Source: Candidatus Nealsonbacteria bacterium
GTDB lineage: Bacteria; Patescibacteriota; Minisyncoccia; Minisyncoccales; RBG-13-42-11
Direction of reading: 5' to 3'
Assembly (NCBI GenBank): GCA_019923655.1
Contig: JAHXGL010000001.1
Location: 3,653-67,652 of the forward strand
Length of the DNA stretch: 64,000 bases
Positions within the stretch are counted from its first letter, which is position 1. The number at the start of each line of letters is the position of its first letter. This document shows, piece after piece, positions 1-64,000 of this stretch. The translations under genes were made by a program, and so were the position numbers. Below the pieces are notes generated by a model. That model ran no database searches. It was not told the DNA's origin and saw only the letters and a program-made list of their open reading frames with translations.

Positions 1-17
1 ATAAATTCCAAATTTAC

Positions 18-52
18 CCCGCCCAAATTTTGCGAAGCAAAATTTAGGCGGG
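18..52. repeat. Long hairpin (15 bp plus 1 mismatch) with a GCGAAGC apex; its 17-mer core TTTTGCGAAGCAAAATT recurs at 114-130
   Basis: cccgcccaaattttgc-gaa-gcaaaatttaggcggg read directly; the second copy lies just 5' of the groL ATG. Confidence 0.6.
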
Positions 53-100
53 TGAACAAATCCAAAATTCAAAACATATAGTTTGTAATTTGATATTTGA

Positions 101-1753
<1,653 letters not shown>

Positions 1754-1761
1754 TCAATTCT

Positions 1762-1980
1762 ATGGCTCAATATTTACCGATAATTCAGATTTTTGTGGCA
1801 ATTATTTTAATAGTTTTGATTCTTTTACAGCAAAGAGGAACAGCTCTTGGCAGTGGTTTTGGCGGAGAAGGGGGTTTTTACGCTACTCGGCGAGGAATTC
1901 AGCAAAAAATCTTTTTAGCAACCATAGTTTTTGGAACTCTTTTTATTCTTTTAGCGCTTTTTAATTTAGCTTTGTCTTAA
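1762..1980 (+). CDS. secG: Preprotein translocase subunit SecG
   Basis: 72 aa with two hydrophobic helices flanking LLQQRGTALGSGFGGEGG, the typical SecG Gly-rich loop. Confidence 0.8.
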   Translation: MAQYLPIIQIFVAIILIVLILLQQRGTALGSGFGGEGGFYATRRGIQQKIFLATIVFGTLFILLALFNLALS

Positions 1981-2004
1981 TTTTTTCATCTTTGTCTTGC
2001 TTTA

Positions 2005-2080
2005 CTGTCGGGGTTTGACCCCGACAGTGCTGTCGGGGTTTGACCCCGACAGCACCCCGACAGCATACCGACAGCATAAT
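2005..2080. repeat. Two tandem 23-nt palindromes CTGTCGGGGTTTGACCCCGACAG followed by decayed half-copies (CCGACAGCA x2)
   Basis: Read directly at 2005-2027 and 2030-2052; lies downstream of secG. Confidence 0.85.
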
Positions 2081-2082
2081 GC

Positions 2083-3741
2083 ATGTTTTCTAAATGGCCC
2101 AGTAAATCTCAATGGCTTCAATTTTTTAAGGTCCTGGACAAAAAAGAAAAAATCGCTTTTTTAGTTTTTGCTGTTTTGGCTTTTAGCAGTTTTTTCTTTT
2201 TGGTTTGCAGTTTCTATCTTAAAAATACCAGGATTGTACCAGCTTATGGCGGAGTCCATATTGAAGGCTTAATTGGCCAGCCAAGATTTATTAATCCGAT
2301 TTTCGCTCCTCTTAGCGATGTTGACCGGGATTTAACCGGGCTTATTTTTTCCGGCTTAATGAAATATGATATTCTTGGAAATCTTGTGCAGGATTTAGCT
2401 GATTGTCAGGTTAAAGAGCAGGGCCGAGTTTATGAATGCGTTTTAAGGCAGGATATTTTTTGGCATGACGGCCAAAGACTTACCCTTGATGATGTTATTT
2501 TTACCCTTGAAATAATCCAGGACCCGGTTTTTAAAAGTCCTTTATGGCCAAAATGGCTAGGCGTAAAAATAGAAAAAATTTCTGAGCAAACAATTCGTTT
2601 TATTCTGCCAGCCCCTTCAGCTTCTTTTTTAGAGAATTTAACTTTGAAAATCCTGCCCAGGCATATTTGGCGCAATATTTCTCATAAGGCCTTTCATTTG
2701 GCTTCTTACAACCTTAGGCCTGTTGGTTCTGGTCCTTACAAGTTTAGAGAAATTAAAAAAGACGAATTAGGCAGAATAGAAGTCCTGTCTTTAATTGCTA
2801 ATCCGCAGTATTTTCGCGGTAAGCCTTTTATTTCCGAAATTGATTTTTTATTTTTCCGCAATGAGCAAGAATTGGTAAAAGCGGCTCATCAAGGACAAAT
2901 TACCGGTTTTTCTTTGTGTCCCTTAAATCCAGCTAATGCATTTGGACGAAATTGGCAAATTCATTTTCTTGTTCTGCCAAGGTATTTCGCTGTTTTTTTC
3001 AACCCTCAAGAAGCAAAAGTTTTCCAAGACATAAATGTCCGCCAAGCATTAAATTACGCTGTTAATCAACAAGAAATTATTGCTTATCTGTTTCACAAGC
3101 AAGGTCAAAAGGTTTCTTCTCCTATTTTGCCGGAGATTTTTAATTTTTCCGCTCCGCAAAAAATTTTTGAGCCCAATTTAGAAAAAGCAAGAGAACTTTT
3201 GGAAAAAGCCGGCTTCCACAAAGAAAATCCTTTAAGATTTTCTCTTTCCACGGTTGACCATCCGCAGCTGCGAGAAACAGCTTATCTTCTAAAAAAACAA
3301 TGGCAGGCAGTTGGCGTAGAAGTTGAGATTAATATTTATGATATTGTTGAGCTTAAACGAGAAGTTATCAGGAATAGAAATTTCCAAAGTTTATTGTTTG
3401 GTCAAATTCTGAGCGCGATTCCCGACCCTTTTGTTTTTTGGCATTCGCTTCAGAGAAGAGACCCTGGATTGAATTTGGCTATTTTTGATAATAACAGGGC
3501 AGATTTTCTTTTAGAACGAGCTCGCCAAACCCTTAATCAAACAGCAAGAAGAGAGAAATTAGAAGAATTTCAGAACATTGTGATTGAACAAGCGCCAGCA
3601 GTTTTTTTATATAACCCTTATTATCTTTATTTAGTTTCCAGGACAATTAAAAAACCGGAAATGGAATTGATTATTACTCCGGCTGAAAGATTTACTAATA
3701 TAGAAGAATGGTATATTAGAACAAGAAGAATATGGCATTAG
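2083..3741 (+). CDS. ABC transporter substrate-binding protein, family 5 (peptide/nickel/oligosaccharide type), N-terminally membrane-anchored
   Basis: 552 aa with an N-terminal TM segment and overall SBP_bac_5-like sequence (GPYKF..., NP.YF.GKP). Confidence 0.75.
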   Translation: MFSKWPSKSQWLQFFKVLDKKEKIAFLVFAVLAFSSFFFLVCSFYLKNTRIVPAYGGVHIEGLIGQPRFINPIFAPLSDVDRDLTGLIFSGLMKYDILGNLVQDLADCQVKEQGRVYECVLRQDIFWHDGQRLTLDDVIFTLEIIQDPVFKSPLWPKWLGVKIEKISEQTIRFILPAPSASFLENLTLKILPRHIWRNISHKAFHLASYNLRPVGSGPYKFREIKKDELGRIEVLSLIANPQYFRGKPFISEIDFLFFRNEQELVKAAHQGQITGFSLCPLNPANAFGRNWQIHFLVLPRYFAVFFNPQEAKVFQDINVRQALNYAVNQQEIIAYLFHKQGQKVSSPILPEIFNFSAPQKIFEPNLEKARELLEKAGFHKENPLRFSLSTVDHPQLRETAYLLKKQWQAVGVEVEINIYDIVELKREVIRNRNFQSLLFGQILSAIPDPFVFWHSLQRRDPGLNLAIFDNNRADFLLERARQTLNQTARREKLEEFQNIVIEQAPAVFLYNPYYLYLVSRTIKKPEMELIITPAERFTNIEEWYIRTRRIWH

Positions 3742-3765
3742 GAGTGTTCAAGTCCACACTCCTAA
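3738..3765. terminator. Hairpin TTAGGAGTGT-N8-ACACTCCTAA overlapping the stop codon of the SBP gene
   Basis: 10-bp stem read directly. The same AGGAGTGTG...CACACTCCT arms occur at 40509-40538. No clear U-tract. Confidence 0.45.
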
Positions 3766-3792
3766 GATTGACAAGGTTTTTGTAAATGATAA

Positions 3793-3827
3793 GGTAGAAG
3801 GTAGAAGGTAGAAGGTAGAAGGTAGAG
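3793..3827. repeat. Heptamer microsatellite (GGTAGAA)x4 plus GGTAGAG
   Basis: Five exact-period 7-nt units read directly, 29 nt upstream of the GH130 gene ATG. Confidence 0.9.
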
Positions 3828-3855
3828 AGCGCCTAAGGGGTCAGACTTCACTAAT

Positions 3856-5853
3856 ATGCAGTTGGAGCGTTATAAAAACAATCCTATTTTAGAGCCGAGA
3901 AAAGAGCATGCCTGGGAAACAGGAGGTGTTTTTAATCCAAGCGTAATTTACGAACAAGGAAAAGTCTATATTGTTTATCGGGCTTTTTCTAAAGATCATA
4001 CTTCTAGTTTAGGTTTGGCAATTAGCAAGGACGGATTTAACATTGACGAGAGATTGCCAGAACCGATTTATAAGCCGCGAGAAAGTTTTGAAAAAAAAGC
4101 TAAACCAGGGGTTTGGTCGGGATGCGAAGACCCGAGAATTACTAAAATAGGCGACCGGTTTTATATGTGTTATACCGCGTTTGATGGAGTTCATCCAACC
4201 AGAGTCGCTCTAACATCAATAAAAGTAAAAGATTTTCTCGCTTTTCGCTGGAAATGGGAAAAACCGGTTTTAATTTCACCGCCAGGCATAGATGATAAAA
4301 ACGCTTGTATTCTGCCTCAAAAAATTAAAGGGAAATATTTTATTTTTCATCGATTTCATCCCTGTATTTGGATTGATTCAGTTAAAGATTTAAATTTCAA
4401 AAAAGACACTTGGATTAAAGGAAGTTGTTGGTTTATGCCGAGAACGGATAAATGGGATAGCCGAAAAATCGGCATTGGTCCGGTGCCGATAAAAACAAAA
4501 CAGGGCTGGCTTTTGATTTATCACGGCCTTTCTGAACAAGATAGAAAATACCGATTAGGCGCAATGCTATTAGATCTTAAAGACCCTTCCAGGGTTCTTT
4601 GCCGGCCAAATAATTTTATTTTGGAACCGCAGCAGGACTACGAAAAACAAGGAGTAGTTCCTAATGTTGTTTTTACTAATGGAGCAATAATAATTAAAGA
4701 CCAATTGTTTATTTATTACGGCGCCGCGGACAATGTTATCGGACTTGCCACAGTGAATCTAAATGAATTTTTGAAAGAATTAACGGAAAAAGCTGATTAT
4801 AAAATTGAACTTATAAGGCACAAACGAAACCCTATCTTAAAACCAAATATAAAAAATTGGTGGGAAGCTGATGCTGTTTTTAATCCTTGCGTTATCAAAG
4901 ATGAAAAAAACATTTTTCATATGGTTTATCGGGCTCATTCTTCTCAATTTTTTGATGAACATAAACCAGGATTTCATATTTCTTTTTTAGGATATGCCAA
5001 TAGTAAAAATGGAAGTACTTTTAAAAATCGTCGTCTATTTTTTAAGCCAGAGCATAAATGGGAATATTTTGGCTGTGAAGACCCAAGAATAACTAAATTT
5101 GGAAATCAGTACTTTATTTTTTATACCGCTGTTTCTCATTTTCCTTCTTCGCAAGAATATGTTAAAATAGCCTTAGCAACAACTAAGGACTTTAAAACAA
5201 TTACCAAGCATGGCATTGTAACGCCATTTAACGCAAAGTGCATGGTTCTTTTTCCGGAAAGAATCAACGGAAAAATGGTAGCAATTTTTGCTTTAGAGCC
5301 GGACTTGCGGCCATTAAAGACGGGTATTGCTTTTTTTAACGATATTCAAGAAATTTTATCTCAAGAATATTGGGATAAGTGGTGGATTGAAAAGGACCAA
5401 CAAGGTAAAAATATTTTATTTCCCCCAACGCCAGATTTAGAAATTGAAGTGGGCGCCCCTCCTATAAAAACAAAACAGGGCTGGTTGCTGATATTGGCTT
5501 ATATCACAGGAATTAGTCTTCCTGGTCCAGATGTTTTTGGCATCGGCGCCGCGCTTTTAGACCTAAAAGATCCAACTAAGATATTAGCTAAAAGCGATTA
5601 TCCTTTTTTAATTCCTAAAACGCAATACGAGATAAGATATATGCGGCCGAATGCTATTATCTTTCCTTCTGGCGCGGTTGTGAAGAACAAAGAATTATTA
5701 GTCTATTATGGGGCAGGCGACAAAATTTGCTGTTTAGCATTTTATAATTTAGAAAGATTAATAAAAATTTTATTAAAAAGCTCATCTCGCGCTTACTCTT
5801 CAAAATTCGCAGTCTTCCAAACCACGAAGGGGTTTGGAAACGAAGAATTTTGA
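3856..5853 (+). CDS. Tandem-domain glycoside hydrolase family 130-like protein (two GH130/DUF377 modules)
   Basis: NPILEPR..WE..GVFNPSVIYEQGKVYIVYRA and GCEDPRITKIGDRFYMCYTAFDG in the N-half; a second GCEDPRITKFGNQYFIFYTA module in the C-half. The last ~24 codons are encoded by a palindromic repeat. Confidence 0.8.
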   Translation: MQLERYKNNPILEPRKEHAWETGGVFNPSVIYEQGKVYIVYRAFSKDHTSSLGLAISKDGFNIDERLPEPIYKPRESFEKKAKPGVWSGCEDPRITKIGDRFYMCYTAFDGVHPTRVALTSIKVKDFLAFRWKWEKPVLISPPGIDDKNACILPQKIKGKYFIFHRFHPCIWIDSVKDLNFKKDTWIKGSCWFMPRTDKWDSRKIGIGPVPIKTKQGWLLIYHGLSEQDRKYRLGAMLLDLKDPSRVLCRPNNFILEPQQDYEKQGVVPNVVFTNGAIIIKDQLFIYYGAADNVIGLATVNLNEFLKELTEKADYKIELIRHKRNPILKPNIKNWWEADAVFNPCVIKDEKNIFHMVYRAHSSQFFDEHKPGFHISFLGYANSKNGSTFKNRRLFFKPEHKWEYFGCEDPRITKFGNQYFIFYTAVSHFPSSQEYVKIALATTKDFKTITKHGIVTPFNAKCMVLFPERINGKMVAIFALEPDLRPLKTGIAFFNDIQEILSQEYWDKWWIEKDQQGKNILFPPTPDLEIEVGAPPIKTKQGWLLILAYITGISLPGPDVFGIGAALLDLKDPTKILAKSDYPFLIPKTQYEIRYMRPNAIIFPSGAVVKNKELLVYYGAGDKICCLAFYNLERLIKILLKSSSRAYSSKFAVFQTTKGFGNEEF

Positions 5854-5856
5854 AAG
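5796..5856. repeat. Nested palindromic module: outer arms CTCTTCAAAATTC/GAATTTTGAAAG, inner arms TCTTCCAAACC/GGTTTGGAAAC
   Basis: Read directly; supplies the C-terminal tail and the TGA stop of the 3856..5853 ORF. Confidence 0.85.
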
Positions 5857-5864
5857 TTTAGTTT

Positions 5865-7631
5865 ATGCTTAATTTTAATATACAAATTAAAAATTATTTT
5901 CAAAATCCGATTTTATTTTCTAACCAGAAAGGAGCTCCAACAGTTATTGCAAAAGAGAAAAAGGTTTTTTTATTTTTTGAAGAAAACAATGCCATCTATT
6001 TAGCAACAAGCAAGGATGGAATAAATTTTAAAAAATATAATAAAAATCCTTTAATAGAAGAAAGCGGCGCAAGATGCGCAAATCCGAAAATAACAAAAAT
6101 AAAAAGAAATTATTTTTTAATTTATGAGGCTAAAAAAAAGAACAGCAGTAAAACTTATCTTTACTTCGCTCTTTCAAAGAATCTTTTTAAGTGGGAAAAG
6201 ATGGGCGAAATTAGCCCAAGGAAGAAATTGAGCATTATTCAAGATTATAAATATAATGGAAAAATATGCGGTTATTTTATTGGCAGAGACTCAATAAAAA
6301 TAGCTTTTTCAAAGAACTTAAAAAAATGGCAAGTTAAAGTTAAAAAAGAACCAATATTTTTTACAGAAAAGAATGAAAACATAAAAACAGGGCCAAGTCC
6401 GATTGTCGCAGAACAGGGAATTTTGTTTTTTTATAATACAGTTAATTCTGCTAAAAAAGGTACCAAATATTATTCTTGGAACTTGATTCTTTTTGATAAA
6501 GAAAATCCTGGTAAAATTTTATGGAGAACGAAAGAACCTATTTTTAGTTCAGAAAACAATAAAATTACTCTTGGCGGTTTAGTAAAATTTCAAGGAAGAT
6601 GGCTTTTGTATTATTACAGCGAGATTGATAAGGGTATTAATATTGCTTTTCTGGATTTTTGGGAAGATATCAAAGAAGAAGAATCTTCCAAATTAATAAA
6701 GTTTGAGGGCAATCCAATTTTAGATCCCAGGAAAATATATTTTTGGGAAGATAAGGCCTGTTTTAACGCTGCCGCTATTTATGAACAAAACAAAGTCTAT
6801 ATTGTTTATCGTTCCATTACTAAAGACGATGTTTCGGTTTTGGGTTTGGCAGTAAGCAATGATGGGATTAATATTTCTGAAAGATTAACCGAGCCAATTT
6901 ATGTTCCCAGAGAGCCGTTTGAAATAAATCCTTCCGGTAAAAGAACATATTATATTGGGTTTTCTGGCAGCGGACATTCAGGGTGCGAGGATCCCAGAAT
7001 AGTAAAAATAGAAGACAGATTTTATATGACTTATGTGGCGTTTGACGGCTGTAATCCTCCCCGGATTGCCTTGACCTCAATAAAAGAGAGCGATTTTTTA
7101 AATTATCAATGGAATTGGGAAAAACCAATTTTAATTTCTCCTCCGGGCATAGGCGATAAACAAGCTTGTATTTTTCCGGAAAAGATTATTGGAAATTATA
7201 TTTTTCTTCATCGGATTTTTCCTGATATTTGGATGGATTCTGTCCCGGATTTAAAGTTTAAGGATAGATGGTTAGCTGGAAATATTTTCGCAAGACCGAG
7301 AGAAAGTAAATGGGATAGTTTAAAAATTGGCGCCGCTGCCAGTCCAATAAAAACAGAAAAAGGCTGGCTTCTAATTTATAATGGAGTTAGTAAAAAAGAT
7401 TATAAATACAAAATTGGCGCTATGCTTCTTGATTTGAAAGACCCGAGCCGAGTTTTAGCCAGGAGCAATCAGCCAATTTTAGAGCCTGACAACGAGAAGG
7501 AGGGAAATATTGTCTATTCTTGCGGCTCAGTAATTATCAAAGACCGGCTTTATGTTTATTACGGTCAGAATGATTATAGTTTAGGCGTTGCAACAGCCAA
7601 TTTAGGCGAATTTCTACAAAAGTTGTCTTAA
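5865..7631 (+). CDS. GH130-like protein: divergent N-terminal beta-propeller-like half plus a canonical GH130 C-terminal half
   Basis: The C-half (NPILDPRKIYFWEDKACFNAAAIYEQNKVYIVYRS; GCEDPRIVKIEDRFYMTYVAFDG) is closely paralogous to the N-half of the preceding gene. Confidence 0.75.
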   Translation: MLNFNIQIKNYFQNPILFSNQKGAPTVIAKEKKVFLFFEENNAIYLATSKDGINFKKYNKNPLIEESGARCANPKITKIKRNYFLIYEAKKKNSSKTYLYFALSKNLFKWEKMGEISPRKKLSIIQDYKYNGKICGYFIGRDSIKIAFSKNLKKWQVKVKKEPIFFTEKNENIKTGPSPIVAEQGILFFYNTVNSAKKGTKYYSWNLILFDKENPGKILWRTKEPIFSSENNKITLGGLVKFQGRWLLYYYSEIDKGINIAFLDFWEDIKEEESSKLIKFEGNPILDPRKIYFWEDKACFNAAAIYEQNKVYIVYRSITKDDVSVLGLAVSNDGINISERLTEPIYVPREPFEINPSGKRTYYIGFSGSGHSGCEDPRIVKIEDRFYMTYVAFDGCNPPRIALTSIKESDFLNYQWNWEKPILISPPGIGDKQACIFPEKIIGNYIFLHRIFPDIWMDSVPDLKFKDRWLAGNIFARPRESKWDSLKIGAAASPIKTEKGWLLIYNGVSKKDYKYKIGAMLLDLKDPSRVLARSNQPILEPDNEKEGNIVYSCGSVIIKDRLYVYYGQNDYSLGVATANLGEFLQKLS

Positions 7632-7673
7632 CTTGAATTCTTATATGTTTGTTTCAGAAAAACAGAGAAATGA

Positions 7674-7759
7674 GCCGAGGTGGTGAAATTTGGCTAGACA
7701 CGCAGTCTTCAGAAGGCTGTGAAGGAAACTTCATGCGGGTTCGAGTCCCGCCCTCGGCA
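7674..7759 (+). tRNA. tRNA-Leu(CAG), long variable arm, no encoded CCA
   Basis: Manual cloverleaf: acceptor GCCGAGG/CCTCGGC, anticodon loop TTCAGAA, T-loop TTCGAGT. Confidence 0.9.
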
Positions 7760-7762
7760 TAT

Positions 7763-7785
7763 CTGTCGGGGTCAAACCCCGACAG
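7763..7785. repeat. Palindrome CTGTCGGGGTCAAACCCCGACAG, the reverse-complement orientation of the 2005-2052 units
   Basis: Read directly, 4 nt after tRNA-Leu. Confidence 0.85.
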
Positions 7786-7813
7786 CCTAAAATAATATAA
7801 GAATTAGGTATTT

Positions 7814-9526
7814 ATGATAAGAGAAAAATCTCTCAAAATTATTCCCCTTGGCGGCTTGGGCGAGGTTGGCCGCAATATGACGCTTCTTGAATATAATGAG
7901 GCGGTTTTAATTATTGATATGGGACTTAAAATGCCCGAAGAAGATACGCCGGGCATTGATTATATTGTGCCAAACATTAATTATTTGAGTTCTTTGAATA
8001 AACAAAGCAATGGTTGGCGAAACAGAAAACAAAAGAACATTTTAGGGATAGTTTTTACCCATGGCCATTATGACCATATTGGCGCGATTCCGTATTTAAT
8101 TGAAAAAATTTGGAGTCCTTCTCTGCAATTTTTCGCTTCCCCTTTGACGCGAGGAATAATTCTAAAAAGGCAGGAAGAGTTTCCCGAGCACCCTCAGTTG
8201 AAAATAAATGAAATTAAACACGGTTCTATAATTGAATTAGGTCCTTTTCGGATTGAGTTTTTCAGGCAAAATCACAATATTCCCGACAATTTTGGATTAT
8301 TTATTGAAACGCCAATCGGCAATATTTTACATACTTCTGATTTCAAGTTTGACTTAAATCCGGTAAATGAGCTACCGACTGATTTTCAGAAATTGAGAAC
8401 GCTTTCTGAAAAGAAAATTCTGCTTTTAATGTCAGATTCTACTGGCGCTGAAGAAAATGGCCATTCTTTGTCTGAAAAAACAATTGAAAAAAACCTAGAA
8501 GAAATTTTTCAACGTTCTTCGGGCAGGATTATTGCCGCTACTTTCGCTTCTTTGATTAATAGAATCCAGCAAATTATTTTTTTGTCTGAAAAATATGGAA
8601 GAAAAGTAATAATTGAAGGTTATTCAATAAAGAACAACATGGAAATGGCTGAAAAACTGGGGCGGATTAAATCAAAAAAGGGGACAATTATCAAGGGAAA
8701 AGAAATTGAAAATTATCCTGATTCAAAAATAACTATCTTATGCACCGGCGCCCAGGGAGAGAACCAAGCTGTTTTGATGCGGCTCGCCCAAAAAAGACAC
8801 GCAAGATTACGTCTTAAAAGCGGCGATTCTATTATTCTTTCTTCTTCTGTTATTCCCGGGAATGAAAGGACAGTCCAGGCGCTTAAAGACGCAATCTTGC
8901 GTCAAGGAGTAAAAGTTTTTCATTATAAAATGATGGATATTCATGCTGGCGGTCACGCCCAAGAACAGGAGCTAAAAGAAATGATTAAAATTACCAAGCC
9001 GAAATTTTTTATCCCTATTCATGGCCAATACTCAATGTTAGTTGCTCACGCTGAGATAGCCCGAGACACGGGAATGCCAGAGAAAAATATTGTTATTATT
9101 GAAAACGGCCAGATTATTGATTTAACCCCAAAAACAATTTTTATTAAAAGAACAAAAGTCCCCTCAAACTATGTAATGGTTGACGGTTTAGGCGTTGGTG
9201 ATGTTGGCGAGGTGGTTTTACGAGACAGGCATATGCTGGCTCGGGACGGAATGTTTGTTATTGTAGCAGTAGTAGATAAGCAAAGCGGCAAAGTAATCGG
9301 TTCTCCCGATGTAATCTCAAGGGGCTTTATTTATCTAAGAGAATCAAAGCAATTATTAAAAGAGACCAGACAGCAGGTAATAAAAATTGTTGACCAAGCA
9401 GTAACTTCAGGAGGAACGATTAATTGGATTTATGTCAAAGATGAAATGAGGAATAAAATCGGACAGTTTTTCTACTCTAAAACCAAAAGAAGGCCAATGA
9501 TTTTACCTGTTGTTATAGAAGTATGA
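7814..9526 (+). CDS. rnj: Ribonuclease J (metallo-beta-lactamase/beta-CASP)
   Basis: KIIPLGGLGEVGRNM, THGHYDHIGAIPYL, HASGHA-like HAGGHAQ. Confidence 0.9.
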   Translation: MIREKSLKIIPLGGLGEVGRNMTLLEYNEAVLIIDMGLKMPEEDTPGIDYIVPNINYLSSLNKQSNGWRNRKQKNILGIVFTHGHYDHIGAIPYLIEKIWSPSLQFFASPLTRGIILKRQEEFPEHPQLKINEIKHGSIIELGPFRIEFFRQNHNIPDNFGLFIETPIGNILHTSDFKFDLNPVNELPTDFQKLRTLSEKKILLLMSDSTGAEENGHSLSEKTIEKNLEEIFQRSSGRIIAATFASLINRIQQIIFLSEKYGRKVIIEGYSIKNNMEMAEKLGRIKSKKGTIIKGKEIENYPDSKITILCTGAQGENQAVLMRLAQKRHARLRLKSGDSIILSSSVIPGNERTVQALKDAILRQGVKVFHYKMMDIHAGGHAQEQELKEMIKITKPKFFIPIHGQYSMLVAHAEIARDTGMPEKNIVIIENGQIIDLTPKTIFIKRTKVPSNYVMVDGLGVGDVGEVVLRDRHMLARDGMFVIVAVVDKQSGKVIGSPDVISRGFIYLRESKQLLKETRQQVIKIVDQAVTSGGTINWIYVKDEMRNKIGQFFYSKTKRRPMILPVVIEV

Positions 9527-9552
9527 CAACAAGGGGTCTGACCCCAACTATT

Positions 9553-10530
9553 ATGAAAGTATTTAGCGGTATTCAGCCAACAGGCGCGCTTCATATAGGA
9601 AACTATTTAGGAGCGATAAAACAATGGGTTGAACTTCAAGAAAAAAACGAGTGTGTTTTTTGTATTGTTGATTTGCACGCCTTAACTTCTCCTTATCAAC
9701 CCGAAACTCTGCAAAATTTGATATTGGAAAAAGCGATTGTCTATTTAGCCGCTGGAGTTAATCCTGAAAAAGCGACAATTTTCGTTCAATCAGAAGTTAA
9801 AGAACACTCTGAATTAGCTTGGCTTTTAAATACGATAACGCCAATCGGCGACTTAAACAGAATGACTCAATACAAAGAAAAATCCAAAAAATTCAAACAA
9901 AATGTTAATGCCGGACTCTTAAATTATCCAATTTTAATGGCTGCTGATATTCTTTTGTATCAAACAGATATTGTCCCTGTGGGCCAAGACCAAAAACAGC
10001 ATATTGAAATAACCAGAACCATTGCCAGAAAATTTAATCAAAAATTTGGCCAAACTTTTAAGGTTCCGGAAGCAAAACTGCCTAACGCAGGGGCTAAAAT
10101 AATGAGCTTGACCCAACCAACAAAGAAAATGTCAAAAACCGATCCGCCCGAAAGTCGCATCGGTCTTTTTGACGAGCCGGAAGAAATAAAAGCCAAAATC
10201 ATGAAAGCGGTTACCGACACTGGAAAAACGATAAAATATAACGAAAAATTAAAACCCGGGGTTTCAAACCTTTTAACGATTTATTCTTTATTCTCGGGAA
10301 AAACGGTCAAGGAATTAGAAAAGAAATTTAAAGGGAAAGGATACGCGGAGCTCAAAAAATCCTTATCAGAGCTTTTGATTAACTCTCTGGAGTCTTTCCG
10401 CCGGAAAAAGAAAGAACTCCTCTGTAGAGAAGTCTATGTTAAAGAAATTTTAGAGCAAGGCAGAAAAAGAGCCCAAATTATCGCCTCTTCTACTATCGCA
10501 GATGTCAGAAAAAAGATGGGATTAACTTAA
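9553..10530 (+). CDS. trpS: Tryptophan--tRNA ligase
   Basis: MKVFSGIQPTGALHIGNYLGA (HIGH-type) and KMSKT. The ORF track start at 9523 precedes a small GGGGTCTGACCCC hairpin, so the ATG at 9553 is preferred. Confidence 0.9.
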   Translation: MKVFSGIQPTGALHIGNYLGAIKQWVELQEKNECVFCIVDLHALTSPYQPETLQNLILEKAIVYLAAGVNPEKATIFVQSEVKEHSELAWLLNTITPIGDLNRMTQYKEKSKKFKQNVNAGLLNYPILMAADILLYQTDIVPVGQDQKQHIEITRTIARKFNQKFGQTFKVPEAKLPNAGAKIMSLTQPTKKMSKTDPPESRIGLFDEPEEIKAKIMKAVTDTGKTIKYNEKLKPGVSNLLTIYSLFSGKTVKELEKKFKGKGYAELKKSLSELLINSLESFRRKKKELLCREVYVKEILEQGRKRAQIIASSTIADVRKKMGLT

Positions 10531-10545
10531 TATCCTGGATCTATT

Positions 10546-11886
10546 ATGATTTCATTATTTGGGACAAGCGGAATAAGGGGCTCGGCTAAAGAATTTTTAA
10601 CTAATCAATTCTGTTTTGATATTGGCCGGGCTTTCGGCATATTCTTAAAAAACCATAAACAAAAAGGCAAAATAGCCGTAGGAATGGATCCTAGAAGATC
10701 CAGTCCAAGAATAAAGAGATCTTTTTCTTCAGGGCTCTTAAAAGAAGGCTACAAGGTTTCCGACCAAGGAATTGTTCCCGCTCCAGCTATGAATTATATT
10801 TTAATAGCTGATCCGGCTTTTGTTGGCAGTTGTATGATTACCGGAAGCCATATTAGATTAGATTTTAACGGGTTGAAATTTTTTGCCTTCAAAGAAGAAA
10901 TTTTAAAAAAACAGGAAAGAGAAATTGAAAATATTTACAAAAAAATCAAAGAGAGAATTCCGTTCAAACGAAAAAAAATAGAGTTCAAAAAAGAAAATAT
11001 TGCCATTAAATCTTACCGAGAAATGCTCTTAAACATAGCCAAACCGCCCTACCCTAAATGGAAGATAGTTATTGACGCTAGTAATGGCTGTCAGGTAAAA
11101 GCAATACCGACAATTCTTAAAAAATTAGGATTAAAAGTAAAAATTATAAATGGCAACCTGCAATCGGAAAAATTTATTCCCAGAGACACTGAAACCGAAG
11201 AAGCGGTAAAGGAGCTTCAAGAAAAAGTAAAAAAGGAGAAGGCGAATTTTGGAATAGCTTTTGATGGAGATGGAGACAGGGTAGTTTTTGTTGATAAAAA
11301 AGGAAGGTTTATTCCCGGAGATTATACTGGAACCCTAATCGCTAAATACAGCCCCACAGCAACCGTAGTTATCCCGACTAATGTTTCTCAAGTAGTAGAA
11401 ACCATAGGGAAGAAGATTGTTCGAACAAAAGTTGGCTCTCCTTATGTGGTTGAGGCAATGAAAAAATATAAAGCTTTTTTTGGCTTTGAAGCAAACGGTG
11501 GAGGAATTTCGGCTGAAATTATGATGAGTCGAGACGCTGGTTCTGTAACAATAAAAATTTTAAACTTATTAACCCAAAGCAAAAAAACTTTAGAAGAACT
11601 AATAAATACCCTTTCTAAATTTTTTCTTTATAGGGTCAAAATCAACTGTCCTCAAGAACTAAATCCAATTATTCTTAAAAAAGCAAAGAAGAAATTTAAA
11701 GGAATTAAAACCGAGGAAATCGACGGATTAAAAATCTGGCTTGATAAGTACGCTTGGATTCTTTTTCGGCCATCGGCTAACGCTCCGGAATTTCGGGTGT
11801 TTGCCGAAGCAAAAACCAAGGAAGAAGCTGAAAAATTAGGACAAAAAGGAATTAATTTTGTTAAATCATTGGTGAAACCTTGTTAG
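10546..11886 (+). CDS. Phosphohexomutase family protein (GlmM/ManB-like)
   Basis: GIRG N-terminus, TGSH active-site loop, FDGDGDR metal site, GFEANGG sugar loop. Confidence 0.8.
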   Translation: MISLFGTSGIRGSAKEFLTNQFCFDIGRAFGIFLKNHKQKGKIAVGMDPRRSSPRIKRSFSSGLLKEGYKVSDQGIVPAPAMNYILIADPAFVGSCMITGSHIRLDFNGLKFFAFKEEILKKQEREIENIYKKIKERIPFKRKKIEFKKENIAIKSYREMLLNIAKPPYPKWKIVIDASNGCQVKAIPTILKKLGLKVKIINGNLQSEKFIPRDTETEEAVKELQEKVKKEKANFGIAFDGDGDRVVFVDKKGRFIPGDYTGTLIAKYSPTATVVIPTNVSQVVETIGKKIVRTKVGSPYVVEAMKKYKAFFGFEANGGGISAEIMMSRDAGSVTIKILNLLTQSKKTLEELINTLSKFFLYRVKINCPQELNPIILKKAKKKFKGIKTEEIDGLKIWLDKYAWILFRPSANAPEFRVFAEAKTKEEAEKLGQKGINFVKSLVKPC

Positions 11887-11929
11887 AAATAAAACCTTTG
11901 AGAAAAATTTCTAACAAGGTAAAATAATA

Positions 11930-12162
11930 GGGTAAAGTCTGAAAAACGGACCTATTTGTTCGTAATTTAGCTTAAAGCATCAGAAGCTCAGCAATCAAGT
12001 TTCAAGTCACCGGCTGTTAAAATCCCAGCGAGATTTTACAGCCTGCGTTCTCGGCTTGTTGTCCCTCACTTTGTTCGGGAACCATGCCAACAAGCCTGCG
12101 AAAGCTGCCTTGAAACCTATTGCCTCGCTTCTGAAATCGGTCCGGGAAATCGAACCTTACCC
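11930..12162. ncRNA. Candidate structured RNA of unknown class; strand unresolved
   Basis: Nested complementary segments: GGGTAA(11930)/TTACCC(12157), CGGACC(11947)/GGTCCG(12139), CAGAAGC(11981)/GCTTCTG(12127). Also a 12-bp hairpin at 12012-12043, a 9-bp stem 12053-12061/12088-12096, and a GCGAAAGC tetraloop motif near 12097. Sits in a 282-nt non-coding gap. Confidence 0.45.
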
Positions 12163-12168
12163 AATAAT

Positions 12169-13059
12169 ATGTCTTTTTCAGTGGGTATAATTGGCTTGCC
12201 AAATGTTGGCAAATCAACTCTATTTAAGGCTTTGACTAAAAATCCTGTGGGTATTGCTGACTACCCTTTTACCACTATTCATCCCAATGTCGGGCTAGTG
12301 GCGGTTCCTGATAAAAGATTAGAAAAAATTGCTCAAGTTATTAAACCGGAAAAAATAACCCCGACTGTAATTGAGTTTGTTGATATTGCAGGCCTGGTCA
12401 AAGACGCTCATAAAGGCGAGGGTTTGGGAAATCAGTTCTTGGCCCAAATCAGAAATTGCGACGCTCTGGTTGAAGTTGTCAAAGCATTTGATAATGCGAG
12501 CAATGCAAGTATTGAAAAAGATATTGAAATAATTAAAACCGAACTGGAAAAGAAAGATTTAGAATCAAAAGAAAAAGAAAATCTTTTAAGCAAAAAGCCG
12601 ATTCTCTATGTCTTTAACATTAATGAACAAAGAACAAAGAACAATGAACAAGAATTAAAACAGATGTTTTCTTTTCCCTGTTCCTTGTTTATTGATCTTA
12701 AGCTTGAAGTAGAAATATCAGAGATGTCAGAGTCCGAAATAAAAGAATTGGGCATCGCTTCCAAGCTTGACCAAATGATTTTAAGTTGCTATGATATTCT
12801 TAGTTTGATTACTTTTTACACGATAACTCGCGGGAAAGAAACCAGGGCATGGACGTTAAAAAAAGGGTTAAGAGTGCCGGTAGCTGGTGGAATTGTCCAT
12901 TCTGATTTTGAAACCAAATTTATTAGGGCCGAAGTAATCAGCGCGCAGAAATTAATCGCAGCCGGTTCCTGGAAACAAGCGCGGGAATTAGGGCAAATCT
13001 TAACAACTGGAAAAGAGTATGTTGTAGAAGACGGCGATGTTGTAGAATTTAAAATATGA
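12169..13059 (+). CDS. ychF: Ribosome-binding ATPase YchF (Obg-like GTPase family), short form
   Basis: GIIGLPNVGKSTLFKALT P-loop; C-terminal TGS-like HSDFETKFIRAEV...VEDGDVVEFK. Confidence 0.88.
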   Translation: MSFSVGIIGLPNVGKSTLFKALTKNPVGIADYPFTTIHPNVGLVAVPDKRLEKIAQVIKPEKITPTVIEFVDIAGLVKDAHKGEGLGNQFLAQIRNCDALVEVVKAFDNASNASIEKDIEIIKTELEKKDLESKEKENLLSKKPILYVFNINEQRTKNNEQELKQMFSFPCSLFIDLKLEVEISEMSESEIKELGIASKLDQMILSCYDILSLITFYTITRGKETRAWTLKKGLRVPVAGGIVHSDFETKFIRAEVISAQKLIAAGSWKQARELGQILTTGKEYVVEDGDVVEFKI

Positions 13060-13102
13060 GCAAGGTTGAGCAAAGCGAAAATTGCGTTCTCGTTACATTC
13101 AC

Positions 13103-13531
13103 ATGAAACACTACGAAATAACTTATCTTATTTCTTCAGAAATTCCTGAACAGGAAGCTAAGAAAATTCAAGAGAAAATAAACTTTTTAATCCAAAAACA
13201 GGGAGGAGTTTTGAAAAATAAAGGTCTTTTTTTAAGAAATAAGCTGTCTTGTCCTGTTAAAAAACAGATCCAGGTATTTTTGCTTGTTTTGAAATTCCAA
13301 ATAAACCCCGAGAACCTGCTTTTTTTAGAAAAAGAAATAAAAGCTGAAAAACAAGTTTTGCGTTATTTGATATTAGCCCAAGAACCGCTTAAAGAGAAAG
13401 CAAGAGAAATGTTTCCGAAACCCTTGACAGGATTAAAAAAGCCTGTTTTGCCGGTTGCCTTAGCCGAAGAGAAGAAAGTTAAATTAAAAGAAATAGAAAA
13501 AAAATTGGAAGGAATATTAGAAGAGATTTAA
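13103..13531 (+). CDS. rpsF: 30S ribosomal protein S6 with a C-terminal extension
   Basis: MKHYEITYLIS start; position in the rpsF-ssb-rpsR arrangement. Confidence 0.8.
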   Translation: MKHYEITYLISSEIPEQEAKKIQEKINFLIQKQGGVLKNKGLFLRNKLSCPVKKQIQVFLLVLKFQINPENLLFLEKEIKAEKQVLRYLILAQEPLKEKAREMFPKPLTGLKKPVLPVALAEEKKVKLKEIEKKLEGILEEI

Positions 13532-13647
13532 AGCCGATTTTAAAAAGGTCGATGACAATATATAGGAGTGTGGGATCATAGGGTAACTAACAAAATATAA
13601 TGAAGCTGTCTAAAATTGACTAATATAATGACAGACTTCTAACAGGA

Positions 13648-14082
13648 GTGAATTTTAATAAAGTTATTTTAATTGGTCGTTTGACTCGTGATCCAGAAAC
13701 AAGAAGCCTTCCATCAGGGCAATCAGTGGTTAATTTTGGAATGGCAACAACTAATTTTTTTACTGATAAATCCGGCCAAAAACAACAGCAAACAGAATTT
13801 CATAATATTGTTCTTTTTGGAAGATTAGCTGATATTGCTTCTCAATATTTAAATAAAGGTTCTTTGGTTTTGATTGAGGGCCGACTCCAAACAAGAACTT
13901 GGCAGGATTCTTCCGGAAATAAGAGATCTCGGACAGAAATTATTGCTCAAAGTTTGCAATTAGGGCCCCGAACAGCTGGAAAGGTTGTTCCTCCTGGAGA
14001 GGAGACGGAAAAACAAGCTGAACAAGAAGACATTCCAGTTATTGAAGAAGAGGAGATAGATATTAAGGACATACCTCTGTAA
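13648..14082 (+). CDS. ssb: Single-stranded DNA-binding protein
   Basis: NKVILIGRLTRDPE...TEFHNIVLFGRLA OB-fold and an acidic DIPL-type tail; GTG start. Confidence 0.92.
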   Translation: MNFNKVILIGRLTRDPETRSLPSGQSVVNFGMATTNFFTDKSGQKQQQTEFHNIVLFGRLADIASQYLNKGSLVLIEGRLQTRTWQDSSGNKRSRTEIIAQSLQLGPRTAGKVVPPGEETEKQAEQEDIPVIEEEEIDIKDIPL

Positions 14083-14086
14083 AACT

Positions 14087-14284
14087 ATGGATTGTTATTT
14101 TTGTAAAAGCAATATTAAAGAGATTGATTTTAAGGAAAGCCAAGTTCTGCGAAGGTTTATTTCAGGAGCTGGAAAGATTAAACCAAAAAAAAGAACCGGA
14201 ACTTGTTCCAGTCATCAGAGAAAATTAGCCCGAGCTATTAAAAGAGCTCGGTATTTAGGAATTCTCTCTTCAATTGCTCGTTGA
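14087..14284 (+). CDS. rpsR: 30S ribosomal protein S18
   Basis: CYFCK...IDFK...LRRFIS..GKI..RR.TG.C..HQR.LA.AIKRAR.LG. Confidence 0.92.
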
Positions 14285-15262
14285 TAAGTCTTTAATTTTT
14301 TTTGTAATTTCCGGATTCTTTCTTAAGAATTCTTTGCTGATTTCAGTTCCCTGTCCAAGTTTAATATTTTCAAATTGGAGCCAAGAGCCGGCTTTTTTTA
14401 TTACCCCTGTTTTTAAGCCGGTGCTTAAAACATCGCCAAAAAAAGAAATTCCCTCATTGTAAAAAATATCAAATTCAGCCACCTTAAACGGAGGAGCGAT
14501 TTTGTTTTTTACTATTTTCGCTTTAATCCTAGAACCAATAATTTCTTCTTTTTGTTTAATTTGAGCAATTCTTCTCAAATCAATCCTTACCGAAGCGTAA
14601 AATTTCAAAGCTAAACCGCCGGGCGTTGTTTCGGGATTACCGAAGCGAATTCCGATTTTCATTCTAGTTTGATTCAGAAATATGACTACGGTTTTTGTCT
14701 TAGCAATAATGCTTGAAAGTTTACGGAGCGCTTGCGACATAATTCTAGCCTGAAGGCCAATTTGAAATTCGCCTATTTCTCCGTCAATTTCTGCCTGAGG
14801 AACCAAAGCAGCCACTGAATCAACCACGATGACATCAATTTCCCCTGACCTGATTAATCTCTCAACAATCTGTAATGCCTGTTCTCCGGAATCTGGCTGG
14901 GAAATTAATAAATTATCAATATCAACTCCGATTCTTTTAGCGTAGTCAGGGTCCATGGCGTGTTCCGCGTCAACAAAAGCAGCCACCCCTCCTTGTTTTT
15001 GGGCTTCGGCGCAAATATGTAAAGCCAAAGTGCTCTTGCCGCTTGACTCCGGGCCAAAAATCTCAATTACTCTGCCCCGGGGAATACCGCTTACCCCCAA
15101 AGCTAAATCTAAGGAAAAAGAGCCCGTAGGAATAACATTAACATCTACTGCCTCTGTTTCTTTTAATTTCATAATCGCGCCATCGCCAAATCTTTGTTTG
15201 ATTTCAGTAATTGCTTCCTGGAGATCTTTCCCTTGAGATGGTAAGTCTTTTTTCTTTGACAT
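14270..15262 (-). CDS. recA: Recombinase RecA
   Basis: [13 protein letters not shown] Walker A, FVDAEHA, the [13 protein letters not shown]2 region. Confidence 0.97.
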
Positions 15263-15282
15263 ATTTTTATATTAACATTTGA

Positions 15283-17475
15283 TTATATTTTTTGCCAGCC
15301 ATTCTCTTCTTCATTGCCTTTAACATCATCTTCAAAATAGACCTCTCTTGGTTTAGCTCCTTGTCCGTGTCCGACTATTCCATTTTCCTCAAGTATATCC
15401 AATAATCTGGCTGCTCGGGCGTAGCCAATGCTTAATCTTCTTTGAAGCAGAGAGGCAGAAGCTTTTTTCGCTTCAATAACTATTTTCTTTGCTTCTTCGT
15501 ACAAAACATCTTTTTCGGATGAAAATTTAGTTGAATGAAAATCAAAGGATTCCAAGCTTGTTTCAAGATCTTTAGCTAAATCATTTTTAGGCAATTCCTT
15601 GTCATCGGTTTCGCCCGGATAAGGGTCAGAACTTTCAATTGTCGATTTTATCGCTTTTAATTTAATCCAATCAACCACATTTCTTATTTCCTTTTCTGAA
15701 ATATAAGCTCCTTGAATTCTTTTGGGCTTTGCAGTTTCAGCAGAAACAAAAAGCATATCGCCTAAACCTAAAAGTTTTTCTGCCCCGGCCATATCCAAGA
15801 TTGTTCTTGAGTCAATTTGAGAGGCAACCTGAAAAGTGATTCGGGAACTAATGTTCGCTTTAATTAAGCCGGTAATCACTTCTACTGACGGTCTTTGGGT
15901 AGCGACAACTAAATGAATGCCGACCGCCCTGGCCATTTGGGCCAACCTTACAATGCCAGCCTCTATTTCCTTTCCTCTGGCCGCGATTAAATCTGCCAAT
16001 TCGTCAATAATTAAAACAATATAAGGAATGGGTTTTTTTGTTTTTGGTAAAACTTTGGTATTATAGCTGAGAATATCGCGTGATCCATTTTCAGATAAAA
16101 CATCAAACCTTCTTTCCATTTCAGAGGTTAACCATTTTAAGGCGTTAACTGATTTTTGAGAATCAACAATAGCTGGGGTTAAGAGATGAGGCAGTTCTTG
16201 ATAAGTAGAAAACTCCACTCTTTTCGGGTCAATTAAGATAATTCTTAAAGTTTCCGGAGAGTTTCGATAAAGCAAACTTAAAATTAAAGAGTTTAAAAAA
16301 ATGGTTTTACCAGTACCCGTAGACCCTGCCACTAAAAGATGGGGCATTTTGGCAAGGTCGGCATAAAGGGGATTTCCGGAAACATCTCTACCCAAAACAA
16401 AGCTTAGAACAGAAGCAGAGTTTTGAAAATTAGGGCTTGAAATTAAATCTTTTAATCTAACCCGGCATCTTTCTCTATTTGGGATTTCAATCCCGACCAG
16501 GGATTTGCCTGGAATAGGCGCTTCAATTCTAATCGGATGGCTTGCCAGTGCCAAGGAAAGATTATTGGAAAGGGCGGTAATTTTTGAAAGCTTAATCCCT
16601 TCAGCCGGTTTCAGAGCATATTGAGTAACTGTTGGGCCAATATTTATTTCTGACATCTCTATTGTTAATCCAAAATTCTCCAAAGTTTTTTTGATGATAG
16701 CTGAATTGGTAATAGTATCTCCGGCCATTGGTTTTCCTTTTTCCGCTTCCAGCAAATCTAAAGGCGGCAGAAGATATTCGCTTTTTATGGTTGGTTTTAT
16801 TGGAGAAGCGGTCATCTCTTTGCTTTTTATTTTCAATGATTTGGTCGGAGAAAAGAGAGCAATTTGTTTAATTTTGAAATCCTGCGTTTTGTTGATTACT
16901 CTTTTTATCAATCGGCTGATTAAGGGTTTTTCTTGCTCGGTTTTTATTTTTAGTTCTTGTTTATCCTTTGTTTTGCCCTGATAGGGGATTAAGAACTGCC
17001 AGAGAATCAGGGTTCCGATTAAAATTAGCCCGCCAAATACAATTTGAGAAACCAGATCTCCAAAAAATCGGATAAAAGGCCAACTAAAAACAAAACCAAT
17101 CAATCCCCCTTGTTTGTCTTCTATGTTTGTTATTATCAAACTTTCCAAAAAGCCGCTTATCCCAACTATCAAAATAATGATTGCTAAAATTATCGGACCT
17201 AAGAATTTGGTATATTGAGTTTTTAGAGAAATTAAAGCTATGAAGATAAGAATTAAAGGAATGAGATAGGCTGTGCGTCCGATTAGAAAAACAAGAATAG
17301 CTGTTATTTTTTGTCCGGCTAATCCTGCCAAATTGAAGAAGCTTAAAATGATAATAATGGCGGCAATAAAAATTGCCATTCTAATAATCGTTTTTCTTGT
17401 TTCTCCCGGCAAAGTAAAAAAGCTTGGTTTTTTTATCCCTTTGGTTTTTTTATTTTTGAGTTTTTTTCTTGCCAT
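15283..17475 (-). CDS. ftsK: DNA translocase FtsK/SpoIIIE
   Basis: N-terminal TM helices, VAGSTGTGKT Walker A, a C-terminal gamma-like winged helix (ASLLQRRLSIGYARAARLLD). Confidence 0.93.
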   Translation of the reverse strand: MARKKLKNKKTKGIKKPSFFTLPGETRKTIIRMAIFIAAIIIILSFFNLAGLAGQKITAILVFLIGRTAYLIPLILIFIALISLKTQYTKFLGPIILAIIILIVGISGFLESLIITNIEDKQGGLIGFVFSWPFIRFFGDLVSQIVFGGLILIGTLILWQFLIPYQGKTKDKQELKIKTEQEKPLISRLIKRVINKTQDFKIKQIALFSPTKSLKIKSKEMTASPIKPTIKSEYLLPPLDLLEAEKGKPMAGDTITNSAIIKKTLENFGLTIEMSEINIGPTVTQYALKPAEGIKLSKITALSNNLSLALASHPIRIEAPIPGKSLVGIEIPNRERCRVRLKDLISSPNFQNSASVLSFVLGRDVSGNPLYADLAKMPHLLVAGSTGTGKTIFLNSLILSLLYRNSPETLRIILIDPKRVEFSTYQELPHLLTPAIVDSQKSVNALKWLTSEMERRFDVLSENGSRDILSYNTKVLPKTKKPIPYIVLIIDELADLIAARGKEIEAGIVRLAQMARAVGIHLVVATQRPSVEVITGLIKANISSRITFQVASQIDSRTILDMAGAEKLLGLGDMLFVSAETAKPKRIQGAYISEKEIRNVVDWIKLKAIKSTIESSDPYPGETDDKELPKNDLAKDLETSLESFDFHSTKFSSEKDVLYEEAKKIVIEAKKASASLLQRRLSIGYARAARLLDILEENGIVGHGQGAKPREVYFEDDVKGNEEENGWQKI

Positions 17476-17478
17476 TTC

Positions 17479-20400
17479 TTAGGAGTTAAGCGGGGTAAAG
17501 CCGGTCCCTGCGGGAATAAGCTTTCCAATAATCACATTTTCTTTAAGCCCGTGGAGTTTATCTTCTTTTCCTCTCAATGAAGCGTTGATTAAAACCCGAG
17601 AAGTTTCCTGAAAAGAAGCAGCGGAAAGAAAGCTCTCAGTGGTTAAAGCGACCTTAGAGACGCCAAGCAAAAGAACAATACCCTTGGCTGGCTTTTTTTT
17701 CTCTTTTTTGAGCTGAATGTTCTCTCTTAAAAATTCCGCTTTTTCTACAATTTCCCCAAGTTTAAAAATAGAATCTTCGGAAACAACAATCTTTAAACGA
17801 GAGAACATTTGGCGGCAGATTGTTTCTATGTGTTTGTCATGAAGTGAAACCCCTTGGGAAACATAAATTTTTTGGACTTCTTTGACAATATATTTTTGAG
17901 TTTGTTCAAGCCCAACCAACTTAAATAATTCTTTTAAGTCTAAATTACCCTCGCAGAGTTGCTGGCCTATTTCTATTTCTTGGTTAGGTTCTACTAAAAT
18001 TGCTATATTTTCCGGAATTTTATATTCTAAGATTGAAGACAAACTTTTAGTAGTCCTCCAATTCTTTTTTGTTTCTGACAGCAATTTTTTGCGTTTTTGT
18101 TTTATCTTTATTACCCTTTCAGGAGTTATTTCTATTATTTTTCCTCGGACTTGGGAAATCTTAGCTTTTCCTTTCGGTATTCTAGCTTCAAAAATCTCTT
18201 GAACTCGAGGCAGGCCAAGGGTAATATCACTTTCTCCGGCAACGCCCCCGGAATGGAAAGTTCTCATTGTTAGTTGGGTTCCTGGTTCGCCAATTGACTG
18301 AGCAGCCACAATTCCGGCTGCCTGTCCTATTTCTATTATTTTGTTTTTTCCCATATCCCAACCATAACATTTTTGACAAAGGCCTTTTACTACTTCACAA
18401 GTAAGCGGACTGGCGATTTTTATCTCTTTGATATTAAGACTGACTATTTTATCAGCTTTTTCCCAATCAATAATTTCTCCTTTTTTGCAAACCCCTTTTA
18501 TGTTTTCAAGGCTTATTCTTCCTGAAATTTTATGAATAAAATTCTGGCCAATTTCATCGGCATCTTTTCTTTGGACGATAATTCCTTGTTTGTTTCCGCA
18601 ATCTTTGGTAGTAATGATTATTTCATGGGCAACATCTATCAGTCTTCGGGTGAGATATCCAGCCGCTGCAGTTCGAAGCGCCGTGTCAGCCAGTCCTTTT
18701 CTTGTTCCATGAGTGGAAATAAAATATTCTAAAACATCAAAACCCTGCTTAAAAGAGTTTTTTATGGGCATTTCAATGATTTGACCGGTCGGATTAATAA
18801 CCAAACCTTTCATACCTGCCATTTGAACCGACGGACCCCAGGATCCTTTTGCTCCTGATTCAATGATTTGATAAATTGGCCCATTTTTTGGCAAGGTTTT
18901 CGGGATCAATTCTTCAATTTTGGACTTTGCTTTATTCCAAATTTTAATTACTTTAATAGTTTTTTCTTCTCTTGAGAGAAATCCTTTTTTTAAGTGTCCT
19001 TCAATTTCTTCTACTTCCTTTTCTGCTTCTTTTATAATTTTGGTTTTTTCTAAGGGAATAATTAAATCATCCATTCCCCAGGATATTCCGGACAGGCTGG
19101 CGTATTCAAATCCTAATAGTTTTATTTTATTTAAGAGATCTTGCGTTTTTTCTAAAGGGTATTTTTCAATAGTTTCCCTGCTTATTCTTTCTAAGTCTTT
19201 TATTTTTATTTCTGAATTCTGGAATGGGTAGTTTGAAGGCAGGGCTTGGTTGAAAATAATCCGACCAACCGAAGTTTCAATTAAATCCGTGCGTTTTAGC
19301 GGTTTAACATTTTGTCGGGACAGCCGCGTTTTAATTTTGGTTTTTAAGTCAATTTCGCCAAACTCATAAGCTAACATCGCTTCTTCGGGACTGGTAAAAA
19401 ATTTCTCTGGTTTTAGTGCTTCATCTTCAATTTTAGTTAAATAATAACAACCAAGAGCAATGTCTTGATGGAAAGTAATAACCGGAATACCTGTTGCCGG
19501 TTTTAGAAAATTAGCCGTGGAAAGCATAATTTCTCTAGCTTCTTTTTGGGCAATGGTTGAAAGGGGCAGGTGAACCGCCATTTGATCTCCGTCAAAATCA
19601 GCATTAAAAGCCTTACAGACCATGGGATGAATTTTAATGGCTTCTCCTTCAATTAAAACCGGATAGAAAGCTTGAATACCCAGCCGATGGAGGGTTGGCG
19701 CCCGATTTAATAAAACAACTTTATCTTTTGTTATTTCTTCTAAAATTGCCCAGACCTCATCTATGCCTTCTTCAATTAATTTTGAGGCGCTTCGAACATT
19801 ATAAGCTAGTTCTTTTTCCAAAATCTTTTTAATTATAAATGGCTTAAAAAGTTCCAGAGCCATTTTTTTAGGGAGACCGACTTGGTTAAGTTTTAATTCC
19901 GGACCAACGACAATTACCGACCGACCGGAATAATCAACTCGTTTGCCTAAAAGGTTCTGCCTGAATCGCCCCTGTTTCCCTTTAAGGATGTCAGCTAAAG
20001 ATTTTAGCATTCGCTTTCCGCCGGTCGTGGCAGTGGTCATTGTTCCTTTTCGGGCTTCGTTGTCAATGAGAGCGTCTACTGCTTCCTGGAGCATTCTTTT
20101 TTCATTCCTTAGAATAACTTCAGGCGCTTCTATTTCTAAAAGATATTTTAATCGATTGTTTCGATTAATTACTCGGCGATAAAGGTCGTTTAAATCCGAA
20201 GAAGCATACCGGCCGCCGTCCAGTTGCACCATTGGTCTTAAATCCGGAGGCGATACTGGTAAAAGTGTTAAAAATACCCATTCTGGTCTAATCTCAGCTT
20301 TTAACATTCCCTGGAAAAGTTTTATCCTTTCTAATATTTTTCTTTTAGCCAGGACTTGCCCCGTTAGATAATTTTTATCTAACGGGGCTTGCTCTGTTAG

Positions 20401-21228
20401 ATAATTTTTATCTAACAGGGATTGCCCCGTATAATCTTCGCGGGAGCTACGCGGGGATTGGGTTTTTTCTTTGTCATTTTTTAGTTTAGCTATTTCTTTT
20501 TCCAGGTCAATTTTGGTGCAAAGTTTTCTTAATGTTTCAGCTCCGGTTCCCACTTCAAAAACAGCCCCGTATTTCAGGGAAAGATCATGATATTCATTTT
20601 CAGAAAGAATTTTTAAAGGTTTTAGACTTAAAACTTCTTCTCGGGCTCTATTTTTAGCCTTTTTTAGCTTCTCTGACTCGGTTTTTGCTTTTGCTTTTTT
20701 ATTTTTGAGATTCTTTTGTTTTGACTCGTCTTGGTCTAAGGAACGCAGCGCCTTGTTTTTTCTTTTGTATTCTTTTTCAATCTCTTCCAGGATTTTTTTC
20801 TTAATGTCTAAGTTGACATCAGTAATAACATAGGCGGAGAAATAAATTATTTTTTCAAGCTGAGACACAGGAATATCCAGGATTGCGCCTATTGTTGAGG
20901 GAACGCCTCTTAAAAACCAAATATGGGAGCAGGCCATAGCTAGTTTAATGTGGCCCATTCTTTCGCGCCGCGAAAGAGCTTTTGTTACTTCTACGCCGCA
21001 CCGGTCACAAATTACTCCTTTGTAACGAATTCTTTTATATTTGCCGCAGTAGCACTCGTAATCTTTTGTTGGTCCGAAAATTTTCTCGCAAAACAGCCCA
21101 TCTTTTTCCGGCCTTTGTGTTCTATAATTAATAGTTTCAGGTTTTAAGACCTCTCCGTGAGACCATCTTGATATATCTTCCGGCGAAGCCAGTTTTATTC
21201 TTATTGATTTAATATCAGCAACTCGCAT
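17479..21228 (-). CDS. rpoC: DNA-directed RNA polymerase subunit beta-prime, with a K/E-rich lineage-specific insertion
   Basis: CxCGKY...CDRCGVEV zinc motif, NADFDGDQM catalytic loop, 1249 aa. Confidence 0.98.
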   Translation of the reverse strand: MRVADIKSIRIKLASPEDISRWSHGEVLKPETINYRTQRPEKDGLFCEKIFGPTKDYECYCGKYKRIRYKGVICDRCGVEVTKALSRRERMGHIKLAMACSHIWFLRGVPSTIGAILDIPVSQLEKIIYFSAYVITDVNLDIKKKILEEIEKEYKRKNKALRSLDQDESKQKNLKNKKAKAKTESEKLKKAKNRAREEVLSLKPLKILSENEYHDLSLKYGAVFEVGTGAETLRKLCTKIDLEKEIAKLKNDKEKTQSPRSSREDYTGQSLLDKNYLTEQAPLDKNYLTGQVLAKRKILERIKLFQGMLKAEIRPEWVFLTLLPVSPPDLRPMVQLDGGRYASSDLNDLYRRVINRNNRLKYLLEIEAPEVILRNEKRMLQEAVDALIDNEARKGTMTTATTGGKRMLKSLADILKGKQGRFRQNLLGKRVDYSGRSVIVVGPELKLNQVGLPKKMALELFKPFIIKKILEKELAYNVRSASKLIEEGIDEVWAILEEITKDKVVLLNRAPTLHRLGIQAFYPVLIEGEAIKIHPMVCKAFNADFDGDQMAVHLPLSTIAQKEAREIMLSTANFLKPATGIPVITFHQDIALGCYYLTKIEDEALKPEKFFTSPEEAMLAYEFGEIDLKTKIKTRLSRQNVKPLKRTDLIETSVGRIIFNQALPSNYPFQNSEIKIKDLERISRETIEKYPLEKTQDLLNKIKLLGFEYASLSGISWGMDDLIIPLEKTKIIKEAEKEVEEIEGHLKKGFLSREEKTIKVIKIWNKAKSKIEELIPKTLPKNGPIYQIIESGAKGSWGPSVQMAGMKGLVINPTGQIIEMPIKNSFKQGFDVLEYFISTHGTRKGLADTALRTAAAGYLTRRLIDVAHEIIITTKDCGNKQGIIVQRKDADEIGQNFIHKISGRISLENIKGVCKKGEIIDWEKADKIVSLNIKEIKIASPLTCEVVKGLCQKCYGWDMGKNKIIEIGQAAGIVAAQSIGEPGTQLTMRTFHSGGVAGESDITLGLPRVQEIFEARIPKGKAKISQVRGKIIEITPERVIKIKQKRKKLLSETKKNWRTTKSLSSILEYKIPENIAILVEPNQEIEIGQQLCEGNLDLKELFKLVGLEQTQKYIVKEVQKIYVSQGVSLHDKHIETICRQMFSRLKIVVSEDSIFKLGEIVEKAEFLRENIQLKKEKKKPAKGIVLLLGVSKVALTTESFLSAASFQETSRVLINASLRGKEDKLHGLKENVIIGKLIPAGTGFTPLNS
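20355..20420. repeat. Two tandem 33-nt palindromic units inside rpoC (stem CCCCGTTAGATAA/TTATCTAACGGGG)
   Basis: Read directly; translated in frame as LDKNYLTEQAP/LDKNYLTGQVL. Confidence 0.9.
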
Positions 21229-21249
21229 AATTGTAGGATGTAAAATAAT

Positions 21250-21335
21250 ATAGAAAGTAGAGGGTAGAAAGTAGAAGGTAGAGGGTAAAAAACTTTTATC
21301 TACATTCTACATTCTACATTCTACATTCTATATTC
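21250..21335. repeat. Inverted heptamer arrays: (GTAGARR)x5, an A-rich spacer, then (CTACATT)x4. The core at 21275-21330 is 54/56 identical to 50949-51004.
   Basis: Read directly in the rpoB-rpoC intergenic region. Confidence 0.9.
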
Positions 21336-21340
21336 CATAT

Positions 21341-24300
21341 TTAAGATTTCTGTTGTTTTGGTTTTTCCTTCACTTCTACGCTTAATCCAAGCGATTTCAA
21401 TTCTGCTACCAATAAGTTAAAGGAAGCAGGCAGGTTCGGACTTTTAATCTCTTCTCCTTTTAATATTGATTCATAAGTTGTTACTCTTCCAGAGATATCA
21501 TCTGATTTTATGGTTAACATCTCCTGAAGAATGTGAGCGGCTCCATACCCTTCTAGCGCCCAAACCTCCATTTCTCCAAATCTTTGCCCCCCAAGTTGCG
21601 ATTTTCCTCTTAATGGCTGTTGGGTGATTAAGGAGTAGGGGCCGATTGAGCGCATATGAATTTTATCTTCAACCATATGAGCTAATTTCATCATATAGAT
21701 ATAGCCAACCGTGATTTTTTTCTGAAAAGCTAATCCGGTTTGGCCGTCATATAAAGTAATTTTTCCATCTTCCGGGAGCCCGGCCTCTTTTAGTTCTTTT
21801 TTAATATCTTGTTCGGTTGCTCCGGATAAAGACGGAGTTATTGCCTGATACTTTAATTTTTTTGCGGCCCAGCCCAGGTGAGCTTCTAAAATTTGACCAA
21901 GGTTCATTCTGGAGACTACGCTTATCGGGTTTAAAATTATATCAACTGCCGTACCATCTTTCATAAATGGCATTTCTTCAACAGGCAAAATCTTTGAAAT
22001 TACCCCTTTGTTTCCGTAGCGGCCGGCTAACTTATCTCCAACCATAATTTTTCTGGCTTGAGCCACCTCAACTTCGATTCTTTTTATTATGCCCGGTTCT
22101 AATTTATGTCCCAATTCCCGGGAAAAAATTTTCACACCAACTACTCTTCCTCTTTTTCCGTGTTCCATAACAAGCGAGGTATCTTTAATTTCGCGGGCTT
22201 TTTCTCCAAAAATCGCTTTTAACAGCCTTTCTTCAGCTGTTAAATCCTGTTCTCCTTTTGGTGAAATTTTACCAACTAAAATATCGTTTTGTTCAACTTC
22301 AGCTCCTACCCTGATAATTCCTTCTCCGTCCAGATCTTTTAGTTTTTCTTCTGAAACATTGGGAATATCGCAAGTGGTAAGCTCCGGTCCTAATTTTGTT
22401 TCTCGGACATCGCATTCAAACTTTTCAATATAAATTGAAGTATAGGATTCATCTTTAACCAATCTTTCTGAAATAATAATCGCGTCTTCAAAGTTCCCTC
22501 CTCGCCAAGGCATGAAAGCGACTAAAATATTTTGGCCCAAAGCAAGACTTTTTTGAGAAATTGCTCCCCCGTCTGTTAAAACATCGCCTTTTTTAATTCT
22601 TTGACCTTTTTTTACAATTGGAATCTGGTGGAGACAGGTGCATTGATTGGTGCGGATAAAAGTTTTCAAATTATAAATCATTGATTCCGTTGGAAACGAA
22701 GCCTTCCAAGGGTTAATAATAATATGTTCTGCGTCAACTTTAATAACATAGCCGTCAATATCCGAGATAATTTCTTGGCCTGAATCTCTGGCTACTTTTT
22801 CCTCTGTTCCAGTAGAAACAATTGGGGGTTCAGGCCTTATTAAAGGAACTGCCTGACGCTGCATATTTGAGGCCATTAAAGTTCGAGCAGAATCATTATG
22901 CTGCAAAAAAGGAATACAAGAAGTCGCAACGGAAATAAATTGTTGGGGAGAAACATCAATAAAATCAATTTTATCTTTTTCAATGAATCCTGGCTCGCCC
23001 TTTATTCTGGCCTCAACTTTAGTGGGAATAATCTTGCCTTTTTTATTAAGAGGAATAGCCCCGGAGGCAATATTGAATTGTTCTTCCTGATAAGCGTTAA
23101 GGTATTGGACATCAGCCAACACTTTTCCGTTTTTAACTTTAAAATAAGGAGTTTCCAGAAAACCGAAATCATTAATTTTGGCGAATAAAGCCAGATGGCT
23201 GACCAGTCCGACATTAGGTCCTTCCGGGGTCTGAATCGGGCAAATTTTGCCGTAATAAGAAGGTTGGACATCTCTTACTTCAAATCCAGCTCTGTCTCTG
23301 TTTAGCCCTCCCGGACCAGTAACCGACAATCTTCTTTTATGTTCAAGTTCAGCCAATGGATTTTCATTGTCCATAAATTGGGATATTTGAGAAGAGGTAA
23401 AGAATTCTTTAACCACGGATATAAAGGGTCCGGGATTAATTAATTGTCCCGGAGCTAAATCCTCAATAGGTAAAACCGACATCCGGTCTCTAATGATTCT
23501 GCTCATTCTTACAAGTCCAATTTTTAATCTATTTTGCAATAATTCATTTAAAGTTCTGACTCTTCGGTTTCCCAGATGGTCAATTTTATCAGGCTTGGCG
23601 CCCGGCGTATTATTAAGCCGGATAATTTCTTTTATTACCGCTATTACATCTTCTAATTTCAATACTCTGTCTTCTGTTGTAATTTCTGTTTCATTGTTGT
23701 TTGCTGACAATGTCGTGAAACGTTGTTGCATCCTCCACCTTCCTACTTTAGATAAATCATATCGTTCAAAGTTAAAAAACATATTATTAATCAGTTCTTT
23801 GGCAGTGTCTGGGCTTACCAAGTCTCCAGGCCTTAATCTTTGATAGATTTCTACCAAAGCTTGGTCCTGGTTGTTGGTTAAATCTTTCTTTAGGGTTTCT
23901 TCAATATATTTAATTTCACCCAAATCAACATCTTTAAATAATTCTTTTATTGCTTTATTTTCAGAAGCGCCAAAAGCCCTTAACAGGGTAGTCGCCATTA
24001 TTTTTCTTTTCCGGTCAATTTTTACCCCAATTATGCCCGAGGAATCTGTTTCAATCTCAAGCCATGCTCCCCAGTTGGGAATAATTTTTGCCCCAAAATA
24101 ATTTTTATTGCCAAATCTTTGGGCGGTAAAAAAAACTCCCGGTGAACGGATTAATTGAGAAATAGCGACTCTTTCCACTCCGTTAATAATAAAAGTTCCC
24201 CTTTCAGTCATCAAGGGGAAATCAGTTAAAAAAATCTCTTGCTCTTTGGTTTTTTTAGTTTTTAGATTATTCAACCTTACTCTTGCTCTTAAAGTTGCTT

Positions 24301-24547
24301 CATAGGAATCGTTGTTTATCCGCGCTTCCATATCGTTTTTATATCTTGGTTTTTCAAGCCTATAATCTAAAAACCAAAGCTCCATTTCTTTGTTTGTATA
24401 ATCGCGAATAGGAGAAATTTCTTGGAAAAGATTTTTTAGATCTTTTTTCCAAAAGATTTCCCATCTTTCTTTTTGAGAAGCCAACAAATAAGGCAAGGAA
24501 AGAGAAACGCTCTCCCTGGCAAAAAGCTTTGTTTTTGTTGTGTTCAT
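21341..24547 (-). CDS. rpoB: DNA-directed RNA polymerase subunit beta
   Basis: 1068-1072 aa with conserved blocks (GPGGL.RDRAGFEVRDV, NMQRQAVPL, RFGEMEVWALE). The ATG at 24547 is preferred over the GTG at 24559. Confidence 0.98.
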   Translation of the reverse strand: MNTTKTKLFARESVSLSLPYLLASQKERWEIFWKKDLKNLFQEISPIRDYTNKEMELWFLDYRLEKPRYKNDMEARINNDSYEATLRARVRLNNLKTKKTKEQEIFLTDFPLMTERGTFIINGVERVAISQLIRSPGVFFTAQRFGNKNYFGAKIIPNWGAWLEIETDSSGIIGVKIDRKRKIMATTLLRAFGASENKAIKELFKDVDLGEIKYIEETLKKDLTNNQDQALVEIYQRLRPGDLVSPDTAKELINNMFFNFERYDLSKVGRWRMQQRFTTLSANNNETEITTEDRVLKLEDVIAVIKEIIRLNNTPGAKPDKIDHLGNRRVRTLNELLQNRLKIGLVRMSRIIRDRMSVLPIEDLAPGQLINPGPFISVVKEFFTSSQISQFMDNENPLAELEHKRRLSVTGPGGLNRDRAGFEVRDVQPSYYGKICPIQTPEGPNVGLVSHLALFAKINDFGFLETPYFKVKNGKVLADVQYLNAYQEEQFNIASGAIPLNKKGKIIPTKVEARIKGEPGFIEKDKIDFIDVSPQQFISVATSCIPFLQHNDSARTLMASNMQRQAVPLIRPEPPIVSTGTEEKVARDSGQEIISDIDGYVIKVDAEHIIINPWKASFPTESMIYNLKTFIRTNQCTCLHQIPIVKKGQRIKKGDVLTDGGAISQKSLALGQNILVAFMPWRGGNFEDAIIISERLVKDESYTSIYIEKFECDVRETKLGPELTTCDIPNVSEEKLKDLDGEGIIRVGAEVEQNDILVGKISPKGEQDLTAEERLLKAIFGEKAREIKDTSLVMEHGKRGRVVGVKIFSRELGHKLEPGIIKRIEVEVAQARKIMVGDKLAGRYGNKGVISKILPVEEMPFMKDGTAVDIILNPISVVSRMNLGQILEAHLGWAAKKLKYQAITPSLSGATEQDIKKELKEAGLPEDGKITLYDGQTGLAFQKKITVGYIYMMKLAHMVEDKIHMRSIGPYSLITQQPLRGKSQLGGQRFGEMEVWALEGYGAAHILQEMLTIKSDDISGRVTTYESILKGEEIKSPNLPASFNLLVAELKSLGLSVEVKEKPKQQKS

Positions 24548-24931
24548 ACGCGTGACCACTTCTAAAACTCGGGGCGCAAAGAATAATGCCCTGTCTTTAT
24601 AAATAAGACATAAAAAGCCTTTAAGTAAAAAGACTTTTAGGATTTATCTTTGGTAGTTAACTACTCTATTCATAAGGAATAAAGATTTTTGGTTTTATGA
24701 TGACCTGCGGCATCTCCTCGTAGCAAGAATTCGGATAGTTCCTGTCCCAATGAGTCTTATTTTAATATCTTATTGGCTTTGCGTCAGATACAAGGCTAAC
24801 TAAGTTAATTGCTTCTCTTTGTCTGCCCGGAAAGACACAATATACGATAACATATTTAGACAGAAAAGCAAAGTCGCAGAATTTTATCCACACCTCTAAA
24901 AGGGAATGAGTTTTCTCGTCTGCTTTCTATA

Positions 24932-24960
24932 ATTATAACTCTTATCTAAAACTTTGTCAA
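24932..24960 (-). promoter_or_regulatory. Consensus sigma70-type promoter (TTGACA, 17 nt, TATAAT) reading toward rpoB
   Basis: Minus strand reads ttgacaaagttttagataagagttataat; -35 at 24955-24960, -10 at 24932-24937. Confidence 0.65.
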
Positions 24961-24971
24961 ATTTTTTACGC

Positions 24972-25637
24972 TTAATCCTTCTTCTTTTCCCAGAATTTTC
25001 TAATTTTCTTAAAGTGATCAATTCGTTCTGTAATTTTGCCAATCTCTTTTGGGTAAAATTCCAAAAGCGTATCGCACAAGTCCAACATCCACTTTTTACG
25101 ACTATTTTTAGGGACCAGATTTACTACATTTGCGTTGGCAATTTGAATTTGTCCCCAACCGAGCGCGCCTATTGTTAAACAATTCCAGTTAAAAAATTCT
25201 ATAGGTGCAAAAACAATATGTTTAATAACGACTTTTGTGCCTTCAATTTGATAATCAATTTTCAAAAGTGAAAAATAATTTACATCTTCCTCATAGAACC
25301 TTGATAGTCGCTCAACGGAAGTCAAATTTGGCATGTTAAACTTCGTATCTAATCTATGTGTTTTTACATCAACAACATAGTAAAAGCCGTCTTTGTCAGT
25401 AAAGGCGAGGTCGGCCATTGCGCGACGCGCAAATGACGATGAATACTCGCTTACTAAATCGCCAAGTATTTCCTTAAAGTTTTCTACGATAATATTTTCA
25501 ATAGCGTCGCCAACCGCGCGAGGACTATTTTGTGTTCTCGCGGAAAGAAAATCTTTTTGGTTATTCAAAAAAGTTTTAATTTTTTCTGCGATTTCTTTAT
25601 ATTTGTTTGTATAAAAAATTAAACTTTTCTTTTTCAT
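24972..25637 (-). CDS. Putative type II restriction endonuclease (R1)
   Basis: 221 aa; overlaps the upstream methyltransferase gene by 4 nt; PD-(D/E)XK-like ADLAF...YYVVDVKTH. No family recognised. Confidence 0.6.
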   Translation of the reverse strand: MKKKSLIFYTNKYKEIAEKIKTFLNNQKDFLSARTQNSPRAVGDAIENIIVENFKEILGDLVSEYSSSFARRAMADLAFTDKDGFYYVVDVKTHRLDTKFNMPNLTSVERLSRFYEEDVNYFSLLKIDYQIEGTKVVIKHIVFAPIEFFNWNCLTIGALGWGQIQIANANVVNLVPKNSRKKWMLDLCDTLLEFYPKEIGKITERIDHFKKIRKFWEKKKD

Positions 25638-26647
25638 AATAGTTTATTATTAAATAAATCTGCTGTTGGCTCGACTTTATTTTTCTTTCCGTTTCCGTTC
25701 ATTTGCTCGTTAAGTGTATTGCGTTCCCAAAATATACCGTCCGAGTATCCTTGTATGTTTTTTTCTTTTTCTGTTATATCTAATCGCTTTTCAGCAAAAC
25801 AACAATAATACTCATCAACTTCTATGCCAACATACCGACGACCAAGTTTTTTTGCGACAACCGAAGTCGTGCCCGAACCAAGAAACGGGTCAAAAACAAT
25901 ATCATTTGGTTTTGAACTGGCCAAAATAACTTTAGCAACCAATTTTTCTGGTTTTTGTGTTGGGTGGTCAGTATTTTCCGGCATTGACCAAAACGGAATT
26001 GTAATATCTGTCCAAACATTTGATGGGTGAGTAATTCTATATTTCCCAGCGTCGCTATCTTCCCAATCTTTCGGCTTTCCGTTTTCGTCTTTGTATGGCG
26101 CTATAACTTTACGCTTCATTTTTACAGCGTCAACATTGAAATGATATTTATCGGAAAGTGTGCAAAACCAAATATCCTCGGAGCAATTTTTCCAATTACT
26201 TTTTGCGCCGCGTCCTTTTTCTCGTTCAAAGGTTATGCGATTTTGTATCTTAAAGTATTTTTTCGCTACATTAAAAATTGCCCCTGATGATTTCCAATCA
26301 CCACAAATATAAACAGAGGCGTGCGGTTTCAGTATCCGAATAAGTTTAGCAACCCAAGAATCAAGCCATTGCTCATATTTTTCTGACTCCATTTCTTTAA
26401 ACGAGGTAAGGTTGAAAGTTTTATTAAGGTTATAGGGTGGGTCAACAAAAACTAAATCAACAAAACTATCCGGTAAATAATTTAATGCCTCAAAAATATC
26501 CTGATGTATAGTTTTATTTTCGACTTCTTCAAGAGAAATAGGTTTATTTATTTTTATCAGCCGTTTTTTAAAATTGGAAATATCACTATCGCTCAATGTG
26601 ATAGTTCTATTTCTTGGTGCTCGTTGTTTTAGTGTTTTATCTTTCAT
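25634..26647 (-). CDS. Beta-class N6-adenine/N4-cytosine DNA methyltransferase (M1)
   Basis: DPPYN (motif IV) precedes FDPFLGSGTT (motif I). The ATG at 26647 lies 4 nt after the HTH gene stop; the track start at 26671 is a TTG. Confidence 0.88.
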   Translation of the reverse strand: MKDKTLKQRAPRNRTITLSDSDISNFKKRLIKINKPISLEEVENKTIHQDIFEALNYLPDSFVDLVFVDPPYNLNKTFNLTSFKEMESEKYEQWLDSWVAKLIRILKPHASVYICGDWKSSGAIFNVAKKYFKIQNRITFEREKGRGAKSNWKNCSEDIWFCTLSDKYHFNVDAVKMKRKVIAPYKDENGKPKDWEDSDAGKYRITHPSNVWTDITIPFWSMPENTDHPTQKPEKLVAKVILASSKPNDIVFDPFLGSGTTSVVAKKLGRRYVGIEVDEYYCCFAEKRLDITEKEKNIQGYSDGIFWERNTLNEQMNGNGKKNKVEPTADLFNNKLL

Positions 26648-26651
26648 TGGT

Positions 26652-26786
26652 TTATTTGATTGAATCTTCAATTGGAATATTTAACGCTTTCGCAATTTTT
26701 TTCAGCGTTTCTACCGTCGGATTTTGTTGTTTGCCCGCTTCTATGTTGATTATCGTATTATTGGACACATCGGCAAGCCGAGCCAG
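26652..26786 (-). CDS. XRE/C-protein-like HTH remnant (HTH-1) with no canonical start; its 5' end lies in the 49-bp repeat core
   Basis: Manual minus-strand translation gives LARLADVSNNTIINIEAGKQQNPTVETLKKIAKALNIPIEDSIK*. No in-frame ATG/GTG/TTG between that point and the upstream stop. Confidence 0.45.
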   Translation of the reverse strand: MARLADVSNNTIINIEAGKQQNPTVETLKKIAKALNIPIEDSIK

Positions 26787-26862
26787 TTTTCCCGTACAAA
26801 GCGGCGCGAAGCGCCGCCGAAACGCTGGACAAAAAAGAGGAAAGTTTGATACTGGAGCGGGT
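26775..26862. repeat. Direct repeat copy 1 (88 bp): a 49-bp core identical to 29909-29957, a 29-nt diverged spacer, and a 10-nt tRNA-Gly 3'-end fragment (TGGAGCGGGT)
   Basis: Aligned by eye with 29909-29996. The core contains the hairpin GCGGCGC-GAA-GCGCCGC. Confidence 0.9.
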
Positions 26863-26993
26863 TATTGGAAAAAGTTAGAACTTTTTACCAGCAAAATCCG
26901 GACGCGGAAATTTGATTTGATTTGCCCTCGCTCTTGCCCCGTAGTGAACGCGAAGCGTTCTACTACTGGGGTTTCCGCCGCCGCAATTTTTCA

Positions 26994-27010
26994 TGCCAGC
27001 GAAGCTGGCA
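26994..27010 (-). terminator. Hairpin TGCCAGC-GAA-GCTGGCA just downstream of the 172-aa ORF; on the minus strand it is followed by UGAAAAAUU
   Basis: 7-bp GC-rich stem read directly; a second, imperfect hairpin lies at 26937-26971. Confidence 0.5.
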
Positions 27011-27026
27011 CACTGCCTAAAAATTT

Positions 27027-27545
27027 TTATTCATTTTCTAATGGAAATATTTTACAATTTTTATCCGGACACACTAAAATAATTTTTTCGAAAAAATATT
27101 GTTTTAACTCTGCTCCCAAAATAAAATTTCTAAATTCATCTTTAAAATATTCCTCGCCGATAAACGATGGACTAGGGACACAAAACAACAAACAAATTAT
27201 TCCTTTCGCCGCTTTACCGAAGTTGTGATTTTCCAATGGTTCTTTAATTATGGATGTCCAGTATTCTTCGGTATTTCTCCAAAACTTTTTTTTACCATTT
27301 TCTCTTCTCCCCAAACAAACAAGCTCAAAAACACCACCTCTTTTATCAATAGTTCTACGCGGACCTTCTAATTTTCCATCAGCAAAAGCCACTTGAAATT
27401 TTTTATCTTTCCAAAAAACATCGCTGGGGTCATTTTCAACCGGATTCGGTTCAATGTCCTGCTCTTTGAAATCTAAACCTTCATTTTGTAAATATCTTTT
27501 TACAACATTTATTTCTTCTGTTTGTTTTTGTGAAAAAGAGTTCAT
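27027..27545 (-). CDS. Hypothetical protein (172 aa) in the R-M island
   Basis: Uninterrupted ORF, co-oriented with and 59 nt downstream of M2. No motif recognised. Confidence 0.55.
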   Translation of the reverse strand: MNSFSQKQTEEINVVKRYLQNEGLDFKEQDIEPNPVENDPSDVFWKDKKFQVAFADGKLEGPRRTIDKRGGVFELVCLGRRENGKKKFWRNTEEYWTSIIKEPLENHNFGKAAKGIICLLFCVPSPSFIGEEYFKDEFRNFILGAELKQYFFEKIILVCPDKNCKIFPLENE

Positions 27546-27604
27546 TTTATTTCTTCTTTTGGATTTAATTTTTTATTATCTTGTTTCATATTACTTAGTA
27601 ATAA

Positions 27605-28786
27605 TTAAAAAGCTAACTTTTGTTGATTTGCTGGTGCTAAATTACGAATATCAATTTTTTCAAATTTAATTTCAGACATAGATTCAGATTTTCCATTTTT
27701 GTCTATTAAAAATAAGTATTCCTTATTTTTTCCGTTAGTATTGTTAATCCATTCGTTGGTTGTCCGAGTTATTGTCGCCATTACATTTTTTCTGTAATCC
27801 ATTTCAAAAATAGAGATTTTTTTCTTCAAATTTTTTAGTATGTCTTTTATTGCTTGAAAGGTAGCCCTGCCATTATTGTTATAAGATAAAACCACATATT
27901 TTGCCGGAGTATTCTTTATCAATTTTTCTATCGCTTCAATAACAATATATTGTCCCTCATCATTTTTTCTAAACTCCTCAAAAATAGAACCGGAAATTGT
28001 ATCGCCAACATCCTCTCGCCTATTCGCTACGCCAACTAATTTTGGTTTATCGTTCAAGCAAATAGTTTTCCAAATATGATAATAAGAGGCGTATCTCACG
28101 CGAGAGGGCGGCATTAACTCATTTGAAGAACCATAAGGAGGGTCGTAATACGCTAAATCCACTTCAATATCATTTACTAAATCAAAAATATCTTTTTGAT
28201 AAACTTGATGTTGTTTGTCATCAATAATTAAACGAGGCACTTCCATTTTCATCGTGTTGTAGGCGCGGGGAGCCCATTTTTTCAAATACGAAACTTGATG
28301 ACCAACAGAACTATCGACCTTATCCATTGCTATAATTAAACTGGTAAGTAAGACCGACTTTTCAATTTTATCTTTTGTGATTTTATCAATCTCTTCTCTT
28401 ATTGCGTCCAGTTTTTTGGTATTATGTAATTGCCAAATCCTTTTTCTGCCGTCTTTTTGAATGGCAGAGCCGCCGTTCGGTTCGCCGCCGTAATTTTCCG
28501 AGAACCAGCCATATTTTCCGGGTAAATTATTTAGGTGATTTATAAGTGGTAAATAATAACTCGCGGATCTTTTATTCAATAAATAACACTCTCCAAATAT
28601 TTTTGACCAATCAGAAATATCATTAGCGTAGACGGCATAGCCAGCTTGTTTTAATGCTTGAGAAACCCTTGTCGTGCCAGAAAAACCATCTAAAACCGTT
28701 TTTATATTTAACGGCTTTATCAACTCCAACAAAACAGGGAGTATTTCTCTTTTAGAACCAGTATATTTTATGCCCTGTGTTTCCAT
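27605..28786 (-). CDS. Alpha-class (D12/Dam-like) N6-adenine DNA methyltransferase (M2) with a C-terminal extension
   Basis: KYTGSK, DGFSGTT (motif I), then YYDPPYGSS (motif IV). Confidence 0.88.
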   Translation of the reverse strand: METQGIKYTGSKREILPVLLELIKPLNIKTVLDGFSGTTRVSQALKQAGYAVYANDISDWSKIFGECYLLNKRSASYYLPLINHLNNLPGKYGWFSENYGGEPNGGSAIQKDGRKRIWQLHNTKKLDAIREEIDKITKDKIEKSVLLTSLIIAMDKVDSSVGHQVSYLKKWAPRAYNTMKMEVPRLIIDDKQHQVYQKDIFDLVNDIEVDLAYYDPPYGSSNELMPPSRVRYASYYHIWKTICLNDKPKLVGVANRREDVGDTISGSIFEEFRKNDEGQYIVIEAIEKLIKNTPAKYVVLSYNNNGRATFQAIKDILKNLKKKISIFEMDYRKNVMATITRTTNEWINNTNGKNKEYLFLIDKNGKSESMSEIKFEKIDIRNLAPANQQKLAF

Positions 28787-28858
28787 AAGCTAAAATTAAT
28801 AGATTATTCTCTAATATCATTTTAGCATTTTTTATTGTTTTGGTCTATTTAACGAGGG

Positions 28859-29665
28859 CTAAAAAAAATACTTTAATATTTTTTCGTGTGTATCTTTACG
28901 AGAAACAAGAATTTTAGCGATTAAAGCAATGAGCGGCTCATTGATTTTATAACCGCCAGTGAGTAGCTCTTTGAAAAATGGCTCAGCATTTTCCGTGTGC
29001 GTCCACATTCCGCGTTGTAAAGCATTGGCTTTTGCGTCGCCGTATCTAACCTCAAAAATATAATTATTTTTGTTATCAAAAAATTTATAAATCGGAAATG
29101 TCTTTTTTCTACCCATTTTTCGCGGTGGTAAAAATTTTATTTTCTTAACGGAAGAATATGCTCTTTGTAAGTCAAAAACTATCACTTTAAATCTCATTTC
29201 CCTTTCATTATAAATCAATGGTAAAACATTAACGGCGGTAAAATCTTTAAAGCATTTATTATTTAAAATCTGTTTTATTTTTGTGAGATCGTTTGTCGCT
29301 CGTTTTCCAACTTCTGTTTGTAAAAGAGAAAACATTGACCCGTCTTTATTTGTTGAAAGTTGAAGCGGGCCAAATCCGTAAGTTTTTATACTAATAGGAA
29401 TTTCTTTTTTGGTGCTGGTTTCAGTAATTCTTATATCTTCTTCAAATTCTTTCGCCCGAAATTTTTCTTTGCCTGTATGTTTTGCTGAATAACCGCCAAC
29501 ATATTGATTTATGTATTCCGTAAGAGCAATTTCCGCAAGATCGCCATGCGTTTTATTCCCGATAATTCTCATCGAAAAAACATTACCCAAGACATTAAAA
29601 ATCATCGGGTCTTTACCGCTGAAACTTTTAACAAATTTTGTTAGGAATTTATCAAATGATGACAT
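28859..29665 (-). CDS. Putative type II restriction endonuclease (R2)
   Basis: 268 aa between HTH-2 and M2; candidate acidic/Lys motif GDLAEI...EEDIRI...ISIKT. No family recognised. Confidence 0.55.
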   Translation of the reverse strand: MSSFDKFLTKFVKSFSGKDPMIFNVLGNVFSMRIIGNKTHGDLAEIALTEYINQYVGGYSAKHTGKEKFRAKEFEEDIRITETSTKKEIPISIKTYGFGPLQLSTNKDGSMFSLLQTEVGKRATNDLTKIKQILNNKCFKDFTAVNVLPLIYNEREMRFKVIVFDLQRAYSSVKKIKFLPPRKMGRKKTFPIYKFFDNKNNYIFEVRYGDAKANALQRGMWTHTENAEPFFKELLTGGYKINEPLIALIAKILVSRKDTHEKILKYFF

Positions 29666-29754
29666 AATTAAAAATCGCTAAAAAATCAGGCAATTTTAAA
29701 TTAAGCGCTTTTGCCACTTTTTCTATATTTTCTAAAGTTATATTTTTTTCTGCT

Positions 29755-29967
29755 TTAAACAAAATTACCAATATCTTTTTTATAAATTTTTGCTAACTCT
29801 TTTAATTCGGTAATATCAACCCTTCTCTCGCCTCTTTCTATTTTTGAAATGTAAGATTGGGGCTTTTTTAATCTTTGAGCCACATCTTCTTGTTTTAGGC
29901 GAACAGCTAAGCCGAGCCAGTTTTCCCGTACAAAGCGGCGCGAAGCGCCGCCGAAACAGCAAGCCAA
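29755..29967 (-). CDS. XRE/C-protein-like HTH (HTH-2); start uncertain (TTG at 29967 or GTG at 29883)
   Basis: LKQEDVAQRLKKPQSYISKIERGERRVDITELKELAKIY. The track ORF extends spuriously into tRNA-Gly. Confidence 0.6.
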   Translation of the reverse strand: MACCFGGASRRFVRENWLGLAVRLKQEDVAQRLKKPQSYISKIERGERRVDITELKELAKIYKKDIGNFV

Positions 29968-29996
29968 AAATCCGAAAGTCAAATCTTGGAGCGGGT
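29909..29996. repeat. Direct repeat copy 2 (88 bp), including the genuine 3' end of tRNA-Gly
   Basis: See copy 1. The core is at 29909-29957, with the hairpin at 29935-29951. Confidence 0.9.
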
Positions 29997-30061
29997 GAGC
30001 GGAGTCGAACCGCCTTCTCAATCTTGGCAAGATTGCATAATAACCGTTATACTACACCCGC
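29987..30061 (-). tRNA. tRNA-Gly(GCC), CCA encoded
   Basis: GCGGGTG acceptor, anticodon loop TTGCCAA, T-loop TTCGACT, ...CACCCGCTCCA. Confidence 0.85.
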
Positions 30062-30069
30062 ATTACTTA

Positions 30070-30141
30070 TGCCGCGGGCCGGTAACGCTCCGGCCACCCC
30101 TTCTTTTTCAGAGAAGTGCTCTACTTCTGAGCTACCGCGGC
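30070..30141 (-). tRNA. tRNA-Phe(GAA) with a non-canonical D-loop (AGAAGTA) and T-loop (AGCGTTA)
   Basis: All four stems are perfect: GCCGCGG/CCGCGGC, GCTC/GAGC, CTTCT/AGAAG, GCCGG/CCGGC. Anticodon loop CTGAAAA. Confidence 0.7.
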
Positions 30142-30145
30142 AGTG

Positions 30146-30219
30146 TGGGCGCGTCCTGACTCGAACAGGAGGCCTTCTCGGTGTAAACGAGACGCTCTAA
30201 CCAACTGAGCTACGCGCCC
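30146..30219 (-). tRNA. tRNA-Val(UAC)
   Basis: GGGCGCG acceptor, D-loop AGTTGGTTA, anticodon loop TTTACAC, T-loop TTCGAGT. Confidence 0.9.
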
Positions 30220-30222
30220 ATT

Positions 30223-30308
30223 TGGTGCGCGGGAGAGGACTTGAACCTCCACGTCCATAAGGACACTAGCACCTCAAGCTAGCCTGGCTACCATTACAGC
30301 ACCCGCGC
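30223..30308 (-). tRNA. tRNA-Leu(GAG), long variable arm, CCA encoded
   Basis: GCGCGGG acceptor, anticodon loop TTGAGGT, T-loop TTCAAGT, ...CCCGCGCACCA. Confidence 0.9.
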
Positions 30309-30716
30309 TCATTCTGTTATTTTAACAAACTCTTTTTTCTTTAATCTTGCTTTCTTCCCTTTAGCTGTTCTTAAATAATAAAGTTTTGCCCTTCTCACTT
30401 TTCCTCGTTTTATTATTTCTATTTTTTCTATAGTCGGTAAATGAATAGGAAAAATTCTTTCTACCCCAATTCCGGAAAGGACTTTCCTTGTTGTGATAGT
30501 TGCTCCTATTTCTTTTCCGTGTTTTATAGCGATTACCAATCCTTCAAAAATCTGAATTCTTTCCTTGATTTCTTTTTCTTTAGAGGACTTGGATTTGCTT
30601 TTCTTCGGCGTTTCTTTAATTTTTTGATAAATTCGAACAGTATCTCCTGGTCGGATATCAGGCAACTTCGTTCTTAATTGTGATTTTATGAAGTTTTCTA
30701 ATTTAGTGTTCATCAA
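30309..30716 (-). CDS. rplS: 50S ribosomal protein L19
   Basis: [13 protein letters not shown]...[14 protein letters not shown]...[17 protein letters not shown]; the TGA stop abuts the tRNA-Leu 5' end. Confidence 0.93.
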
Positions 30717-31330
30717 CTTAAGTTATTTAATATTTCTTCTAATTCTTCAGGCAGGATTGAATTAAACTCCTTTAATTCTTTGTCGGGCAGTTTTATCTTT
30801 AGGTAGCTGGCGTGCAAGAATTGTCTTTTTAGGCCTTGAGGAATTGGCTGATTTTTTAAGCCATACATTTTGTCTCCGGCAATTGGATGCGACAAATAAC
30901 TAAAATGAGCTCTGATTTGATGTTTTCTGCCTGTTTTCGGTTCAACCTCAATTAAAGTATATTTTTTGAATTTTTGCAAGACCCTGTATTTGGTTATTGC
31001 TTTTCTTTTTCCTTCAGCTTTGGGACCATGGTCCAGATAGACTTTTTGTTTTCTTCTGTCTTGGGGCGAGCGGCCAAGCAAAGTTTCAACTATCCCTTCT
31101 TTGTTTTTAAGGTGTCCCACAATTAAAGCTATATATTTTTTGACTACTTTTCTGTTTTTGAATTGTTCTTGTAAAAATTCTAAAGTTTTGTCATTCTTGG
31201 CGATTAAAAGTATTCCCGAAGTGTCTTTGTCTAATCTATGAGCTCTTTTTTCAAAATTATCGGAATTTATGCCTGCTGGCTTGGCAATCGCCAAAACATT
31301 TTCATCTTCATAGATTTTTTTCATTTTCAT
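30713..31330 (-). CDS. RluA-family pseudouridine synthase (catalytic domain only)
   Basis: [16 protein letters not shown] catalytic motif and [11 protein letters not shown]. The start is taken at MKMKKIY because the upstream part of the track ORF is tRNA sequence. Confidence 0.85.
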
Positions 31331-31331
31331 A

Positions 31332-31405
31332 TGGGCAATGCAGGGTTTGAACCTGCGACCTCTACCGTGTCGAGGTAGCGCTCTGACCAACTGAGCTAAT
31401 TGCCC
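31332..31405 (-). tRNA. tRNA-Val(GAC)
   Basis: GGGCAAT acceptor, anticodon loop TCGACAC, T-loop TTCAAAC. Confidence 0.9.
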
Positions 31406-31441
31406 CTGGTATGGGCGTGCCAGACAAAAGTATGGTTCTAG

Positions 31442-31516
31442 TGGGCATGCCAGGACTCGAACCTGGAAACCGCCAAGATATAAGCTTGGTGCTCTAACCA
31501 ATTGAGCTACATGCCC
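31442..31516 (-). tRNA. tRNA-Ile(UAU) (AUA-decoding), with a variable region one nt longer than standard
   Basis: GGGCATG acceptor, D-loop AATTGGTTA, anticodon loop CTTATAT, T-loop TTCGAGT. Confidence 0.75.
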
Positions 31517-31524
31517 TTTCTAAA

Positions 31525-31563
31525 CCCGTTATTAGATTTGCTTCGCAATTATCTAACAACGGG
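31525..31563 (-). terminator. Imperfect long hairpin with a GCGAAGC apex (minus strand) overlapping the ftsH stop
   Basis: cccgttattagatttgc-ttc-gcaattatctaacaacggg read directly. Confidence 0.45.
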
Positions 31564-33487
31564 TAACCCGTTTGATTTTTACTTTTATTGATTCTTTTTT
31601 TTGCGATTTTTGAAGTATAGGTTTTTCTAATGTTTCAGTTTTCTTTTTCTTTATTAGTCCTTCAAACTCTTCTTTTTCAATTATTTCTTTTGTGATCAAA
31701 GTCCTGGCAATTCTCTCAAGCAATTTTTTCTTTTTGATTAAAATTTGGTTGGCCTGAATTTCCGCATTTTTAATAAATTTGGTCACCTCTTTGTCAATCT
31801 GGGCAGACACTTTTTCAGAATAATTTTTTTGTTCAGAAATTTCTCTTCCCAAGAAAACCAGTTCTTCTTTTTCTCCAAAAGAAATAGGGCCCAAGCAAGA
31901 CATTCCGTATTCTTTGACTAATTTTCTTGCCAGATAAGACGCCCTTTCCAGGTCATTGGTCGCGCCGGTTGTAATTTCGTTAAACTTTAATTTTTCAGCG
32001 CAAAAGCCGCCCAATAAAGTAGCTATTTCAGACAAGAAAGCAGTCTTTGTTTTGATTTTTCTTTCTTCGGACGGCATTTTTAAGGTGTAGCCGGCAGCCG
32101 CGCCCCTGGCAATAATTGAAATTTTCCTGATCGGCTCTGTCTGGGGTAAATTAGCGGAAACTAAGGCATGGCCTGCTTCATGAAAAGCGGCAATTTCTTT
32201 TTCTGTTTTTGATAAAATATGGCTTTTTCTTTCCGGTCCCAGCAAGACCTTTTCAATTGATTCTAAAAGTTCTTCCTGAAAAACCTGTTGCTTGTTTTTT
32301 CTGGCAGCTAAAATAGCCGCCTCGTTAACCACATTTGCCAGATCAGCTCCGGAAAAACCAGGAGTTCTTTCAGCCACTTCTCTTAACTTAACATCTAAAG
32401 ACAAGGGCTTGCCTTGAGAGTGAATTTTCAAAATTTCTTCCCGGTCATTAATGTCGGGAATGTCTAAAATTACTTTTCTGTCAAACCTGCCTGGCCGTAA
32501 AAGAGCTGGATCAAGGACATCCCCTCTATTAGTGGCGCTGATAATGATAACATTGGTGTCTCTTTCAAAACCATCCATTTCTACTAAAATTTGATTTAAG
32601 GTTTGTTCTCTTTCATCATGACCTCCGCCGATTCCTGTTCCTCTTATGCGGCCAATTGCGTCTAATTCATCAATAAAAATAATAGCTGGGGCCGCTTTTT
32701 TGGCAGTTGAAAAGAGATCCCTTACTCGGCTTGAGCCTATACCGACGAAAAGTTCAATAAATTCTGAACCGGAAATTGAAAAGAATGGCGCATTAGCTTG
32801 TCCAGCCACGGCTCTTGCTAATAAAGTTTTTCCTGTACCAGGAGGACCTAAAAGTAAAACTCCCCTGGGTATTTTAGCTCCCATTTGCAGATATTTTTTC
32901 GGATTTTTCAAAAAATCAACCACTTCCATTAATTCTTGTTTTGCTTCTTTCAAACCAGCCACGTCTTTGAAAGTGATTTTTTCTTTGGGATGGCCTTCGG
33001 CGCCGAATAATTTAATTCTGGCTTTGGAAAAATTAAACGCCTGCATTGCCCCGGCTTTTGCCTGCCGGAAAATAAAAAAGAAAAATAAGCCGAAAAGCAA
33101 AAGCGGAAATAAAAGCAATAAAACCGGTCCAAGCCAGATTCCAATGCCTTTCTCTTCTTTTGCTATAATATCTAATTCTTTTAATTTGGTCGGAGAAACA
33201 CCAAGATTGATTAAAGTTTCCAAAAGAGAAATTTCTATTTCTTTTCTGGAGATTGCTTTTAGGTATTCTTCCGCTTCTTGATAAGTTATTTGGAGCTCGC
33301 TGCCGATAATGATAATTTCTTTCACTTGCCCGGCATTAATTTTTGTTGCTAGTTCGGTTAAAGAAATTTCCTTTGCGTGTTCGGCTGGTCTGAAAACCAC
33401 GGTATAAATGCCGGCAATAATCAGGAAAATCAGAAAGATAAATATCAAGTTTTTGAAAAAATATTTCATAGCTTTTATGAAATCCAA
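31553..33487 (-). CDS. ftsH: ATP-dependent zinc metalloprotease FtsH
   Basis: GPPGTGKT Walker A, DEID Walker B, SRH region, HEAGHA zinc site, N-terminal TM helices. Confidence 0.97.
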
Positions 33488-33489
33488 AA

Positions 33490-34545
33490 TTAAGGCTCCA
33501 ATTTTTTTAAGTTTATTCGATACTCTTTTGGATTAATTAATAAAATTTGGAAATTGTATTTTTTGTCTATTTCTAAAGCTGTTTCCATTTTTGACTTTGT
33601 GCCGAATTCAGAAATATGACAAAGCCCCTGGATTTTTGAAGCAAGCTGGACAAAAGCGCCGTAAGGATTAAATTTAATTACTTTTCCTTTAATGATGTCT
33701 CCCGGCTTATATTTTTTTTCAATTTCTTCCCAGGGATTTTTTTTCAGGGCTTTCAAGGACAGAAAAATTTTTGCTTCAGAGATAGAAATAATTTTCGCTT
33801 TTATTTTTTCTCCAAGTTTAACTATTTCTTCCGGAGATTCAACTATCTGCCATGCCAATTCCGAGATATGAATCAGTCCTTCAAGGTTTTCTTTGGTAAG
33901 TTTTATAAAAACACCAAAGTTAGTAATGCCGCTTACCTCTCCCTTAACAATATCTCCATTCTTATAGTTTTTTAAGAGCTGTTTTATCGCTTCATTTTCT
34001 TTTGATTTTTCCGAAAAAATGATTTTCTTTTCTTTGGGATTAAGGTTAAAAATTTCTACCTCCATTTCTTTTCCGATAAATTTCTGAAGTTCTTCCAAAA
34101 CCTTAAAAGCGCCGCCCTTTTCTACTCTCGGGTAATGTTTTGTTGATAATTGGGAAACAGGCAGGAAACCGGGAAGGCCGGAAAATTTTGTAAGCAGCCC
34201 GCCTTTATTGGCTCCTAAAATCTTAATTAATATCAACTCTTTTTTTTCTTTTTTTTCTCGGAGTTTTTCCCATGTTAATTCAATAGAGGCCTGATTTAGG
34301 GAAAGCTCGATATAGCCGTCTTCGTTTTCCAAGTCAATAATTTTAACAAAGAGCGTCTCGCCAATTTTTAAATTTTTAATCCGTTCTTTAATTTCCTGAA
34401 ATTCTTTTCCGTAGATTATTCCTGTTCCCAAAGCTTGTAAGTCCAGAAAAAGGGCCGAGGGCGTCTTGTTAATAATTTTTCCTTCAACAATTTTGCCTGG
34501 CTGGGCCGGTTTCAATAATGGGTTTTGTTCTAATGTATTTTTCAT
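33490..34545 (-). CDS. S1 RNA-binding domain protein (ribosomal protein S1-like, four S1 repeats)
   Basis: Repeated G.IV.G.V..I..FG.F(I/V).L motifs. Confidence 0.8.
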   Translation of the reverse strand: MKNTLEQNPLLKPAQPGKIVEGKIINKTPSALFLDLQALGTGIIYGKEFQEIKERIKNLKIGETLFVKIIDLENEDGYIELSLNQASIELTWEKLREKKEKKELILIKILGANKGGLLTKFSGLPGFLPVSQLSTKHYPRVEKGGAFKVLEELQKFIGKEMEVEIFNLNPKEKKIIFSEKSKENEAIKQLLKNYKNGDIVKGEVSGITNFGVFIKLTKENLEGLIHISELAWQIVESPEEIVKLGEKIKAKIISISEAKIFLSLKALKKNPWEEIEKKYKPGDIIKGKVIKFNPYGAFVQLASKIQGLCHISEFGTKSKMETALEIDKKYNFQILLINPKEYRINLKKLEP

Positions 34546-34568
34546 TAGTTTTTATTTTACTTCTTTTT

Positions 34569-34597
34569 TTGATTTTTGGCAAGAGATGTGCTATAAT
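34569..34597 (+). promoter_or_regulatory. Putative promoter: TTGATT, 17 nt, TGcTATAAT (extended -10)
   Basis: Read directly, 22 nt upstream of the ATG at 34619. Confidence 0.5.
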
Positions 34598-34618
34598 TTC
34601 TTGTAAGAAGCAAAAATT

Positions 34619-35383
34619 ATGAATATTATTTGGCACGGACAATCTTGTTTTCAAATTACTATCCAGAAAGGGAAAAACAATTTGGTCAATATTGTTATTG
34701 ATCCTTTTGATGAAACAATTGGCTTGCGAGTTCCCAAGCTGGAGGCCGATATTTTATTAGTTTCTCATAGCCACGCAGACCACAACAATAGAAAAGCAGT
34801 GGTCTCCCCGGCAGGATCAGGGCAAGTTCCTTTTTTAGTTGACGGCCCGGGTGAATATGAAGTAAAAGGAGTTTTCATTCAAGGGATTGATTCATATCAT
34901 GATTCTTTACTTGGCAGAGAAAGGGGATTAAACACCATTTATATTATTGAAGCTGAAGAAATGAAGATTTGCCACCTTGGAGATTTAGGACAAAAAGAAT
35001 TGACCGATGAACAAATTGAGAAGATTAACGAGGTTGATATTTTAATGATTCCGATTGGCGGTCTCTTTACAATTTCAGCCAAAGAGGCAATGAAAATAAT
35101 CTCTCAAATTGAGCCCAGGATCGTTGTCCCGATGCATTATTGCCTTCCAAAGCTAAAAATAGAGGGATTAGAAGATTTAGATAAATTTTTTAAAGCAATC
35201 GGAATAAAAAAAATAGAACCTTTGTCAAAGCTTTCTATTAAGAAAAAAGATATTTCGTCGGAAGAAGCGAGGATAATAGTCTTCCAAATCCGAAAGGATT
35301 TGGAAACGAAGTCTTCCAAACTTCAAAGAAATTTGGAAACGAAGTCTTCCAAATCCGAAAAAATTTGGAAACGAAGTTTTTAG
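34619..35383 (+). CDS. MBL-fold metal-dependent hydrolase (UPF0173-like) with a repeat-encoded C-terminal tail
   Basis: VSHSHADHNN metal motif. The last ~31 codons (IRKDLETKSSKLQRNLETKSSKSEKIWKRSF) come from palindromic units. Confidence 0.75.
   Translation: MNIIWHGQSCFQITIQKGKNNLVNIVIDPFDETIGLRVPKLEADILLVSHSHADHNNRKAVVSPAGSGQVPFLVDGPGEYEVKGVFIQGIDSYHDSLLGRERGLNTIYIIEAEEMKICHLGDLGQKELTDEQIEKINEVDILMIPIGGLFTISAKEAMKIISQIEPRIVVPMHYCLPKLKIEGLEDLDKFFKAIGIKKIEPLSKLSIKKKDISSEEARIIVFQIRKDLETKSSKLQRNLETKSSKSEKIWKRSF
35280..35376. repeat. Three tandem 32-33-nt palindromic units (TCTTCCAAAyC-loop-rATTTGGAAACGAAG)
   Basis: Units at 35280-35311, 35312-35344 and 35345-35376, read directly. Confidence 0.9.
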
Positions 35384-35396
35384 GTCCCAATAAAAA

Positions 35397-35780
35397 ATGC
35401 TGCGGAAATTACAAAAACAACCTGAACAAGTGAAAAAAATTATACTTTGGTTTGTGGTAATTATTATTGGAATTGTTTTGCTGAATTTTTGGGCAAGGAG
35501 CGTAGGGGAAAGAATGAGAGAATTTCAAGCAGAAGAACTTGATAAAAAATGGAGATTGCCAGAAATTGAAATGCCGGTTTTGGAAATTCCGGAAATTCCG
35601 GAGATTCCGTCGGATATTACCCCGGAGGAATTTTTAAAGAAATTAAAGGAGTTAATGCCAGAACTTCCGGAACAAGAATGGAAACGAATAGAAGAAAGAT
35701 TAAAAGAGATACCGGAACAAGAATGGAAACAGATAGAAGAAAGATTAAAAAAAACAGACGAGACATTAAAAAATGGCTAA
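35397..35780 (+). CDS. Small membrane-anchored protein with a tandem PEQEWK.IEERLK repeat
   Basis: N-terminal TM helix; 45-nt direct nucleotide repeat; overlaps the gyrA start by 8 nt. Confidence 0.5.
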
Positions 35781-38700
35781 AGATTTAGAAAAACAAAGTT
35801 TATCGGTTGGGCAGATTAAGCCGTGGGAGATTGTTGAAGAAATGAAAGAATCATACATTGATTACGCAATGTCGGTTATTGTTTCGCGCGCCCTGCCTGA
35901 TGTCCGCGACGGATTAAAACCGGTCCACCGCAGGATTTTGTATGCAATGCATGAGATGGGATTAAATCATACTGCAAAATTCAGAAAATCAGCAACAGTC
36001 GTGGGTGAATGTTTTATAAAAGATACTTTAATTTTGACCAAAAAAGGACTGATACCAATTCAGGAAATTAGAATTGGAGACGAAGTTTACACTCAAAATG
36101 GATTGCAAAAAGTAATTCGGCTTTACGAAATGCCAGAAAAGCCATTACTGAAAGTTATATTGGAAAATGGAATTTCAAACATTGTTACTCTCTCCCAAAA
36201 GTTTAAAGTTTTGACTCCTGATTGGAAATTTGAGTGGAAAGAAGCCAAGGATTTAACTAAAAATGATTATCTTTTAATAAAAGCTGACTACCCAGAGATT
36301 AAAAATTTAGTAGAACTGAATAAAATTGAAGAAAATCAACCTCAATATTTAGATGAAAATATTGCCTATTTGTTAGGAATTCTAATTTCTGATGGTTCAG
36401 TTTCTAATGATTATGGAAGAAAAAAACTTCCTAGACTTAGTTTTGGGTTAGGCGAAGCAAAAGAAAAAGCAGCAGAAAAAATAGTTTCAATTTTTGGGAA
36501 AGAATTCAATTATACTCCTACCCTTGAAGAGGATGATTATCAATACAAAACTAAAAGCGGAAAGATTTTTAATAATAAGAGGTATCAGATTAGAATTAAT
36601 AGGAAAGCTATTAATGAATTTTTCGTCTCTAATTTTGAACTAAAAGGATTTAAAGCTCCTACTAAAAAAATTCCTTCAAAAATTTTCCAATCACCTCCTA
36701 ATGTTATTTTCTCTTTTATCTCTGGATTGATTGATGGAGACGGATGTGTAAAACCTGGGAAGTGTTGTATTCAATATGCTTCAAGTTCAGAAAAATTAAT
36801 TGACGGTTTACTAATTATCCTTTTACATCAAGGAATATTTAGTTCTAAATATATTCTAAAACTTAAAGAAGGTGGCTACATTAATGGAAGAATAGTTAAA
36901 GGAAGATATCAACCCTATAGTTTAGAAGTAGGGGCAGAAAATGCTCTAAGATTAGCTAAATATTTAAATTTAGCTTCAAAGAAAAAGAGACTTAGAATTC
37001 AGGAAATTATTGAAAATGAAAAAGTTAGAAGAAATTGTGGATTTCAATACGATATTATTCCTTATGCTGGGAAAATGTTATTTGGAGAATTAAGAGAAAA
37101 TCACTTAGGAGCTGGTTGGTATCAAGATATAAATGGAAATAAATTTAGAATGGGAATAAAGTATCCTAATGGAGGATGTAAAATACGATATTCATCTGAT
37201 CTCCGGGAGAAACCTTTAAGAAAAACCCAAGTTATTGATTGGGGAATAAAAGAAAAATTAGATAAAATTGGATCTCCTCTTTTTGAATTTTTAAATCACA
37301 TTATTGAAAATAAAATTTACTTTTTGAAAGTAGCTTCAATAAAAAAAGTTGTTTCTCAAAAAACTTACGATTTTGAAGTAGGAAATGATCACGAATTTAT
37401 AGCTAACGGAATGATTTCTCATAATTGTATGGGAAAATTTCATCCGCATGGCGATGCCGCAATTTACGATTCTTTAGTCCGTATGGCTCAAGATTTTTCA
37501 TTGAGATATCCTTTAATTCAGGGTCAAGGAAATTTTGGAAGTTTAGATTCGGATCCGCCGGCCGCTCAAAGGTATACCGAAACCCGTCTTTCCAAAATCG
37601 GCGAGGAAATGCTGAAAGACATTGAAAAAAACACGATTGATTTTGCTGATAATTACGATGCCACCAGAAAAGAGCCAATGGTTTTACCCTCGCCTTTGCC
37701 CCAGCTTTTATTAAACGGTTCTTTGGGAATTGCGGTTGGTATGGCAACTAATATCCCTCCCCATAATTTATCCGAGGTTTGCGAAGCGCTGATTTATCTG
37801 ATTGACAAACCCAAGGCGAATGTGGAAGATCTTTTTAAGTTTATTCAGGGTCCGGATTTTCCTACTGGCGGGATAATTTATAACCAGAAGGAAATTCTCT
37901 CTGCTTATTCACAGGGCAAGGGGCCGATTGTTATCCGGGGAAAAGTAGAAATTGTTGAGGATGAAAAAAAGAGCCGTTCGCGAATTTTAATTTCCGAAAT
38001 TCCATTTCAAGTTCAAAAATCCTCTCTGGTTCAGCAATTTGCCAATTTGGTTCAGACCAAAAAGATTGACGGCATTAAAGACATTCGCGATGAATCAGAC
38101 CGGGAGGGGATGAGGATAGTTATTGAGCTTTCTCGCGACGCTTTTCCTCAGAAAATTTTAAACCGGCTTTATAAATTTACCGACCTCCAAAAAACTTTCC
38201 ATATGAATATGCTTGCTCTTGTTGAAAGAATTCAGCCCAGGGTGCTGAATATAGCGGAAATGCTCGGTAATTTTATTCTCCATCGCAAAGAAGTGATTTT
38301 CCGCAGAACAAAATATGATCTGGAAAAAGCCAAAGAAAGAGTTCATATATTAGAAGGGCTTTATAAATGTCTGGCTAACATTGACGCGGTTATCAAAATT
38401 ATTAAAAATTCCGCTCACAGGGAAGAAGCCCAGAAGAATCTGATTAAAAAATTCCGCTTAACTCAAATTCAAGTCAACGCTATTTTGGAAACGCGGCTGG
38501 CAAGTTTGGCAACGCTGGAGAGAAAGAAAATTGAAGATGAATTAAAAGAAATCCAGGCAAAAATTAAAAACTTATTAGTCCTTTTGAATAGTCCCCAGAA
38601 AATAAAAGACCAAATTAAGCAAGAGATAAAAGAGGTTAAAGAAAAATTTGGAGACCAAAGAAGAACAAAGGTTCATCTCCAAAAATTAGGGGAGATTAAC

Positions 38701-39678
38701 GAACAGGATTTAATTCCCAAAGAAGAGACGATTATTACTTTAACCCTTGGCGGCTACATTAAAAGAATAAACCCAAAAACATACAAAATTCAAAAACGAG
38801 GCGGTAAGGGCATTTTAGGAATGAAAACAGTGGGCGAAGATATTGTGAAACACTTTTTGCTCGTTAATACTCATGACGATCTTTTGTTCTTTACTGATTC
38901 TGGAAAAGTTTTCAGGACTCCGGTTTATGAAATTCCGGAAGGCGTTCGGGTCGCTAAGGGTCGGGGCTTGTTAAACTTTTTGGAAATTTCATCCGAGGAT
39001 AAAATCTTGTCTGTTTTAGGCCTTGGCAAAAACGATGAATCATTAGGAATCAAATATTTGGTAATGGTGACTAAGGGTGGTATAATTAAAAAAACCAGCT
39101 TGTCAGAATTTGACAATATCCGTCGGTCCGGTTTAATTGCCATTAATTTGAAAAAAGGAGACGCCTTAACAAGGGTTAAAAAGAGCGCTGGCCAGGATGA
39201 AATAATTTTAGCCACTAAAAAGGGACAGGCAATCAGATTTAAGGAAAAAGAAATCAGAGAAATGGGAAGAACAGCCCGCGGCAATAAAGGGATACGGCTG
39301 AAAAAGGGAGACGAGGTAATAGAAATGGATATAATAGAAGCGAAAAATGCAAACAACAATGAAAAGATAAAAAATAAAAAAGAATATCTTTTAGTAATTA
39401 CTGAAAATGGCTATGGCAAGCGGACCGAGCTTGTTCAGTATAAATCGCAAACCCGGGGCGGTTCAGGAGTTAAAACCAGCCAACTAAGTTCAAAAACCGG
39501 AAACTTGGTTACAGCTAAAGTTTTATCCGACGAAGAAGATTTAATCGCTATTTCTCAAAAGGGACAGGTGATTAGGGCGAAAATTTCCCAGATTCCCTTG
39601 CTTTCTCGCTCTACTCAAGGAGTTCGGCTAATGCGGCTGGACCAAGGAGATAAAATAACATCAACAGCCTGGGTCTAG
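35773..39678 (+). CDS. gyrA: DNA gyrase subunit A, interrupted by a 472-aa intein
   Basis: The exteins read ...RKSATVVGE|[20 protein letters not shown]...; the rest of GyrA is conserved, including the C-terminal beta-pinwheel repeats. Confidence 0.96.
36010..37425 (+). mobile_element. Intein with a LAGLIDADG homing-endonuclease domain
   Basis: Starts with Cys ([10 protein letters not shown]) and ends ...GMISHN, followed by a +1 Cys. LAGLIDADG motifs [12 protein letters not shown] and [12 protein letters not shown]. Confidence 0.9.
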
Positions 39679-39763
39679 AAAAACGCGCTTGACATATAAT
39701 ATATTTACTATAAGCTAAATGATAAATAGAAAGGTCGAAAAAAAACATAAAAAATATAATAAA

Positions 39764-39867
39764 GTTTCCAAATCCTTTGGCAGTCTTCCAAACCACGAAG
39801 AGGTTTGGAAACGCAGTCTTCCAAACCACGAAGGATTTGGAAACGAATTTGGAAACGAATTTGAAAG
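39764..39867. repeat. Array of TCTTCCAAACC...GGTTTGGAAACG palindromic units (2 full units plus partial ones)
   Basis: Full units at 39784-39816 and 39817-39847, read directly; the array ends 5 nt before the ATG at 39872. Confidence 0.9.
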
Positions 39868-39871
39868 ACTA

Positions 39872-40438
39872 ATGAAAAATATTTTGTCAAAAAGCATCTT
39901 GTCCTTGCTCTTAATCAGTTTTTTAGTTGTTCCAATAGTTGGGTTGGCAACAAGTGGGGCTACTCCCCCTGTTCCGAGAGTGGAGTGTCCAAAACTTTTA
40001 ACAAAGGCTCTCTGTGAGCAGACAGAAACTCCTGATATTAGATGTTTCTGGCATAGGGATGCAGCAGGCACAACAGCAGATCCTAGATGCAGGCATTTTC
40101 TAGCGCCACCACCAGAAGTAGATTTTTTAGCTGCGTTAGCCTGGATAGTTAATTTTGTTTTTTTCATTTTTATAACTGTAGCAGTAATTTTTATTATTGT
40201 GGCCGCTTTTCAGTTTCTTACGGCCGCTGGAGATGCTGAAGCAATTAAAAAGGCGCGAACAAGCATTCTTTACGCGGTAATTGCTATTGTAGTGGCAGTA
40301 ATGGCTCAAGGAACTGTAGACTTTATAAGAGATCGACTAGTAGCAGCACCACCAGTACCACCACCAGCACCAACAACACCACCAGCAACACTAGCACCAC
40401 CAGTAGAACCAGTAGAACCAGTAGAACCAGTAGTATAG
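39872..40438 (+). CDS. Secreted/membrane protein resembling CPR TrbC/VirB2-type (T4SS pilin-like) proteins
   Basis: Signal peptide MKNILSKSILSLLLISFLVVPIVG; a 4-Cys segment; two hydrophobic helices flanking FQFLTAAGDAEAIKKARTSILYA; a Pro-rich tail with (PVE)x3. Confidence 0.55.
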   Translation: MKNILSKSILSLLLISFLVVPIVGLATSGATPPVPRVECPKLLTKALCEQTETPDIRCFWHRDAAGTTADPRCRHFLAPPPEVDFLAALAWIVNFVFFIFITVAVIFIIVAAFQFLTAAGDAEAIKKARTSILYAVIAIVVAVMAQGTVDFIRDRLVAAPPVPPPAPTTPPATLAPPVEPVEPVEPVV

Positions 40439-40549
40439 CTGTTTAATAACCAAAAAACAGCTCTACGGAAAACGCTGAAGTTTTGCGATTTGGCTGGGAG
40501 CGCGGGTTAGGAGTGTGAGATTTAAATCTCACACTCCTTGTTGGTTTAA

Positions 40550-40632
40550 GTCCAGGTGGCGGAACTGGTAGACGCGGTAGGTTTAGGACCTACTAGGATT
40601 ATCCTGTGGGAGTTCGAATCTCCCCCTGGGCA
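40550..40632 (+). tRNA. tRNA-Leu(UAG), long variable arm
   Basis: Acceptor GTCCAGG/CCTGGGC (one G-U pair), anticodon loop TTTAGGA, T-loop TTCGAAT. Confidence 0.88.
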
Positions 40633-40641
40633 CAAATAAAA

Positions 40642-40665
40642 AGACAGGGCGCGAAGCCCTGGTCT
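40642..40665 (-). terminator. Rho-independent terminator for hsp20; on the minus strand a UUUUUAUUU run follows the hairpin
   Basis: agacagggc-gcgaa-gccctggtct read directly; GCGAAGC-type apex. Confidence 0.65.
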
Positions 40666-40675
40666 CTATAGGAGT

Positions 40676-41260
40676 CTATATGGCGCTAGAAATTTTTATT
40701 TCCCTTTTTCTTTCCCGGGAAGCCTTAGGGATTTTAATAGTTAAAATTCCTTGTTTCATTGTTGAAATAATCCGTGAAAGATCAACTTGTTCGGGCAGGA
40801 TTATTTTTCGGGAAAATAGCCCCCAATAACATTCTTGAATAAGATAATTTTGGCTTGTTTCTTTGTCTGGTTCTAATTTTGGTCGAATACCTCTGATAAT
40901 TATCATCTCGTCTTCAACTGTAATTTCTAATTCTTCTGGCTTGACGCCGGCAATAGCTGATTGGATAATAAACTCTTGTTCGGTTTGAAAAAAGTCAATT
41001 GCTAATTGACCTTCTGCTTCAAACCACTCTTTGTTTTTACTAGCTGCGCTTACAAGGGAAGGGCTCTCTTTGGTGCTTAAGCAGGCAAAAGATTCATTGC
41101 CTTTGGTAGCCAATTCAATCAAAGTTGTTTTGATTTCTAATTTCTTTGGTTCTTGGCTCTTTTGCTTGTTTGAGTTCTCGGAAATAGGGCTCTTAACAGG
41201 ACCTGTTTTGGTTGCTTCTGTTTTGGTCGTTATTTTTTTTAATTTCTTAAAAAAAGACAT
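40676..41260 (-). CDS. Hsp20/alpha-crystallin family small heat-shock protein with a long N-terminal low-complexity region
   Basis: C-terminal ACD: DFFQTEQEFIIQSAIAGVKPEELEITVEDEMIIIRG...GILTIKIPK. Confidence 0.85.
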   Translation of the reverse strand: MSFFKKLKKITTKTEATKTGPVKSPISENSNKQKSQEPKKLEIKTTLIELATKGNESFACLSTKESPSLVSAASKNKEWFEAEGQLAIDFFQTEQEFIIQSAIAGVKPEELEITVEDEMIIIRGIRPKLEPDKETSQNYLIQECYWGLFSRKIILPEQVDLSRIISTMKQGILTIKIPKASRERKREIKISSAI

Positions 41261-41262
41261 AA

Positions 41263-42009
41263 TTATATTTTACAAACGCTTTTTAATTTTTTTATTTTTT
41301 TGAAAGCGACTAACGCAAACGCAGCCAAACCAATTAAGACAATTATTGGAATTGAAATTAAGGCAATTACTAAAACAGGCTCGTAAACAATATCTTTCTC
41401 AATTATTATTATAGGAAAATTATAAACTCCGTGCAAGAGGGAGGCTATTCCTATTCCAAAGAGGAGAAGTTTTTTGCGTTGTTTTGTTTCAAAAAAAGAT
41501 AGAGCCATATAATAACCGATAAGCCCGGAACACAAGGCGTGTAAAAAAGTGGCGCTGATAAAGCGGAGAAAAGCCAGAAAGAAAAGTTCAGGAAAGGTAA
41601 ACAGGGGATGAGCGCCGAATAAAATCAAAATATTTTCAAGAGCGGCAAAGCCCAAACCAGCAATAATCATATAGAGCATAATATCAATTGGTTCGTCAAA
41701 TTCAGAACTGCGCAAGACCTTATATCTAACCACTAGATATTTTAGAACTTCTTCAGCTGTTGCCCAGAATAAAACATAGAGAGCTAAACCAATAATTGAA
41801 ATGCCAATCATATTTTTAATATCTTCTAAAGATTCAAGCAATATCAAAGAGATAACGACAAAGATAATTGGTAAAGTACTTGCCATGCCCCAGATAAAAA
41901 TTTTTAGAATCATTCGTTTTGACTCGGGATGAACATCTTTTCTAAGAAAAAAACAGAGCCAGATAAAACTGGGCAAAAGACCAAGGATAATGTAGAGAAA
42001 ATAGCTCAT
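41263..42009 (-). CDS. PrsW-family intramembrane protease
   Basis: Multi-TM protein with EEVLKY and HxxxN-type (LLHGVYNF) motifs. Confidence 0.65.
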   Translation of the reverse strand: MSYFLYIILGLLPSFIWLCFFLRKDVHPESKRMILKIFIWGMASTLPIIFVVISLILLESLEDIKNMIGISIIGLALYVLFWATAEEVLKYLVVRYKVLRSSEFDEPIDIMLYMIIAGLGFAALENILILFGAHPLFTFPELFFLAFLRFISATFLHALCSGLIGYYMALSFFETKQRKKLLLFGIGIASLLHGVYNFPIIIIEKDIVYEPVLVIALISIPIIVLIGLAAFALVAFKKIKKLKSVCKI

Positions 42010-43109
42010 ATTCTAAGATTCGCTTTTGCCTTAATGTTTTTCCATATCTTGATTTCTTTTTTAAGCCAAAGAAAATATCCTGTAATTCCAATCATAACCG
42101 CATTGTCAGCGCGCATATTAGGGGCTGGAATACATAGTTTAGAATTTGGAATTTCTTTTTTGATTTTTTTCTTAAATTGTTTTTGCAATTCTTTATTGGC
42201 AATTACACCGCCGCCTAAGATTATAGTTTGGACATTATAATCTTTAGCGGCTCGCAAAGTTTTATAAAGCAAAACATCAATTATTGCCTGTTGGATTTCT
42301 TGGCACATCGCTTGTATAAACTTTTCGCTTAGTGCTTTTCGTTTAGTGCTTTGCGCTTTATATAACACTGCGGTTTTCAGTCCGGAAAAACTAAAATCAT
42401 AATTCTTCTGATAAATCATCGGTCTCGGCAGTTTAATTGAAAATTGAAAATTGTGAATTGAAAATTTAGCGGCAGTAGCCGCAATAGCCGGTCCTCCGGG
42501 ATAACCAAGACCTAAAATTCGGGCTGTTTTATCAAAACATTCTCCAGCCGCGTCATCCCGCGTCTCGCCTAAAATTTTATACTTGCCAAAATCTCTCATT
42601 AAAATTAACTGAGTATGCCCGCCCGAGACAACCAAACAAATCGCCGGAAATAAGTTTTTGTAATTTGTCTGCCTCGCCTCGACAGCGAGTCGAGGCTGGG
42701 CAATTTGTGATTTGTAATTTACGCTAACAAGGTTGGCCGCGATGTGCGCTTCAATATGATTTATTGGAATTATTGGCAAATTCCAATTATGAGCCAGGCC
42801 TTTGGCAAAATTCACCCCTGTCCATAAACAGGGCTCTAATCCCGGTCCAACAGTAACAGCAATTGCGTCTATCCTTGATAAACCTTGTTTATCTCCTTGT
42901 TTTAGCGCCTTTCTTAAAACCAGGGGCAAATTGCGTTGATGTTCTCTTTTGGCAAGTAAAGGATATATGCCGCCCCATTTCTGATGAATTTCATTTTGAG
43001 AAGAAACAACATTGCTTAAGATATTCAATTTAACCTGTTTTTTTCCAACAGCTTCAATCAAGGCAACGCAAGTATCGTCGCAAGATGTCTCAATAGCAAG
43101 AATTTTCAT
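42006..43109 (-). CDS. tsaD: tRNA N6-adenosine threonylcarbamoyltransferase TsaD (Kae1/Gcp)
   Basis: ILAIETSCDDT, NHIEAHI, LVVSGGHTQL, GYPGGP. Carries an 18-codon insertion. Confidence 0.93.
   Translation of the reverse strand: MKILAIETSCDDTCVALIEAVGKKQVKLNILSNVVSSQNEIHQKWGGIYPLLAKREHQRNLPLVLRKALKQGDKQGLSRIDAIAVTVGPGLEPCLWTGVNFAKGLAHNWNLPIIPINHIEAHIAANLVSVNYKSQIAQPRLAVEARQTNYKNLFPAICLVVSGGHTQLILMRDFGKYKILGETRDDAAGECFDKTARILGLGYPGGPAIAATAAKFSIHNFQFSIKLPRPMIYQKNYDFSFSGLKTAVLYKAQSTKRKALSEKFIQAMCQEIQQAIIDVLLYKTLRAAKDYNVQTIILGGGVIANKELQKQFKKKIKKEIPNSKLCIPAPNMRADNAVMIGITGYFLWLKKEIKIWKNIKAKANLRI
42657..42720. repeat. GC-rich hairpin insertion (GCCTCGAC-AGCGA-GTCGAGGC) flanked by the 10-bp direct repeat TTTGTAATTT, copies 54 nt apart
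   Basis: Read directly inside tsaD. Confidence 0.8.
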
Positions 43110-43572
43110 TTAGACGAATAATCTCTTCATTTGTTTTTTTAATAACCTCTTTAATGACTTGCTCTTCTTTTTTGTTAAATTTCTGAAGAACAAATTTTTC
43201 AATATTTTTTGGTTTTCCTTTTTCGGGCCGGATTCCTATTCTAAATCTATTGAAGTTTTTTGTTCCTATTTCTTTAATAATTGATTTTACTCCTTTGTGG
43301 CCGGCAGGCCCGCGGTTTTTAGAGATTCTTGTTTTTCCCAAAGGCAAATCAATGTCGTCGTGGACTACCCATAGACAGGTAAATGGTATTTTGTATTTGA
43401 CAATTAAGGATTTAATTGCTTTGCCGGAAAGATTCATAAAAGTTTTGGGCTTTGCCAAAATAGCTCTTGGTAGATTTAAAGATTTAAGATTGTCAATTAC
43501 TTGAAAACCAATATTGTGCCGAGTTTTAGTGTATTTTTTTCCGGGATTGCCCAGACCAACAACTAAAAGCAT
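43090..43572 (-). CDS. pth: Peptidyl-tRNA hydrolase
   Basis: LLVVGLGNPGKKYTKTRHNIGF, GHKGVKSI. Confidence 0.93.
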   Translation of the reverse strand: MLLVVGLGNPGKKYTKTRHNIGFQVIDNLKSLNLPRAILAKPKTFMNLSGKAIKSLIVKYKIPFTCLWVVHDDIDLPLGKTRISKNRGPAGHKGVKSIIKEIGTKNFNRFRIGIRPEKGKPKNIEKFVLQKFNKKEEQVIKEVIKKTNEEIIRLNENSCY

Positions 43573-43593
43573 ATTTTTTATTATAGCAATTTC

Positions 43594-43621
43594 TTGCAAA
43601 ATTAAAAAGCTTTGCTATAAT
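43594..43621 (+). promoter_or_regulatory. Putative promoter: TTGCAA, 16 nt, TGcTATAAT. The -10 ends 9 nt before the lepB ATG.
   Basis: Read directly. Confidence 0.5.
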
Positions 43622-43630
43622 TAAAAAACT

Positions 43631-44170
43631 ATGAAAAAGGCAATGCGTTTTATTTTAGAAATCGCGAAATTGATTATCATTGCTTTGTTGGTGGTAATTC
43701 CTGTCCGTTATTTTTTATTTCAGCCGTTTTTAGTTAGAGGAATTTCTATGGAACCAACTTTTCAAAATAACGATTATTTAATTGTTGAGCGAATTTCTTA
43801 TCGGTTTAGAACTCCGCAGAGAGGAGAGGTTGTGGTTTTCAAAAGGCCTATGAGCAATGAATTTCATATTAAAAGAATTGCCGGCCTGCCAGGAGAAACA
43901 ATAGAAATAAAAATTAAGGATCAGGGCATAATAATTTTTAGCAATAAAAAAGATTATCTATTGCCTCCTCTCCGATTTCCCGGAAATTTTAGAATTTTTT
44001 TAGAACAAGACGAATACTTTCTTTTGGGAGACAACAGGCTTCTTTCAATTGATTCAAGGAATTGGGGAGGACTGCCCAGGGAAAATATTGTTGGCAGGGT
44101 TTTTATCCGCGCTTTGCCTTTTACAATTATAGATACATGGATTGAGGATATAGAGAAAATTCAATTATGA
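43631..44170 (+). CDS. lepB: Signal peptidase I
   Basis: GISMEPTF (catalytic Ser), RGEVVVFK, IKRIAGLPGE, GDNRLLSIDSR. Confidence 0.93.
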   Translation: MKKAMRFILEIAKLIIIALLVVIPVRYFLFQPFLVRGISMEPTFQNNDYLIVERISYRFRTPQRGEVVVFKRPMSNEFHIKRIAGLPGETIEIKIKDQGIIIFSNKKDYLLPPLRFPGNFRIFLEQDEYFLLGDNRLLSIDSRNWGGLPRENIVGRVFIRALPFTIIDTWIEDIEKIQL

Positions 44171-45471
44171 AAATAAAATTTCAAACGCCAACAGGCATGC
44201 ATGATATCCTGCCGGACGAGCAAGGATATTTTAGGAAGATTTATAATGTCTGTGAAAACGCGGCTAATTTTTATCAGTTTAAAAAAATAGATACCCCGAT
44301 TTTAGAGGAAACAGAACTTTTTTCAAAAGGGACGGGAATGGGCAGTGATATTGTTCAGAAACAAATGTATAGCTTGAAAACCAAGGGAGGAGATTTTTTA
44401 ACTTTAAGACCGGAATTTACCCCGGGAATAGTTCGGGCATATATTAAGTATGGAATGCGCAATTTGCCTCAGCCGGTAAAACTCTATTCAATCGGGCCGG
44501 TGTTTAGATATGAGCGGCCCCAAGAAGACCGCTATCGTCAGTTTCATCAATTTAATTTAGAAATTTTAGGAGAAGCGAATCCTGTGATTGACGCTCAAAT
44601 TATTCAGATTTTTTATAACATTTTAGAAGAGCTCAAATTTAAGAAATTAATTGTGGAAATAAATAGCATTGGCGATGGCATTTGTCGGCCTCGTTACCGG
44701 AAAATTTTAATAAATTATTTAAAAAAAAGAGAAACAGATCTATGCGCTGATTGTCGGCAGAGGCTTGGGAAAAATCCGTTAAGGGTTTTAGACTGCAAGG
44801 AAGAGAAGTGCTGGAAAATAATAAAACAAGCTCCGCAGGCGATTAACTATCTTTGCAATGAATGCCGTGAGCATTTTAAGGAAGTTTTGGAGTTTCTTGA
44901 CGAAATTGAGCTTCCTTATAATTTAAATCCTTATTTAGTAAGGGGCTTAGACTATTATACCAAGACAGTTTTTGAAATTTTTGAAGAGCATGGAATTGCC
45001 CAAGAGGAGAAAAAGAGAAACGCTTTGTTGGCAGGAGGAAGATATGATAATTTAGTTAAGAAATTGGGCGGTCTGCCAACACCTGCCTGCGGCGGAGCCA
45101 TTGGAATAGAAAGAATAGTAAATTTAATAAAGACTAAAGAAGTAAAAGTTTCTTCATTGGCTTCAACAGCGCAGACTAAAATTTTTTTGGCTCAATTAGG
45201 GGATTTGGCTAAAAGAAAAAGCTTAAATCTTTTAGAAAGTTTTCGCAAAAAGAAAATTAATATTGCTGAATCTTTTAGCAGAGATTCTTTGAAAAGCCAA
45301 TTAGCTCAAGCTGATAAAATTGGGGTAAAATATACTTTAATCTTGGGGCAAAAAGAAGTTTTAGAGAATACGATTATTATTAGAGATATGAAAACCGGCC
45401 AGCAGGAAACAAAGAAAATGAAGGAGATTGTTGGCATAATGAAGAAAAAGGTTGAAAAAATAAAAACATGA
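44167..45471 (+). CDS. hisS: Histidine--tRNA ligase
   Basis: Class II motifs: LRPEFT, FRYERPQ..RYRQFHQ, GGGRYD-like AGGRYDNL, GIERI. Confidence 0.93.
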   Translation: MKIKFQTPTGMHDILPDEQGYFRKIYNVCENAANFYQFKKIDTPILEETELFSKGTGMGSDIVQKQMYSLKTKGGDFLTLRPEFTPGIVRAYIKYGMRNLPQPVKLYSIGPVFRYERPQEDRYRQFHQFNLEILGEANPVIDAQIIQIFYNILEELKFKKLIVEINSIGDGICRPRYRKILINYLKKRETDLCADCRQRLGKNPLRVLDCKEEKCWKIIKQAPQAINYLCNECREHFKEVLEFLDEIELPYNLNPYLVRGLDYYTKTVFEIFEEHGIAQEEKKRNALLAGGRYDNLVKKLGGLPTPACGGAIGIERIVNLIKTKEVKVSSLASTAQTKIFLAQLGDLAKRKSLNLLESFRKKKINIAESFSRDSLKSQLAQADKIGVKYTLILGQKEVLENTIIIRDMKTGQQETKKMKEIVGIMKKKVEKIKT

Positions 45472-45806
45472 CAAATTGTATTTTTTGTAAAATTATAAAT
45501 AAAGAAATGCCAGCTGATATTATTTATCAGGATGATAAAGTTATGGCATTCAAAGATATTAAGCCGGTCGCGCCGGTCCATCTTTTAATTATTCCAAAAA
45601 AACATATTTCTTTGGCTTGCGATTTAGAATTAAAAGACAGAGAAATAATCGGCAAGATGTTTTTAGTTGCCCAAAAAATAGCCCGAGAACAGGGCGTTTC
45701 AGAAACCGGATATCGCTTAGTGATAAATGTCGGCAAAGACGCTGGCCAGACAGTGGCTCATTTACATTTACATTTATTGGGCGGAGAAAAATTACCATGG
45801 GCTTAG
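45468..45806 (+). CDS. HIT-family (histidine triad) protein
   Basis: CIFCKII...; HLHLHLLGG triad. Confidence 0.92.
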   Translation: MTNCIFCKIINKEMPADIIYQDDKVMAFKDIKPVAPVHLLIIPKKHISLACDLELKDREIIGKMFLVAQKIAREQGVSETGYRLVINVGKDAGQTVAHLHLHLLGGEKLPWA

Positions 45807-46015
45807 AAGCAAAAAAACGAGAAGGAGAAAACAGCCAGACATTAGTTCGCCGCTTTGCTCAGAGAGTAAGGAAAAGCGGAATTTTGCGTTTGGCAAGAAA
45901 AATTAGATTTAGAGAAAGGCCTAAAAGCCGTCAAATGAAGAAAAAAGCGGCTTTAAGAAGGGAAGAAATGAAAAAAGAATACGAAAAAATGAAAAAGCTG
46001 GGTAAAGCCAAATAA
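45797..46015 (+). CDS. rpsU: 30S ribosomal protein S21
   Basis: ATG at 45797 within track ORF 45617..46015: ...LVRRFAQRVRKSGILRLARKIRFRERPKSRQMKKKAA. Confidence 0.85.
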   Translation: MGLEAKKREGENSQTLVRRFAQRVRKSGILRLARKIRFRERPKSRQMKKKAALRREEMKKEYEKMKKLGKAK

Positions 46016-46064
46016 TATTTTAACCGGGCAGATAATGACTGGGGTCTGTGCCCAATCATTCATT

Positions 46065-46856
46065 ATGAATAAAGAGAATAAAGAGAATAAAGAGAATAAA
46101 GAGAATAAAGAGTTTGATATAACTGTACCGGGAAACAAGATTGCGTTGGGACATTTGCACCCCTTAACTCAGACCAAAAAAAGAGTTGAAGAAATTTTTC
46201 AAACAATGGGTTTCTCGATAGTAGAGGGTCCGGATATGGAGACAGAGTGGTATAATTTCGATGCTTTAAACATACCCAAAAACCATCCGGCAAGAGACCT
46301 TTGGGATACTTTCTATCTTAAAAACGGATTATTGTTGCGAACTCATACCAGTCCCGTTCAAATTCGTTATCTGGAAAAAAATAATCTTCCTCTGCGCATA
46401 ATTGTTCCCGGAAACGTTTTCAGGCGTGAAGCAACCAATGCTTCTCACGAATTTCAGCTCTTTCAAATCGAAGGATTAATGGTTGATAAAAAAATCTCGG
46501 TGGCTAATTTAAAAGCCATTGTTGGCGAGTTTTTCCGTAGATTTTTTGAGAAAGACGTTAAATTTAGATTAAAACCCGATTATTTCCCATTTACCGAACC
46601 CTCTTTTGATATTGGCATAAGTTGCTTGGTTTGCAGGGAAAGGGGCTGTCCGGCCTGTAAAGGAAGCGGCTGGATGGAGGTGGCTGGCGCTGGCATGGTT
46701 CACCCCAATGTTTTTAAAAATTCAGGCTTAATTCCCAAAGACTGGCAGGGTTGGGCTTTTGGTTTCGGTCTAGAAAGGTTGACTATGCTTAAATACAAGA
46801 TAAATGACATCAGATTATTTCGTTCCGGAGATTTAAAGTTTCTTCAGCAATTCTAA
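46065..46856 (+). CDS. pheS: Phenylalanine--tRNA ligase alpha subunit (short form lacking the N-terminal coiled coil)
   Basis: HPLTQ, NHPARD, LLRTHTSPVQIR, FRRE..., FQIEGL, GFGLERL. The N-terminus carries (NKE)x5. Confidence 0.93.
   Translation: MNKENKENKENKENKEFDITVPGNKIALGHLHPLTQTKKRVEEIFQTMGFSIVEGPDMETEWYNFDALNIPKNHPARDLWDTFYLKNGLLLRTHTSPVQIRYLEKNNLPLRIIVPGNVFRREATNASHEFQLFQIEGLMVDKKISVANLKAIVGEFFRRFFEKDVKFRLKPDYFPFTEPSFDIGISCLVCRERGCPACKGSGWMEVAGAGMVHPNVFKNSGLIPKDWQGWAFGFGLERLTMLKYKINDIRLFRSGDLKFLQQF
46068..46112. repeat. 9-nt microsatellite (AATAAAGAG)x5 at codons 2-16 of pheS
   Basis: Read directly. Confidence 0.9.
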
Positions 46857-46863
46857 AACTAAT

Positions 46864-48966
46864 ATGGTTTTCTCCTACGGTTGGCTTCAATCTTTTTTTC
46901 AAAAAAAACTACCCAAACCAGAAAAACTGGCAGAAGTTTTGACGATGAGTTTTGCCGAAATAGAAAAGGTAAAAAAAGAAAGAGAAGATTTTGTTTTGGA
47001 TATAGATGTCAAACCCAGCCGGGCGTCGGATTGTCTTTCCCACCTGGGCATTGTTCGCGAAATCGCTGCTATTACAAAATTACAATACAAAGAGCCTCTT
47101 TCTAAATTTAAGGCAGTTAAAGAGCTGAAATCAAAAAATTTTGTGTCTGTTGACATCCGATGTCAACAAGCTTGTCCAAGATATACAATTAAAATAATTG
47201 TTGATGTAAAAGTTTGCCCATCTCCAAAATGGCTGAAACACAGATTAAAGGTTTGCGGATTAAAACCGATAAATAACATTGTTGATATCGCAAACTATGC
47301 CATGCTTGAAACAGGTCAACCGCTTCACGCTTTTGATTTTGACAAAATTAAAGGTAGAAAAATAATTGTTAGAAAAGCGAAAAAAGGAGAAGAAATTACT
47401 ACTTTTGATGAAAAGAGTTATTGCTTGGACCAAGATATTTTAATAATTGCCGATGCCAAAAAACCAATAGCTATTGCCGGAATAAAAGGAGGGAAAGAAA
47501 CAGGCATTGATAAAAATACAAAGACCGTTGTTTTGGAGTCAGCCAATTTTAATCAAGGGATTATTCGAAAAGGTTCCAGAAAATTAAACTTAAAAACCGA
47601 TGCTGCGACAAGATTTGAACAGGGAATTGACCCTAATTTAACGGAATTTGCAATCAATAGAGCTTGCTATTTAATCCAGAAAATTTCCAAAGGCAAAATA
47701 GCTCATGGATTGGCAGATATTTATCCCAAAAAAGCCCTGCCAAAAAGAATTAGATTGGACTTGGATTATGTTGAAAGATTATTAGGAATAAAAATACCTG
47801 AAAGAGAAATCAAAAGTATTTTAGAAAAACTAAGATTCAAGCTTAAAACTCAAAACTTAAAACTATTAGATGTAGAGATTCCTACGTTCAGATTAGATAT
47901 TTCTTTACAGGAAGATTTGATTGAAGAGATCGCCAGAATATATGGTTATGAGAAAATTAAGCCGGTTTTCCCGATAGTTTCGCTTATCCCGTTCAAAAGG
48001 AATCTGGAAATTTTTTGGGAAGGCAGGGCAAAAGATATTTTAGAACAAGCAAGATTTTCTGAAGTTTATAATTATTCTTTCATTAGTAAAGGGGATGCCA
48101 AAAATTTTGGCGGTAAGATAAATAAATTAATTGAAATAGAAAATCCATCAAGCATTGAACATAGATATTTGAGACCGAGCTTAATTCCGAATTTGTTAAA
48201 AAATATTCAAAAAAATCAGAAACTCTATTTTGAAACTTTCAAAACTCATAGAGTTTTGAAGAGTGAAACTTTCAAAACTCTACGAATTTTGAAGAGTAAA
48301 GAAATTAAAATTTTTGAATTAGGAAAAATTTTTCAAGCGCCTAAATTAGAAAAAAGAACTCTTTCGGGGGTAATGACAGGAGATGCGTTTTATCAAGTAA
48401 AGGGAGTAATAGATTTGCTTTTAAGTAAATTAGGCATTAGTAATATTCAGTATTGCGAGCATAGAACCGTAGAAAGGGGGTTAAAAAGCTGTTGGTGGCA
48501 GCCACCAAAATGCGCGGAGATTAAAATTAATGGAGAGCAAATAGGGTTTTTGGGCGAGGTTTCTTTCCGAGTTTTAAGCGACCTGAAAATAGAGCTGAAA
48601 ACAATAGTTTTTGATATTGATTTTGAAAAATTAGTTAGGTTTTGCTCTGAAGAAAAGACCTATCAGCCAATTTCTCGTTATCCGTCAGCAATAAGGGACA
48701 TAGCGGTTTTGGTTCCTAAAAGAATTAAAGTGAATGAGGTTTTGAATAAGATTAATGCGGTCAAAGGACAGAGAGGCCTGATTAAGGATGTGGATTTGTT
48801 TGATGTTTATGAAGGCAGGAACATTCCCAATAACAAGAAAAATTTTGCTTTCCATATTATTTATCAAGCGGAAAATAAAACTTTATCATCAAAAGAAATA
48901 GACGACGCACATCAAAAAATTGTTAAAGCATTGGAGGAACGCAAGGGATGGGAAGTCCGAAAGTAA
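46864..48966 (+). CDS. pheT: Phenylalanine--tRNA ligase beta subunit
   Basis: 700 aa with B3/4, B5 and anticodon-binding-like regions; follows pheS. Confidence 0.92.
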   Translation: MVFSYGWLQSFFQKKLPKPEKLAEVLTMSFAEIEKVKKEREDFVLDIDVKPSRASDCLSHLGIVREIAAITKLQYKEPLSKFKAVKELKSKNFVSVDIRCQQACPRYTIKIIVDVKVCPSPKWLKHRLKVCGLKPINNIVDIANYAMLETGQPLHAFDFDKIKGRKIIVRKAKKGEEITTFDEKSYCLDQDILIIADAKKPIAIAGIKGGKETGIDKNTKTVVLESANFNQGIIRKGSRKLNLKTDAATRFEQGIDPNLTEFAINRACYLIQKISKGKIAHGLADIYPKKALPKRIRLDLDYVERLLGIKIPEREIKSILEKLRFKLKTQNLKLLDVEIPTFRLDISLQEDLIEEIARIYGYEKIKPVFPIVSLIPFKRNLEIFWEGRAKDILEQARFSEVYNYSFISKGDAKNFGGKINKLIEIENPSSIEHRYLRPSLIPNLLKNIQKNQKLYFETFKTHRVLKSETFKTLRILKSKEIKIFELGKIFQAPKLEKRTLSGVMTGDAFYQVKGVIDLLLSKLGISNIQYCEHRTVERGLKSCWWQPPKCAEIKINGEQIGFLGEVSFRVLSDLKIELKTIVFDIDFEKLVRFCSEEKTYQPISRYPSAIRDIAVLVPKRIKVNEVLNKINAVKGQRGLIKDVDLFDVYEGRNIPNNKKNFAFHIIYQAENKTLSSKEIDDAHQKIVKALEERKGWEVRK
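48232..48297. repeat. Two tandem 33-nt palindromic units inside pheT (GAAACTTTCAAAACTC-N3-GAGTTTTGAAGAGT)
   Basis: Units at 48232-48264 and 48265-48297, read directly; translated as ETFKTHRVLKS/ETFKTLRILKS. Confidence 0.9.
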
Positions 48967-48968
48967 AA

Positions 48969-50909
48969 ATGAAAAAACAAACTAAAAATAAAAAAGAGGC
49001 AACCTATACAGCAAAAGATATTTATGTCTTGGAGGGCTTGGACCCGGTCAGAAAGAGGCCGGGAATGTATATTGGGACAACCGGGACCGACGGTCTGCAT
49101 CATTTAATTTATGAAACAACTGATAATGCGTTGGATGAATTTATGATGGGATATGGAGACCAGATGGAAATTACGCTTTTGCCAAATGGCCGGGTGAAAG
49201 TGACTGATAATGGCAGAGGCATTCCGGTTGATAGGCACGCCCAAACCAAGAAATCAGCTTTAGAAACAGTGATGACTACTTTGCATGCCGGGGCAAAATT
49301 CGGCGGCAAATCTTATCAGATTTCCGGCGGGCTGCACGGGGTAGGGGTTTCAGTAGTTTGCGCTTTGTCGCGCTGGATGAGGGTTGAAGTTTGCCGACAG
49401 GGCATAAAATACGCCCAGGAGTATGCTAAGGGCAAAGCAAAAACAAAAGTTAAAAAAATTGACGTTTGCAAACAATCAGGAACCACTGTTATTTTTGAAC
49501 CAGATCCGGAAATCTTTAAGGGGTTTGGGGAATCGCTTAAATTTGATTTCAGAAAGATCTTAAACCATCTTCGTCAGCAGTCCTATCTGATAAAAGGAAT
49601 AAAAACAATAATTAGAGACGAGCGGCTTAGGGAAAAGAAAAGCTATAGTTTTTATTTTAGCGGCGGACTGGCTTCTTACATAAAATATTTAACGCGTGGA
49701 GCTGTTTCTAGACAGAGAAATATTTTTTACGGCCAAGGCGAGAAGAATGGAATTTTAGTTGAAGCGGTTTTTCAGTACACTCAGGAATACGAGTGTTACG
49801 AAGAGAGTTTCGCCAATAATATTAATACCGGAGAAGGCGGTACTCACTTAACAGGATTCAGAACCGCCCTGACAAGAACATTCAATGATTACGCGAGAAA
49901 GAATGGTTTTCTTAAAGAGAACGGAGAGAATTTAACAGGTGAAGACATAAGAGAAGGTTTAACCAGCGTAGTTTCGGTTAAAATAAAAGAGCCCCAATTT
50001 GAAGGACAGACAAAAGCGAAATTAGGAAATCCTGAAGCAAGGCCGGCGGTAGAGCAGGTAGTGGCAGAAACTTTAATTGATTGGCTTGAAAGAAATCCCC
50101 AGGATGCCAGGGCAATTATTGAAAATTGCTTAATAGTGGCTAAAGCAAGAAAGGCGGCTAAAGCGGCAAAAGAAATTGTGCTAAGAAAAGGGGCGTTAGA
50201 TGGATTGGCTCTGCCTGGAAAATTAGCTGATTGCGCCTCAAAAAAGCCAGAGGAATCAGAACTTTATATTGTTGAAGGCGCCAGCGCCAGCGGCAGTTGT
50301 AAAATGGGAAGAGATCGGAGATTTCAAGCCATACTGCCTTTGCGGGGAAAAATTTTAAATGTTGAGAGGGCTCGTTTAGATAAAATTCTTAGTTCAAAAG
50401 AGATTAAGTCGCTGATTATTGCTCTCGGCACTGCTATTGCTGAAGATTTTAACATAAACAACGCAAGATATCACAGAATTATTTTAACCTTGGACGCAGA
50501 TATTGACGGCTCTCACATTAGAACCCTGCTGCTTACATTTTTTTACCGGTATTTTAAGCCGTTGATTGAAAAAGGCTATCTCTACATTGCCCAGCCGCCG
50601 CTTTATAAAATACAAGTTGGGAAACAAAGAGAATATGTCTATACCGAAGAACAAAAAATTAAACTTTTGAAAGGAATAAAAAAAGAAAAAGGAATTACTA
50701 TTCAAAGATATAAAGGTTTAGGAGAAATGAATCCGGAAGAATTATGGTCAACGACAATGAATCCGAAAAACAGGACTTTACTTCAGGTAACCATTGAAAA
50801 CGTTAAAGAGGCTGACCGAATTTTTGATATTTTAATGGGCGAAGAAGTTTTACCAAGGAAAAAATTTATTCAAACACACGCTAAACAGGTCAAAAATCTT
50901 GATATTTGA
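48969..50909 (+). CDS. gyrB: DNA gyrase subunit B
   Basis: LEGLDPVRKRPGMYIG, GGLHGVG, the EGASA(S)GS Toprim region, PLRGKILNVE. Confidence 0.96.
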   Translation: MKKQTKNKKEATYTAKDIYVLEGLDPVRKRPGMYIGTTGTDGLHHLIYETTDNALDEFMMGYGDQMEITLLPNGRVKVTDNGRGIPVDRHAQTKKSALETVMTTLHAGAKFGGKSYQISGGLHGVGVSVVCALSRWMRVEVCRQGIKYAQEYAKGKAKTKVKKIDVCKQSGTTVIFEPDPEIFKGFGESLKFDFRKILNHLRQQSYLIKGIKTIIRDERLREKKSYSFYFSGGLASYIKYLTRGAVSRQRNIFYGQGEKNGILVEAVFQYTQEYECYEESFANNINTGEGGTHLTGFRTALTRTFNDYARKNGFLKENGENLTGEDIREGLTSVVSVKIKEPQFEGQTKAKLGNPEARPAVEQVVAETLIDWLERNPQDARAIIENCLIVAKARKAAKAAKEIVLRKGALDGLALPGKLADCASKKPEESELYIVEGASASGSCKMGRDRRFQAILPLRGKILNVERARLDKILSSKEIKSLIIALGTAIAEDFNINNARYHRIILTLDADIDGSHIRTLLLTFFYRYFKPLIEKGYLYIAQPPLYKIQVGKQREYVYTEEQKIKLLKGIKKEKGITIQRYKGLGEMNPEELWSTTMNPKNRTLLQVTIENVKEADRIFDILMGEEVLPRKKFIQTHAKQVKNLDI

Positions 50910-50920
50910 TTATTAATGAT

Positions 50921-51005
50921 ATAGAGTGTAGAATAATATAGAAAAAGGAAGGTAGAGGGCAAAAAACTTTTAACTACATTCTACATTCTACATTCTACAT
51001 TCTAA
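50921..51005. repeat. Second copy of the inverted heptamer-array element (core at 50949-51004)
   Basis: aaggtagagggcaaaaaacttttaactacattctacattctacattctacattcta read directly; ends 5 nt before the secE ATG. Confidence 0.9.
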
Positions 51006-51009
51006 ACTT

Positions 51010-51210
51010 ATGAACTTAACAAACATTCCAAATAAAGCCATTACTTTCTTAAAAGAAGTTCGTTTGGAGATGAGAAAATCTAACTGGCCGACCAGAGAAG
51101 AAACCATTAAATATACTTTGATTGTAATTGGGGCTTCAATAGTGGTAGCTATTTATTTAGGCGGACTTGATGTTTTGTTTACTTTCTTAATTGGGGAGTT
51201 TATACTATAA
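51010..51210 (+). CDS. secE: Preprotein translocase subunit SecE
   Basis: 66 aa, FLKEVRLEMRKSNWPTREE plus a single TM helix; precedes nusG. Confidence 0.88.
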   Translation: MNLTNIPNKAITFLKEVRLEMRKSNWPTREETIKYTLIVIGASIVVAIYLGGLDVLFTFLIGEFIL

Positions 51211-51219
51211 TGTCTGAAT

Positions 51220-51765
51220 ATGCCTGAACAGCAAATTTTACAAGAAAAAAAATGGTATGTTTTGCATACTTATTCTGGATACGAAGACGCGGTTGCCAAG
51301 AATCTGAAACAAAGAATTGAGACTTTGGGCATGGAAGATAAGATTTTTAATGTCTTGGTGCCCAGAGAAAAAAAGATTAAAATAAAAGACGGTAAAAGGA
51401 AAGTGATTGAAGAGAAAATTTATCCCGGCTATGTTTTGGTGGAAATGATTATTACTAATGATTCCTGGTATGTCGCGAGAAACACGCCTAATGTAACCGG
51501 TTTTATCGGAGCCGGAATTATCCCTATTCCGATTTCAATTAAGGAAATTGAAAGTTTGAAAAAGAGAATGGGCGCAGAAAAGCCCCAATATAAAATAGAT
51601 GTTAAAGATGGCGATTCAGTGAAAATTATTGACGGCCCATTTAAGGATTTTAACGGAAAGGTTTCAGGGATTGACCAGGAGAAAGGAAAAATAAAGATTT
51701 TGGTTAATATGTTTGGTCGAGATACGCCGGTGGAATTGGATTCTTTACAAATTAAAAAGATATAA
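51220..51765 (+). CDS. nusG: Transcription termination/antitermination factor NusG
   Basis: KWYVLHTYSGYE NGN domain; C-terminal KOW (GDSVKIIDGPFKDFNGKV). Confidence 0.95.
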   Translation: MPEQQILQEKKWYVLHTYSGYEDAVAKNLKQRIETLGMEDKIFNVLVPREKKIKIKDGKRKVIEEKIYPGYVLVEMIITNDSWYVARNTPNVTGFIGAGIIPIPISIKEIESLKKRMGAEKPQYKIDVKDGDSVKIIDGPFKDFNGKVSGIDQEKGKIKILVNMFGRDTPVELDSLQIKKI

Positions 51766-51790
51766 TTTAAGCGCGTTTTGAGCTTTATTC

Positions 51791-52213
51791 ATGCCAAAAA
51801 AAATTAAAGCCATTATAAAATTACAGATTTCAGCTGGTCAAGCCACGCCAGCTCCGCCGGTTGGGCCTGCTTTGGCTCAACATGGTTTGAATATCGCTGA
51901 ATTTTGCCAGAAATTTAACGATGCCACAAAAGACAATCAGGGTTTTAAGATTCCGGTTGAGATTACGGTTTATGAAGACCGGACTTATAATTTTGTATTG
52001 AAACAGCCGCCAGCTTCGGAATTGCTACTAAAAGCGGCTGGCATTGAAAAGGGGTCGGGCAAGCCGAATAAAACCAAAGTTGCTAAAATTACTAAAAATC
52101 AGTTGCAAGAAATTGCCGAGAAAAAAATGCCGGATTTAAATACTGATGACATTGAACAGGCAATAAAAATAATTGAAGGCACAGCTAAATCAATGGGCAT
52201 AGAAATAAAGTAA
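51791..52213 (+). CDS. rplK: 50S ribosomal protein L11
   Basis: [27 protein letters not shown]. Confidence 0.96.
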
Positions 52214-52222
52214 ATAGAATAT

Positions 52223-52576
52223 ATGTTGATAAAAATTATAAGAGATTCAATTACTAAAGGAGAACTTGTCAATATTGCTAAGGAGCAATTTGGTGATTTG
52301 GTGAAAGTTGTTGTAGATGTTAATCAAGAAATTATGGCAGTTGGAAGCGAACTTCATGCTGATGGAGAGGTGGCGTTGACCGAACAAGGAGGATCTAGGC
52401 GTGAAGATACTTGGGGCATAAACATCTATCCTGAAAAGGATAGCGAGGATTGGATTGAATTTGACTCCGTAATTAATTTGAAGCCTTCTTTTGGTAATCG
52501 ATCCAGGGGCGTTGACAACCCTGTAATTCAAAGAAAAATTAGAAATATTGTAGAGAAATTAGTTTTAAATCGATGA
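52223..52576 (+). CDS. Small conserved hypothetical protein. It resembles what I recall as DUF5674, but this is unverified.
   Basis: 117-aa ORF; overlaps the next ORF by 4 nt (ATGA). Confidence 0.55.
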   Translation: MLIKIIRDSITKGELVNIAKEQFGDLVKVVVDVNQEIMAVGSELHADGEVALTEQGGSRREDTWGINIYPEKDSEDWIEFDSVINLKPSFGNRSRGVDNPVIQRKIRNIVEKLVLNR

Positions 52577-52902
52577 AATTTTTCCACAAAAAGTTGGCTT
52601 CAGGGAGATGGTTTCAACTTTCTTTGGCGGAACAACTGGCAAATATTGGCAGTGAAGTAAGTAGGGCGCATGGGTGGCGGGAAAGAGACAGGAAGGTTTT
52701 TTGGGGAGCAGTTGACAGGGCATTAGAACTTTTCGATTTAACGCTTGAAGATACTCGCTGGCAGGGCCGTCGTAGAGAAATCGCAAGAGCGAGGGAAATA
52801 TTTTGCGATGCAGTGCTGGGAGGAAAAGAATACGGAAGTTCTCTTAAAGATTTAGCGCCTTACTTTGATCAATTTGCGATTGCTACCCGTCTTTATAAAT
52901 AA
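52573..52902 (+). CDS. Hypothetical all-helical-looking protein (109 aa)
   Basis: ORF with visibly higher GC than its neighbours; translationally coupled to the preceding ORF. Confidence 0.5.
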   Translation: MKFFHKKLASGRWFQLSLAEQLANIGSEVSRAHGWRERDRKVFWGAVDRALELFDLTLEDTRWQGRRREIARAREIFCDAVLGGKEYGSSLKDLAPYFDQFAIATRLYK

Positions 52903-52913
52903 AAACTTGCTAT

Positions 52914-53486
52914 ATGATTCTATCCGACCGAGATATCAAAAAATACCTAAAAGAAGGAAAAATTAAAATTATTCCCGAGCCAAATTTTGAAGAACAATTA
53001 GGTCCTTGTTCTTTGGACTTGCATTTAGGAAATGTTTTCAAATCCTTCAAACCAACTCAATATCCATACTTAGACCTGAAAACAAAAAAGAGTTTTGAAG
53101 AAGTTATGGATGAAACAACAATAGAGGATAACGCGCCTTTTATTTTACAGCCAAAAGGGTTTGTTATTGCCGTAACCAAAGAAGAAATTATTTTACCTGA
53201 TTATATTATGGCTCGATTGGACGGAAGGAGTTCTTTGGGGAGATTGGGGCTGGTAGTTCATTCAACTGCGGCCAGGTTTGACCCTGGTTGGAAAGGGAAA
53301 GCGGTAATGGAGTTGGGCAATCTTGGGATTATGCCGATTATTTTATATGCCGGAATGAGAATTTGCGCTATAACTTTTGAGACGCTTACTAGTCCGGCTG
53401 AAATTCCTTACTTAAAACAGAAAGACCACAAGTATGCCGGACAAAATAATTCTACTGCCAGTAAACTTAACGAAGAGCCCAGATGA
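52914..53486 (+). CDS. dcd: dCTP deaminase
   Basis: MILSDRDIKKYL..., ARLDGRSSLGRLGLVVH, DPGWKG...ELGN. Confidence 0.9.
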   Translation: MILSDRDIKKYLKEGKIKIIPEPNFEEQLGPCSLDLHLGNVFKSFKPTQYPYLDLKTKKSFEEVMDETTIEDNAPFILQPKGFVIAVTKEEIILPDYIMARLDGRSSLGRLGLVVHSTAARFDPGWKGKAVMELGNLGIMPIILYAGMRICAITFETLTSPAEIPYLKQKDHKYAGQNNSTASKLNEEPR

Positions 53487-55093
53487 AACCTTTTTTAACC
53501 CGCAATCTAAAAGTCCAGTTTTTAGGGATAACTCCTGTTTTAAGAGATAAGACAGGAGTTTTAAACCCTCAACAAATTGTTGCCCTCTCAGCTCTTTTGA
53601 CTTTTAAGGGGAAGACAATAAAAAATCTCTTTAAAGAAATTAAAAACAATGGAGAGAATTTAGACGAGAAGATAAAATTAATTCTGCAAAAATCATCTTT
53701 ACGGGGACATGCCTCCATATCAACCACTCCCTCTCTTTGTTTAACCTATGAAGGAAGCAAATTTTTAGATTCTGCCTTAACTGGTATTTATTTTTCTTCT
53801 TCTCTGGTTTCTTCTGGCAGAAGAACAGGAACCATTGAAAAAGATATTGTTTTTCCGAATAAGATTTATTCCAATAAAAAAGCTAAGGGAATATATCAAG
53901 AAACTTCAGAAAAGATTATCAGATTTTTTAATTTTCTTTTATCTCAAGAGGTTAAAAAAGATGAAGCCAGCAAGATTTTACAATACGGCATTTATGGCAC
54001 CGGTATTATTCAGCTACCAATAGAAACAATTATTGGCTTAAAAAGAGAGTACCAGAGAGAGGAAAAATGGATGCCGGAAGAAGTAGGAATTTTACTCAGA
54101 AAAATAGAAAAAGAAGCTAAAAAATTAGGAATTGATTGGCTTTACGCTACCAGAGAAGCAGCGCCCAGAAATGTTTTCCCTTTTCCCAATATATTTAAAG
54201 ACCCCAAAGAAGGAAATTTGGTTAGAGGAATAAAGAAGAAAATAAAACTGGAGCAAGGAGCAAGAGTGGTTTCAACGGATATTTTGATTCCCTCCGAGCT
54301 AAAAAAGAGATTGATTAATTTAGAAAAAAAGACAAAAGAAACTTTTTCTTCTTTAAGAAAAATTAAAAAAGATTGGCAACAGCTCCTTTCTCTGAGACAG
54401 GAAATTTTGAGGGACTATAATTTAGCTTTAAGATTTAAGGTCTTGTCTTCAGCGCCCTGGCGGGTTTGGGGAGAAAAAAAGAGGCATCGGACTTGCCTTC
54501 AAGTTATTGAGTCAATTTATTATTGCGTTGATAGAGCGGCTAAAGTTTTCAGAAAATTTGAGCGGCAAATTAGAAAAGGGAAAATTAACAAGAGAATAAC
54601 AAGAGAGGTTGGGGAAGTTTTTTCTATCCCGCCATCAATAAAACAAAAACAAGAGCTTTTATCTGAATATTTATTAGTTGCGCTAAGGGCTTTTGGGGAT
54701 TATAAAAAGTTAATTAACTTAGGAATCAAACCCAAAGAAGCAATTTTTTTAATTCCCCGAGCAACCAAAATTGATATTTTACAGGAATATGATTTATATA
54801 ATCTTTTGACCGGCTACTATCCCTTGCGGCTTTGTAAGACAGCTGAAGAGGAAATGAGAAGAAATACATTGAAGGAAGTTGCTCAAATTAAAAATGTCTT
54901 GGCTAAAAAAGGCTATGGCTGGTTGAATGGGCTTATTGGTCCCAAGTGTGAGATTATTGGCTTTTGTCCGGAAGAAAAGAGCTGCGCTATGATTAAAACA
55001 TCGGTTAGAAAATATAATGATAAATTTCATCAAGAAATGAAAGAGGAATTGAAAAGATTATTTCAAGAAAATTTAAAAAACTTAGGTGAATAA
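53483..55093 (+). CDS. thyX: Long (536 aa) ThyX-family FAD-dependent thymidylate synthase-like protein: degenerate N-half, canonical-looking C-half
   Basis: N-half: LRGHASIS...EGSKFLDSALT. C-half: KKRHRTCLQVIESIYY (RHR...ES..Y) and IPRATKIDIL...YYPLRLCKTAEEEMR (the ThyX C-terminal motif). Confidence 0.7.
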   Translation: MKPFLTRNLKVQFLGITPVLRDKTGVLNPQQIVALSALLTFKGKTIKNLFKEIKNNGENLDEKIKLILQKSSLRGHASISTTPSLCLTYEGSKFLDSALTGIYFSSSLVSSGRRTGTIEKDIVFPNKIYSNKKAKGIYQETSEKIIRFFNFLLSQEVKKDEASKILQYGIYGTGIIQLPIETIIGLKREYQREEKWMPEEVGILLRKIEKEAKKLGIDWLYATREAAPRNVFPFPNIFKDPKEGNLVRGIKKKIKLEQGARVVSTDILIPSELKKRLINLEKKTKETFSSLRKIKKDWQQLLSLRQEILRDYNLALRFKVLSSAPWRVWGEKKRHRTCLQVIESIYYCVDRAAKVFRKFERQIRKGKINKRITREVGEVFSIPPSIKQKQELLSEYLLVALRAFGDYKKLINLGIKPKEAIFLIPRATKIDILQEYDLYNLLTGYYPLRLCKTAEEEMRRNTLKEVAQIKNVLAKKGYGWLNGLIGPKCEIIGFCPEEKSCAMIKTSVRKYNDKFHQEMKEELKRLFQENLKNLGE

Positions 55094-55106
55094 TGAGTAA
55101 AAAATT

Positions 55107-55712
55107 ATGATTTTAGGGGTAAAAAAACTTTTAGAGCTGGTTAAAAAAAAGCCCAGCACCAGAGCGAAGCTCGGTGCTGGACCAGTCCCGCACCGAAACA
55201 AAGTTTCTGGTGCGGGGAAATTGGTTGAAAATTTGTCTGAAAGAGAACTGAAGAGTCCTGAAGGGGCGGGCTTTGATTTAAGAATAGGCCAGTTATACCA
55301 AATCAAAGGGAAAGGATTTTTAGGGACCGAAGAAAGAGAGACGCCGAAAATGGAATTAATGGCAAAATATGAAGAAGGAAAAATTACAAAGGTATGTTTA
55401 GAACCCGGGACATATTACTCAATGAAAACAGTTGAGGAAGTTAATATGCCGAACAATCTTTTAGCCATAATGACTCCGCGCTCTACTTTATTTCGCTCCG
55501 GAGTTTACATTTTTGGCGGTCAAACTCCGCCCGGATATAAAGGCGGCTTGACAATGGGTATTTATAATTTTAGAAACGAGAAATTTGAGTTGGAAATGGG
55601 TTCGCGAGTTGTCCATATTATGTTTTTTGAAGTAAAGGGAAACACAAATTTATACCGCGGCCAATGGCAAGGCGGTCGAGTTGCCACAAAAAAGAAAGAA
55701 AAACAAATCTAA
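55107..55712 (+). CDS. dCTP deaminase/dUTPase-superfamily protein (second copy) with a 22-codon GC-rich insertion near the N-terminus
   Basis: MILGVKKLLELV N-terminus parallels dcd; GFDLRIG, TPRSTLFRSG, PPGYKGGLTMG. Confidence 0.8.
   Translation: MILGVKKLLELVKKKPSTRAKLGAGPVPHRNKVSGAGKLVENLSERELKSPEGAGFDLRIGQLYQIKGKGFLGTEERETPKMELMAKYEEGKITKVCLEPGTYYSMKTVEEVNMPNNLLAIMTPRSTLFRSGVYIFGGQTPPGYKGGLTMGIYNFRNEKFELEMGSRVVHIMFFEVKGNTNLYRGQWQGGRVATKKKEKQI
55151..55217. repeat. Two adjacent GC-rich hairpins (CCAGCACC.GAGC-GAA-GCTCGGTGCTGG and CCCGCACC-N13-GGTGCGGG), 66-67 nt in total, in frame
   Basis: Read directly; encodes PSTRAKLGAGPVPHRNKVSGAG. Confidence 0.85.
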
Positions 55713-55718
55713 AAATCT

Positions 55719-55748
55719 TTGACATATTAGACACCGAGTGTCTAACAT
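55719..55748 (+). promoter_or_regulatory. TTGACA -35 box followed by the palindrome ATaTTAGACAC-CGA-GTGTCTAACAT (contains a TAACAT -10-like hexamer 18 nt after the -35)
   Basis: Read directly, upstream of the orphan ORF. Confidence 0.5.
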
Positions 55749-55788
55749 ACATTTATCTATTAATCTATTAAAGGAAAGGAAAAAAACT

Positions 55789-56568
55789 ATGTTAGAAAAA
55801 TTTAAAGGCGAGGTTCCATTACAGGGAAAAGAGATTTCACCACAAGAAAAAATTGAAGGGGTTGAGCAGCCGAAAATTTCTGAACACCTCTCATTTTTGG
55901 AAAAATCTGTTCATCGATATAGGGGACTGGATCAATCTAAGACAGAACAGCTATTTCGTAATGCTTTTGAAAAATTGCCTAAAAGTAAGCAAAAAACAAT
56001 TTCATTGGAACTCCAAGCTCTTGGTATTGAAATTGACACACTTGAAAAACAAGATATTGAAATTTCGCCTGTCTGGCGATCAGAAATAAGCAATCGTATT
56101 TTAGGCGCCATAGAGAAGAGTGGAGTGGTGGCGAGCGCCAAAGAGGGCGGAGTTGATAGAACAAGAAAACAAGTGGGTGAAGTAGCAGAGAAAGCAGCGG
56201 CTTATTTGATTGAATATGAAACGTTTGCGCAAAGCGTCAAGGATAAATCAGGCAACACGAAAAAAAGCGTAGAATATCTGTTGGCTATATCTTCCGGTAT
56301 TAAACAAGAGCTTGGGCGATTGCAATTAACCGATGTGTCTTCCGCTCAATCGCAAAATGAATTAAAAGATGAGCGCGAGGCGCGATATCCTGTTATTACA
56401 AACGTTTCTTATTTTTACCGCGATATTGATAACGCAATTTATATGGAAGGTCTTATCGGATTTTCTACCCTCAATAAACTCTTAAAAGAATTTTGTTCCG
56501 CCAAGGAATATTTAGAAAAGACTGTTTTACAAACCAAGGCAAAAAAGGCAAAAAGGGCAAAAAAGTGA
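55789..56568 (+). CDS. Hypothetical soluble protein (259 aa) with a Lys-rich C-terminus
   Basis: The ATG at 55789 is preceded by AAGGAAAGGA; the track start at 55738 lies inside the palindrome. Confidence 0.55.
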   Translation: MLEKFKGEVPLQGKEISPQEKIEGVEQPKISEHLSFLEKSVHRYRGLDQSKTEQLFRNAFEKLPKSKQKTISLELQALGIEIDTLEKQDIEISPVWRSEISNRILGAIEKSGVVASAKEGGVDRTRKQVGEVAEKAAAYLIEYETFAQSVKDKSGNTKKSVEYLLAISSGIKQELGRLQLTDVSSAQSQNELKDEREARYPVITNVSYFYRDIDNAIYMEGLIGFSTLNKLLKEFCSAKEYLEKTVLQTKAKKAKRAKK

Positions 56569-56595
56569 CATGTTAGACACCGAGTGTCTAACATG
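56565..56595 (+). promoter_or_regulatory. GTGACA followed by the perfect 27-nt palindrome CATGTTAGACAC-CGA-GTGTCTAACATG, upstream of tmk
   Basis: Read directly; a TATAAT hexamer also occurs at 56618-56623, 6 nt before the tmk ATG. Confidence 0.5.
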
Positions 56596-56629
56596 CATTG
56601 TTTTAATAAAAATTTAGTATAATTTAACC

Positions 56630-57205
56630 ATGCAAAAGAATCCTTACTCTGGGAAATTTATTGCTTTTGAGGGTTTAGATGGTTCTGGTCAAAGCACCCA
56701 GGCCAATGTTTTGAAAGATTTTTTGACTGAAACAGGCAATCAGGCCTTTTTAACCAAAGAGCCAACTAATAATATTATTGGCGGGCTTATTCGGGGTCAG
56801 TTGACCAATAACTGGAAGACCGACCCTAAGTGCTTGCAATTGCTTTTTTCTGCGGACAGAGCTTTTTATTTAGAAAAAGAGGTAATCCCCTTATTAGAAA
56901 AAGGGATTACAGTGATTACCGACCGTTATTTTTTATCAACCATTGCTTACGGCGCTGTAGAAATAGAGGATGTAGATTGGTTGATTGAGATTAATAAGCT
57001 TTTTATTCTGCCAGATATTACTTTTCTAATAAAGGTTTCTCCAAAAATTTGTCTTGAAAGAATAAGGGAAACTCGTTTCCACATTGAACTTTTTGAAAAA
57101 GAACAAGCTCTTTTGCAGGTTTGGCAAAATTATGAAAGCATTGCTAAAAGATTTGAAAATATTTATATTATAGATGGAGAAAAAACAATTAAAGAAGTTT
57201 TTTGA
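56630..57205 (+). CDS. tmk: Thymidylate (dTMP) kinase
   Basis: GKFIAFEGLDGSGQSTQ P-loop; DRYFLSTIAYG. Confidence 0.92.
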   Translation: MQKNPYSGKFIAFEGLDGSGQSTQANVLKDFLTETGNQAFLTKEPTNNIIGGLIRGQLTNNWKTDPKCLQLLFSADRAFYLEKEVIPLLEKGITVITDRYFLSTIAYGAVEIEDVDWLIEINKLFILPDITFLIKVSPKICLERIRETRFHIELFEKEQALLQVWQNYESIAKRFENIYIIDGEKTIKEVF

Positions 57206-57245
57206 AGAAATTAAAAGCATTCTTGAGGAGTGCCGATAATATTTG

Positions 57246-59228
57246 ATGATTTCTAAAACCGATCCAAAAATTTACAATTTAATCAAAAAAGAAATTATTC
57301 GCCAAAAAAACGGCTTGTCTTTAATTGCTTCTGAAAATTTTGCCAGCCAAGCTGTTTTAGAAGCAATGGGGACTGGCTTAAGCAATAAATATTCTGAAGG
57401 GTATCCGGGAAAGAGGTATTATGGCGGCAATGAATTTATTGACCAAATTGAAACAATAGCCATTGAACGGGCTAAAAAATTGTTCAAGGCGGAACATGCC
57501 AATGTTCAGCCCCATTCCGGCTCTCAAGCAAATGCCGCGGTTTATCTGGCGCTCCTAAATTACCGAGACAAAATTTTAGGCATTGATTTGTCAGCTGGCG
57601 GGCATTTGACCCATGGCTCTCTGGTTAATTTTTCCGGCCAGCTCTATAATTTTTCTTATTATGGCGTAGATTCTAAAACAGAAAAAGTTGACATAAGAGA
57701 AGTGGAGAAAATAGCTTTAAGGTTTTTACCAAAATTAATTATTGTAAGCACGACTGCTTATTCCCGGATACTTGAATTCAGAAAATTCAGAAAGATTGCC
57801 GATAAAGTAAAGTCCTATTTAATGGCTGATATTGCTCATATTGCCGGCTTGGTAACAGCCGGCCTTCATCCGCATCCTTTTCCTTATTGCGATGTGGTAA
57901 CGACCACTACTCATAAAACATTAAGAGGTCCTCGCGGCGGATTGATTTTATCTAAAATCAAAGACAGAATAGACCCAAGAGGGAAAATGAATTTAGCTCA
58001 GAAAATTGATAAAGCGGTTTTTCCGGGAATACAGGGAGGGCCATTAGACCATGTTATTGCCGCCAAAGCAGTTTGTTTTTTGGAAGCAATGAAGCCATCT
58101 TTCAAAAAATATCAAAAACAGATTATTTTGAACGCCAAAGCAATGGCTGATGAGTTTCAAAAACAAGGGATTAGAGTGGTTAGCGACGGGACAGACAATC
58201 ATTTAATGGTTATAGATATTTCTCCTTTTAATGTTGGTTCTAAACTAATTCAGGATGAATTGGATAAAGTCGGCATTTATGTTAATCGCAACGCTATTCC
58301 TTTTGACAAAAGACCGCCTTACAATCCTTCAGGAATCAGATTGGGTTCGCCAACCATAACAACCATGGGCTTAAGAGAAAAAGAATGTCGGCAGGTAGTG
58401 AAATTAATTGTTGCTCTAATAAAAAATATAGAAACACAGAAAATAAAAACAGAGATCAAGAAAGAGGTAAAGAAATTGGTTAAAAATTATAGAAATTGTC
58501 AAAAACGCAGTTTTAGATTAAAGAGTATCAAAATGAAAAACATTGCTAAGATTATTGACCAAACTTTTCTAAAAAAAGGAGCACTAGATGAAGAAATAAA
58601 GAAAATTGCCGAGGAAGCAAAAGAGTATAATTTTCGGGCATTTTGCGTTCTTCCGGAGCATACTGAATTAGCCAAAGAAATACTTAAACATACTGATGTC
58701 AAGGTAACTACCCTGATTGACGAACCAACAGGGGCAAGTCCTACTGAACAAAGAAAAAAAATGGTTAACAAAGCTAAAATAGATGGCAGTGATGAAATAG
58801 AATTGGTAATGAAAATAGATGATTTCAAAAATAAGAAATATAAAGAGGTTTTAGAGGACTTAGAAGAACTCTGTCCAATTCTGCCAACGAAAGTAATTAT
58901 TGGCTCGGGTTATTTGACTGATCAAGAGATAAAAAAGGCGTCAGAAATGACCAAACAAGCCAAAGCAATTTGTGTTAAAACCGCTACTGTGGATGACCCT
59001 TTGGACAGTTCAGAATTAAAAGAAAAAGCTAAACACATCAGAATAATGAAGGAAACAGCTCCTGGTTTACTAATAAAAGCGTCTGGAGCAGTCCGAACTT
59101 TAGCTGACTTAGAAATAATGCTCGCGGCCGGCGCTGATATTATTGGCACAAGCTCGGGCAAGGAAATAGTAGATGAGGCCCATGGAAAAGAGGTAAAAGA
59201 AACAAAAGACAATAGAATAGTGGAATAA
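57246..59228 (+). CDS. glyA: Serine hydroxymethyltransferase fused in frame to a DeoC-type (deoxyribose-phosphate aldolase family) domain
   Basis: SHMT: LIASENF, YSEGYPGKRYYGG, TTTTHKTLRGPRGG (PLP Lys). There is no stop codon before the DeoC-like domain, which begins at the internal ATG 58533: IDQTFLK..., VKT(A), IKASGAVRT...GADIIGTSSG. Confidence 0.85.
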   Translation: MISKTDPKIYNLIKKEIIRQKNGLSLIASENFASQAVLEAMGTGLSNKYSEGYPGKRYYGGNEFIDQIETIAIERAKKLFKAEHANVQPHSGSQANAAVYLALLNYRDKILGIDLSAGGHLTHGSLVNFSGQLYNFSYYGVDSKTEKVDIREVEKIALRFLPKLIIVSTTAYSRILEFRKFRKIADKVKSYLMADIAHIAGLVTAGLHPHPFPYCDVVTTTTHKTLRGPRGGLILSKIKDRIDPRGKMNLAQKIDKAVFPGIQGGPLDHVIAAKAVCFLEAMKPSFKKYQKQIILNAKAMADEFQKQGIRVVSDGTDNHLMVIDISPFNVGSKLIQDELDKVGIYVNRNAIPFDKRPPYNPSGIRLGSPTITTMGLREKECRQVVKLIVALIKNIETQKIKTEIKKEVKKLVKNYRNCQKRSFRLKSIKMKNIAKIIDQTFLKKGALDEEIKKIAEEAKEYNFRAFCVLPEHTELAKEILKHTDVKVTTLIDEPTGASPTEQRKKMVNKAKIDGSDEIELVMKIDDFKNKKYKEVLEDLEELCPILPTKVIIGSGYLTDQEIKKASEMTKQAKAICVKTATVDDPLDSSELKEKAKHIRIMKETAPGLLIKASGAVRTLADLEIMLAAGADIIGTSSGKEIVDEAHGKEVKETKDNRIVE

Positions 59229-59232
59229 ATCT

Positions 59233-60756
59233 ATGTATAAACCAACTCTAGGCATTGAGGCACACGTACAACTCAAGACAAAATCAAAAATGTTTTGTAG
59301 TTGTAGAAATAATCCTAATGAGCGTCATCCTAACGTCCTAATCTGTCCAACTTGCCTTGGACATCCGGGAACTCTTCCGGTTATCAATCAAGAGGCGGTC
59401 AGAAAAACGATAAAAACCGGTTTGGCTTTGAATTGCCAAATTCCCGAATATTCAAAATTTGACAGGAAAAATTATTTTTATCCTGATTTGCCAAAGGGCT
59501 ATCAGATTTCTCAATTGTATGAGCCATTTTGCAAGAATGGATTTTTGGAAATTAATGGAAAAAAAATAAGAATTCGGGAAGCGCACCTTGAAGAAGATAC
59601 CGGTAAATTGATTCACCCTAAAGGCGCTGATTATTCTTTGGTGGATTTTAATCGGGCCGGAATTCCTTTGATGGAGTTAGTTACTGAACCGGATATTACT
59701 TCAGCCAAAGAAGCAAGAAAGTTTGCTGAAGAGCTTCAGCTTATTTTAAGATACCTTGATGTTTCAAATGCTGATATGGAAAAAGGAGAGCTAAGAATTG
59801 AGGTAAATATATCTTTAACAAAAACAAGCAAATTAGGGACAAAAGTAGAAATAAAAAACATTAACTCTTTTCGCGCAGTAGAAAAGGGGATTGATTACGA
59901 AATTAAAAGACAGGCGAAAATTCTGAACAGCGGAACTAAAGTCATTCAGGAGACCAGGGGTTGGCATGATGCCAAAAAACGCACTTTTAGCCAAAGAAAA
60001 AAAGAGGAAACACATGATTACCGATATTTTCCAGAACCGGATTTGCCGTTGCTGCGAATCGCTAAAGAATTTATTCATCAAATTAAAGCTGAAATTCCGG
60101 AGCTGCCGCAGCAGAGAAGAGAGCGATTCAAAAAAGAATATGAAATAGAGGATAAAGACATAGAAATTTTTGTCTACAATAAAAAACTCGGAGAATATTT
60201 TGAAAAAGCGGCATCAGAACTTATAAATTGGGTCAAAGAAACGGAAAGAAAAAATAGCGTAGAAAAAGATGAATTTACTAAATTAGTTAAACTCTGCTCA
60301 AATTATATAATTAGTGATTTACAAGGATTAATAAAGAAAACCCCCTACCACTTTTTTGAGAAAAAAGAAGGGGGGTTGATTACTCCGGAAAATTTCGCTG
60401 AATTTGCGTGTTTGATTTATAAAGACAAAATTTCAAGTAAAATCGCAAAAATGGTTCTCTCTGAAATGTTCTTGACCGGGGCTGATCCTTCTCAAATTAT
60501 TGAAGAAAAGGAATTAACCCAAATTGCGAATGTTAAAGAACTCGCAAAAATTATAAAAGAAGTGCTTTCTAAAAACCCAAAGCCGGTTCAAGATTATAAA
60601 AAAGGAAAACAAAACGCCTTCCAATTTTTAATCGGCCAAATAATGGCACAGAGCAAAGGAAAAGCAAATCCTCAAATAGTCCGTAAACTGCTTCTCCGCA
60701 GAATGAGTGAGGCAACGGTCACGGGAATGATAACCAAAGAATCAACAGGGCTTTAA
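59233..60756 (+). CDS. gatB: Asp/Glu-tRNA(Asn/Gln) amidotransferase subunit B
   Basis: GIEAHVQL.T.SKMFC.C, CPTCLGHPGTLPV, NRAG.PL.E.V..PD. Confidence 0.93.
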   Translation: MYKPTLGIEAHVQLKTKSKMFCSCRNNPNERHPNVLICPTCLGHPGTLPVINQEAVRKTIKTGLALNCQIPEYSKFDRKNYFYPDLPKGYQISQLYEPFCKNGFLEINGKKIRIREAHLEEDTGKLIHPKGADYSLVDFNRAGIPLMELVTEPDITSAKEARKFAEELQLILRYLDVSNADMEKGELRIEVNISLTKTSKLGTKVEIKNINSFRAVEKGIDYEIKRQAKILNSGTKVIQETRGWHDAKKRTFSQRKKEETHDYRYFPEPDLPLLRIAKEFIHQIKAEIPELPQQRRERFKKEYEIEDKDIEIFVYNKKLGEYFEKAASELINWVKETERKNSVEKDEFTKLVKLCSNYIISDLQGLIKKTPYHFFEKKEGGLITPENFAEFACLIYKDKISSKIAKMVLSEMFLTGADPSQIIEEKELTQIANVKELAKIIKEVLSKNPKPVQDYKKGKQNAFQFLIGQIMAQSKGKANPQIVRKLLLRRMSEATVTGMITKESTGL

Positions 60757-61689
60757 GAAGTTTCTAACTAATTTGGCGGCTTCTGGCTGTTTTTTTATCC
60801 ATTTAATTCGTTTATCGTGTTTAAACCAAGCCATTTGACGTTTGACAAGTTGTCTTGTATGAAGAGCGATTAAATCTTTAACTTTGTCTTTATCAATCTT
60901 GCCGCTAAACCCGGTTAAATGTTTACTATTTAGCGGGGTGAAATACTCTTTCCATTCTTGATAACCGATTGTTTGGAAGGCCGGAACCCAGCCGTGCGTA
61001 GCAACTAAATTTGCTACTTCTTTTTCCAATCCTAAATTAACCATTTTTTTTACCCTTTTCTCAATTCTTTTTTCGGTTTCTTGTTCTGATAATTTTATTC
61101 CCAATATCAGAAAAGGATAAGGAAAAGGTTTTTTAGAAACCAAAGGTATTGGCTTTTTTGTTTTTATAATAATTTCCAATGCCCTGACTAATCGCCTTTT
61201 ATTTTGGTTTTCAATTGTTTTTGCTCTGTTTGGGTCAAGTTTTTTTAATTTATTAAACAATTCTTCTGCTGGTTTTGGTTCTAATTTGGCTCTTAATTTC
61301 CAGTCCGGTTCAACTTTGGGAATTGTTAAGCCGTCAATAATCGCTTTAATATAAAACCCTGTTCCGCCGCAAAGAATAGGAATTTTGCGTTTTTTGAAAA
61401 TTTTGCGTATTGCCGCGAGCGCCAATTTGGTATATTGAATTACGGTAAATATCTTAACTGGCGAAACCACATCAATACAATAATGAGGAACTTCTTGGTG
61501 GGTAAACGCATGCGTCAAAGAATTTGGTGTATCAGGGGCAATCTTTCCCGTTCCAATATCCATTCCTTTATATATCTGTCTGGAGTCGGCTGAAACAATC
61601 TCACCATTGAATTTCTTAGCGAGTTTTATTGCCAGTTCTGATTTTCCAACAGCGGTTGGCCCTAAGATGACAATAAGTTTCTTAAGCAT
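60742..61689 (-). CDS. miaA: tRNA dimethylallyltransferase
   Basis: ILGPTAVGKSELAIKLA, SADSRQIYKGMDIGTGK. Confidence 0.93.
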   Translation of the reverse strand: MLKKLIVILGPTAVGKSELAIKLAKKFNGEIVSADSRQIYKGMDIGTGKIAPDTPNSLTHAFTHQEVPHYCIDVVSPVKIFTVIQYTKLALAAIRKIFKKRKIPILCGGTGFYIKAIIDGLTIPKVEPDWKLRAKLEPKPAEELFNKLKKLDPNRAKTIENQNKRRLVRALEIIIKTKKPIPLVSKKPFPYPFLILGIKLSEQETEKRIEKRVKKMVNLGLEKEVANLVATHGWVPAFQTIGYQEWKEYFTPLNSKHLTGFSGKIDKDKVKDLIALHTRQLVKRQMAWFKHDKRIKWIKKQPEAAKLVRNFLKPC

Positions 61690-62630
61690 TTGGTTCTTCT
61701 TTTTTTTTCTTCTAAGGGGACATTGTCTTTCATTTTGAAGGCGGCTGTTCCCGGACGGGGAGAGTATTTGGAAATATAAGCCGCGTTGAATTTAATTTCT
61801 TTAAATAATTTGACGGTGCGTTCAAACTGTTTTTTAGTTTCTCCTGGGAAGCCGACAATAATGTCAGTTGATAATCTGATGTCAGGAATTTTTTTGCGAA
61901 TTCTGGCAACTAAATTTTTGTATTGCTGGACTGTGTAAGGCCTGTTCATTCTTTTTAAGATATCATCATCTCCTGATTGAACCGGCAAATTGAGATGCTT
62001 AATGATTTTAGTAGATTTAGCCATAACATCAATTAACTGAGCGGAAAAGTCCTTGGGATGACTGGTTAAAAAAGTTATTTTGAAATTTCCAGGAAGATTA
62101 TTTATTTTAGTAAGCAGCGTTGAAAAATTAGGATAGCTATTTACATTTTGACCAAGCAGGGTTATTTTTGGACATCCTTTTTTAATCAGCGTAGTTGCTT
62201 CATTAATAATTTCTGCTTCTTTTCTATATTGCTCTCTGCCTCTGGTATATGGAACAACGCAATAAGCGCAAAAATTATTACAGCCCTCCATAATTGGAAC
62301 AAAGCATTCAGGATAAATAATTTTTGGCTCTATCTTAAATAAATCTTTAAAATCTATAATTTCGCACTTGTTTTTTTTTAATTTGGTTCTGTCTTGTTTT
62401 AAGATACAGCCGGTAATAATAATTTGCTTGTCTTTTAGGTTTTTAATTTTATTATAAACGCGGTCAACAGCTGATTGTCTGACCGAACACATATTAACCA
62501 CAACAAAAGAGGCTTGCTTTATATTTCTTGCGGGTAGATATCCTTTGCGTTCTAAAACCGTTGCAATCCTTTCAGAATCAGCTTTATTCATTTGACAGCC
62601 ATAGGTGATAATGTGATATTTCATATTCAT
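61662..62630 (-). CDS. miaB: MiaB/RimO-family radical-SAM methylthiotransferase lacking the C-terminal TRAM domain
   Basis: YGCQMN UPF0004 domain and the CNNFCAYCVVPYTRG radical-SAM cluster. 322 aa, ending inside the miaA start region (28-nt overlap). Confidence 0.8.
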   Translation of the reverse strand: MNMKYHIITYGCQMNKADSERIATVLERKGYLPARNIKQASFVVVNMCSVRQSAVDRVYNKIKNLKDKQIIITGCILKQDRTKLKKNKCEIIDFKDLFKIEPKIIYPECFVPIMEGCNNFCAYCVVPYTRGREQYRKEAEIINEATTLIKKGCPKITLLGQNVNSYPNFSTLLTKINNLPGNFKITFLTSHPKDFSAQLIDVMAKSTKIIKHLNLPVQSGDDDILKRMNRPYTVQQYKNLVARIRKKIPDIRLSTDIIVGFPGETKKQFERTVKLFKEIKFNAAYISKYSPRPGTAAFKMKDNVPLEEKKRRTKCLRNLLSS

Positions 62631-62647
62631 TGTTCATTGTTGATGCT

Positions 62648-64000
62648 TTAGTGTATTTCTTCCCTTTTCTCTTTTAGGAAATATCGCCATTGTTCCAAAA
62701 ATTCCACAAAAAGCTGAAAAGGCATATCAATTAAAGAGACAAATAAGAGCGCCAAAGCATTGTTTTTCGTCCACCAACAGGATAATCTTTTTCCTATTTG
62801 AACTATAGGTATAGAAAATAAGTCGCCCATAAAATGAAAAAATCCCTCTTTAGTTTCAATAATTTGCAATTCTTTAGATTTTTCTCTGAGTTTTATCCCG
62901 GCAAAAGCAATCAAAGAAATAAATACTAAAGAAGTTGCTTGGGTAATTATTGGCACTTGAAATTGCTGAAGAGCCCAGAGTATTAATCCGTAAGACAAGC
63001 AAAAACACAAAAAGTAAAAAAAAGTAATTATTGTTTTTAAGATAATACCCCTTTTGGGAGGAACCTTAATTTCGTAAACATCTTCTCTTTTGTTTTGGTA
63101 AACAATTTTCATTGTTTCCATGATTACCATTTGAAGATTTTCTTTTTTGGGAAGTTTGATAGTAAATATTAAAAAGAACATTAATAGAGTGGGACCAAGA
63201 ACGCTTATAAGGCGAGAAATCCATCCAAACGGCTGTCCCATGACAAATAAAGTGAAAGGAATTTCAAGAGCGTAAAGAACGAGCATATTGGTAAGAAAGA
63301 TAGATATTGTAGCATAGACAGCTGCTCTGCTAATTCTTGATTTAAGGGTTTTGGCTCTTTTGTTGTAGGATTCTTTGATTAGATTTTCCAATGTTTCGGG
63401 TTGAGAAATTTTTTGTTGAGCTTTTAATGGATCTTCAGTAAGAATATCGCCAAAGAGCAGATAGGGAGTGTCGTATCTTTCGCAAACCTTGTAGAATTTG
63501 TGTGATAGGGGATGGTTTAGTTCTTTGGTAATATTTGTCCATATCGCGTAAATGCGTTGAGCTATTTCTTGTTCTTGAAGATCAGGCAAAGAAAGAATTG
63601 ACCAATCAGAAAATTTCTTTTTCAATAGATGATAGCTAATTATTGGGGGATCTAATCTGAAAAGAGCTCTCTGAACCGCAATATAGATTTGAGTCCGTTT
63701 AGTCGTTTCTTTCAGTCCGCCAATAACAAAAAGACCCTCTTGCACTTTAATTCTTGCCTGCATTGCGTCTGTCATATAATCTATCAGGGCATTTTCTTTA
63801 ATAGGTGAAGAGAGAATTTCTTCTATTTCGCAAGCAGCGATTCCTAAAATCCAGCTATGAAGTTGGGACTTTTGTTTGGTGCGCGGCGGAATAGGGCTAT
63901 TTTCAAGTATAAAAATGTATTTATCTATCGTTCTTTGAATGTCTTGGATTTGGTTTTCAGGAACCGTATCATTTGGGAAATGTCCTCCCCTGATTAGCTC
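62648..64000 (-). CDS. Multi-pass membrane protein of unknown function (5'-partial; continues past the window edge)
   Basis: The track ORF is 62648..63775. Manual translation shows the frame stays open upstream to 64000 (ELIRGGHFPNDTVPENQ...ENALIDYMTDAMQ). Confidence 0.6.
   Translation of the reverse strand, partial: ELIRGGHFPNDTVPENQIQDIQRTIDKYIFILENSPIPPRTKQKSQLHSWILGIAACEIEEILSSPIKENALIDYMTDAMQARIKVQEGLFVIGGLKETTKRTQIYIAVQRALFRLDPPIISYHLLKKKFSDWSILSLPDLQEQEIAQRIYAIWTNITKELNHPLSHKFYKVCERYDTPYLLFGDILTEDPLKAQQKISQPETLENLIKESYNKRAKTLKSRISRAAVYATISIFLTNMLVLYALEIPFTLFVMGQPFGWISRLISVLGPTLLMFFLIFTIKLPKKENLQMVIMETMKIVYQNKREDVYEIKVPPKRGIILKTIITFFYFLCFCLSYGLILWALQQFQVPIITQATSLVFISLIAFAGIKLREKSKELQIIETKEGFFHFMGDLFSIPIVQIGKRLSCWWTKNNALALLFVSLIDMPFQLFVEFLEQWRYFLKEKREEIH

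Follow-up and report, generated by a model that had tools for sequence, protein, structure and literature searches.

Short hairpin modules in and beside genes

The window, by which we mean the whole stretch of DNA analyzed (64 kb), carries short hairpin-forming modules inside rpoC (17479-21228, minus strand), tsaD (42006-43109, minus strand), pheT (46864-48966, plus strand), and a dCTP-deaminase/dUTPase-like gene (55107-55712, plus strand; hereafter dut-like), at the 3′ ends of a GH130 gene (3856-5853, plus strand) and an MBL-fold hydrolase gene (34619-35383, plus strand), and upstream of a pilin-like gene. Its source is a Nealsonbacteria-like CPR genome, i.e., that of a tiny, symbiotic-type bacterium. 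Perfect hairpins with a stem of at least 9 bp and a loop of 3 to 9 nt were found at 21 loci, compared with a mean of 4.8 and a maximum of 8 in 20 dinucleotide shuffles; for stems of at least 11 bp, we counted 6 in the window versus 0.4 in the shuffles. The enrichment was thus four- to fifteen-fold. The original prediction of at least seven hairpin-module loci was borne out, as modules were recovered at or near the positions that it gave, and the predicted folds of seven modules were stable (z-scores of −3.3 to −8.0).

The modules are built from units that stand alone, are paired in tandem, or form arrays; neighboring units are direct repeats, head to tail. A unit length of exactly 33 nt was encountered mainly within ORFs, whereas units outside ORFs measured 31 to 34 nt, which corrects the original statement that several families share one unit length. 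In the unit stems, changes on both sides occurred in 5 of 11 stem pairs and changes on one side only in none, with 90% of cells paired, so that the palindromes are being preserved. This variation was almost purely Watson-Crick, with no G-U pairs, which fits a symmetry at the level of the DNA.

Copies within coding sequence were always a multiple of 3 nt long and free of stop codons, and they sat in variable loops, in linkers, or at the C terminus. Four of them are internal in-frame insertions of 33, 66, 66, and 102 nt, with ~11 amino acids gained per ~33-nt copy. Families A, F (the dut-like module), and G (the tsaD module) are free of stop codons in all six frames; families B and C leave one frame open per strand, and these are the frames used.

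Four internal modules are insertions

Judged from sequence alignments, the four internal modules are insertions relative to orthologues, as had been predicted for rpoC, pheT, the dut-like gene, and tsaD. In rpoC, an insertion of 102 nt (20350..20451, minus strand), consisting of three 33-nt family-C units plus 3 nt, encodes β′ residues 260-293 (RSSREDYTGQSLLDKNYLTEQAPLDKNYLTGQVL). Two of these units are near-perfect hairpins with 14- and 11-bp stems (GTTAGATAA..TTATCTAAC), with a compensatory C-G/T-A change between them; the third is diverged and has the CCCCG..CGGGGCAA ends in common with them. The module folds with a z-score of −7.0. None of 40 homologues carried the 34-residue segment, which falls between aligned blocks of solved β′ chains. 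Family C was found at this one locus only among the sequences examined.

The pheT insertion (66 nt; 48232..48297, plus strand) comprises two 33-nt units of family B (consensus GAAACTTTCAAAACTCnnnGArTTTTGAAGAGT) and encodes residues 457-478, ETFKTHRVLKS ETFKTLRILKS. These 22 residues were absent from all 58 homologues, including L001 with flanks that are 99.8% identical, although the filled window site and L001 (a scaffold with an N run) are not a clean pair, with ~25 nt at the site also differing. The insertion corresponds to a gap in the solved PheRS β chain 2rhq_B, and in the AF2 model residues 460-478 have a pLDDT below 50, with a confident helix and strand on either side. Its left flank (AAACTCTA-TTTTGAA) resembles a degenerate unit.

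Within the dut-like gene, 66 nt (55152..55217, plus strand) are made up of two unlike hairpins of 33 nt each (stems of 12 and 13 bp; loops GAA and AAA). This module is GC-rich relative to the genome, has a fold z-score of −8.0, and encodes residues 16-37 (PSTRAKLGAGPVPHRNKVSGAG), a segment missing from both orthologues (in L188 and L189, 77 to 79% identical). The tsaD insertion is a single 33-nt unit (42669..42701, minus strand) that forms the hairpin GCCTCGAC-tcgct-GTCGAGGC (fold z-score of −5.0) and encodes residues 137-147, AQPRLAVEARQ. It lies in a hypervariable loop and opens a gap relative to Thermotoga maritima TsaD. Of 41 TsaD homologues, only the 99%-identical strain copy P0241 carries the segment, and in L191 the strain copy has decayed and is longer by 3 nt. 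Family G likewise was found at only one locus, tsaD, among the sequences examined.

Tails, an upstream array, and strain variation

The two predicted C-terminal tails were recovered as well. In the MBL-fold hydrolase gene, three tandem family-A units of 32 to 33 nt (35278..35377, plus strand; consensus AGTCTTCCAAAyCC-loop-GGrTTTGGAAACGA) make up the last ~35 codons. Most of the 150 homologue representatives listed end at about query residue 222 of 254, which leaves the window protein with a tail of 30 additional amino acids. The GH130 gene ends in a composite palindrome (5799..5854, plus strand; fold z-score of −4.9) that supplies its last 18 codons and the stop: outer family-B-like arms (TTCAAAATTC/GAATTTTGAA) enclose one family-A unit (5810-5843) nested in the loop. 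This tail extends 26 amino acids beyond the end of the neighboring paralogue and is also present in the strain contig L074. Both tails represent elements at the 3′ end of a gene, where they took the place of the stop codon or shifted it.

Two further family-A units with partial 12-nt copies (39780..39866, plus strand) form an array between the end of gyrA (39678) and the probable start codon of the pilin-like gene (ATG at 39872, MKNILSKS...), in agreement with the 5′ placement predicted for this gene. The array is in frame with an upstream ATG at 39719, should that start be used.

Family D was missing from the original prediction. It comprises an intergenic array at 2005..2076 (CTGTCGGGGTTTGACCCCGACAG, 25-nt period; two full units and partial units) and a single hairpin at 7763..7785, directly 3′ of tRNA-Leu (7674-7759), neither with an assigned strand. 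The length of the array varies between strains, with one unit fewer in L074.

Units recur across related genomes

Neither of the two outcomes that the original prediction had named as refuting it was observed: the orthologues do not carry the same peptide segments, and the units are not unique to the window, since family A, the dut module, and a family-B-like element all recur elsewhere. More than 30 family-A units were found in 14 related metagenome contigs (DDBJ projects BBPD-BBPG), with 32 nonredundant units counted from the window and nine related contigs, and the family occupies ~19 loci. About 12 of these 19 clusters are noncoding, many of them intercistronic. Most copies are intergenic, often within conserved operons (between fusA and tuf, rpsL and rpsG, and infA and rpsM; after tsf, prfA, and ftsW), and some lie in frame in ORFs, namely in the C-terminal linker of FtsZ, a Kelch protein, and a 472-residue ORF. 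In the FtsZ of a relative, a six-unit array is followed by the conserved end ...PAFLRRKKI, still in frame, which suggests that the inserts are probably translated rather than excised. Many single copies are bounded by TA..TA, and 5 of the 14 related contigs have family-A units at their ends. Family A had no match in GTDB species-representative genomes, and its known range is therefore one lineage in one sequencing project. Overall, modules recurred in independent assemblies from four samples and in JGI data.

The dut module showed up in a different gene of another genome. A copy identical at 64 of 66 nt lies inside pheT of the divergent Nealsonbacterium L190 (1376-1441), whose PheT is ~61% identical to that of the window. 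A 53-nt family-B-like palindrome with arms of ~20 nt, located 5 nt past a stop codon, is present in L120 and missing from L095 and L133 (99.4% identity); it is flanked by ATT, which is ambiguous as a target-site duplication. Among homologues of PheT, TsaD, and β′, we observed many rare inserts of 8 to 47 amino acids with recurring peptides. Those in L188 and L189 are GC-rich hairpins (59 to 72% GC within DNA of 36 to 37% GC) from families that are found intergenically and also in pheT, gyrB, and proS, and across the related genomes GC-rich hairpin inserts occur in pheT, gyrB, proS, and tsaD.

Origin of the modules

Filled and empty sites, as well as arrays of differing length, exist among strains that are 99% identical. 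We consider it probable, with good confidence, that the modules belong to several families of dispersed repeats that are very short and form hairpins, i.e., REP/MITE-like mini-palindromes, and that are spreading, or have recently spread, within and between Nealsonbacteria genomes. The insertion itself would not be frame-aware. Instead, purifying selection in a small, gene-dense genome would keep only the frame-preserving copies where the protein tolerates ~11 extra residues per unit, and the in-frame copies would be the surviving minority. Such a filter on frame and tolerance would account for the shared lengths of 33, 66, and 99 nt; most simply, the 33-nt length in ORFs reflects a multiple-of-three filter on elements of ~32 nt. 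Once in place, arrays would grow or shrink by slippage between self-complementary units.

As to what mobilizes the elements, our leading guess is a putative hairpin-recognizing single-strand transposase that would act in trans, by analogy with RAYT, the mobilizing transposase of REPs. Pfam scans of the 56 main ORFs in the window, a set that omits short ORFs overlapping or nested in larger genes, and of 20 neighboring ORFs on related contigs detected no transposase, RAYT, or Nop-domain protein; seven window ORFs, six of them previously without a match, were scanned at E ≤ 1. At the dut, pheT, and tsaD sites, no target-site duplication was evident.

The hairpins might alternatively have arisen in place, by slippage or template switching on existing short inverted repeats followed by tandem duplication, with no mobile element involved. 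Such an origin would be in keeping with the strain-to-strain changes in array length, the unit-like left flank of the pheT insertion, the ability of neighboring units to pair with each other, and the occurrence of families C and G at one locus each among the sequences examined, which makes a local origin possible for these two. It does not, however, sit well with family A at ~19 unrelated loci, with the dut module reappearing at 64 of 66 nt in the pheT of a divergent genome, or with a whole 53-nt palindrome that some strains carry and others lack at a site that is identical apart from it, and we regard a local origin in general as unlikely.

Similarly improbable, in our estimation, is a role for the modules as functional RNA or regulatory elements (terminators, mRNA-stabilizing or processing stem-loops, or orphan TIGR- or CRISPR-like guide arrays), with coding copies that are functional rather than tolerated passengers. 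Many family-A loops are of the GNRA type (GAAA, GCAA) when read in the direction of the flanking gene, and 9 of the 12 noncoding family-A clusters are oriented like their neighboring gene, but this 9:3 bias is not significant. Intergenic copies do not look like canonical terminators: a terminator scan of positions 1-20000 flagged none of the modules and gave a total count equal to the shuffle expectation, and in the str operon copies separate cotranscribed genes, a place at which termination would do damage. There was no match to an Rfam family, and the G-U-free stem variation fits a symmetry of the DNA. In-frame stem-loop TIGR arrays have been reported in CPR tas genes (bioRxiv 10.64898/2026.09.09.750476), but the arms of the present units are mutually complementary and covarying, with no unique spacers, the gap of 14 to 16 nt between the would-be box C and box D is too short for two spacers of 8 to 10 nt, and no Nop/Tas or Cas protein was found among the window ORFs scanned. 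That chance, or an artefact of assembly or amplification, produced these palindromes is extremely improbable given the excess of hairpins over shuffles, the recurrence of modules in independent assemblies, and the frame kept in every coding copy, even though some hairpins of the window are ordinary coding sequence (42210-42251 in tsaD) or weak (60339-60377).

Relation to known elements

The original prediction likened the modules to Rickettsia palindromic elements (RPEs), which holds for their behavior but not for their size and host. As in RPEs, palindromes of several families, with stable predicted hairpins and covarying stems, are dispersed both between genes and, with unusual frequency, in frame in unrelated housekeeping genes, where each family adds its own peptide without destroying the protein, and the host is a host-dependent bacterium with a small genome. 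RPEs are, however, ~150 bp long and Rickettsia-specific, as summarized in PMC10969869. Here the units measure 31 to 34 nt and the inserts 33 to 102 nt, modular and tandem, unlike the ~100 to 150 bp expected of RPEs, the sequences are probably unrelated, the best-sampled family is mostly intergenic, and the host belongs to the CPR. We accordingly do not claim RPE membership for these modules from a Nealsonbacteria-like CPR host, a distinction drawn from the description of RPEs.

REPs are imperfect palindromes of ~20 to 40 nt that are by definition extragenic, and their BIME clusters alternate in orientation. The present modules are similar in size and palindromy, in their position mostly 3′ of or between operon genes, in occurring singly or clustered, and in the presence of several families per genome. 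They differ in that tandem units are direct rather than alternating and in that several copies lie within ORFs rather than being strictly extragenic. No RAYT gene turned up in the scans of the 56 main ORFs of the window and of the 20 neighboring ORFs on related contigs.

With MITEs (Correia, ERIC, Coxiella QMITE2, Nezha), the modules share a nonautonomous, hairpin-forming nature and a preference for 3′ UTRs, and MITEs are on occasion the source of in-frame fusions or extended C termini (PMC10969869). A MITE usually measures 100 to 500 bp, ends in terminal inverted repeats, is flanked by a target-site duplication, and has an IS related to it. Here, terminal inverted repeats are present in the sense that the whole element is one palindrome of 30 to 50 nt (with the ~20-nt arms in L120), and no clear duplication was seen. 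The GC-rich inserts of L188 and L189 and the dut module, set in AT-rich DNA, also bring to mind the GC clusters and byp elements of yeast mitochondria. These are short (~30 to 55 nt), mobile, GC-rich hairpins inside protein-coding genes, and the ribosome passes over byp elements, which disrupt the reading frame. By contrast, the four window inserts are multiples of 3 nt and stop-free, with nonmatching flanking take-off and landing codons.

TIGR arrays bear a resemblance in that their hairpin units lie in frame in CPR tas genes, in disordered protein regions; the arrays sit within or next to a tas gene that encodes a Nop domain, and in every unit box C and box D bracket two differing spacers (bioRxiv 10.64898/2026.09.09.750476). 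The modules described here have self-complementary arms, no spacers, and housekeeping genes as hosts, with no tas gene found; we rejected a TIGR-Tas array on the grounds that the scanned window ORFs gave no Nop-domain match and that only 14 to 16 nt separate the CCA and TG motifs. A CRISPR array was rejected since units abut head to tail without spacers and differ from one another. DNA uptake sequences were rejected as well: the family-A half-sites and the 8-nt family-D half-site are confined to modules throughout the 64 kb, and those of families B and C have just one to three extra single copies.

In line with the remark that no equivalent was known for a CPR-like genome, a search of one paper library found no description of such elements in CPR housekeeping genes. 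It is possible, if not quite an even prospect, that ultra-short hairpin mobile modules with ~33-nt units and many families form an undescribed class in Nealsonbacteria and perhaps in Parcubacteria more widely. Such modules would move between divergent genomes and would routinely be fixed in essential proteins (β′, PheRS, GyrB, ProRS, TsaD, and FtsZ), each as a translated block of 11 residues, making them a major overlooked source of lineage-specific insertions and length variation in CPR proteins. They would be mobilized by a mechanism yet to be identified, as no known transposase was found nearby.

For protein evolution, the modules would mean that selfish or semi-selfish DNA adds ready-made peptide blocks to core machinery (RNA polymerase β′, a tRNA synthetase, a tRNA-modification enzyme, and, in a relative, FtsZ), and tolerance of such inserts is unexpected in bacterial genomes that are among the smallest and most streamlined. 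In practical genomics, the repeats terminate contigs and move stop codons and start calls, and in CPR phylogenomics marker proteins gain nonhomologous segments from them. That divergent genomes carry near-identical 66-nt modules in different genes points to an exchange of DNA between CPR lineages, which is of interest given the presumed reliance of these bacteria on DNA uptake. The modules also raise the mechanistic question of how a 33-nt hairpin can be moved when the genome shows no evident transposase.

Additional hairpins in the window

Some hairpins did not qualify as modules. A second tsaD hairpin (42210-42251) was rejected as ordinary conserved coding sequence. The last hairpin of the original prediction (60339..60377, plus strand) lies in gatB (59233-60756) and not in tsaD, and it is unconvincing as a module, with only ~4 extra residues relative to the solved GatB 3al0_B, a weak fold z-score of −2.6, and no further copy among all sequences examined. 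Two more hairpin families, neither of them listed in that prediction, were each present at two places in the window, one at 3738-3765 and 40509-40538 and the other at 26776-26823 and 29910-29957.

Hairpin modules exceed chance and group into sequence families

Inverted-repeat and tandem-repeat searches, combined with direct reading of the sequence, located the short hairpin modules at the places where they had been described. Measured against a chance baseline of 20 dinucleotide shuffles, the AT-rich window (GC 35-38%) held 21 loci with perfect hairpins (stem ≥9 bp, loop 3-9), compared to a shuffle mean of 4.8 (maximum 8), while hairpins with stems ≥11 bp numbered 6, compared to 0.4 in the shuffles. 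Folded as single strands, the seven modules gave z-scores of -3.3 to -8.0; a hairpin in gatB reached only -2.6.

We grouped the modules into families A to G. Family A (AGTCTTCCAAAyCC-loop-GGrTTTGGAAACGA) occupies three window loci; family B (GAAACTTTCAAAACTC-nnn-GArTTTTGAAGAGT) lies in pheT and also forms the GH130 tail's outer arms; family C (GCCCCGTTAGATAA-ttttt-TTATCTAACGGGGC) lies in rpoC; family D (CTGTCGGGGTTTGACCCCGACAG) is intergenic at two loci; and family E, with AGGAGTGTG... arms, is found at two gene ends. Family F, in the dut-like gene, is a pair of GC-rich hairpins, and family G is a single GC-rich hairpin in tsaD. A 32-nt tandem repeat in the phosphoglucomutase gene (10898-10959) was set aside, being an A-rich direct repeat with no palindrome.

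Modules in coding sequence are in-frame insertions

Host genes were named by Pfam scans, and the closest relatives of the window proteins, going by the source names of their homologues, were Candidatus Nealsonbacteria and other Parcubacteria. In pheT (46864-48966), the insert comprises 22 residues (ETFKTHRVLKSETFKTLRILKS), exactly 2 × 33 nt (48232-48297), that were absent from all 58 aligned homologues, among them a strain-level fragment (L001, GCA_002581605.1) with flanks 99.8% identical. They form a gap against solved PheRS beta. In the AlphaFold model, residues 460-478 make a low-confidence excursion (pLDDT <50) flanked by a confident helix and strand. The window PheT as such has no exact sequence match on record.

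The other internal cases were likewise compared with orthologues. A 34-residue insert in rpoC (17479-21228, minus strand; insert 102 nt, 20350-20451) was absent from 40 of 40 homologues and falls between the blocks that align in solved beta' chains, within a variable helical region N-terminal to the PEWM motif and not at the sigma-binding clamp coiled-coil tip. Thermus beta' carries a large extra segment in the same interval (query 295 ~ chain residue 489). The dCTP-deaminase/dUTPase-like gene (55107-55712) has 22 residues (66 nt, 55152-55217) that neither of the two orthologues recovered with related loci contains. The 11-residue tsaD insert (42006-43109, minus strand; insert 33 nt, 42669-42701) recurred in one of 41 homologues, the 99%-identical strain copy, and sits in a hypervariable loop where other lineages carry different inserts. 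Another tsaD hairpin, at 42210-42251, encodes the conserved ...ILGGGV motif and was rejected as a module.

Two genes carry their modules as C-terminal tails. The MBL-fold hydrolase (34619-35383) runs 30 residues beyond the usual homologue end, through a family-A array; among 150 representatives listed, homologues mostly end at query residue ~222. Of two adjacent GH130 genes (3856-5853 and 5865-7631), the first extends 26 residues beyond the stopping point of its neighbouring paralogue. The original prediction of modules colonizing coding sequence in frame was borne out as a whole, with minor corrections: the hairpin at the end coordinate of its range lies in gatB (59233-60756), not in tsaD, and adds only ~4 residues, so it was dropped as an insert.

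Family-A units recur in related contigs

Among GTDB species-representative genomes, no genome held several copies of the family-A pattern, which places the window's genome outside the representative set. The pattern gave 67 single matches there, in unrelated taxa, and the sole CPR match (L031) was plain coding sequence. In metagenome contigs, we found it in 14 contigs from the DDBJ projects BBPD, BBPE, BBPF and BBPG, the same projects that contain L001. Matches in viral and non-BBP metagenome contigs were conserved coding sequence of unrelated organisms, with no hairpins, and the dut module had no match in viral contigs.

In the window-related BBP contigs, the units do repeat beyond the window, as more than 30 family-A units in ~19 clusters; among the 14, L074 copies window 1-11929 at 99.1% identity. 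The majority of clusters are non-coding and intercistronic in conserved operons, for example, between fusA and tuf, rpsL and rpsG, or infA and rpsM, or after tsf, prfA and ftsW. Three clusters lie within well-supported ORFs with the frame kept: a six-unit array (~70 residues) in the C-terminal linker of FtsZ, whose conserved C-terminal peptide ...PAFLRRKKI follows in frame downstream, a single unit in a Kelch-repeat protein, past its membrane helix, and three units in a 472-residue ORF. Given the preservation of frame and stop codons and the FtsZ case, the inserts are probably translated. Five of the BBP contigs end within ~50 nt of a family-A unit, as is expected where repeats break assemblies.

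The strain-level contigs contain N runs (L001 1130-1252; L191, reverse complement, 643-815) and are therefore scaffolds. Upstream of pheT, L001 is 89% identical to the window over 207 nt and then ceases to match, a pattern suggestive of mixed strains or recombination in the assembly.

Presence and absence differences between relatives

The 66-nt dut module matched, at 64 of 66 positions, an insert within the pheT gene of a different Nealsonbacterium (L190), whose PheT is only ~61% identical to that of the window. At a site otherwise 99.4% identical, a 53-nt palindrome with family-B arms, located 5 nt past a stop codon, was present in one related contig (L120) and absent in two others (L095 and L133). 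L074 has a family-D array shorter by one unit, and strain contig L191 has a decayed tsaD module that is longer by one codon. At the pheT site, the insert is carried by the window and missing from L001. The two sequences also differ over ~25 nt of the junction, so this pair does not represent a clean excision or insertion.

Palindromy and reading frame

When 22 distinct family-A units were aligned, they showed a stem of 11 bp, in which 90% of cells were paired, five pairs varied on both sides and none varied on one side only. The two good rpoC units likewise differ by a compensatory change from C-G to T-A. Together, these changes argue that the palindromy itself is maintained or regenerated. 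G-U pairs were nearly absent from family-A stems, a scarcity that, in this small sample, fits symmetry at the DNA level. Adjacent units are able to pair mutually, which would account for instability of the arrays. Half-sites were almost never found singly, which sets the units apart from uptake sequences.

Outside ORFs, units are spaced 32-34 nt apart, and the four window in-ORF inserts measure 33, 66, 66 and 102 nt. No stop codon interrupts any of the six frames in families A, F and G, while families B and C each leave a single frame open on either strand, the frames that are used. From the spacing and frame data, the shared length would be explained most simply by a multiple-of-three filter acting on ~32-nt elements, with a mechanism that need not be aware of frame.

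Similar inserts occur in related CPR genomes

PheT, TsaD and beta' homologues in related CPR genomes contained many rare inserts of 8-47 residues, whose fractions are not rates since the sampling was skewed to unusual lengths, and the insert peptides recur across positions and across proteins. In L188 and L189, contigs of two other Nealsonbacteria, the inserts are hairpin-forming, with 59-72% GC in DNA of 36-37% GC. One GC-rich family in L188 is both intergenic and within pheT (elements at 10981-11120 and 1126-1219), and one in L189 occurs in proS, pheT and gyrB (two sites), all inside 20 kb (2965-3035, 11623-11670, 12185-12250 and 14498-14593). Peptides recurring across proteins in these contigs include YNPPTTSSHSP... 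and AEPSAHLTPHPAKRGSAY.

Relation to known elements and possible role

Rickettsia palindromic elements (RPEs) comprise multiple families with intergenic copies and in-frame copies in housekeeping genes (PMC10969869). The modules resemble them in just this behavior and differ in size and host and probably in sequence. The RPE-like interpretation is supported. REPs are close in size and preferred location, but the modules are direct tandems and, judging from their sequence, partly translated. Features are shared with MITEs as well, from which the modules are set apart by a much smaller size and by the lack of a clear target duplication. Yeast mitochondrial GC clusters and byp elements offer a parallel to the GC-rich families, which differ in keeping the frame. 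A 2026 preprint describes in-frame stem-loop TIGR arrays within tas genes of the CPR; the modules, in contrast, have no spacers, reside in housekeeping genes and have no tas gene among the window ORFs scanned. As readings of the modules, TIGR arrays, CRISPR, uptake sequences and bypass elements were each rejected on their features.

In the literature searched, such elements were not described in CPR housekeeping genes, nor did they appear in the Minisyncoccus description. We consider the modules to be real and general across a CPR clade, where they affect core proteins and genome analysis; they do not amount to a new principle.

Several modules sit between cotranscribed genes, and any cellular role is more likely that of a REP-type intercistronic stem-loop. 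A terminator scan of window 1-20000 flagged no module as an intrinsic terminator, and an Rfam search of the window returned tRNAs only. Read in the orientation of the flanking gene, many family-A loops are of the GNRA type. Non-coding clusters were co-oriented in 9 cases and opposed in 3, a bias that is not significant, and all three well-supported internal copies were antisense, numbers too small for interpretation. As to mobilization, no transposase, RAYT, Cas or Nop-domain protein was found among the 56 main window ORFs and 20 neighbours on related contigs.

Other features of the window

A 48-nt direct repeat (26776-26823 and 29910-29957), holding the GC-rich hairpin GCGGCGC-GAA-GCGCCGC, encloses a D12-class DNA methylase (27605-28786) along with two ORFs that matched no family. 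Directly outside the pair are another methylase and a HincII-like endonuclease (24972-26671), and the second repeat copy is 30 nt from tRNA-Gly (29987-30061). The pair may delimit an integrated restriction-modification island.

Heptamer tandem repeats, perfect or nearly so, lie in three intergenic stretches that precede genes: AAGGTAG ×5 ahead of a GH130 gene (3791-3826), TAGAAGG and TCTACAT ×5 immediately upstream of rpoC (21251-21335) and CTACATT ×4.4 after gyrB (50974-51004), with a CTACAT core at two of the loci. Early in the pheS ORF (46067-46112), the window has five copies of an in-frame 9-nt tandem repeat (GAATAAAGA) and strain contig L191 has three; its copy number is therefore variable within the population.

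Besides the pilin-like gene (ORF 39719-40438), Pfam identified gyrA with an intein (35773-39678) that carries a LAGLIDADG homing-endonuclease domain (Intein_splicing, LAGLIDADG_3, Hint_2), and gyrB of L189 (12153-17453, 1766 aa) has two intein-splicing matches. Large unexplained extra regions mark both the SHMT ORF (57243-59228, 661 aa), with its domain confined to residues 4-389, and the ThyX-like ORF (53483-55093, 536 aa), which has a Thy1 domain only at 324-471 and is of equal length in L188 and L189. Two tRNA genes (31332-31405 and 31441-31516, the second called by ARAGORN as tRNA-Ile with anticodon TAT) lie within the listed pseudouridine-synthase ORF (30713-31501), the start of which was therefore probably over-called.

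What the first reader, a model, noticed from the sequence alone, without database searches (positions are those of the whole stretch)
20355..20420. Two tandem 33-nt perfect palindromes translated inside rpoC
Unit 1 has a 13-bp perfect stem (CCCCGTTAGATAA-TTT-TTATCTAACGGGG). Unit 2 is a near copy (CTGTTAGATAA-TTT-TTATCTAACAG). Read on the coding strand they give LDKNYLTEQAP/LDKNYLTGQVL within a K/E-rich segment of beta-prime that looks lineage-specific. A perfect 13-bp hairpin inside an essential gene is unlikely to come from protein-level selection alone.
Basis: seen in the sequence. Interest (0 to 1): 0.6.

Follow-up and report, generated by a model that had tools for sequence, protein, structure and literature searches.

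The report
Palindromic repeat element translated inside rpoC
A 33-base hairpin-forming repeat, copied three times head to tail, sits in frame in a surface loop of the RNA polymerase beta-prime gene of an uncultured Patescibacterium; it is most likely tolerated selfish DNA, as already described in Rickettsia and other bacteria, not a new polymerase function.

Summary
rpoC (17479-21228, minus strand) holds a perfect 14-bp stem with a 3-nt loop (20358-20388). A near copy with an 11-bp stem lies 33 nt away, followed by a degenerate third unit. Together these 102 nt (20353-20456) encode 34 residues. All 120 nearest beta-prime homologues lack them, and so does a syntenic relative at the DNA level. 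In an AlphaFold2 model of the N-terminal 450 residues they form a low-confidence loop between two helices, in the non-conserved spacer between beta-prime regions A and B.

The same 29-mer plus a CARG tail occurs in frame, giving the same peptide (PLDKNYLTGQ), in a Wzy_C membrane-protein gene of another Patescibacterium. It also occurs between genes in a Gram-negative MAG.

Only 2 of the unit's 6 reading modes are free of stop codons. Two of the three substitutions between units 1 and 2 are pairing partners and keep the base pair.

pheT in this window carries a separate 2 x 33-nt hairpin insert. Related GTTAGA hairpins sit at two gene ends.

Best reading: an in-frame REP/RPE-like palindromic repeat, which is a known kind of element. 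It is new for this phylum and for rpoC. What moves it and any function remain unshown.

The parts
17479..21228 (-). rpoC (RNA polymerase beta-prime), 1249 aa, the host gene
   Evidence: ORF list and translation. PDB beta-prime chains match at E about 1e-42. The nearest homologues are Patescibacteria RpoC.
20353..20456 (-). In-frame insert of 102 nt (34 aa, P259-V292), made of three head-to-tail units of a 33-nt hairpin element
   Evidence: The window has 80 residues between IDL and RPEW, against 45-48 in 120 homologues. DNA alignment to the syntenic relative L016 shows a clean empty site. Unit alignment. The E. coli alignment breaks between about N206 and K215. AlphaFold2 gives a low-pLDDT loop between helices 242-256 and 285-310.
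20355..20387 (-). Unit 1: CCCCGTTAGATAA-AAA-TTATCTAACGGGG plus tail CAAG, encoding (A)PLDKNYLTGQ(V). The perfect 14-bp stem spans 20358-20388.
20388..20420 (-). Unit 2: CCCTGTTAGATAA-AAA-TTATCTAACAGAG plus CAAG, encoding LLDKNYLTEQA. The perfect 11-bp stem spans 20394-20418.
   Evidence: It differs from unit 1 at three positions. Two of them (20362/20384 becoming 20395/20417) are pairing partners, changed from C-G to T-A.
20421..20456 (-). Unit A: a degenerate 36-nt copy, CCCCGCGTAGCTCCCGCGAAGATTATACGGGGCAAT, encoding (S)PRSSREDYTGQS. It keeps the CCCCG...CGGGG ends and the CAAT tail.
   Evidence: Alignment A2 and mRNA fold. On the plus strand (antisense to rpoC) it scores as a terminator-like hairpin followed by a T-run.
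11877..11920 (+). Related hairpin ACCTTGTTAGAAAT...ATTTCTAACAAGGT at the 3' end of the phosphomannomutase-like gene. The TAG inside GTTAGA is that gene's stop codon.
   Evidence: GTTAGA..TCTAAC hairpins occur 4 times against 0.07 expected.
56569..56595 (+). Related hairpin CATGTTAGACAC-cga-GTGTCTAACATG, immediately after the stop codon of ORF 55738-56568
48226..48297 (+). A second case in the same window: pheT carries an in-frame 2 x 33-nt hairpin array of unrelated sequence (TTCAAAACTC-ATA-GAGTTTTGAA), encoding YFETFKTHRVLKSETFKTLRIL
   Evidence: Tandem Repeats Finder and sequence. The alignment to Staphylococcus PheT 2rhq_B has a clean 22-residue gap here. RNA fold z-score -4.6. Only 2 of 6 reading modes are open.

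Best explanation
The segment is an intragenic copy of a small REP-like palindromic repeat. The unit is 33 nt: a 29-nt hairpin plus a 4-nt CAAG tail. It entered rpoC at a permissive loop and was amplified by tandem duplication to three units. The insert survives for three reasons: the unit is exactly 11 codons long, it lies in one of only two stop-free reading modes, and the resulting 34 residues form a flexible loop at the tip of a helical hairpin in the non-conserved spacer between beta-prime regions A and B. Shown here: the insertion, its three-unit make-up, its absence from relatives, the same element in other genes and genomes, the constraint on reading frame, and the retention of pairing after divergence. 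Inferred: that it is mobile or selfish, that it is translated, and that it is neutral for the polymerase. Unknown: what moves it. A RAYT-like HUH tyrosine transposase, as proposed for REPs, is a candidate, but none was seen in the window.
For: 1. The insertion is unique: 120 homologues have 45-48 residues where the window has 80, and the syntenic relative L016 has an empty site.
2. The insert consists entirely of three units of the element.
3. The exact 29-mer plus a CAGG tail lies in frame in a Wzy_C gene of another Patescibacterium. It gives the same peptide, PLDKNYLTGQ, in a loop that the closest homologue (65% identity) and 38 others lack. Two separately deposited assemblies, one at ENA and one at JGI, both carry it.
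4. The exact 29-mer plus a related tail is intergenic in L002, which also holds a second CCCCGTTAGA hairpin.
5. The window holds 4 GTTAGA..TCTAAC hairpins against 0.07 expected. Two lie at gene ends, and one supplies the stop codon TAG, as described for REPs (PMC3733652).
6. Four of the 6 reading modes contain stop codons, and the coding copies use the open ones.
7. Two of the three substitutions between units are compensatory pairing partners; one of them is synonymous and the other changes Pro to Leu.
8. pheT carries an independent 2 x 33-nt hairpin insert.
9. The AlphaFold2 model places the insert in a low-confidence loop between two helices.
10. Intragenic REP dimers or groups encoding 20-30 aa, including in tRNA synthetase genes, are documented.
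Against: - Only 64 kb of the genome is available, so the copy number is unknown. The window holds only three loci of this family.
- No transposase, RAYT or other mobilising gene was found among the window ORFs examined.
- The GTAG or CGTC tags that define the two described REP superfamilies are absent.
- The matches in L002 and L005 rest on a hairpin whose information content is only about 16 independent bases plus the tail. My rough estimate of a chance match is a few percent or less each, which is not negligible.
- No presence/absence polymorphism was observed, and there is no expression or proteomic evidence of translation.
- A strongly stable mRNA structure (-49.6 kcal/mol, z -8.2) could also have been selected for a function.
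Confidence: 0.7

Rival explanations
1. The tandem hairpins are a selected cis-acting nucleic-acid structure inside rpoC. Examples would be an RNase III or other processing site, a ribosome or RNA polymerase pause site that helps beta-prime fold, or a block to antisense transcription. On this view the peptide is a by-product.
For: The mRNA is predicted to be very stable (-49.6 kcal/mol, z -8.2, no shuffle as stable). The two units differ by a compensatory change. Unit A scores as a terminator-like hairpin with a T-run on the antisense strand.
Against: The structure is absent from all 120 nearest homologues and from the syntenic relative, so it is not a conserved rpoC feature. The same element sits in an unrelated membrane-protein gene and in intergenic DNA. 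No Rfam family matches. Terminator-like hits in this region are at chance level (6 found, 4.9 expected). Units 1 and 2 have no U-run on the mRNA strand.
Confidence: 0.12
2. The segment is an adaptive, lineage-specific beta-prime insertion made by ordinary tandem duplication of 11 codons and selected for a protein function. On this view the palindromy is incidental.
For: The spacer between beta-prime regions A and B is known to accept lineage-specific insertions: beta-prime i1 in Actinobacteria and beta-prime i2 in Deinococcus-Thermus (PMC5511352). The insert is in frame and open.
Against: A perfect 14-bp stem requires every codon position, including synonymous ones, to obey pairing. The identical 29-mer occurs in an unrelated protein and in non-coding DNA. 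The insert is predicted to be unstructured (pLDDT about 50). A search of 1.84 billion representative proteins with the peptide found no real relatives. pheT has a hairpin insert of different sequence but the same architecture.
Confidence: 0.08
3. The segment is an assembly or sequencing artefact, for example a chimeric or fold-back read.
For: The window is probably from a metagenome-assembled genome. Its exact RpoC and PheT are not on record elsewhere, so there is no independent assembly of this locus.
Against: The insert is exactly 102 nt, in frame and free of stop codons, although 4 of the 6 reading modes contain stops. The units have diverged from one another. The same element appears in two separately deposited assemblies, ENA and JGI, of another contig and in other records. 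Several analogous arrays exist in the window.
Confidence: 0.03
4. The array encodes guide-like small RNAs (a stem-loop TIGR array, which is common in CPR bacteria), or it is a tandem operator for a dimeric DNA-binding protein.
For: Stem-loop TIGR arrays occur in Patescibacteria, can be embedded in coding sequence, and are processed at a CUU at the base of the stem (preprint 10.64898/2026.09.09.750476). CTTG lies at the base of each stem on the plus strand. The 33-bp spacing is about three helical turns.
Against: The units are fully paired with 3-nt loops, which leaves no room for two spacers or for box C/D motifs. The array has only 2-3 near-identical units. No Nop-domain Tas gene or regulator was seen among the window ORFs examined. 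Family members in the window have half-site spacings from 3 to 16 nt, which fits a hairpin rather than an operator.
Confidence: 0.03

Closest known systems
Intragenic REPs (repetitive extragenic palindromes found inside ORFs; Di Nocera et al. 2013, PMC3733652)
   Same: A 20-40-bp stem-loop repeat. Family members mostly lie at the 3' ends of genes and sometimes supply the TAG stop codon. Some copies are entirely inside known genes, in frame, often as dimers or groups encoding 20-30 aa, including in tRNA synthetase and nucleic-acid enzyme genes.
   Different: There is no GTAG or CGTC tag; the unpaired tail is CTTG or CYTG. The units are head to tail with an exact 33-nt period, rather than the head-to-head dimers that predominate among REPs. 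The phylum is Patescibacteria, which I did not see among the phyla named in the parts of that paper I read. The host gene is rpoC. No RAYT transposase has been identified.
Rickettsia palindromic elements (RPE-1 and relatives; 'selfish DNA in protein-coding genes', Ogata et al. 2000, recalled from memory and cited)
   Same: A palindromic repeat inserted in frame into housekeeping genes, translated as an extra surface segment without inactivating the protein.
   Different: By recollection, RPE-1 is about 100-150 bp and restricted to Rickettsia. Here the unit is 33 nt, tandemly amplified, and unrelated in sequence.
[quoted passage not shown] 2010, PMC2996958)
   Same: Tandem intragenic repeats whose DNA has dyad symmetry and which appear to spread horizontally.
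   Different: PARCELs are a 25-residue amphipathic motif in long arrays within surface or membrane ORFs of unknown function. They are not 11-residue units inserted into a conserved enzyme.
Lineage-specific insertions of beta-prime (beta-prime i1 in Actinobacteria, beta-prime i2 in Deinococcus-Thermus)
   Same: They lie in the same non-conserved spacer between conserved beta-prime regions.
   Different: Those insertions are at about position 140, are 90-280 residues long, fold into defined structures, and are conserved across a phylum. This insert is about 60 residues further on (E. coli numbering about 206-215), is 34 residues long, is predicted to be disordered, and is confined to one lineage.

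Membership tests
REP elements (GTAG/CGTC superfamilies as defined in PMC3733652) | A 20-40-bp palindromic unit folding into a stem-loop (stem 5-13 bp, loop 2-20) | tested here: met
   The hairpin is 29-31 nt, with a stem of 11-14 bp and a loop of 3 nt. The 14-bp stem is slightly above the quoted range.
REP elements (GTAG/CGTC superfamilies as defined in PMC3733652) | An unpaired GTAG or CGTC tag at one end | tested here: not met
   The unpaired tail is CAAG or CAGG (CTTG or CCTG on the other strand) in the rpoC, L005 and L002 copies.
REP elements (GTAG/CGTC superfamilies as defined in PMC3733652) | A dispersed multi-copy family, mostly next to the 3' ends of ORFs | tested here: inconclusive
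   Three loci with the GTTAGA..TCTAAC core lie in 64 kb (4 hairpins against 0.07 expected). Two are at gene ends. The rest of the genome is not available.
REP elements (GTAG/CGTC superfamilies as defined in PMC3733652) | Association with a RAYT (HUH tyrosine transposase) gene | not testable with these tools
   No transposase was seen among the window ORFs. The genome outside the window could not be searched.
REP elements (GTAG/CGTC superfamilies as defined in PMC3733652) | Intragenic copies are in frame, often grouped, and add 20-30 aa to known proteins | tested here: met
   34 aa in RpoC, 22 aa in PheT, and about 12 aa in the L005 Wzy_C protein.
Rickettsia palindromic elements (RPE) | An element of about 100-150 bp belonging to RPE sequence families of Rickettsia | tested here: not met
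   The unit is 33 nt and the organism is a Patescibacterium. Sequence comparison with RPE consensus sequences was not run.
PARCEL | A 25-residue amphipathic motif in long tandem arrays within ORFs of unknown function | tested here: not met
   The units are 11 residues, there are three copies, and they lie inside rpoC.
Stem-loop TIGR array (tigRNA) | [quoted passage not shown] | tested here: not met
   The stems are continuous and the loop is 3 nt, so there is no room for spacers. Definition taken.
Stem-loop TIGR array (tigRNA) | An adjacent Tas gene with a Nop domain | tested here: not met
   None was found among the window ORFs examined. Only the window was examined.
Intrinsic transcription terminator | A G+C-rich hairpin followed by a U-run on the transcribed strand | tested here: not met
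   Units 1 and 2 have no T-run on the mRNA strand. Hits in the region are at chance level.
Known RNA families (Rfam 15) | A match at the family's gathering score | tested here: not met
   Only tRNAs reach the gathering score in the window. Within 20200-20600 all matches score far below gathering.

The most novel reading that the evidence does not exclude
The 33-nt hairpin units are an active, horizontally moving element class in CPR bacteria. On this reading the element is exchanged with other bacteria: the identical 29-mer plus tail sits in the exbD-tonB spacer of a Gram-negative MAG, possibly a host. It is moved by an unrecognised ssDNA-hairpin enzyme, and it repeatedly remodels surface loops of essential proteins (rpoC, pheT), perhaps with RNA-level effects on their expression. 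The shared 32-33-nt unit size of three unrelated hairpin families in this window would then reflect a size rule imposed by that machinery.
Probability: 0.1. Interest if true: 0.65.

Novelty: new member of a known kind. Interest (0 to 1): 0.45.

Why it matters
- It extends the 'selfish palindromes inside protein-coding genes' phenomenon, known from Rickettsia RPEs and intragenic REPs, to the reduced genomes of Patescibacteria and to the catalytic subunit of RNA polymerase.
- It shows one way lineage-specific insertions in conserved enzymes can begin, namely as nucleic-acid-level repeats filtered only by reading frame and loop tolerance.
- It warns annotators and phylogeneticists that short unalignable segments in marker genes such as rpoC and pheT of CPR genomes may be repeat-derived.
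- The 29-mer shared with a Gram-negative MAG could, if real, be a tracer of DNA exchange between an episymbiont and other bacteria.

Tried and rejected
- **Clamp-helix location.** I first placed the insert at the tip of the sigma-binding clamp helices. Counting E. coli residues against the alignment showed it maps to about N206-K215, upstream of the 260-309 coiled coil. I rejected that placement.
- **Peptide search by word index.** A synthetic 43-aa concatenation of the repeat peptides found nothing. Two earlier attempts failed on parameter limits.
- **Peptide search of 1.84 billion representative proteins.** The 38-aa insert gave 6 weak hits (E 1e-6 to 1e-3). All were unrelated repeat proteins, for example phage-fibre-like LDKNYITG and NKNYRTGTVP repeats. 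The search was uninformative.
- **Nucleotide searches elsewhere.** The viral contig scan gave no hits. The plasmid blastn gave only a chance 29-nt hit.
- **Exact look-up of the window's RpoC and PheT.** Neither is on record, so there is no independent assembly and no source sample.
- **Direct repeats AAAGAAAAA flanking the insert.** I considered them as a target-site duplication. I rejected this because the sequence is low-complexity lysine codons, and removing everything between them would make the loop shorter than in any homologue.
- **TAG recoding in the relative L016.** I suspected this from its split genes. I rejected it because most of the breaks are frameshifts, which points to assembly indel errors.
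- **Other inserts in the Wzy_C loop.** The inserts in homologues P0128 and P0130 come from heptamer repeats, not hairpins.
- **TIGR arrays, terminators and Rfam families.** All were tested and not met.
Full report
**1. What is there**

The window is from a low-GC (about 36%) Patescibacteria (CPR) genome. The nearest RpoC sequences are from Parcubacteria/Paceibacteria-type MAGs at no more than 69% identity (BLASTP over the 450-aa query).

rpoC is the 1249-aa ORF at 17479-21228 on the minus strand, downstream of rpoB.

- At 20358-20388 there is a perfect 14-bp inverted repeat with a 3-nt loop, GCCCCGTTAGATAA-TTT-TTATCTAACGGGGC.
- Exactly 33 nt further on there is a near copy with a perfect 11-bp stem (20394-20418).
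- Tandem Repeats Finder reports period 33 and 2.5 copies.
- The 21-nt core occurs nowhere else in the window, and 0.01 matches are expected by chance.

**2. The whole lineage-specific segment is made of the repeat**

On the coding strand the region reads SPRSSREDYTGQS / LLDKNYLTEQA / PLDKNYLTGQV. Alignment of the DNA units shows three head-to-tail copies:

- two well-preserved 33-nt units, CCCCGTTAGATAAAAATTATCTAACGGGG plus CAAG;
- one degenerate 36-nt unit upstream, which keeps the CCCCG...CGGGG ends and the CAAT tail.

Between the conserved IDL and RPEW motifs, all 120 nearest homologues have 45-48 residues and the window has 80.

A syntenic relative (L016, GCA_030153525.1) has the same gene order: RNase J, trpS, pmm, rpsF, ssb, recA, ftsK, rpoC, rpoB. 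It aligns at the DNA level on both sides of a clean gap.

The insert is therefore 102 nt, or 34 aa (P259-V292; 20353-20456).

**3. Where it sits in beta-prime**

The alignment to E. coli beta-prime stops at ...LREELNETNS and resumes at TKRKKLTKRIKLL. By my count of the E. coli sequence this is residues about 206-215. This lies upstream of the sigma-binding clamp helices (260-309), so my first guess about the location was wrong.

The site is in the non-conserved spacer between conserved regions. That spacer also hosts the actinobacterial beta-prime i1 and the Deinococcus-Thermus beta-prime i2 insertions at about position 140 (PMC5511352).

An AlphaFold2 model of residues 1-450, built with 73 homologues, has mean pLDDT 76 and puts helices at 242-256 and 285-310. 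Most of the insert lies between them, where pLDDT is about 50. I infer a flexible loop at the tip of a helical hairpin.

**4. The same element elsewhere**

Exact searches for the 21-nt core found 4 genome loci and 6 metagenome loci. Most share only the core, with different stem extensions. These look like ordinary terminator hairpins after tRNAs or genes, and I do not count them as relatives. Two carry the full 29-mer.

- **L005** is a contig with 35% GC.
  - The 29-mer lies inside a 460-aa Wzy_C (O-antigen-ligase family) gene, in the same orientation and frame, and reads ...FTPLDKNYLTGQALRT....
  - The closest homologue (65% identity) and 38 others lack this segment, which falls in a variable loop between transmembrane helices.
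  - Two separately deposited assemblies, one at ENA and one at JGI, both carry it.
- **L002** is a Gram-negative MAG contig.
  - The 29-mer plus CGGGCAAGT lies between exbD and tonB.
  - A second hairpin, CCCCGTTAGAAA-CAT-TTTCCAATGGGG, follows the upstream gene.
- **L003** (Minisyncoccales) holds a 12-bp-stem version inside a 98-aa ORF, read in the other orientation as KELDNFYLTP.

Given perfect pairing, the 29-mer carries only about 16 independent bases. A chance match in terabase collections is therefore not impossible; my rough estimate is a few percent or less per hit. Two hits, a shared tail, and the same frame in L005 make common origin the better reading.

**5. Signs that the constraint acts on the nucleic acid**

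- Of the six ways to read tandem copies of the unit, four contain TAG or TAA. rpoC and L005 use one of the two open modes and L003 uses the other.
- Units 1 and 2 differ at three positions.
  - 20362/20384 (C-G) became 20395/20417 (T-A). These are pairing partners, so the pair is kept. One change is synonymous (Thr) and the other turns Pro into Leu.
  - The third change gives Gly to Glu.
  - By my rough estimate, the chance that two of three random substitutions are complementary partners is about 0.04.
- The mRNA segment folds at -49.6 kcal/mol, with a z-score of -8.2.
- The representative-protein search with the peptide returned only unrelated repeat proteins.

**6. Context in this genome**

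Perfect hairpins of at least 9 bp occur 20 times in the window, against 1.7 in shuffles. They fall into families.

- The GTTAGA..TCTAAC core occurs 4 times against 0.07 expected.
  - Besides rpoC it forms hairpins at 11877-11920, where its TAG is the stop codon of the upstream gene.
  - It also forms one at 56569-56595, right after a stop codon.
- pheT (46864-48966) carries a 2 x 33-nt array of a different hairpin. This corresponds to a clean 22-residue gap against Staphylococcus PheT.
- Other families (F2, F4, F5; see 'noticed in passing') lie between genes or at gene ends.
- The syntenic relative L016 has none of these families.

**7. Interpretation**

The picture matches what Di Nocera et al. 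described for REPs:

- small stem-loop repeats, mostly next to the 3' ends of ORFs;
- some providing the TAG stop codon;
- a minority entirely inside known genes, in frame, more than half as dimers or groups adding 20-30 aa, including in tRNA synthetase genes.

It also matches the RPEs of Rickettsia.

I therefore read the rpoC segment as an intragenic REP/RPE-like element that was amplified to three units by tandem duplication. It is retained because of its 11-codon period, an open frame and a permissive loop.

It is not a member of the GTAG or CGTC superfamilies, because its tail is CTTG or CYTG. Its units are head to tail, not head to head. No RAYT or other transposase was seen in the window, so the mobilisation mechanism is not shown.

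**8. Rivals**

- **A selected regulatory RNA or DNA structure** is not excluded. It is disfavoured because relatives lack the segment and because the element also occurs in unrelated contexts.
- **A purely protein-level adaptive insertion** does not explain the perfect pairing or the copies elsewhere.
- **An assembly artefact** is unlikely given the exact in-frame, stop-free and diverged units and the separately assembled copies of the element.
- **Stem-loop TIGR arrays**, which are frequent in CPR, were considered. They were rejected because the hairpins have 3-nt loops and no room for spacers or box C/D motifs.
- **No Rfam family matches**. Units 1 and 2 are not terminators on the mRNA strand.

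**9. Verdict**

This is a real and statistically clear feature, explained as a known kind of element (an in-frame palindromic repeat) in a new setting: Patescibacteria, rpoC and pheT. Interest is moderate.

Open points:

- the genome-wide copy number;
- the mobilising enzyme;
- why three unrelated hairpin families share a 32-33-nt unit;
- whether the identical copy in a Gram-negative MAG reflects horizontal transfer.

Noticed in passing
window 48226-48297 (pheT, 46864-48966 +): A second essential gene carries an in-frame tandem 2 x 33-nt hairpin insert (TTCAAAACTC-ATA-GAGTTTTGAA), encoding YFETFKTHRVLKSETFKTLRIL. It corresponds to a clean 22-residue gap against Staphylococcus PheT.
   Followed up: yes
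window 5812-5846, 35278-35377, 39780-39863: A dispersed 32-33-nt hairpin family (AGTC-TTCCAAAYC-loop-GRTTTGGAA-ACGA) with 1, 3 and 2-plus units. It always lies 9-26 nt upstream of a start codon on the same strand (5865, 35397, and probably 39872). It overlaps the C-terminal codons of the upstream ORFs, extending the MBL-fold hydrolase ORF. It may be regulatory.
   Followed up: partly
window 2004-2076 and 7763-7785: Hairpin family CTGTCGGGG-loop-CCCCGACAG. One site is a 25-nt-period tandem array upstream of the SBP_bac_5 gene. The other is a single copy directly after tRNA-Leu(cag).
   Followed up: partly
window 3738-3765 and 40509-40538: Hairpin family (T)AGGAGTGT..ACACTCCT(A). The first copy overlaps the TAG stop of ORF 2083-3741. 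The second lies just upstream of tRNA-Leu(tag).
   Followed up: no
window 3791-3826, 12625-12651, 21251-21335 (rpoB-rpoC spacer), 50974-51004; also L005:2670-2700, L011, L012: Heptanucleotide tandem repeats (AAGGTAG, TAGAAGG, TCTACAT, CTACATT, GAACAAA, each x4-5) in intergenic spacers. Heptamer-derived in-frame inserts occur in the variable loop of Patescibacteria Wzy_C proteins (for example NLKLEIRNSE from GAAATTA repeats).
   Followed up: partly
window 35773-39678 (+): gyrA is 1301 aa and contains an intein with a LAGLIDADG homing-endonuclease domain (Pfam Intein_splicing, LAGLIDADG_3, Hint_2), inserted in the N-terminal part of the gene before most of the DNA_topoisoIV domain match (residues 548-952).
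   Followed up: partly
window 24972-29665 (-): A cluster of restriction-modification genes lies between rpoB and a tRNA cluster. It includes a weak HincII-like endonuclease match (below Pfam's cut-off), an N6_N4 methylase, a D12-class adenine methylase and two unassigned ORFs.
   Followed up: no
window 46067-46112 (start of pheS ORF 46035-46856) and 40344-40433: The 9-nt tandem repeat GAATAAAGA x5 gives NKENKENKENKE at the annotated N-terminus of PheS, which may lie upstream of the true start. The 9-nt repeats ACCAGTAGA and CAGCACCAC give a (EPV)n / PPxP tail on a weak (below Pfam's cut-off) T4SS-pilin-like membrane protein.
   Followed up: no
L016 / L017 (GCA_030153525.1, JASEKR010000457.1), whole 21.8-kb locus: In the closest syntenic relative, ligA, rpoB, rpoC, ftsK, recA, pmm and trpS are each split into 2-3 ORFs, mostly by frameshifts. 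These are probably indel errors of a long-read assembly rather than stop-codon recoding. This may explain some of the short 'partial' RpoC entries in the protein database.
   Followed up: partly
L002:1528-1650: In the Gram-negative MAG, the shared 29-mer hairpin is flanked by 15-nt direct repeats, GAGTAGCGAAACTTG and GAGTAGCAAGACTTG. The second repeat is followed by another, larger hairpin. This suggests a compound repeat with an ACTTG tag preceding different stems.
   Followed up: no
window 20432-20469 (+ strand, antisense to rpoC): The degenerate third unit, together with the following GGTTTTTTCT, scores as an intrinsic-terminator-like site on the antisense strand. Hits in the region are at chance level, so the significance is unclear.
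   Followed up: no

Follow-up and report, generated by a model that had tools for sequence, protein, structure and literature searches.

Why do inverted arrays of a seven-nucleotide repeat stand between rpoB and rpoC, and what is implied by a near-identical copy upstream of secE? Both arrangements occur within a single 64,000-nt stretch of DNA (the window), which comes from an AT-rich and compact genome. The closest proteins to its RpoC and NusG are those of Parcubacteria (Nealsonbacteria/Pacebacteria-like). We analyzed the anatomy and predicted folding of the element, its occurrence in strains and relatives, and the distribution of similar arrays across phyla.

Heptamer arrays fill the spacer between rpoB and rpoC

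The rpoB-rpoC spacer is 112 nt long, and copy 1 of the element occupies all of it, from the rpoB stop side to the rpoC start codon (Table 1). As had been proposed from the letters alone, heptamer arrays flank an A-rich spacer at this site. When parsed from position 21250, the purine arm consists of four exact GTAGARR units and two degenerate ones, and the opposite arm carries CTACATT four times. The loop, AAAAAACTTTTAT, is an A-run followed by a T-run, and self-pairing is possible within it. On the mRNA, which is read from the minus strand, the G-less arm becomes a 5' arm of (GAATGTA)n that starts beside the rpoB stop codon, and the purine arm becomes a G-less 3' arm of CUACYYU.

The arrays exceed chance, since pattern counts were far above expectation and were unmatched in shuffled sequences. 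Nine matches to GTAGARRGTAGARR (≤1 mismatch) were found against 0.13 expected, a number reached in 0 of 100 shuffles; for CTACATTCTACATT (≤2 mismatches), the count was 14 where 0.37 were expected, and this too was unequalled in the shuffles. TRF reported a period of 7 at 21251-21287 and 21299-21335, and also at 3791-3826 and 50974-51004. Counted by period, the window holds six arrays of period 7 vs. none of periods 4, 5, 8, or 10.

Table 1. Features of the heptamer elements and their neighboring genes (positions within the window).
Feature	Position	Strand	Basis or remark
Orphan (GGTAGAA)x5, same heptamer family	3791..3826	+	TRF, pattern matches
rpoC, gene 3' of copy 1	17479..21228	-	Pfam
Copy 1, palindromic heptamer element	21228..21340	.	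Sequence, alignment to copy 2, RNA fold
Purine-rich arm, copy 1	21250..21291	+	ATAGAAA GTAGAGG GTAGAAA GTAGAAG GTAGAGG GTAAAAA
Loop centre, copy 1	21292..21299	.	With flanking A run, AAAAAACTTTTAT
G-less arm, copy 1	21300..21341	+	CTACATT x4, then CTATATT, CCATATT
rpoB, gene 5' of copy 1	21341..24559	-	Pfam
gyrB	48948..50909	+	Pfam
Candidate secE-nusG promoter-like TTGATT-17-TAGAAT, -10 in outer left heptamers of copy 2	50906..50934	+	Consensus match only
Copy 2 of element	50914..51004	.	54/56 core, 14-nt indel, fold -23.7 kcal/mol
G-less arm, copy 2	50974..51004	+	CTACATT x4 plus CTA; sense orientation in secE 5' leader
secE, gene 3' of copy 2	51010..51210	+	Pfam; nusG, rplK next

A second copy of the element precedes secE

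A near-identical copy upstream of secE is indeed present, and its homology to copy 1 runs longer than the 56-nt core first noticed. Alignment of that core (21275-21330 vs. 50949-51004) returned exactly the 54 of 56 identities that had been claimed, and the full homology joins 21228-21330 (103 nt) to 50914-51004 (91 nt) with a single 14-nt indel, equivalent to two heptamers. The copies are 92-96% identical and lie 30 kb apart. Copy 2 fills the 100-nt gyrB-secE spacer: its left arm has decayed and is shorter than that of copy 1 by two heptamers, and it is followed by the same loop and by CTACATT x4, which ends 5 nt 5' of the secE ATG. Because the non-repeat loop and the left flank are common to both, the two loci are copies of one element of ~100 bp, and copies 1 and 2 are related by descent. 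They share the same plus-strand orientation and their genes lie on opposite strands; the copies are therefore inverted relative to transcription.

A sensitive BLAST search of the 64 kb found no further copies beyond these two and one half-array. The latter, an orphan array at 3791-3826, is flanked by an SBP_bac_5 gene on one side and, after 29 nt, by the ATG of a GH130 gene on the other, so that three spacers of the 64 kb contain heptamer arrays. An inverted arm is missing there, and folding gave no hairpin (z +0.9). For strain comparison, the exact GH130 and SBP protein sequences were looked up, and no records matched. Other spacers of the window genome contain further hairpin-repeat families that lack U-tracts.

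The element is predicted to fold into a long AU-rich hairpin

In silico folding of copy 1 as RNA gave -35.9 kcal/mol (z -8.3) on the minus (mRNA) strand and -36.8 kcal/mol on the plus strand; folded as DNA, it gave -22 to -23 kcal/mol. Copy 2 RNA folded at -23.7 kcal/mol (z -3.5 to -4.3). The expectation that the arms pair into a stem of ~35 bp with a regular mismatch was borne out by the prediction for copy 1, an AU-rich stem of roughly 35-40 bp interrupted by a periodic 1-2 nt mismatch. This stem runs from next to the rpoB stop codon to a point 18 nt 5' of the rpoC ATG. Since the element is palindromic, both mRNAs have the same layout despite the opposite directions of reading: the 5' arm is rich in purines and contains G, the centre consists of an A-run and a U-run, and the 3' arm is U-rich and lacks G.

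Neither hairpin resembles a typical terminator, in agreement with the original prediction: the stem is AU-rich and periodically mismatched, and a terminator consensus scan called none at copy 1 or copy 2. The further claim that a U-tract is missing held at the secE locus, where the stem is followed by AACUUAUG, which is without a U-tract. It failed in part at the rpoB-rpoC locus, where, in the direction from rpoB to rpoC, AUUUUAC follows the stem (AUUUUACAU, i.e. U4). No match was found in Rfam 15 at either locus, at the gathering score or at E values up to 0.5. As modeled, the copy 1 stem would be long enough for RNase III by its length criterion (≥20 bp double-stranded).

Periodicity of this kind might serve as an array of sites for an RNA- or DNA-binding protein that reads the 7-nt period. 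In both transcripts, the 5' arm presents UAG (TAG in DNA) at 7-nt intervals, a spacing that we take to resemble the UAG-N4-UAG sites of the HutP antiterminator. Arrays of the HutP/TRAP type comprise regularly spaced UAG or GAG triplets together with a cognate protein in the genome. No HutP- or TRAP-like protein is found among the 51 window ORFs scanned against Pfam, and the UAG triplets would be sequestered in the predicted stem. Moreover, hairpins of the same architecture elsewhere are built from units that lack UAG (AATGAAG, AATGTTG, GAATTAA, ATTTTGG), and the element is missing in a sister species (see below). A binding array is thus very improbable.

Strains share the element, and the sister species lacks it

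In a strain that is 99% identical (L127), the rpoB-rpoC spacer is identical, and the public assembly of L002 has an identical gyrB-secE spacer. Recovery of the same sequences in independent assemblies rules out an assembly artefact. Assemblers fail at the element: N-gaps fall exactly at the secE copy in three of four public assemblies, and a Logan contig ends inside its heptamers. Array length changes between the paralogues (by the 14 nt noted above); alleles in the few available assemblies are either identical or lost in N-gaps.

A sister species whose RpoC is 85-86% identical has an rpoB-rpoC spacer of 24 nt, TAACTTAAGCGCTTAGTCAACTTAAATATG, which is predicted to be unstructured (-0.2 kcal/mol). 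In the leader of its secE stands another tandem hairpin repeat, of 33 nt, at which three assemblies break, and neither heptamers nor GTAG-type arrays were found in ~17 kb of its syntenic DNA. In a further relative (L136), a canonical TTGACA-17-TAATAT promoter and then a GC hairpin precede secE.

Across the relatives and the window, the rpoB-rpoC spacer ranges from 5 to 112 nt (5, 43, 61, 62, and 96 nt in the further relatives). The gene order rpoB-rpoC-ftsK-recA is kept in more distant relatives (spacers of 43, 61, and 62 nt), and co-transcription of rpoB and rpoC is implied because the order is conserved in relatives with spacers down to 5-24 nt. Several of these spacers contain hairpins of their own. 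The 62-nt spacer of L178 and L179 has a small one, (GAATTAA)(GAATAAA)(GAATAGA) - loop - AATTCATTATTCTTC, which repeats both the heptamer style, as (GAATNNN)x3, and the polarity of the window element. The 43-nt spacer of L177 has a small AU-rich hairpin and then U5 (AUAUUUUUC). L180 and L181 have an identical RpoC protein, and their rpoB-rpoC spacers measure 96 nt vs. 5 nt. The L180 spacer is taken up by a 91-nt AU-rich hairpin of ~40 bp with 7-nt periodic arms, unrelated to the window element and ending in CUUUUCACUUUU directly before the rpoC AUG. Between lineages, the hairpin sequences at this spacer are unrelated.

Because the relatives vary in this manner and L180 differs from L181, the rpoB-rpoC spacer of these bacteria gains and loses AU-rich palindromes repeatedly, none of which is required. 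Judged by sequence comparison, the element is not conserved but recent and dispensable. The implied reading that it is special to genes of the transcription machinery and to gene starts, perhaps as a protein-bound site, was not upheld: both sites are empty in the sister species, spacers vary between 5 and 112 nt, the two copies are opposite relative to transcription, and heptamer arrays show no bias toward gene starts (see below).

A mobile origin was considered in light of these comparisons. A non-autonomous MITE- or REP-like element, with the heptamer arms as terminal inverted repeats and a transposase elsewhere in the genome, would have entered the two spacers by independent insertions. This would explain why copies 30 kb apart match even in the non-repeat loop and why the homologous sites in the sister species are empty; breaks in assemblies, as seen at dispersed repeats, and the presence or absence of an unrelated hairpin at the same spacer in L180 and L181 are also consistent with it. 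We nevertheless regard mobility as unlikely. By inspection, no target-site duplication was found at either copy, 64 kb hold only two copies and one half-array, and no transposase or RAYT is encoded among the 51 window ORFs scanned against Pfam. When a metagenome collection was scanned with a loop-plus-right-arm pattern, a single contig matched, a BBPE contig that carries the secE copy of the same organism. For their part, the 14-nt indel and the orphan array indicate slippage dynamics.

The presence of hairpins at the rpoB-rpoC spacer in most lineages examined could also reflect selection for a hairpin there. Under such selection, the element might set rpoB:rpoC and secE-nusG expression through attenuation or processing, acting as a leaky terminator, an RNase III site, or an occluder of the secE start. 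Its predicted hairpin is very stable and, at locus 1, is followed by AUUUUAC; an AU-rich hairpin with a U-run recurs in the spacers of L177 and L180 (AUAUUUUUC and CUUUUCACUUUU, respectively). The purine 5' arm and the U-rich, G-less 3' arm match the polarity of a bidirectional terminator. At the other locus, the stem ends 5 nt from the secE AUG, and L136 has a promoter and then a hairpin at the equivalent place. We consider such a site unlikely: the unstructured 24-nt spacer of the sister species and the 5-nt spacer of L181 argue that a hairpin is unnecessary, the consensus scan found no terminator at either copy, and the hairpins of different lineages are unrelated in sequence.

Heptamer arrays across phyla are intergenic and unbiased toward gene starts

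A scan for (CTACATT)x3, with one genome per species, returned at least 120 genome stretches, in which gene neighbors were taken from crude ORF calls. The matches listed come from Cyanobacteria (many from Moorena and Symploca), Bacteroidota, several Patescibacteria groups, Elusimicrobia, Chloroflexi, Verrucomicrobia, Clostridia, and a DPANN archaeon; the window genome is not one of them. By these crude ORF calls, ~87-89% of the arrays among the matches listed are intergenic. With the same calls and among the same matches, 42 starts vs. 64 stops lie downstream of arrays, and arrays before starts are in sense orientation in 42 cases vs. antisense in 45. Spacers between convergent genes hold 29% of the arrays among the matches listed, vs. 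a background of 16% (p 0.006, crude ORFs), and spacers between divergent genes are depleted, at 12% (same matches, crude ORF calls).

These counts led us to reject the arrays as start-oriented translation elements of the 5'-UTR, of the kind suggested by TAACTGA repeats (see below): sense and antisense are equal before starts, and stops are the commoner neighbors. Also rejected was a tie between arrays and canonical upstream terminators, which was weak and not significant (7 vs. 3-4). The original prediction had named, as its own refutation, a common dispersed repeat with random placement and no bias toward gene starts. The findings come near to that condition, since heptamer arrays in general lack start bias; the exact 56-nt core, however, is not common, its loop plus right arm having matched only the secE copy of the same organism in the metagenome collection.

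Nor is the heptamer unit itself a conserved motif. In viral contigs, composition-matched permutations of the unit form arrays as often (CTTACAT 23 and CACTTAT 7, vs. CTACATT 10), so CTACATT as a specially conserved motif was dismissed. In the genome stretches with (CTACATT)n, neighboring arrays use many other heptamers.

The distribution between gene pairs also bears on whether the element carries promoters, with TAGAAT or TAGAGT, repeated every 7 nt in the purine arm, supplying -10 boxes for secE-nusG and for the GH130 gene next to the orphan array. Among the matches listed, arrays across phyla are depleted in divergent spacers, which are promoter-rich. At its left end, copy 2 overlaps with two candidates, TTGATT-17-TAGAAT and TTGATA-17-TAGAGT, but such matches amount to 9 of 12 consensus positions in an AT-rich spacer, and at copy 1 no promoter-like site was found on the rpoC-sense strand. 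A match noted by eye, TTGACA-16-TGaTAAGGT (~3769-3796), runs into the orphan array, and L136 has its canonical promoter at the equivalent secE position. On balance, we consider promoter carriage distinctly unlikely.

Inverted heptamer arrays share one arm polarity

Among the matches listed, 116 arrays had sufficient flanking sequence, and in 21 of these an inverted partner lies no more than 150 nt away; all 21 pairs are arranged as 5'-(AATGTAG-like)n ... (CTACATT)n-3', with none in the opposite order. In viral contigs, three of 10 (CTACATT)n arrays form an inverted pair, again of this polarity, and none of 30 arrays of permuted units has an inverted partner; a gapped-pattern polarity search of the viral contigs gave no matches for either arrangement. 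Combined, the polarity is 24 to 0 with the purine arm 5' (p ~1e-7), over at least 15 genera and at least nine phyla. The hairpins fold at -17 to -77 kcal/mol, and other heptamer units that form hairpins at these loci mostly have a C-less 5' arm and a G-less 3' arm. Arrays of the hairpin type lie between convergent genes in nine of 21 cases (p 0.005; among the matches listed, crude ORF calls).

The stability of the free hairpin cannot explain this polarity, because the duplex is identical in both arrangements. A strict arm polarity across phyla instead points to a transcription-linked function or to a specific mechanism of origin. Pyrimidine-rich RNA forms the weakest kind of RNA:DNA hybrid. 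From the rules of hybrid stability, the observed polarity would put such a weak hybrid, formed by the pyrimidine-rich 3' arm, beneath the polymerase as the long stem forms. Heptamer-repeat hairpins could be widespread, undescribed polar palindromes, laid out on both strands as 5'-(C-less, purine-rich units)n - loop - (G-less, U-rich units)n-3', that either work as U-tract-independent bidirectional terminators or insulators or are made by a specific end-addition or fold-back process. On this view, the copies at rpoB-rpoC and secE would be leaky examples that tune read-through in a Parcubacteria-like host with few canonical terminators. We put this forward as a speculative and, at present, improbable generalization.

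A probable slippage-built palindrome, copied once

These rival readings overlap in part and are not mutually exclusive. We favor, with moderate confidence, a lineage-specific heptamer palindrome that was built by slippage, copied once, and is dispensable, and whose effect, if any, is generic and exerted at the RNA level; part of this explanation is that any regulatory role would not be that of a gene-specific site. The anatomy of the element, the paralogy of its copies, its predicted folding, its absence in relatives, and the polymorphism of the spacer are shown directly; from these we infer the slippage-and-copy origin and the RNA-level effect.

In the proposed sequence of events, replication slippage expanded a (GTAGAAN)n/(CTACATT)n array until it formed inverted arms on either side of an A-run/T-run centre. 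Recombination or transposition would then have placed a single copy of this entire ~100-bp unit in a second spacer 30 kb away, and the copies would have diverged afterwards through the two-heptamer slippage indel. The element would be transcribed in the rpoB-rpoC message and in the secE leader, where it may form a long AU-rich hairpin in either orientation. It is probably close to neutral. A possible effect is that of a leaky terminator or pause site, and/or of a barrier that shields adjacent mRNA against exonucleases; the window encodes RNase J and S1. Any termination at rpoB-rpoC must be weak, because an efficient terminator there would be harmful.

At secE, a stem modeled to end 5 nt 5' of the AUG would occlude ribosome landing, which could amount to real translational control rather than neutrality. 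Shine-Dalgarno motifs are mostly absent from the window genome, and their absence before rpoC and secE is normal for a genome that uses few. The idea that the hairpin brings a Shine-Dalgarno motif close to the start was rejected, given this scarcity and the position of the Shine-Dalgarno-like purines inside the stem.

Several points follow from the analysis. A heptamer hairpin is tolerated inside an essential operon, rpoBC, and also immediately 5' of secE. In these bacteria, the rpoB-rpoC spacer is polymorphic and is a place where dispensable AU-rich palindromes recurrently land or expand. As a practical warning, short-read assemblies break at heptamer palindromes. Lastly, the polarity rule is a new point.

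Comparison with known systems

Bidirectional intrinsic terminators consist of an A-tract, a hairpin, and a U-tract, and are favored between convergent genes. Heptamer hairpins resemble them in arm polarity (24 of 24 hairpins) and in their enrichment between convergent genes. They differ in the stem, which at ~40 bp is AU-rich and periodically mismatched whereas that of intrinsic terminators is short and GC-rich, and in the U-tract, which is weak at rpoB-rpoC and missing at secE. Furthermore, the genes on either side of each window copy run in the same direction, and one such pair is the rpoBC operon.

REP/BIME sequences and Correia-type MITEs are imperfect palindromes of spacers, found within operons or between convergent gene pairs, that form mRNA hairpins able to stabilize upstream mRNA or that carry promoter-like boxes. 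REPs measure 35-40 bp, are GC-rich, occur in hundreds of copies, and have a RAYT partner, and MITEs have target-site duplications. The window element is likewise an imperfect palindrome in a spacer within an operon, but none of the REP features of size, GC content, copy number, or RAYT, nor the target duplication of MITEs, was found in the window.

Heptamers are the commonest class of long SSR in prokaryotes (PMC4679880). The TAACTGA arrays described there occupy spacers of Beggiatoaceae, Cyanobacteria, and Bacteroidetes, often just a few nucleotides 5' of start codons, in genomes that make little use of Shine-Dalgarno motifs; they show 7-nt-step indels, contigs that end in arrays, and a patchy phyletic spread, and their function is unknown (PMC4679880). 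The CTACATT x4 of copy 2, which ends 5 nt before the secE ATG, is similarly placed. TAACTGA sets, however, are direct in 169 cases and indirect in one, and in the BOGUAY genome they point toward starts (PMC4679880), whereas the window element is an inverted pair and (CTACATT)n is unbiased toward starts across phyla.

The closest known kind is the STRR heptamer hairpins of filamentous cyanobacteria, whose defining features the window element appears to have. There, a hairpin of 7-bp repeats lies between the co-transcribed hupS and hupL; proposed roles are in transcript stability, translational coupling, pausing, or termination, and its function is unknown (PMC2670836). Examples of heptamer arrays are also given in PMC2408588. 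Compared by the description of hupS-hupL, the two share 7-bp tandem units in spacers, inverted arrays that yield a hairpin between co-transcribed subunit genes, and several loci per genome. The differences are the host, here Patescibacteria/Parcubacteria, the unit, here GTAGAAN/CTACATT, and the numbers and relationship, here two hairpins and one array in 64 kb with the hairpins being copies of each other, including the loop. Our results extend STRR-like heptamer hairpins, known from cyanobacteria, to a genome of the candidate phyla radiation (Patescibacteria), in itself a modest extension.

Arm polarity of the heptamer-repeat hairpins

We examined the order of the two arms in inverted pairs of heptamer arrays. 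Among the matches listed for genome loci (L006-L125) and viral loci (L137-L146), seeded on (CTACATT)x3, the 5' arm was purine-rich, C-less and AATGTAG-like and the 3' arm was the G-less CTACATT in 24 of 24 inverted pairs, while the opposite arm order was found in none of these 24. The two window copies (21228-21340 and 50914-51004) have this polarity as well, and the rule is mostly kept by other heptamer units too. Free-hairpin energy does not account for this polarity. Convergent-gene spacers hold 9 of the 21 heptamer hairpins among the matches listed.

The (GGTAGAA)x5 array at 3791-3826 has no inverted arm. By eye, an extended -10 promoter candidate, TTGACA-16-TGaTAAGGT, leads straight into this orphan array (3769-3796); given that candidate, the array would be the start of the GH130 transcript.

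Hairpin-forming repeats in rpoB-rpoC and secE spacers of relatives

In the sister species, the position directly upstream of secE is taken by a different hairpin repeat, GTGATGAAAACTTCGTTTTCATCGACTAC, in tandem copies of 33 nt (L133:60-150, L134:1-60, L135:1-20), at which three independent assemblies stop; the secE-leader repeat therefore differs by lineage. At rpoB-rpoC, the 62-nt spacer of contigs L178 and L179 carries a small hairpin, (GAATTAA)(GAATAAA)(GAATAGA) - loop - AATTCATTATTCTTC. An alternative pairing, ATTGCGA/TCGCAAT, is possible there, and the two structures could be mutually exclusive.

Other features of the window

Besides the heptamer element, at least four families of short hairpin-forming repeats lie in spacers or at gene ends of the window (see table). 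Most of them have no U-tract and may serve this organism as terminators. The two long spacers in the table, which gave no Rfam matches, may be unannotated RNAs or leaders.

The DNA separating rpoB from the L19/tRNA cluster resembles an inserted restriction-modification island: the L19-rpoB distance in the sister species is only about 715 nt, and two 95-nt direct repeats, 81% identical, flank the D12 methylase segment (26775-26869 and 29909-30003). ThyX and SHMT are far longer than their sister-species counterparts, which suggests further insertions or inteins.

Coordinates of features (window positions unless a contig is named)
Feature	Position	Details
HincII-like endonuclease, N6_N4 methylase, D12 methylase, unknown ORFs	24972-30003	between L19/tRNA cluster and rpoB
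Spacer, highly structured	11887-12168	282 nt; -86.8 kcal/mol
Spacer upstream of rpoB	24560-24971	412 nt; -86.6 kcal/mol
GyrA with intein	35773-39678	LAGLIDADG domain
ThyX	53483-55093	536 aa; sister species 219 aa
SHMT	57243-59228	661 aa; sister species 420 aa
Hairpin repeat CTGTCGGGGTTTGACCCCGACAG	2005-2052, 7763-7785	
Hairpin repeat GTCTTCCAAAC..GTTTGGAAAC	5806-5845, 35278-35378, 39777-39850	32-33-nt tandem copies
Hairpin repeat TGACATRTTAGACACCGAGTGTCTAACAT	55720-55763, 56566-56609	
Hairpin repeat AGGAGTGTG..CACACTCCT	3739-3766, 40508-40540	
Tandem repeat in rpoC coding region, 5' part	20350-20430	33 nt; 2.5 copies, 83% matches
rpoB-rpoC spacer, Nealsonbacteria-like relative	L178:8314-8381; L179:4430-4497	62 nt

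Presence/absence polymorphism between two contigs

Two contigs from further relatives encode an identical RpoC (P0005), yet their rpoB-rpoC spacers measure 96 nt in L180 (3902-4003) and 5 nt in L181 (2173-2183). The L180 spacer contains an AU-rich, 7-nt periodic hairpin of ~40 bp. The pair is a presence/absence polymorphism at the same site, involving a palindrome unrelated to the window element.

Follow-up and report, generated by a model that had tools for sequence, protein, structure and literature searches.

The gyrA gene of the Candidatus Nealsonbacteria window (the whole 64,000-nt stretch of DNA analysed here) is very probably interrupted by a genuine class 1 intein with a LAGLIDADG homing endonuclease, inserted at the equivalent of D72|V73 in Escherichia coli GyrA and belonging to a family, spread over Bacteria and Archaea, in which the block B His gives way to an invariant Gln maintained by selection. 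The block B His has been described as the most conserved residue of inteins, and the accepted mechanism for the first step of splicing is centred on it. On the sequence data, the block B Gln is a family trait and not a product of decay, and the inteins that carry it (TxxQ) apparently form a widespread family that has so far gone undescribed.

The gyrA locus and the anatomy of the intein

The GyrA precursor is encoded on the forward strand by an open reading frame of 1301 aa (35773..39678), free of frameshifts and internal stops, whose translation is identical to an NCBI entry labelled 'DNA gyrase subunit A' (P0031) and whose predicted spliced product measures 829 aa. The intein occupies 36010..37425 (+), from Cys1 (aa 80; nt 36010) to Asn472 (aa 551; nt 37423-37425), and the translation reproduces exactly the coordinates, the length of 472 aa and the Cys1...SHN ends followed by Cys+1 that had been proposed on first reading of the sequence. 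It is preceded by the N-extein (aa 1-79; 35773..36009, +), which ends in ...KSATVVGE, and followed by the C-extein (37426..39678, +), whose first residue, the Cys+1 encoded by TGT at 37426..37428 (+), is the putative nucleophile for trans-thioesterification. The junctions read ...KSATVVGE|CFIKDT... and ...GMISHN|C, with the GK(Y/F)HPHGD box just downstream; the intein-less gyrA sequence across the site is ...GTTGTTGGAGAA|TGTATGGGAAAA..., and in the gyrA product the Pfam DNA_topoisoIV match is split by the insert.

The spliced GyrA aligns without gaps to the 875-aa E. coli GyrA chain 6rks_A (residues 14-206 against 7-199, E 7e-82), which places the intein at D72|V73, with the Glu at position -1 matching E. 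coli D72, and superimposes Y129 of the spliced product (37573-37575) on the catalytic Tyr122, 50 residues downstream. The alignment thus bears out the original prediction both in locating the insertion immediately ahead of the GK(Y/F)HPHGD box, at VVGE|C, and in setting it upstream of the catalytic-Tyr site of the classical GyrA inteins. The D72|V73 site lies within the quinolone-resistance-determining region, in the DNA-gate part of GyrA, and the C-extein has Ala at the position equivalent to Ser83. Intein-free gyrA genes, proposed originally as something to look for in related genomes, are the rule among the 120 closest GyrA relatives: 117 have no insert at D72|V73, and two carry an intein there. 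Compared with P0032, the closest relative without the intein, identity falls to 63-77% near the site versus 93-100% in the flanking segments, a dip considered as a possible co-conversion footprint; P0033 matches the same region well. With 28.7% GC versus 39.4%, the intein is richer in AT than the gene around it by about 11 points. Its sporadic presence, its lower GC content and the conservation of its acidic LAGLIDADG residues are signs of mobility.

Pfam matches within the insert comprise Intein_splicing (7.8e-14) and LAGLIDADG_3 (PF14528; 5e-16), the latter in two stretches that substantiate the predicted pair of LAGLIDADG motifs. Block A (36010..36048, +) opens with Cys1, the predicted N-terminal nucleophile, and every family member shares its C1, F2, T6 and G13. 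Block B, GISNIVT60LSQ63KFKV (36169..36210, +), contains Thr60 (36187-36189) and presents Gln63 (CAA, 36196-36198) in place of the conserved His. The LAGLIDADG motifs (36361..36402 and 36709..36750, both +) bear the acidic residues D128 and D244, respectively, both conserved in the family alignment, and blocks F and G (37360..37425, +) provide Asp454 and His461 of block F, the penultimate His471 and the C-terminal Asn472. The family alignment also reveals a conserved HLGxGWY...KFR.GIKY...KIRYS module (37102..37203, +), placed after the endonuclease core and ahead of block F, which may be an accessory DNA-recognition region, a role suggested by the additional DNA-binding domains that PI-SceI and PI-PfuI possess. 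Across 19 aligned members of the family (34-59% identity), C1, T60, D454, H461, H471 and N472 are invariant, as is the extein Cys+1.

The AlphaFold2 model of the intein (pLDDT 91.2, pTM 0.91) finds its best fold matches in TliVMA (7qss, E 1.4e-22), PI-PfuI (1dq3, E 1.8e-22) and PI-SceI. Foldseek matches to the Hint fold include inteins, the hedgehog Hint domain and gp41-1, and those to I-DmoI, I-SceI and PI-SceI are consistent with a predicted two-motif, monomeric LAGLIDADG homing endonuclease. The in-frame insertion, Cys1, the block F Asp and His, the His-Asn of block G followed by Cys+1, and the Hint fold are all as expected of class 1 inteins; of the Thr-x-x-His of block B, the Thr is present (Thr60) and position 10 is Gln63, the sole departure from the class 1 residues. 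A class 2 intein of the KlbA type (Ala1) is ruled out by the invariant Cys1, encoded across the genome loci by both TGT (19) and TGC (12), and a class 3 intein (Trp-Cys-Thr signature) by Asp454 at block F position 4 and the presence of Cys1.

Glutamine in block B across the TxxQ family

When aligned with HMMER, the block B His of gp41-1 (SEEH), PI-PfuI (SPWH), TliVMA 7qss (TPIH) and PI-PkoII (TSGH) all fall on Gln63; in an alignment to a profile built from the N-terminal domain of the family, a further 178 intein domains also have their block B His in this column. The suggestion that block B reads TLSQ, with its His missing, hence withstands profile alignment, and it is accompanied by a high-confidence fold model. 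The His residues of the intein are those at positions 273, 365, 430, 461 and 471; residues 1-272 contain none, so that the N-terminal splicing lobe is devoid of any His and a substitute elsewhere in this lobe is ruled out. The original prediction overlooked that the Gln is invariant across a large, cross-domain family, which makes of a lone 'atypical' sequence a conserved variant.

Inteins with TxxQ at the same site amount to approximately 58 domains in GyrA and, once, in ParC, a count made up of 50%-identity cluster representatives and earlier matches among the proteins retrieved, and the genomes of 32 GTDB species, representing at least 12 lineages, carry them as well. Their bacterial carriers belong to the Patescibacteria, Omnitrophota, Armatimonadota, Proteobacteria, Acidobacteriota and Bacteroidota, and their archaeal carriers to the Thermoplasmatota, Woesearchaeota, methanogen orders and Asgard archaea. 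Same-site homologues, the best of which reach 59-63% full-length identity to the Nealsonbacteria intein, are annotated just as gyrase, hypothetical protein or LAGLIDADG endonuclease. Novelty had originally been made to depend on the site not being catalogued already with close homologues: many same-site homologues are indeed present in databases, but a paper cataloguing the site was not found. Cys+1 is present in all members of the family, and the only exception to the block B Gln is a nested pair of same-site relatives with His. An internal control is provided by those of the GyrA proteins that hold a second intein, at the GNFG|C or MRY|C site, whose block B is of the usual TxxH form. Block B variants resembling TPET or TPEN, likewise without the His, were also encountered.

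The Gln is encoded in the family loci by CAA (18) and CAG (15), and never by the His codons CAT and CAC that lie one step away; its invariance across independent assemblies and the use of both of its codons rule out a sequencing error or an isolated mutation. Comparisons within the family, including that of the window with L001, yield pN values of 0.14-0.23 versus pS values of 0.66-0.83, with a rough dN/dS of 0.07-0.13 that is approximate given the saturation of dS, revealing purifying selection. Furthermore, two derivatives without an endonuclease (171 and 174 aa) retain TxxQ, HN and Cys+1, and since mini-inteins are unable to home, their persistence requires splicing. One of the two lies in a sequence record whose title describes a complete chromosome of 4.2 Mb. 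The carriers are all metagenome-assembled genomes of uncultured organisms, and a functional GyrA is therefore an assumption.

The positions that go with Gln versus His in a covariation comparison are F2, M41, P42, L46, K66 and A79, a pattern that shared ancestry may explain as well as compensation does. K66, in block B, is a family-specific basic residue (Lys/Arg). A viral vector for the spread of the family across domains was considered and rejected: a profile scan of IMG/VR gave distant inteins alone (at most 27% identity over long stretches), with His or other residues in block B and no Gln-type intein at a gyrase site.

Probable splicing without a block B histidine

We infer splicing itself, as well as every chemical role given here to a single residue, and regard the intein as probably active. 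Upon folding of the GyrA precursor, Cys1 would carry out an N-S acyl shift at the Glu(-1)-Cys1 bond, and the N-extein would then be passed to Cys+1 through trans-thioesterification. Cyclisation of Asn472, presumably aided by His471 and by Asp454 and His461 of block F, and a final S-N shift would release active GyrA and the free endonuclease, which could cleave intein-less gyrA alleles and thereby spread the element. Since Gln is incapable of general acid-base catalysis and the block B His is essential in most inteins tested (PMC3196547, PMC7765530), a compensating feature must exist. The side-chain amide of Gln63, together with Thr60, probably retains the hydrogen-bonding and strain role of the His on the scissile peptide, and proton transfer and oxyanion stabilisation would probably fall to other groups, for which Lys/Arg66, Asp454, water and nearby extein residues are candidates. 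A bolder reading, to which we give somewhat less than even chances, is that a large clade of inteins in Bacteria and Archaea performs the N-S acyl shift with Gln at a single GyrA/ParC site and embodies a second, far wider natural solution to His-independent splicing, possibly by way of the HPHGD box or the basic Lys/Arg.

The loss of the block B His might be thought to reveal a decaying intein that no longer splices, disabled by the change from His to Gln within a GyrA that is itself non-functional or backed by another copy. Such a change needs just one third-position substitution, a second gyrA may exist beyond the 64 kb in view, and apart from the CDC21-1 group only one further natural intein is known to lack the His, the DnaB intein of Arthrobacter FB24 (Asn), which is a pseudogene (PMC3196547). 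Decay is nonetheless very improbable: the Gln is shared without exception by about 90 independent sequences, drawn from both Bacteria and Archaea, and both of its codons are in use; the remaining catalytic residues and the two endonuclease motifs are intact and subject to purifying selection, mini-intein derivatives are maintained in gyrA, and the reading frame is uninterrupted.

Two further explanations accept a working intein, and both appear unlikely. According to one of them, the catalytic His is supplied from elsewhere, either by the HPHGD His of the extein at +6/+8 or by the penultimate His471, and the loss from block B is tolerated at this site alone. An HPHGD (or at least xHGD) context in the C-extein is common to every member, the Q-type is essentially limited to the D72|V73 site among close relatives, and the same-site pair that bears a block B His ends in SSN|C, without the penultimate His, versus HN|C in Q-type members; effects of a remote extein His on splicing are also reported for the Mtu SufB intein (PMC8891592). 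However, this His/Ser covariation is based on one clade and two sequences, the correlation between Gln and penultimate His is broken by L026, which combines Gln with a ...VSN C-terminus, and TxxQ also occurs in a few unrelated inteins of other hosts (P0246 in GyrB, P0183, P0176 and P0248). The other explanation, marginally the less likely of the two, holds that the Gln slows the first step or makes it dependent on conditions, and that the intein acts as a post-translational switch for gyrase activation instead of being purely selfish. Conditional protein splicing has been documented for other inteins of replication proteins (PMC7360933, PMC6195587, PMC4513877), the insertion falls in the DNA-gate region of GyrA, and Cys1 and Cys+1 could pair in a redox-sensitive manner; the sequence data are silent on rate or regulation, however, and the sporadic distribution (two in 120 close relatives) and intact endonuclease better suit a selfish homing element. 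A probably active class 1 homing intein with a selected block B Gln is the preferred reading.

Relationship to known inteins

In the CDC21-1 intein of Thermococcus kodakaraensis (Tko), Tori et al. (2012) are reported to have assigned the compensation for the missing His to Lys58, outside the standard motifs. The Tko CDC21-1 inteins splice without a block B His via a compensatory mechanism (PMC3196547, PMC7765530, PMC6333167), and a Lys is held in reviews to stabilise the tetrahedral intermediate. This precedent implies that the absence of a block B His does not by definition exclude intein function. The likeness is functional only: the host here is GyrA and not MCM/CDC21, which rules out membership of the Tko CDC21-1 type, and no homology link was found; the CDC21-1 inteins form a narrow ortholog group in the MCM/CDC21 helicase, whereas the GyrA family is far wider and its replacement is always Gln. 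A His-independent N-S acyl shift is also known for the engineered Ssp DnaB M86 intein, where it is compensated by a bulky -1 side chain (PMC6333167); M86 is an artificial mutant with partial yields, whereas in the GyrA family the -1 residue is Glu or Asp and is set by the host protein. In Arthrobacter sp. FB24, the Arth_1007 (DnaB) intein has Asn as residue 10 of block B and is a lone degraded pseudogene (PMC3196547), in contrast to a conserved family under purifying selection. In the literature searched, the inteins without a block B His were limited to the Tko CDC21-1 orthologues and that one pseudogene, and nothing specific was found on the D72|V73 GyrA site, on a TxxQ block B or on inteins of candidate phyla.

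The TxxQ family should reveal how splicing starts without a block B His. A broad family with a selected Gln is material for testing which roles of the His are dispensable, among scissile-bond strain, proton transfer and oxyanion handling, and it is complemented by mini-intein versions and by His-bearing sister sequences that provide a natural Gln/His pair within one clade. The family may also supply new scaffolds for intein engineering, in which unusual active sites may alter pH or metal sensitivity. D72|V73 also constitutes a third GyrA intein insertion site, inside the quinolone-resistance-determining region, and its occupants illustrate that uncultured lineages hold an intein diversity missing from the catalogues curated in the 2000s and 2010s.

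The classical mycobacterial GyrA inteins (for example Mxe GyrA, PDB 1AM2) share with the Nealsonbacteria element the GyrA host, class 1 chemistry, Cys1 and a C-terminal HN. Their similarity to it is weak and confined to blocks F and G (for 1AM2, E 0.025, and 6.2e-7 over 47 residues with a profile), and they are inserted directly behind the catalytic Tyr (at Y122|T123 of E. coli, where the +1 residue is Thr), as opposed to D72|V73 with Cys+1. With its site 50 residues upstream, the element is ruled out as an allele of the classical GyrA intein, and the inteins found at the classical site in relatives (...MRY|C...HN|T) have a canonical TxxH. The closest solved structures are those of the endonuclease-bearing VMA and RNR inteins TliVMA (7QSS), PI-SceI and PI-PfuI (1DQ3), with which the Nealsonbacteria intein has in common the Hint domain, a LAGLIDADG core of two motifs and, probably, a further DNA-binding module; the profile search gives E values of 8e-19 and 1e-16 for this group. 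These inteins differ from it in their canonical block B His (TPIH, SPWH) and in their hosts, and have 13-18% identity to it. Lastly, block A of PI-SceI (CFAKGT) resembles that of the Nealsonbacteria intein.

Anatomy and insertion site of the GyrA intein

The gyrA precursor is encoded by a 1301-aa open reading frame (35773-39678, forward strand), and its protein is the same as that of an NCBI entry titled simply "DNA gyrase subunit A [Candidatus Nealsonbacteria bacterium]". Its residues 80-551 (nt 36010-37425, forward strand) form a 472-aa intein that starts with Cys, ends in Ser-His-Asn and is followed by Cys, reproducing exactly the coordinates, termini and +1 residue of the original prediction. 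The insert splits the DNA_topoisoIV domain and contains, according to Pfam, Intein_splicing, a Hint N-terminus and two LAGLIDADG_3 stretches, in agreement with the two LAGLIDADG motifs proposed earlier, while six GyrA C-terminal propeller repeats lie downstream. The GC content of the intein is 28.7%, against 39.4% in the exteins. Other than at block B position 10, the residues typical of class 1 are all in place (Cys1, Thr60, block F Asp454 and His461, His471, Asn472 and Cys+1). Assignment to class 2 or class 3 was ruled out, as the signatures of these classes (lack of an N-terminal nucleophile and Cys at block F position 4, respectively) are absent.

Deletion of the 472 residues leaves a product of 829 aa, residues 14-206 of which align without gaps to residues 7-199 of 6rks_A (E 7e-82), an 875-aa GyrA chain that we take, from its length, to be that of E. 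coli. By this offset the splice site corresponds to E. coli D72|V73, and the catalytic Tyr is Y129 of the spliced protein (nt 37573-37575), matching Tyr122. The intein hence lies 10 residues upstream of position 83 and, as had been anticipated, upstream of the classical mycobacterial insertion site, by 50 residues. Ser83 is the chief fluoroquinolone-resistance position of E. coli GyrA, and the D72|V73 site places the intein within the quinolone-resistance-determining region; the Ser83 equivalent is here Ala (37456-37458, spliced residue 90). Judged by alignment, D72|V73 is a third GyrA insertion site for inteins. A 2016 survey reported 50 GyrA inteins in Actinobacteria, Aquificae, Chloroflexi and Proteobacteria, with sites not detailed in its main text (PMC4760082), and a 2022 gyrase phylogeny excluded 23 intein-containing archaeal GyrA sequences (PMC9348778).

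Glutamine at the block B histidine position

The His at block B position 10 is, in the literature searched, described as more conserved than any other intein residue, and the only exceptions named there are the functional Tko CDC21-1 orthologues and the Arthrobacter FB24 DnaB intein (PMC3196547, 2011; PMC6333167, 2018; PMC7765530, 2020). In the window intein, the segment GISNIVT60LSQ63KFKV matches block B of solved inteins in HMMER alignments, with Q63 falling on their His. A single-sequence search sets Q63 opposite the His of gp41-1 (SEEH) and PI-PfuI (SPWH), and a family profile opposite that of TliVMA (7qss; TPIH), PI-PfuI, PI-PkoII (TSGH) and gp41-1. When the profile, built on the first 95 family columns, was run over all 295 fetched proteins, it aligned 276 intein N-domains, in which column 63 is His in 178 and Gln in 67. 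Furthermore, residues 1-272 contain no His, the first occurring at residue 273. The reading of TLSQ as a block B that lacks its conserved His hence withstands profile alignment. An AlphaFold2 model based on the family alignment (pLDDT 91.2, pTM 0.91) places T60-Q63 within a predicted loop joining two strands; its best PDB fold matches are endonuclease-bearing inteins (TliVMA, PI-PfuI, PhoVMA, PI-SceI and PI-PkoII), and its Hint core additionally matches gp41-1, Mxe GyrA and hedgehog.

Several GyrA proteins bearing an intein of this Gln type (T-x-x-Q at the D72|V73 site) carry second or third inteins at GQGNFG|C or MRY|C with a normal TxxH, which serves as an internal control. The GQGNFG|C...HN|S site, by count near E. 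coli G110|S111, is occupied in seven fetched proteins (P0106, P0110, P0136, P0148, P0001, P0011 and P0014) and three GTDB genome loci (L007, L010 and L033) by inserts of about 390 aa; Pfam found no homing-endonuclease domain in P0106, and an HHKDF...NN.P.N motif seen by eye is reminiscent of HNH nucleases. The classical catalytic-Tyr site (...MRY|C...HN|T) is likewise occupied by inteins in GyrA of Parcubacteria, Woesearchaeota and Armatimonadota (P0134, P0008, L014, L024 and L030), sometimes together with a Gln-type intein, and the gyrA of L024 holds three. In other inteins of multi-intein proteins, Gln aligns to the block B His column in P0246 (GyrB), P0183, P0176, P0248 and P0224, and the column holds Thr or Asn where block B is TPET-like (P0230, P0185, P0262 and P0275) or TPEN-like (P0182, P0210, P0266, L040 and L041), several of these alignments being partial and local. 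Block B variants without His may occur more often among metagenomic sequences than published accounts suggest.

Distribution, selection and origin of the Gln-type family

A word-indexed search with the intein returned 28 homologues (33-67% identity; best full-length match 59%), all within GyrA fragments, from sources that include Omnitrophota, Woesearchaeota, Methanosarcinales, Lokiarchaeota, Caldisericia and Bacteroidota. Their junctions, where present, read ...VG(E)|CF...HN|C(L/M)GK(Y/F)HPHGD with a T-x-x-Q block B, and T60, Q63 and the catalytic residues are invariant in a 19-sequence alignment (34-59% identity). About 58 Gln-type domains at the gyrase site emerged when 1.84 billion cluster representatives were searched exhaustively with a profile and the hits re-aligned locally. 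Among GTDB species, each represented by one genome, 32 genomes have an intein at the GyrA/ParC site, all 32 with TxxQ. The bacterial carriers are Patescibacteria, Omnitrophota (six genomes), Armatimonadota (four), Methylococcaceae (two), Acidobacteriota and Cytophagales, and the archaeal carriers Thermoplasmatota, Woesearchaeota, Methanosarcinales, Methanomassiliicoccales, Methanophagales and Promethearchaeota. In one Methylococcaceae MAG (L028, match 3001-4302) the intein occupies the homologous site (KKSARTVGD|) of a host that is ParC-type by eye, and in the other Methylococcaceae genome (L025) it lies in GyrA. A stand-alone 481-aa ORF from JGI (P0015) is homologous to the whole intein and keeps TPDQ and the LAGLIDADG motifs, but not Cys1 (VGGG-F...) or the C-terminal HN (...GIISSTYLI); it could represent a decayed copy of the element or an intein-derived endonuclease that now stands alone.

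Gln codons are one third-position change from His codons. The genome loci hold 33 Gln-type domains, 32 of them at the GyrA/ParC site, and in these the codon is CAA in 18, CAG in 15 and never CAT or CAC. Pairwise comparison of intein coding sequences gives pN of 0.14-0.23 against pS of 0.66-0.83, for a rough dN/dS of 0.07-0.13 (0.09 between the window intein and its closest genome relative, L001), with dS saturated. The endonuclease has been wholly lost in two derivatives, of 171 aa (Capsulimonadaceae, record "chromosome: 1") and 174 aa (Cytophagales MAG), both of which retain Cys1, TxxQ, block F, HN and Cys+1. Since such mini-inteins cannot home, their survival in an essential gene is possible only if they splice. 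Elsewhere in the family, acidic residues are kept in both LAGLIDADG motifs, and the element's sporadic occurrence here, in 2 of the 120 closest GyrA relatives, is the pattern expected of an active homing element; gyrA alleles free of an intein at this site, as sought among relatives, account for 117 of those 120. This evidence points to selection on the block B Gln and to Gln-type inteins that probably splice. The finding is real, the original interpretation is supported, and the case is stronger than first supposed: as read from conservation, the missing His is what defines an intein allele that is widespread and under selection, rather than a quirk of one sequence, and splicing is predicted for all members. 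The Arthrobacter FB24 DnaB intein, in contrast, has Asn at block B position 10 and is a pseudogene. The Gln-type intein is not a new sort of element, but a known intein type with an altered block B; the literature searched contains no description of the D72|V73 site or of a TxxQ block B, although prior mention in subscription journals is possible.

Two divergent GyrA proteins (P0169 and P0171; topoisomerase A with GyrA propeller by Pfam) carry a same-site intein with block B S-T-x-N-H. The same-site inteins all group in a single clade of a rough neighbour-joining tree that lacks support values, and this pair is nested within that clade, above five earlier-branching Gln lineages. The nesting suggests that Gln arose early and reverted to His once, the opposite polarity, with His preceding Gln, being possible. 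The His-bearing pair ends in SSN|C, with a penultimate Ser, whereas Gln-type inteins end in HN|C, the exception being L026 (Gln with ...VSN); block B position 10 may hence covary with the penultimate residue.

In the 117 relatives without an intein at this site (among P0031-P0150), the +1 residue (37426-37428 in the window; Val in E. coli) is Cys in 66, Val in 26, Thr in 21 and Ala in 4; that Cys is so common here could be a trace of earlier occupancy or a pre-adaptation for invasion. Compared with its closest intein-free relative (P0032), spliced GyrA residues 61-135 (window region 35950-36180) show 63-77% identity near the site and 93-100% in adjacent flanks, and the diverging stretch agrees well with another close relative (P0033), a pattern that could reflect a recombination or co-conversion mosaic.

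Proposed splicing mechanism and neighbouring features

The element would be expected to splice by the four steps usual for class 1. At the scissile bond, the block B His donates or accepts a hydrogen bond at the amide nitrogen, imposes strain and aids proton transfer (PMC7765530), and its loss is tolerated only with compensation, by Lys in Tko CDC21-1 or by bulky -1 side chains in engineered M86 (PMC7765530, PMC6333167). A Gln amide can provide a hydrogen bond but not acid-base chemistry, and another group is therefore needed for protons and the oxyanion. In the most likely picture, Gln63 and Thr60 would hold the Glu(-1)-Cys1 bond in place and under strain, with that other group managing protons and oxyanion. 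Candidate helpers are Lys/Arg66, basic in nearly all Gln-type members (Lys alone in 89%) against about 36% of His-type inteins; Phe2, invariant in the Gln type and present in 8% of the His-type set; Asp454 of block F; the -1 carboxylate; and the invariant His residues of the adjoining HPHGD extein box. The -1 residue of the window intein is Glu rather than the bulky side chain that offsets His loss in M86. The value of the Gln-type family is that nature supplies in it a means of testing how protein splicing begins.

Elsewhere in the window, ARAGORN calls a tRNA-Ile with anticodon UAU (31441-31516, reverse strand); this tRNA is uncommon in bacteria, where AUA is usually read by a lysidine-modified CAU tRNA. 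Downstream of gyrA, a small ORF (39719-40438, forward strand) encodes a protein whose core is hydrophobic and whose tail is rich in Pro (PPVPPPAPTTPPATLAPPVEPVEPVEPVV), and lies where GC content is locally raised (0.46-0.48; the mean for the window is 0.36).
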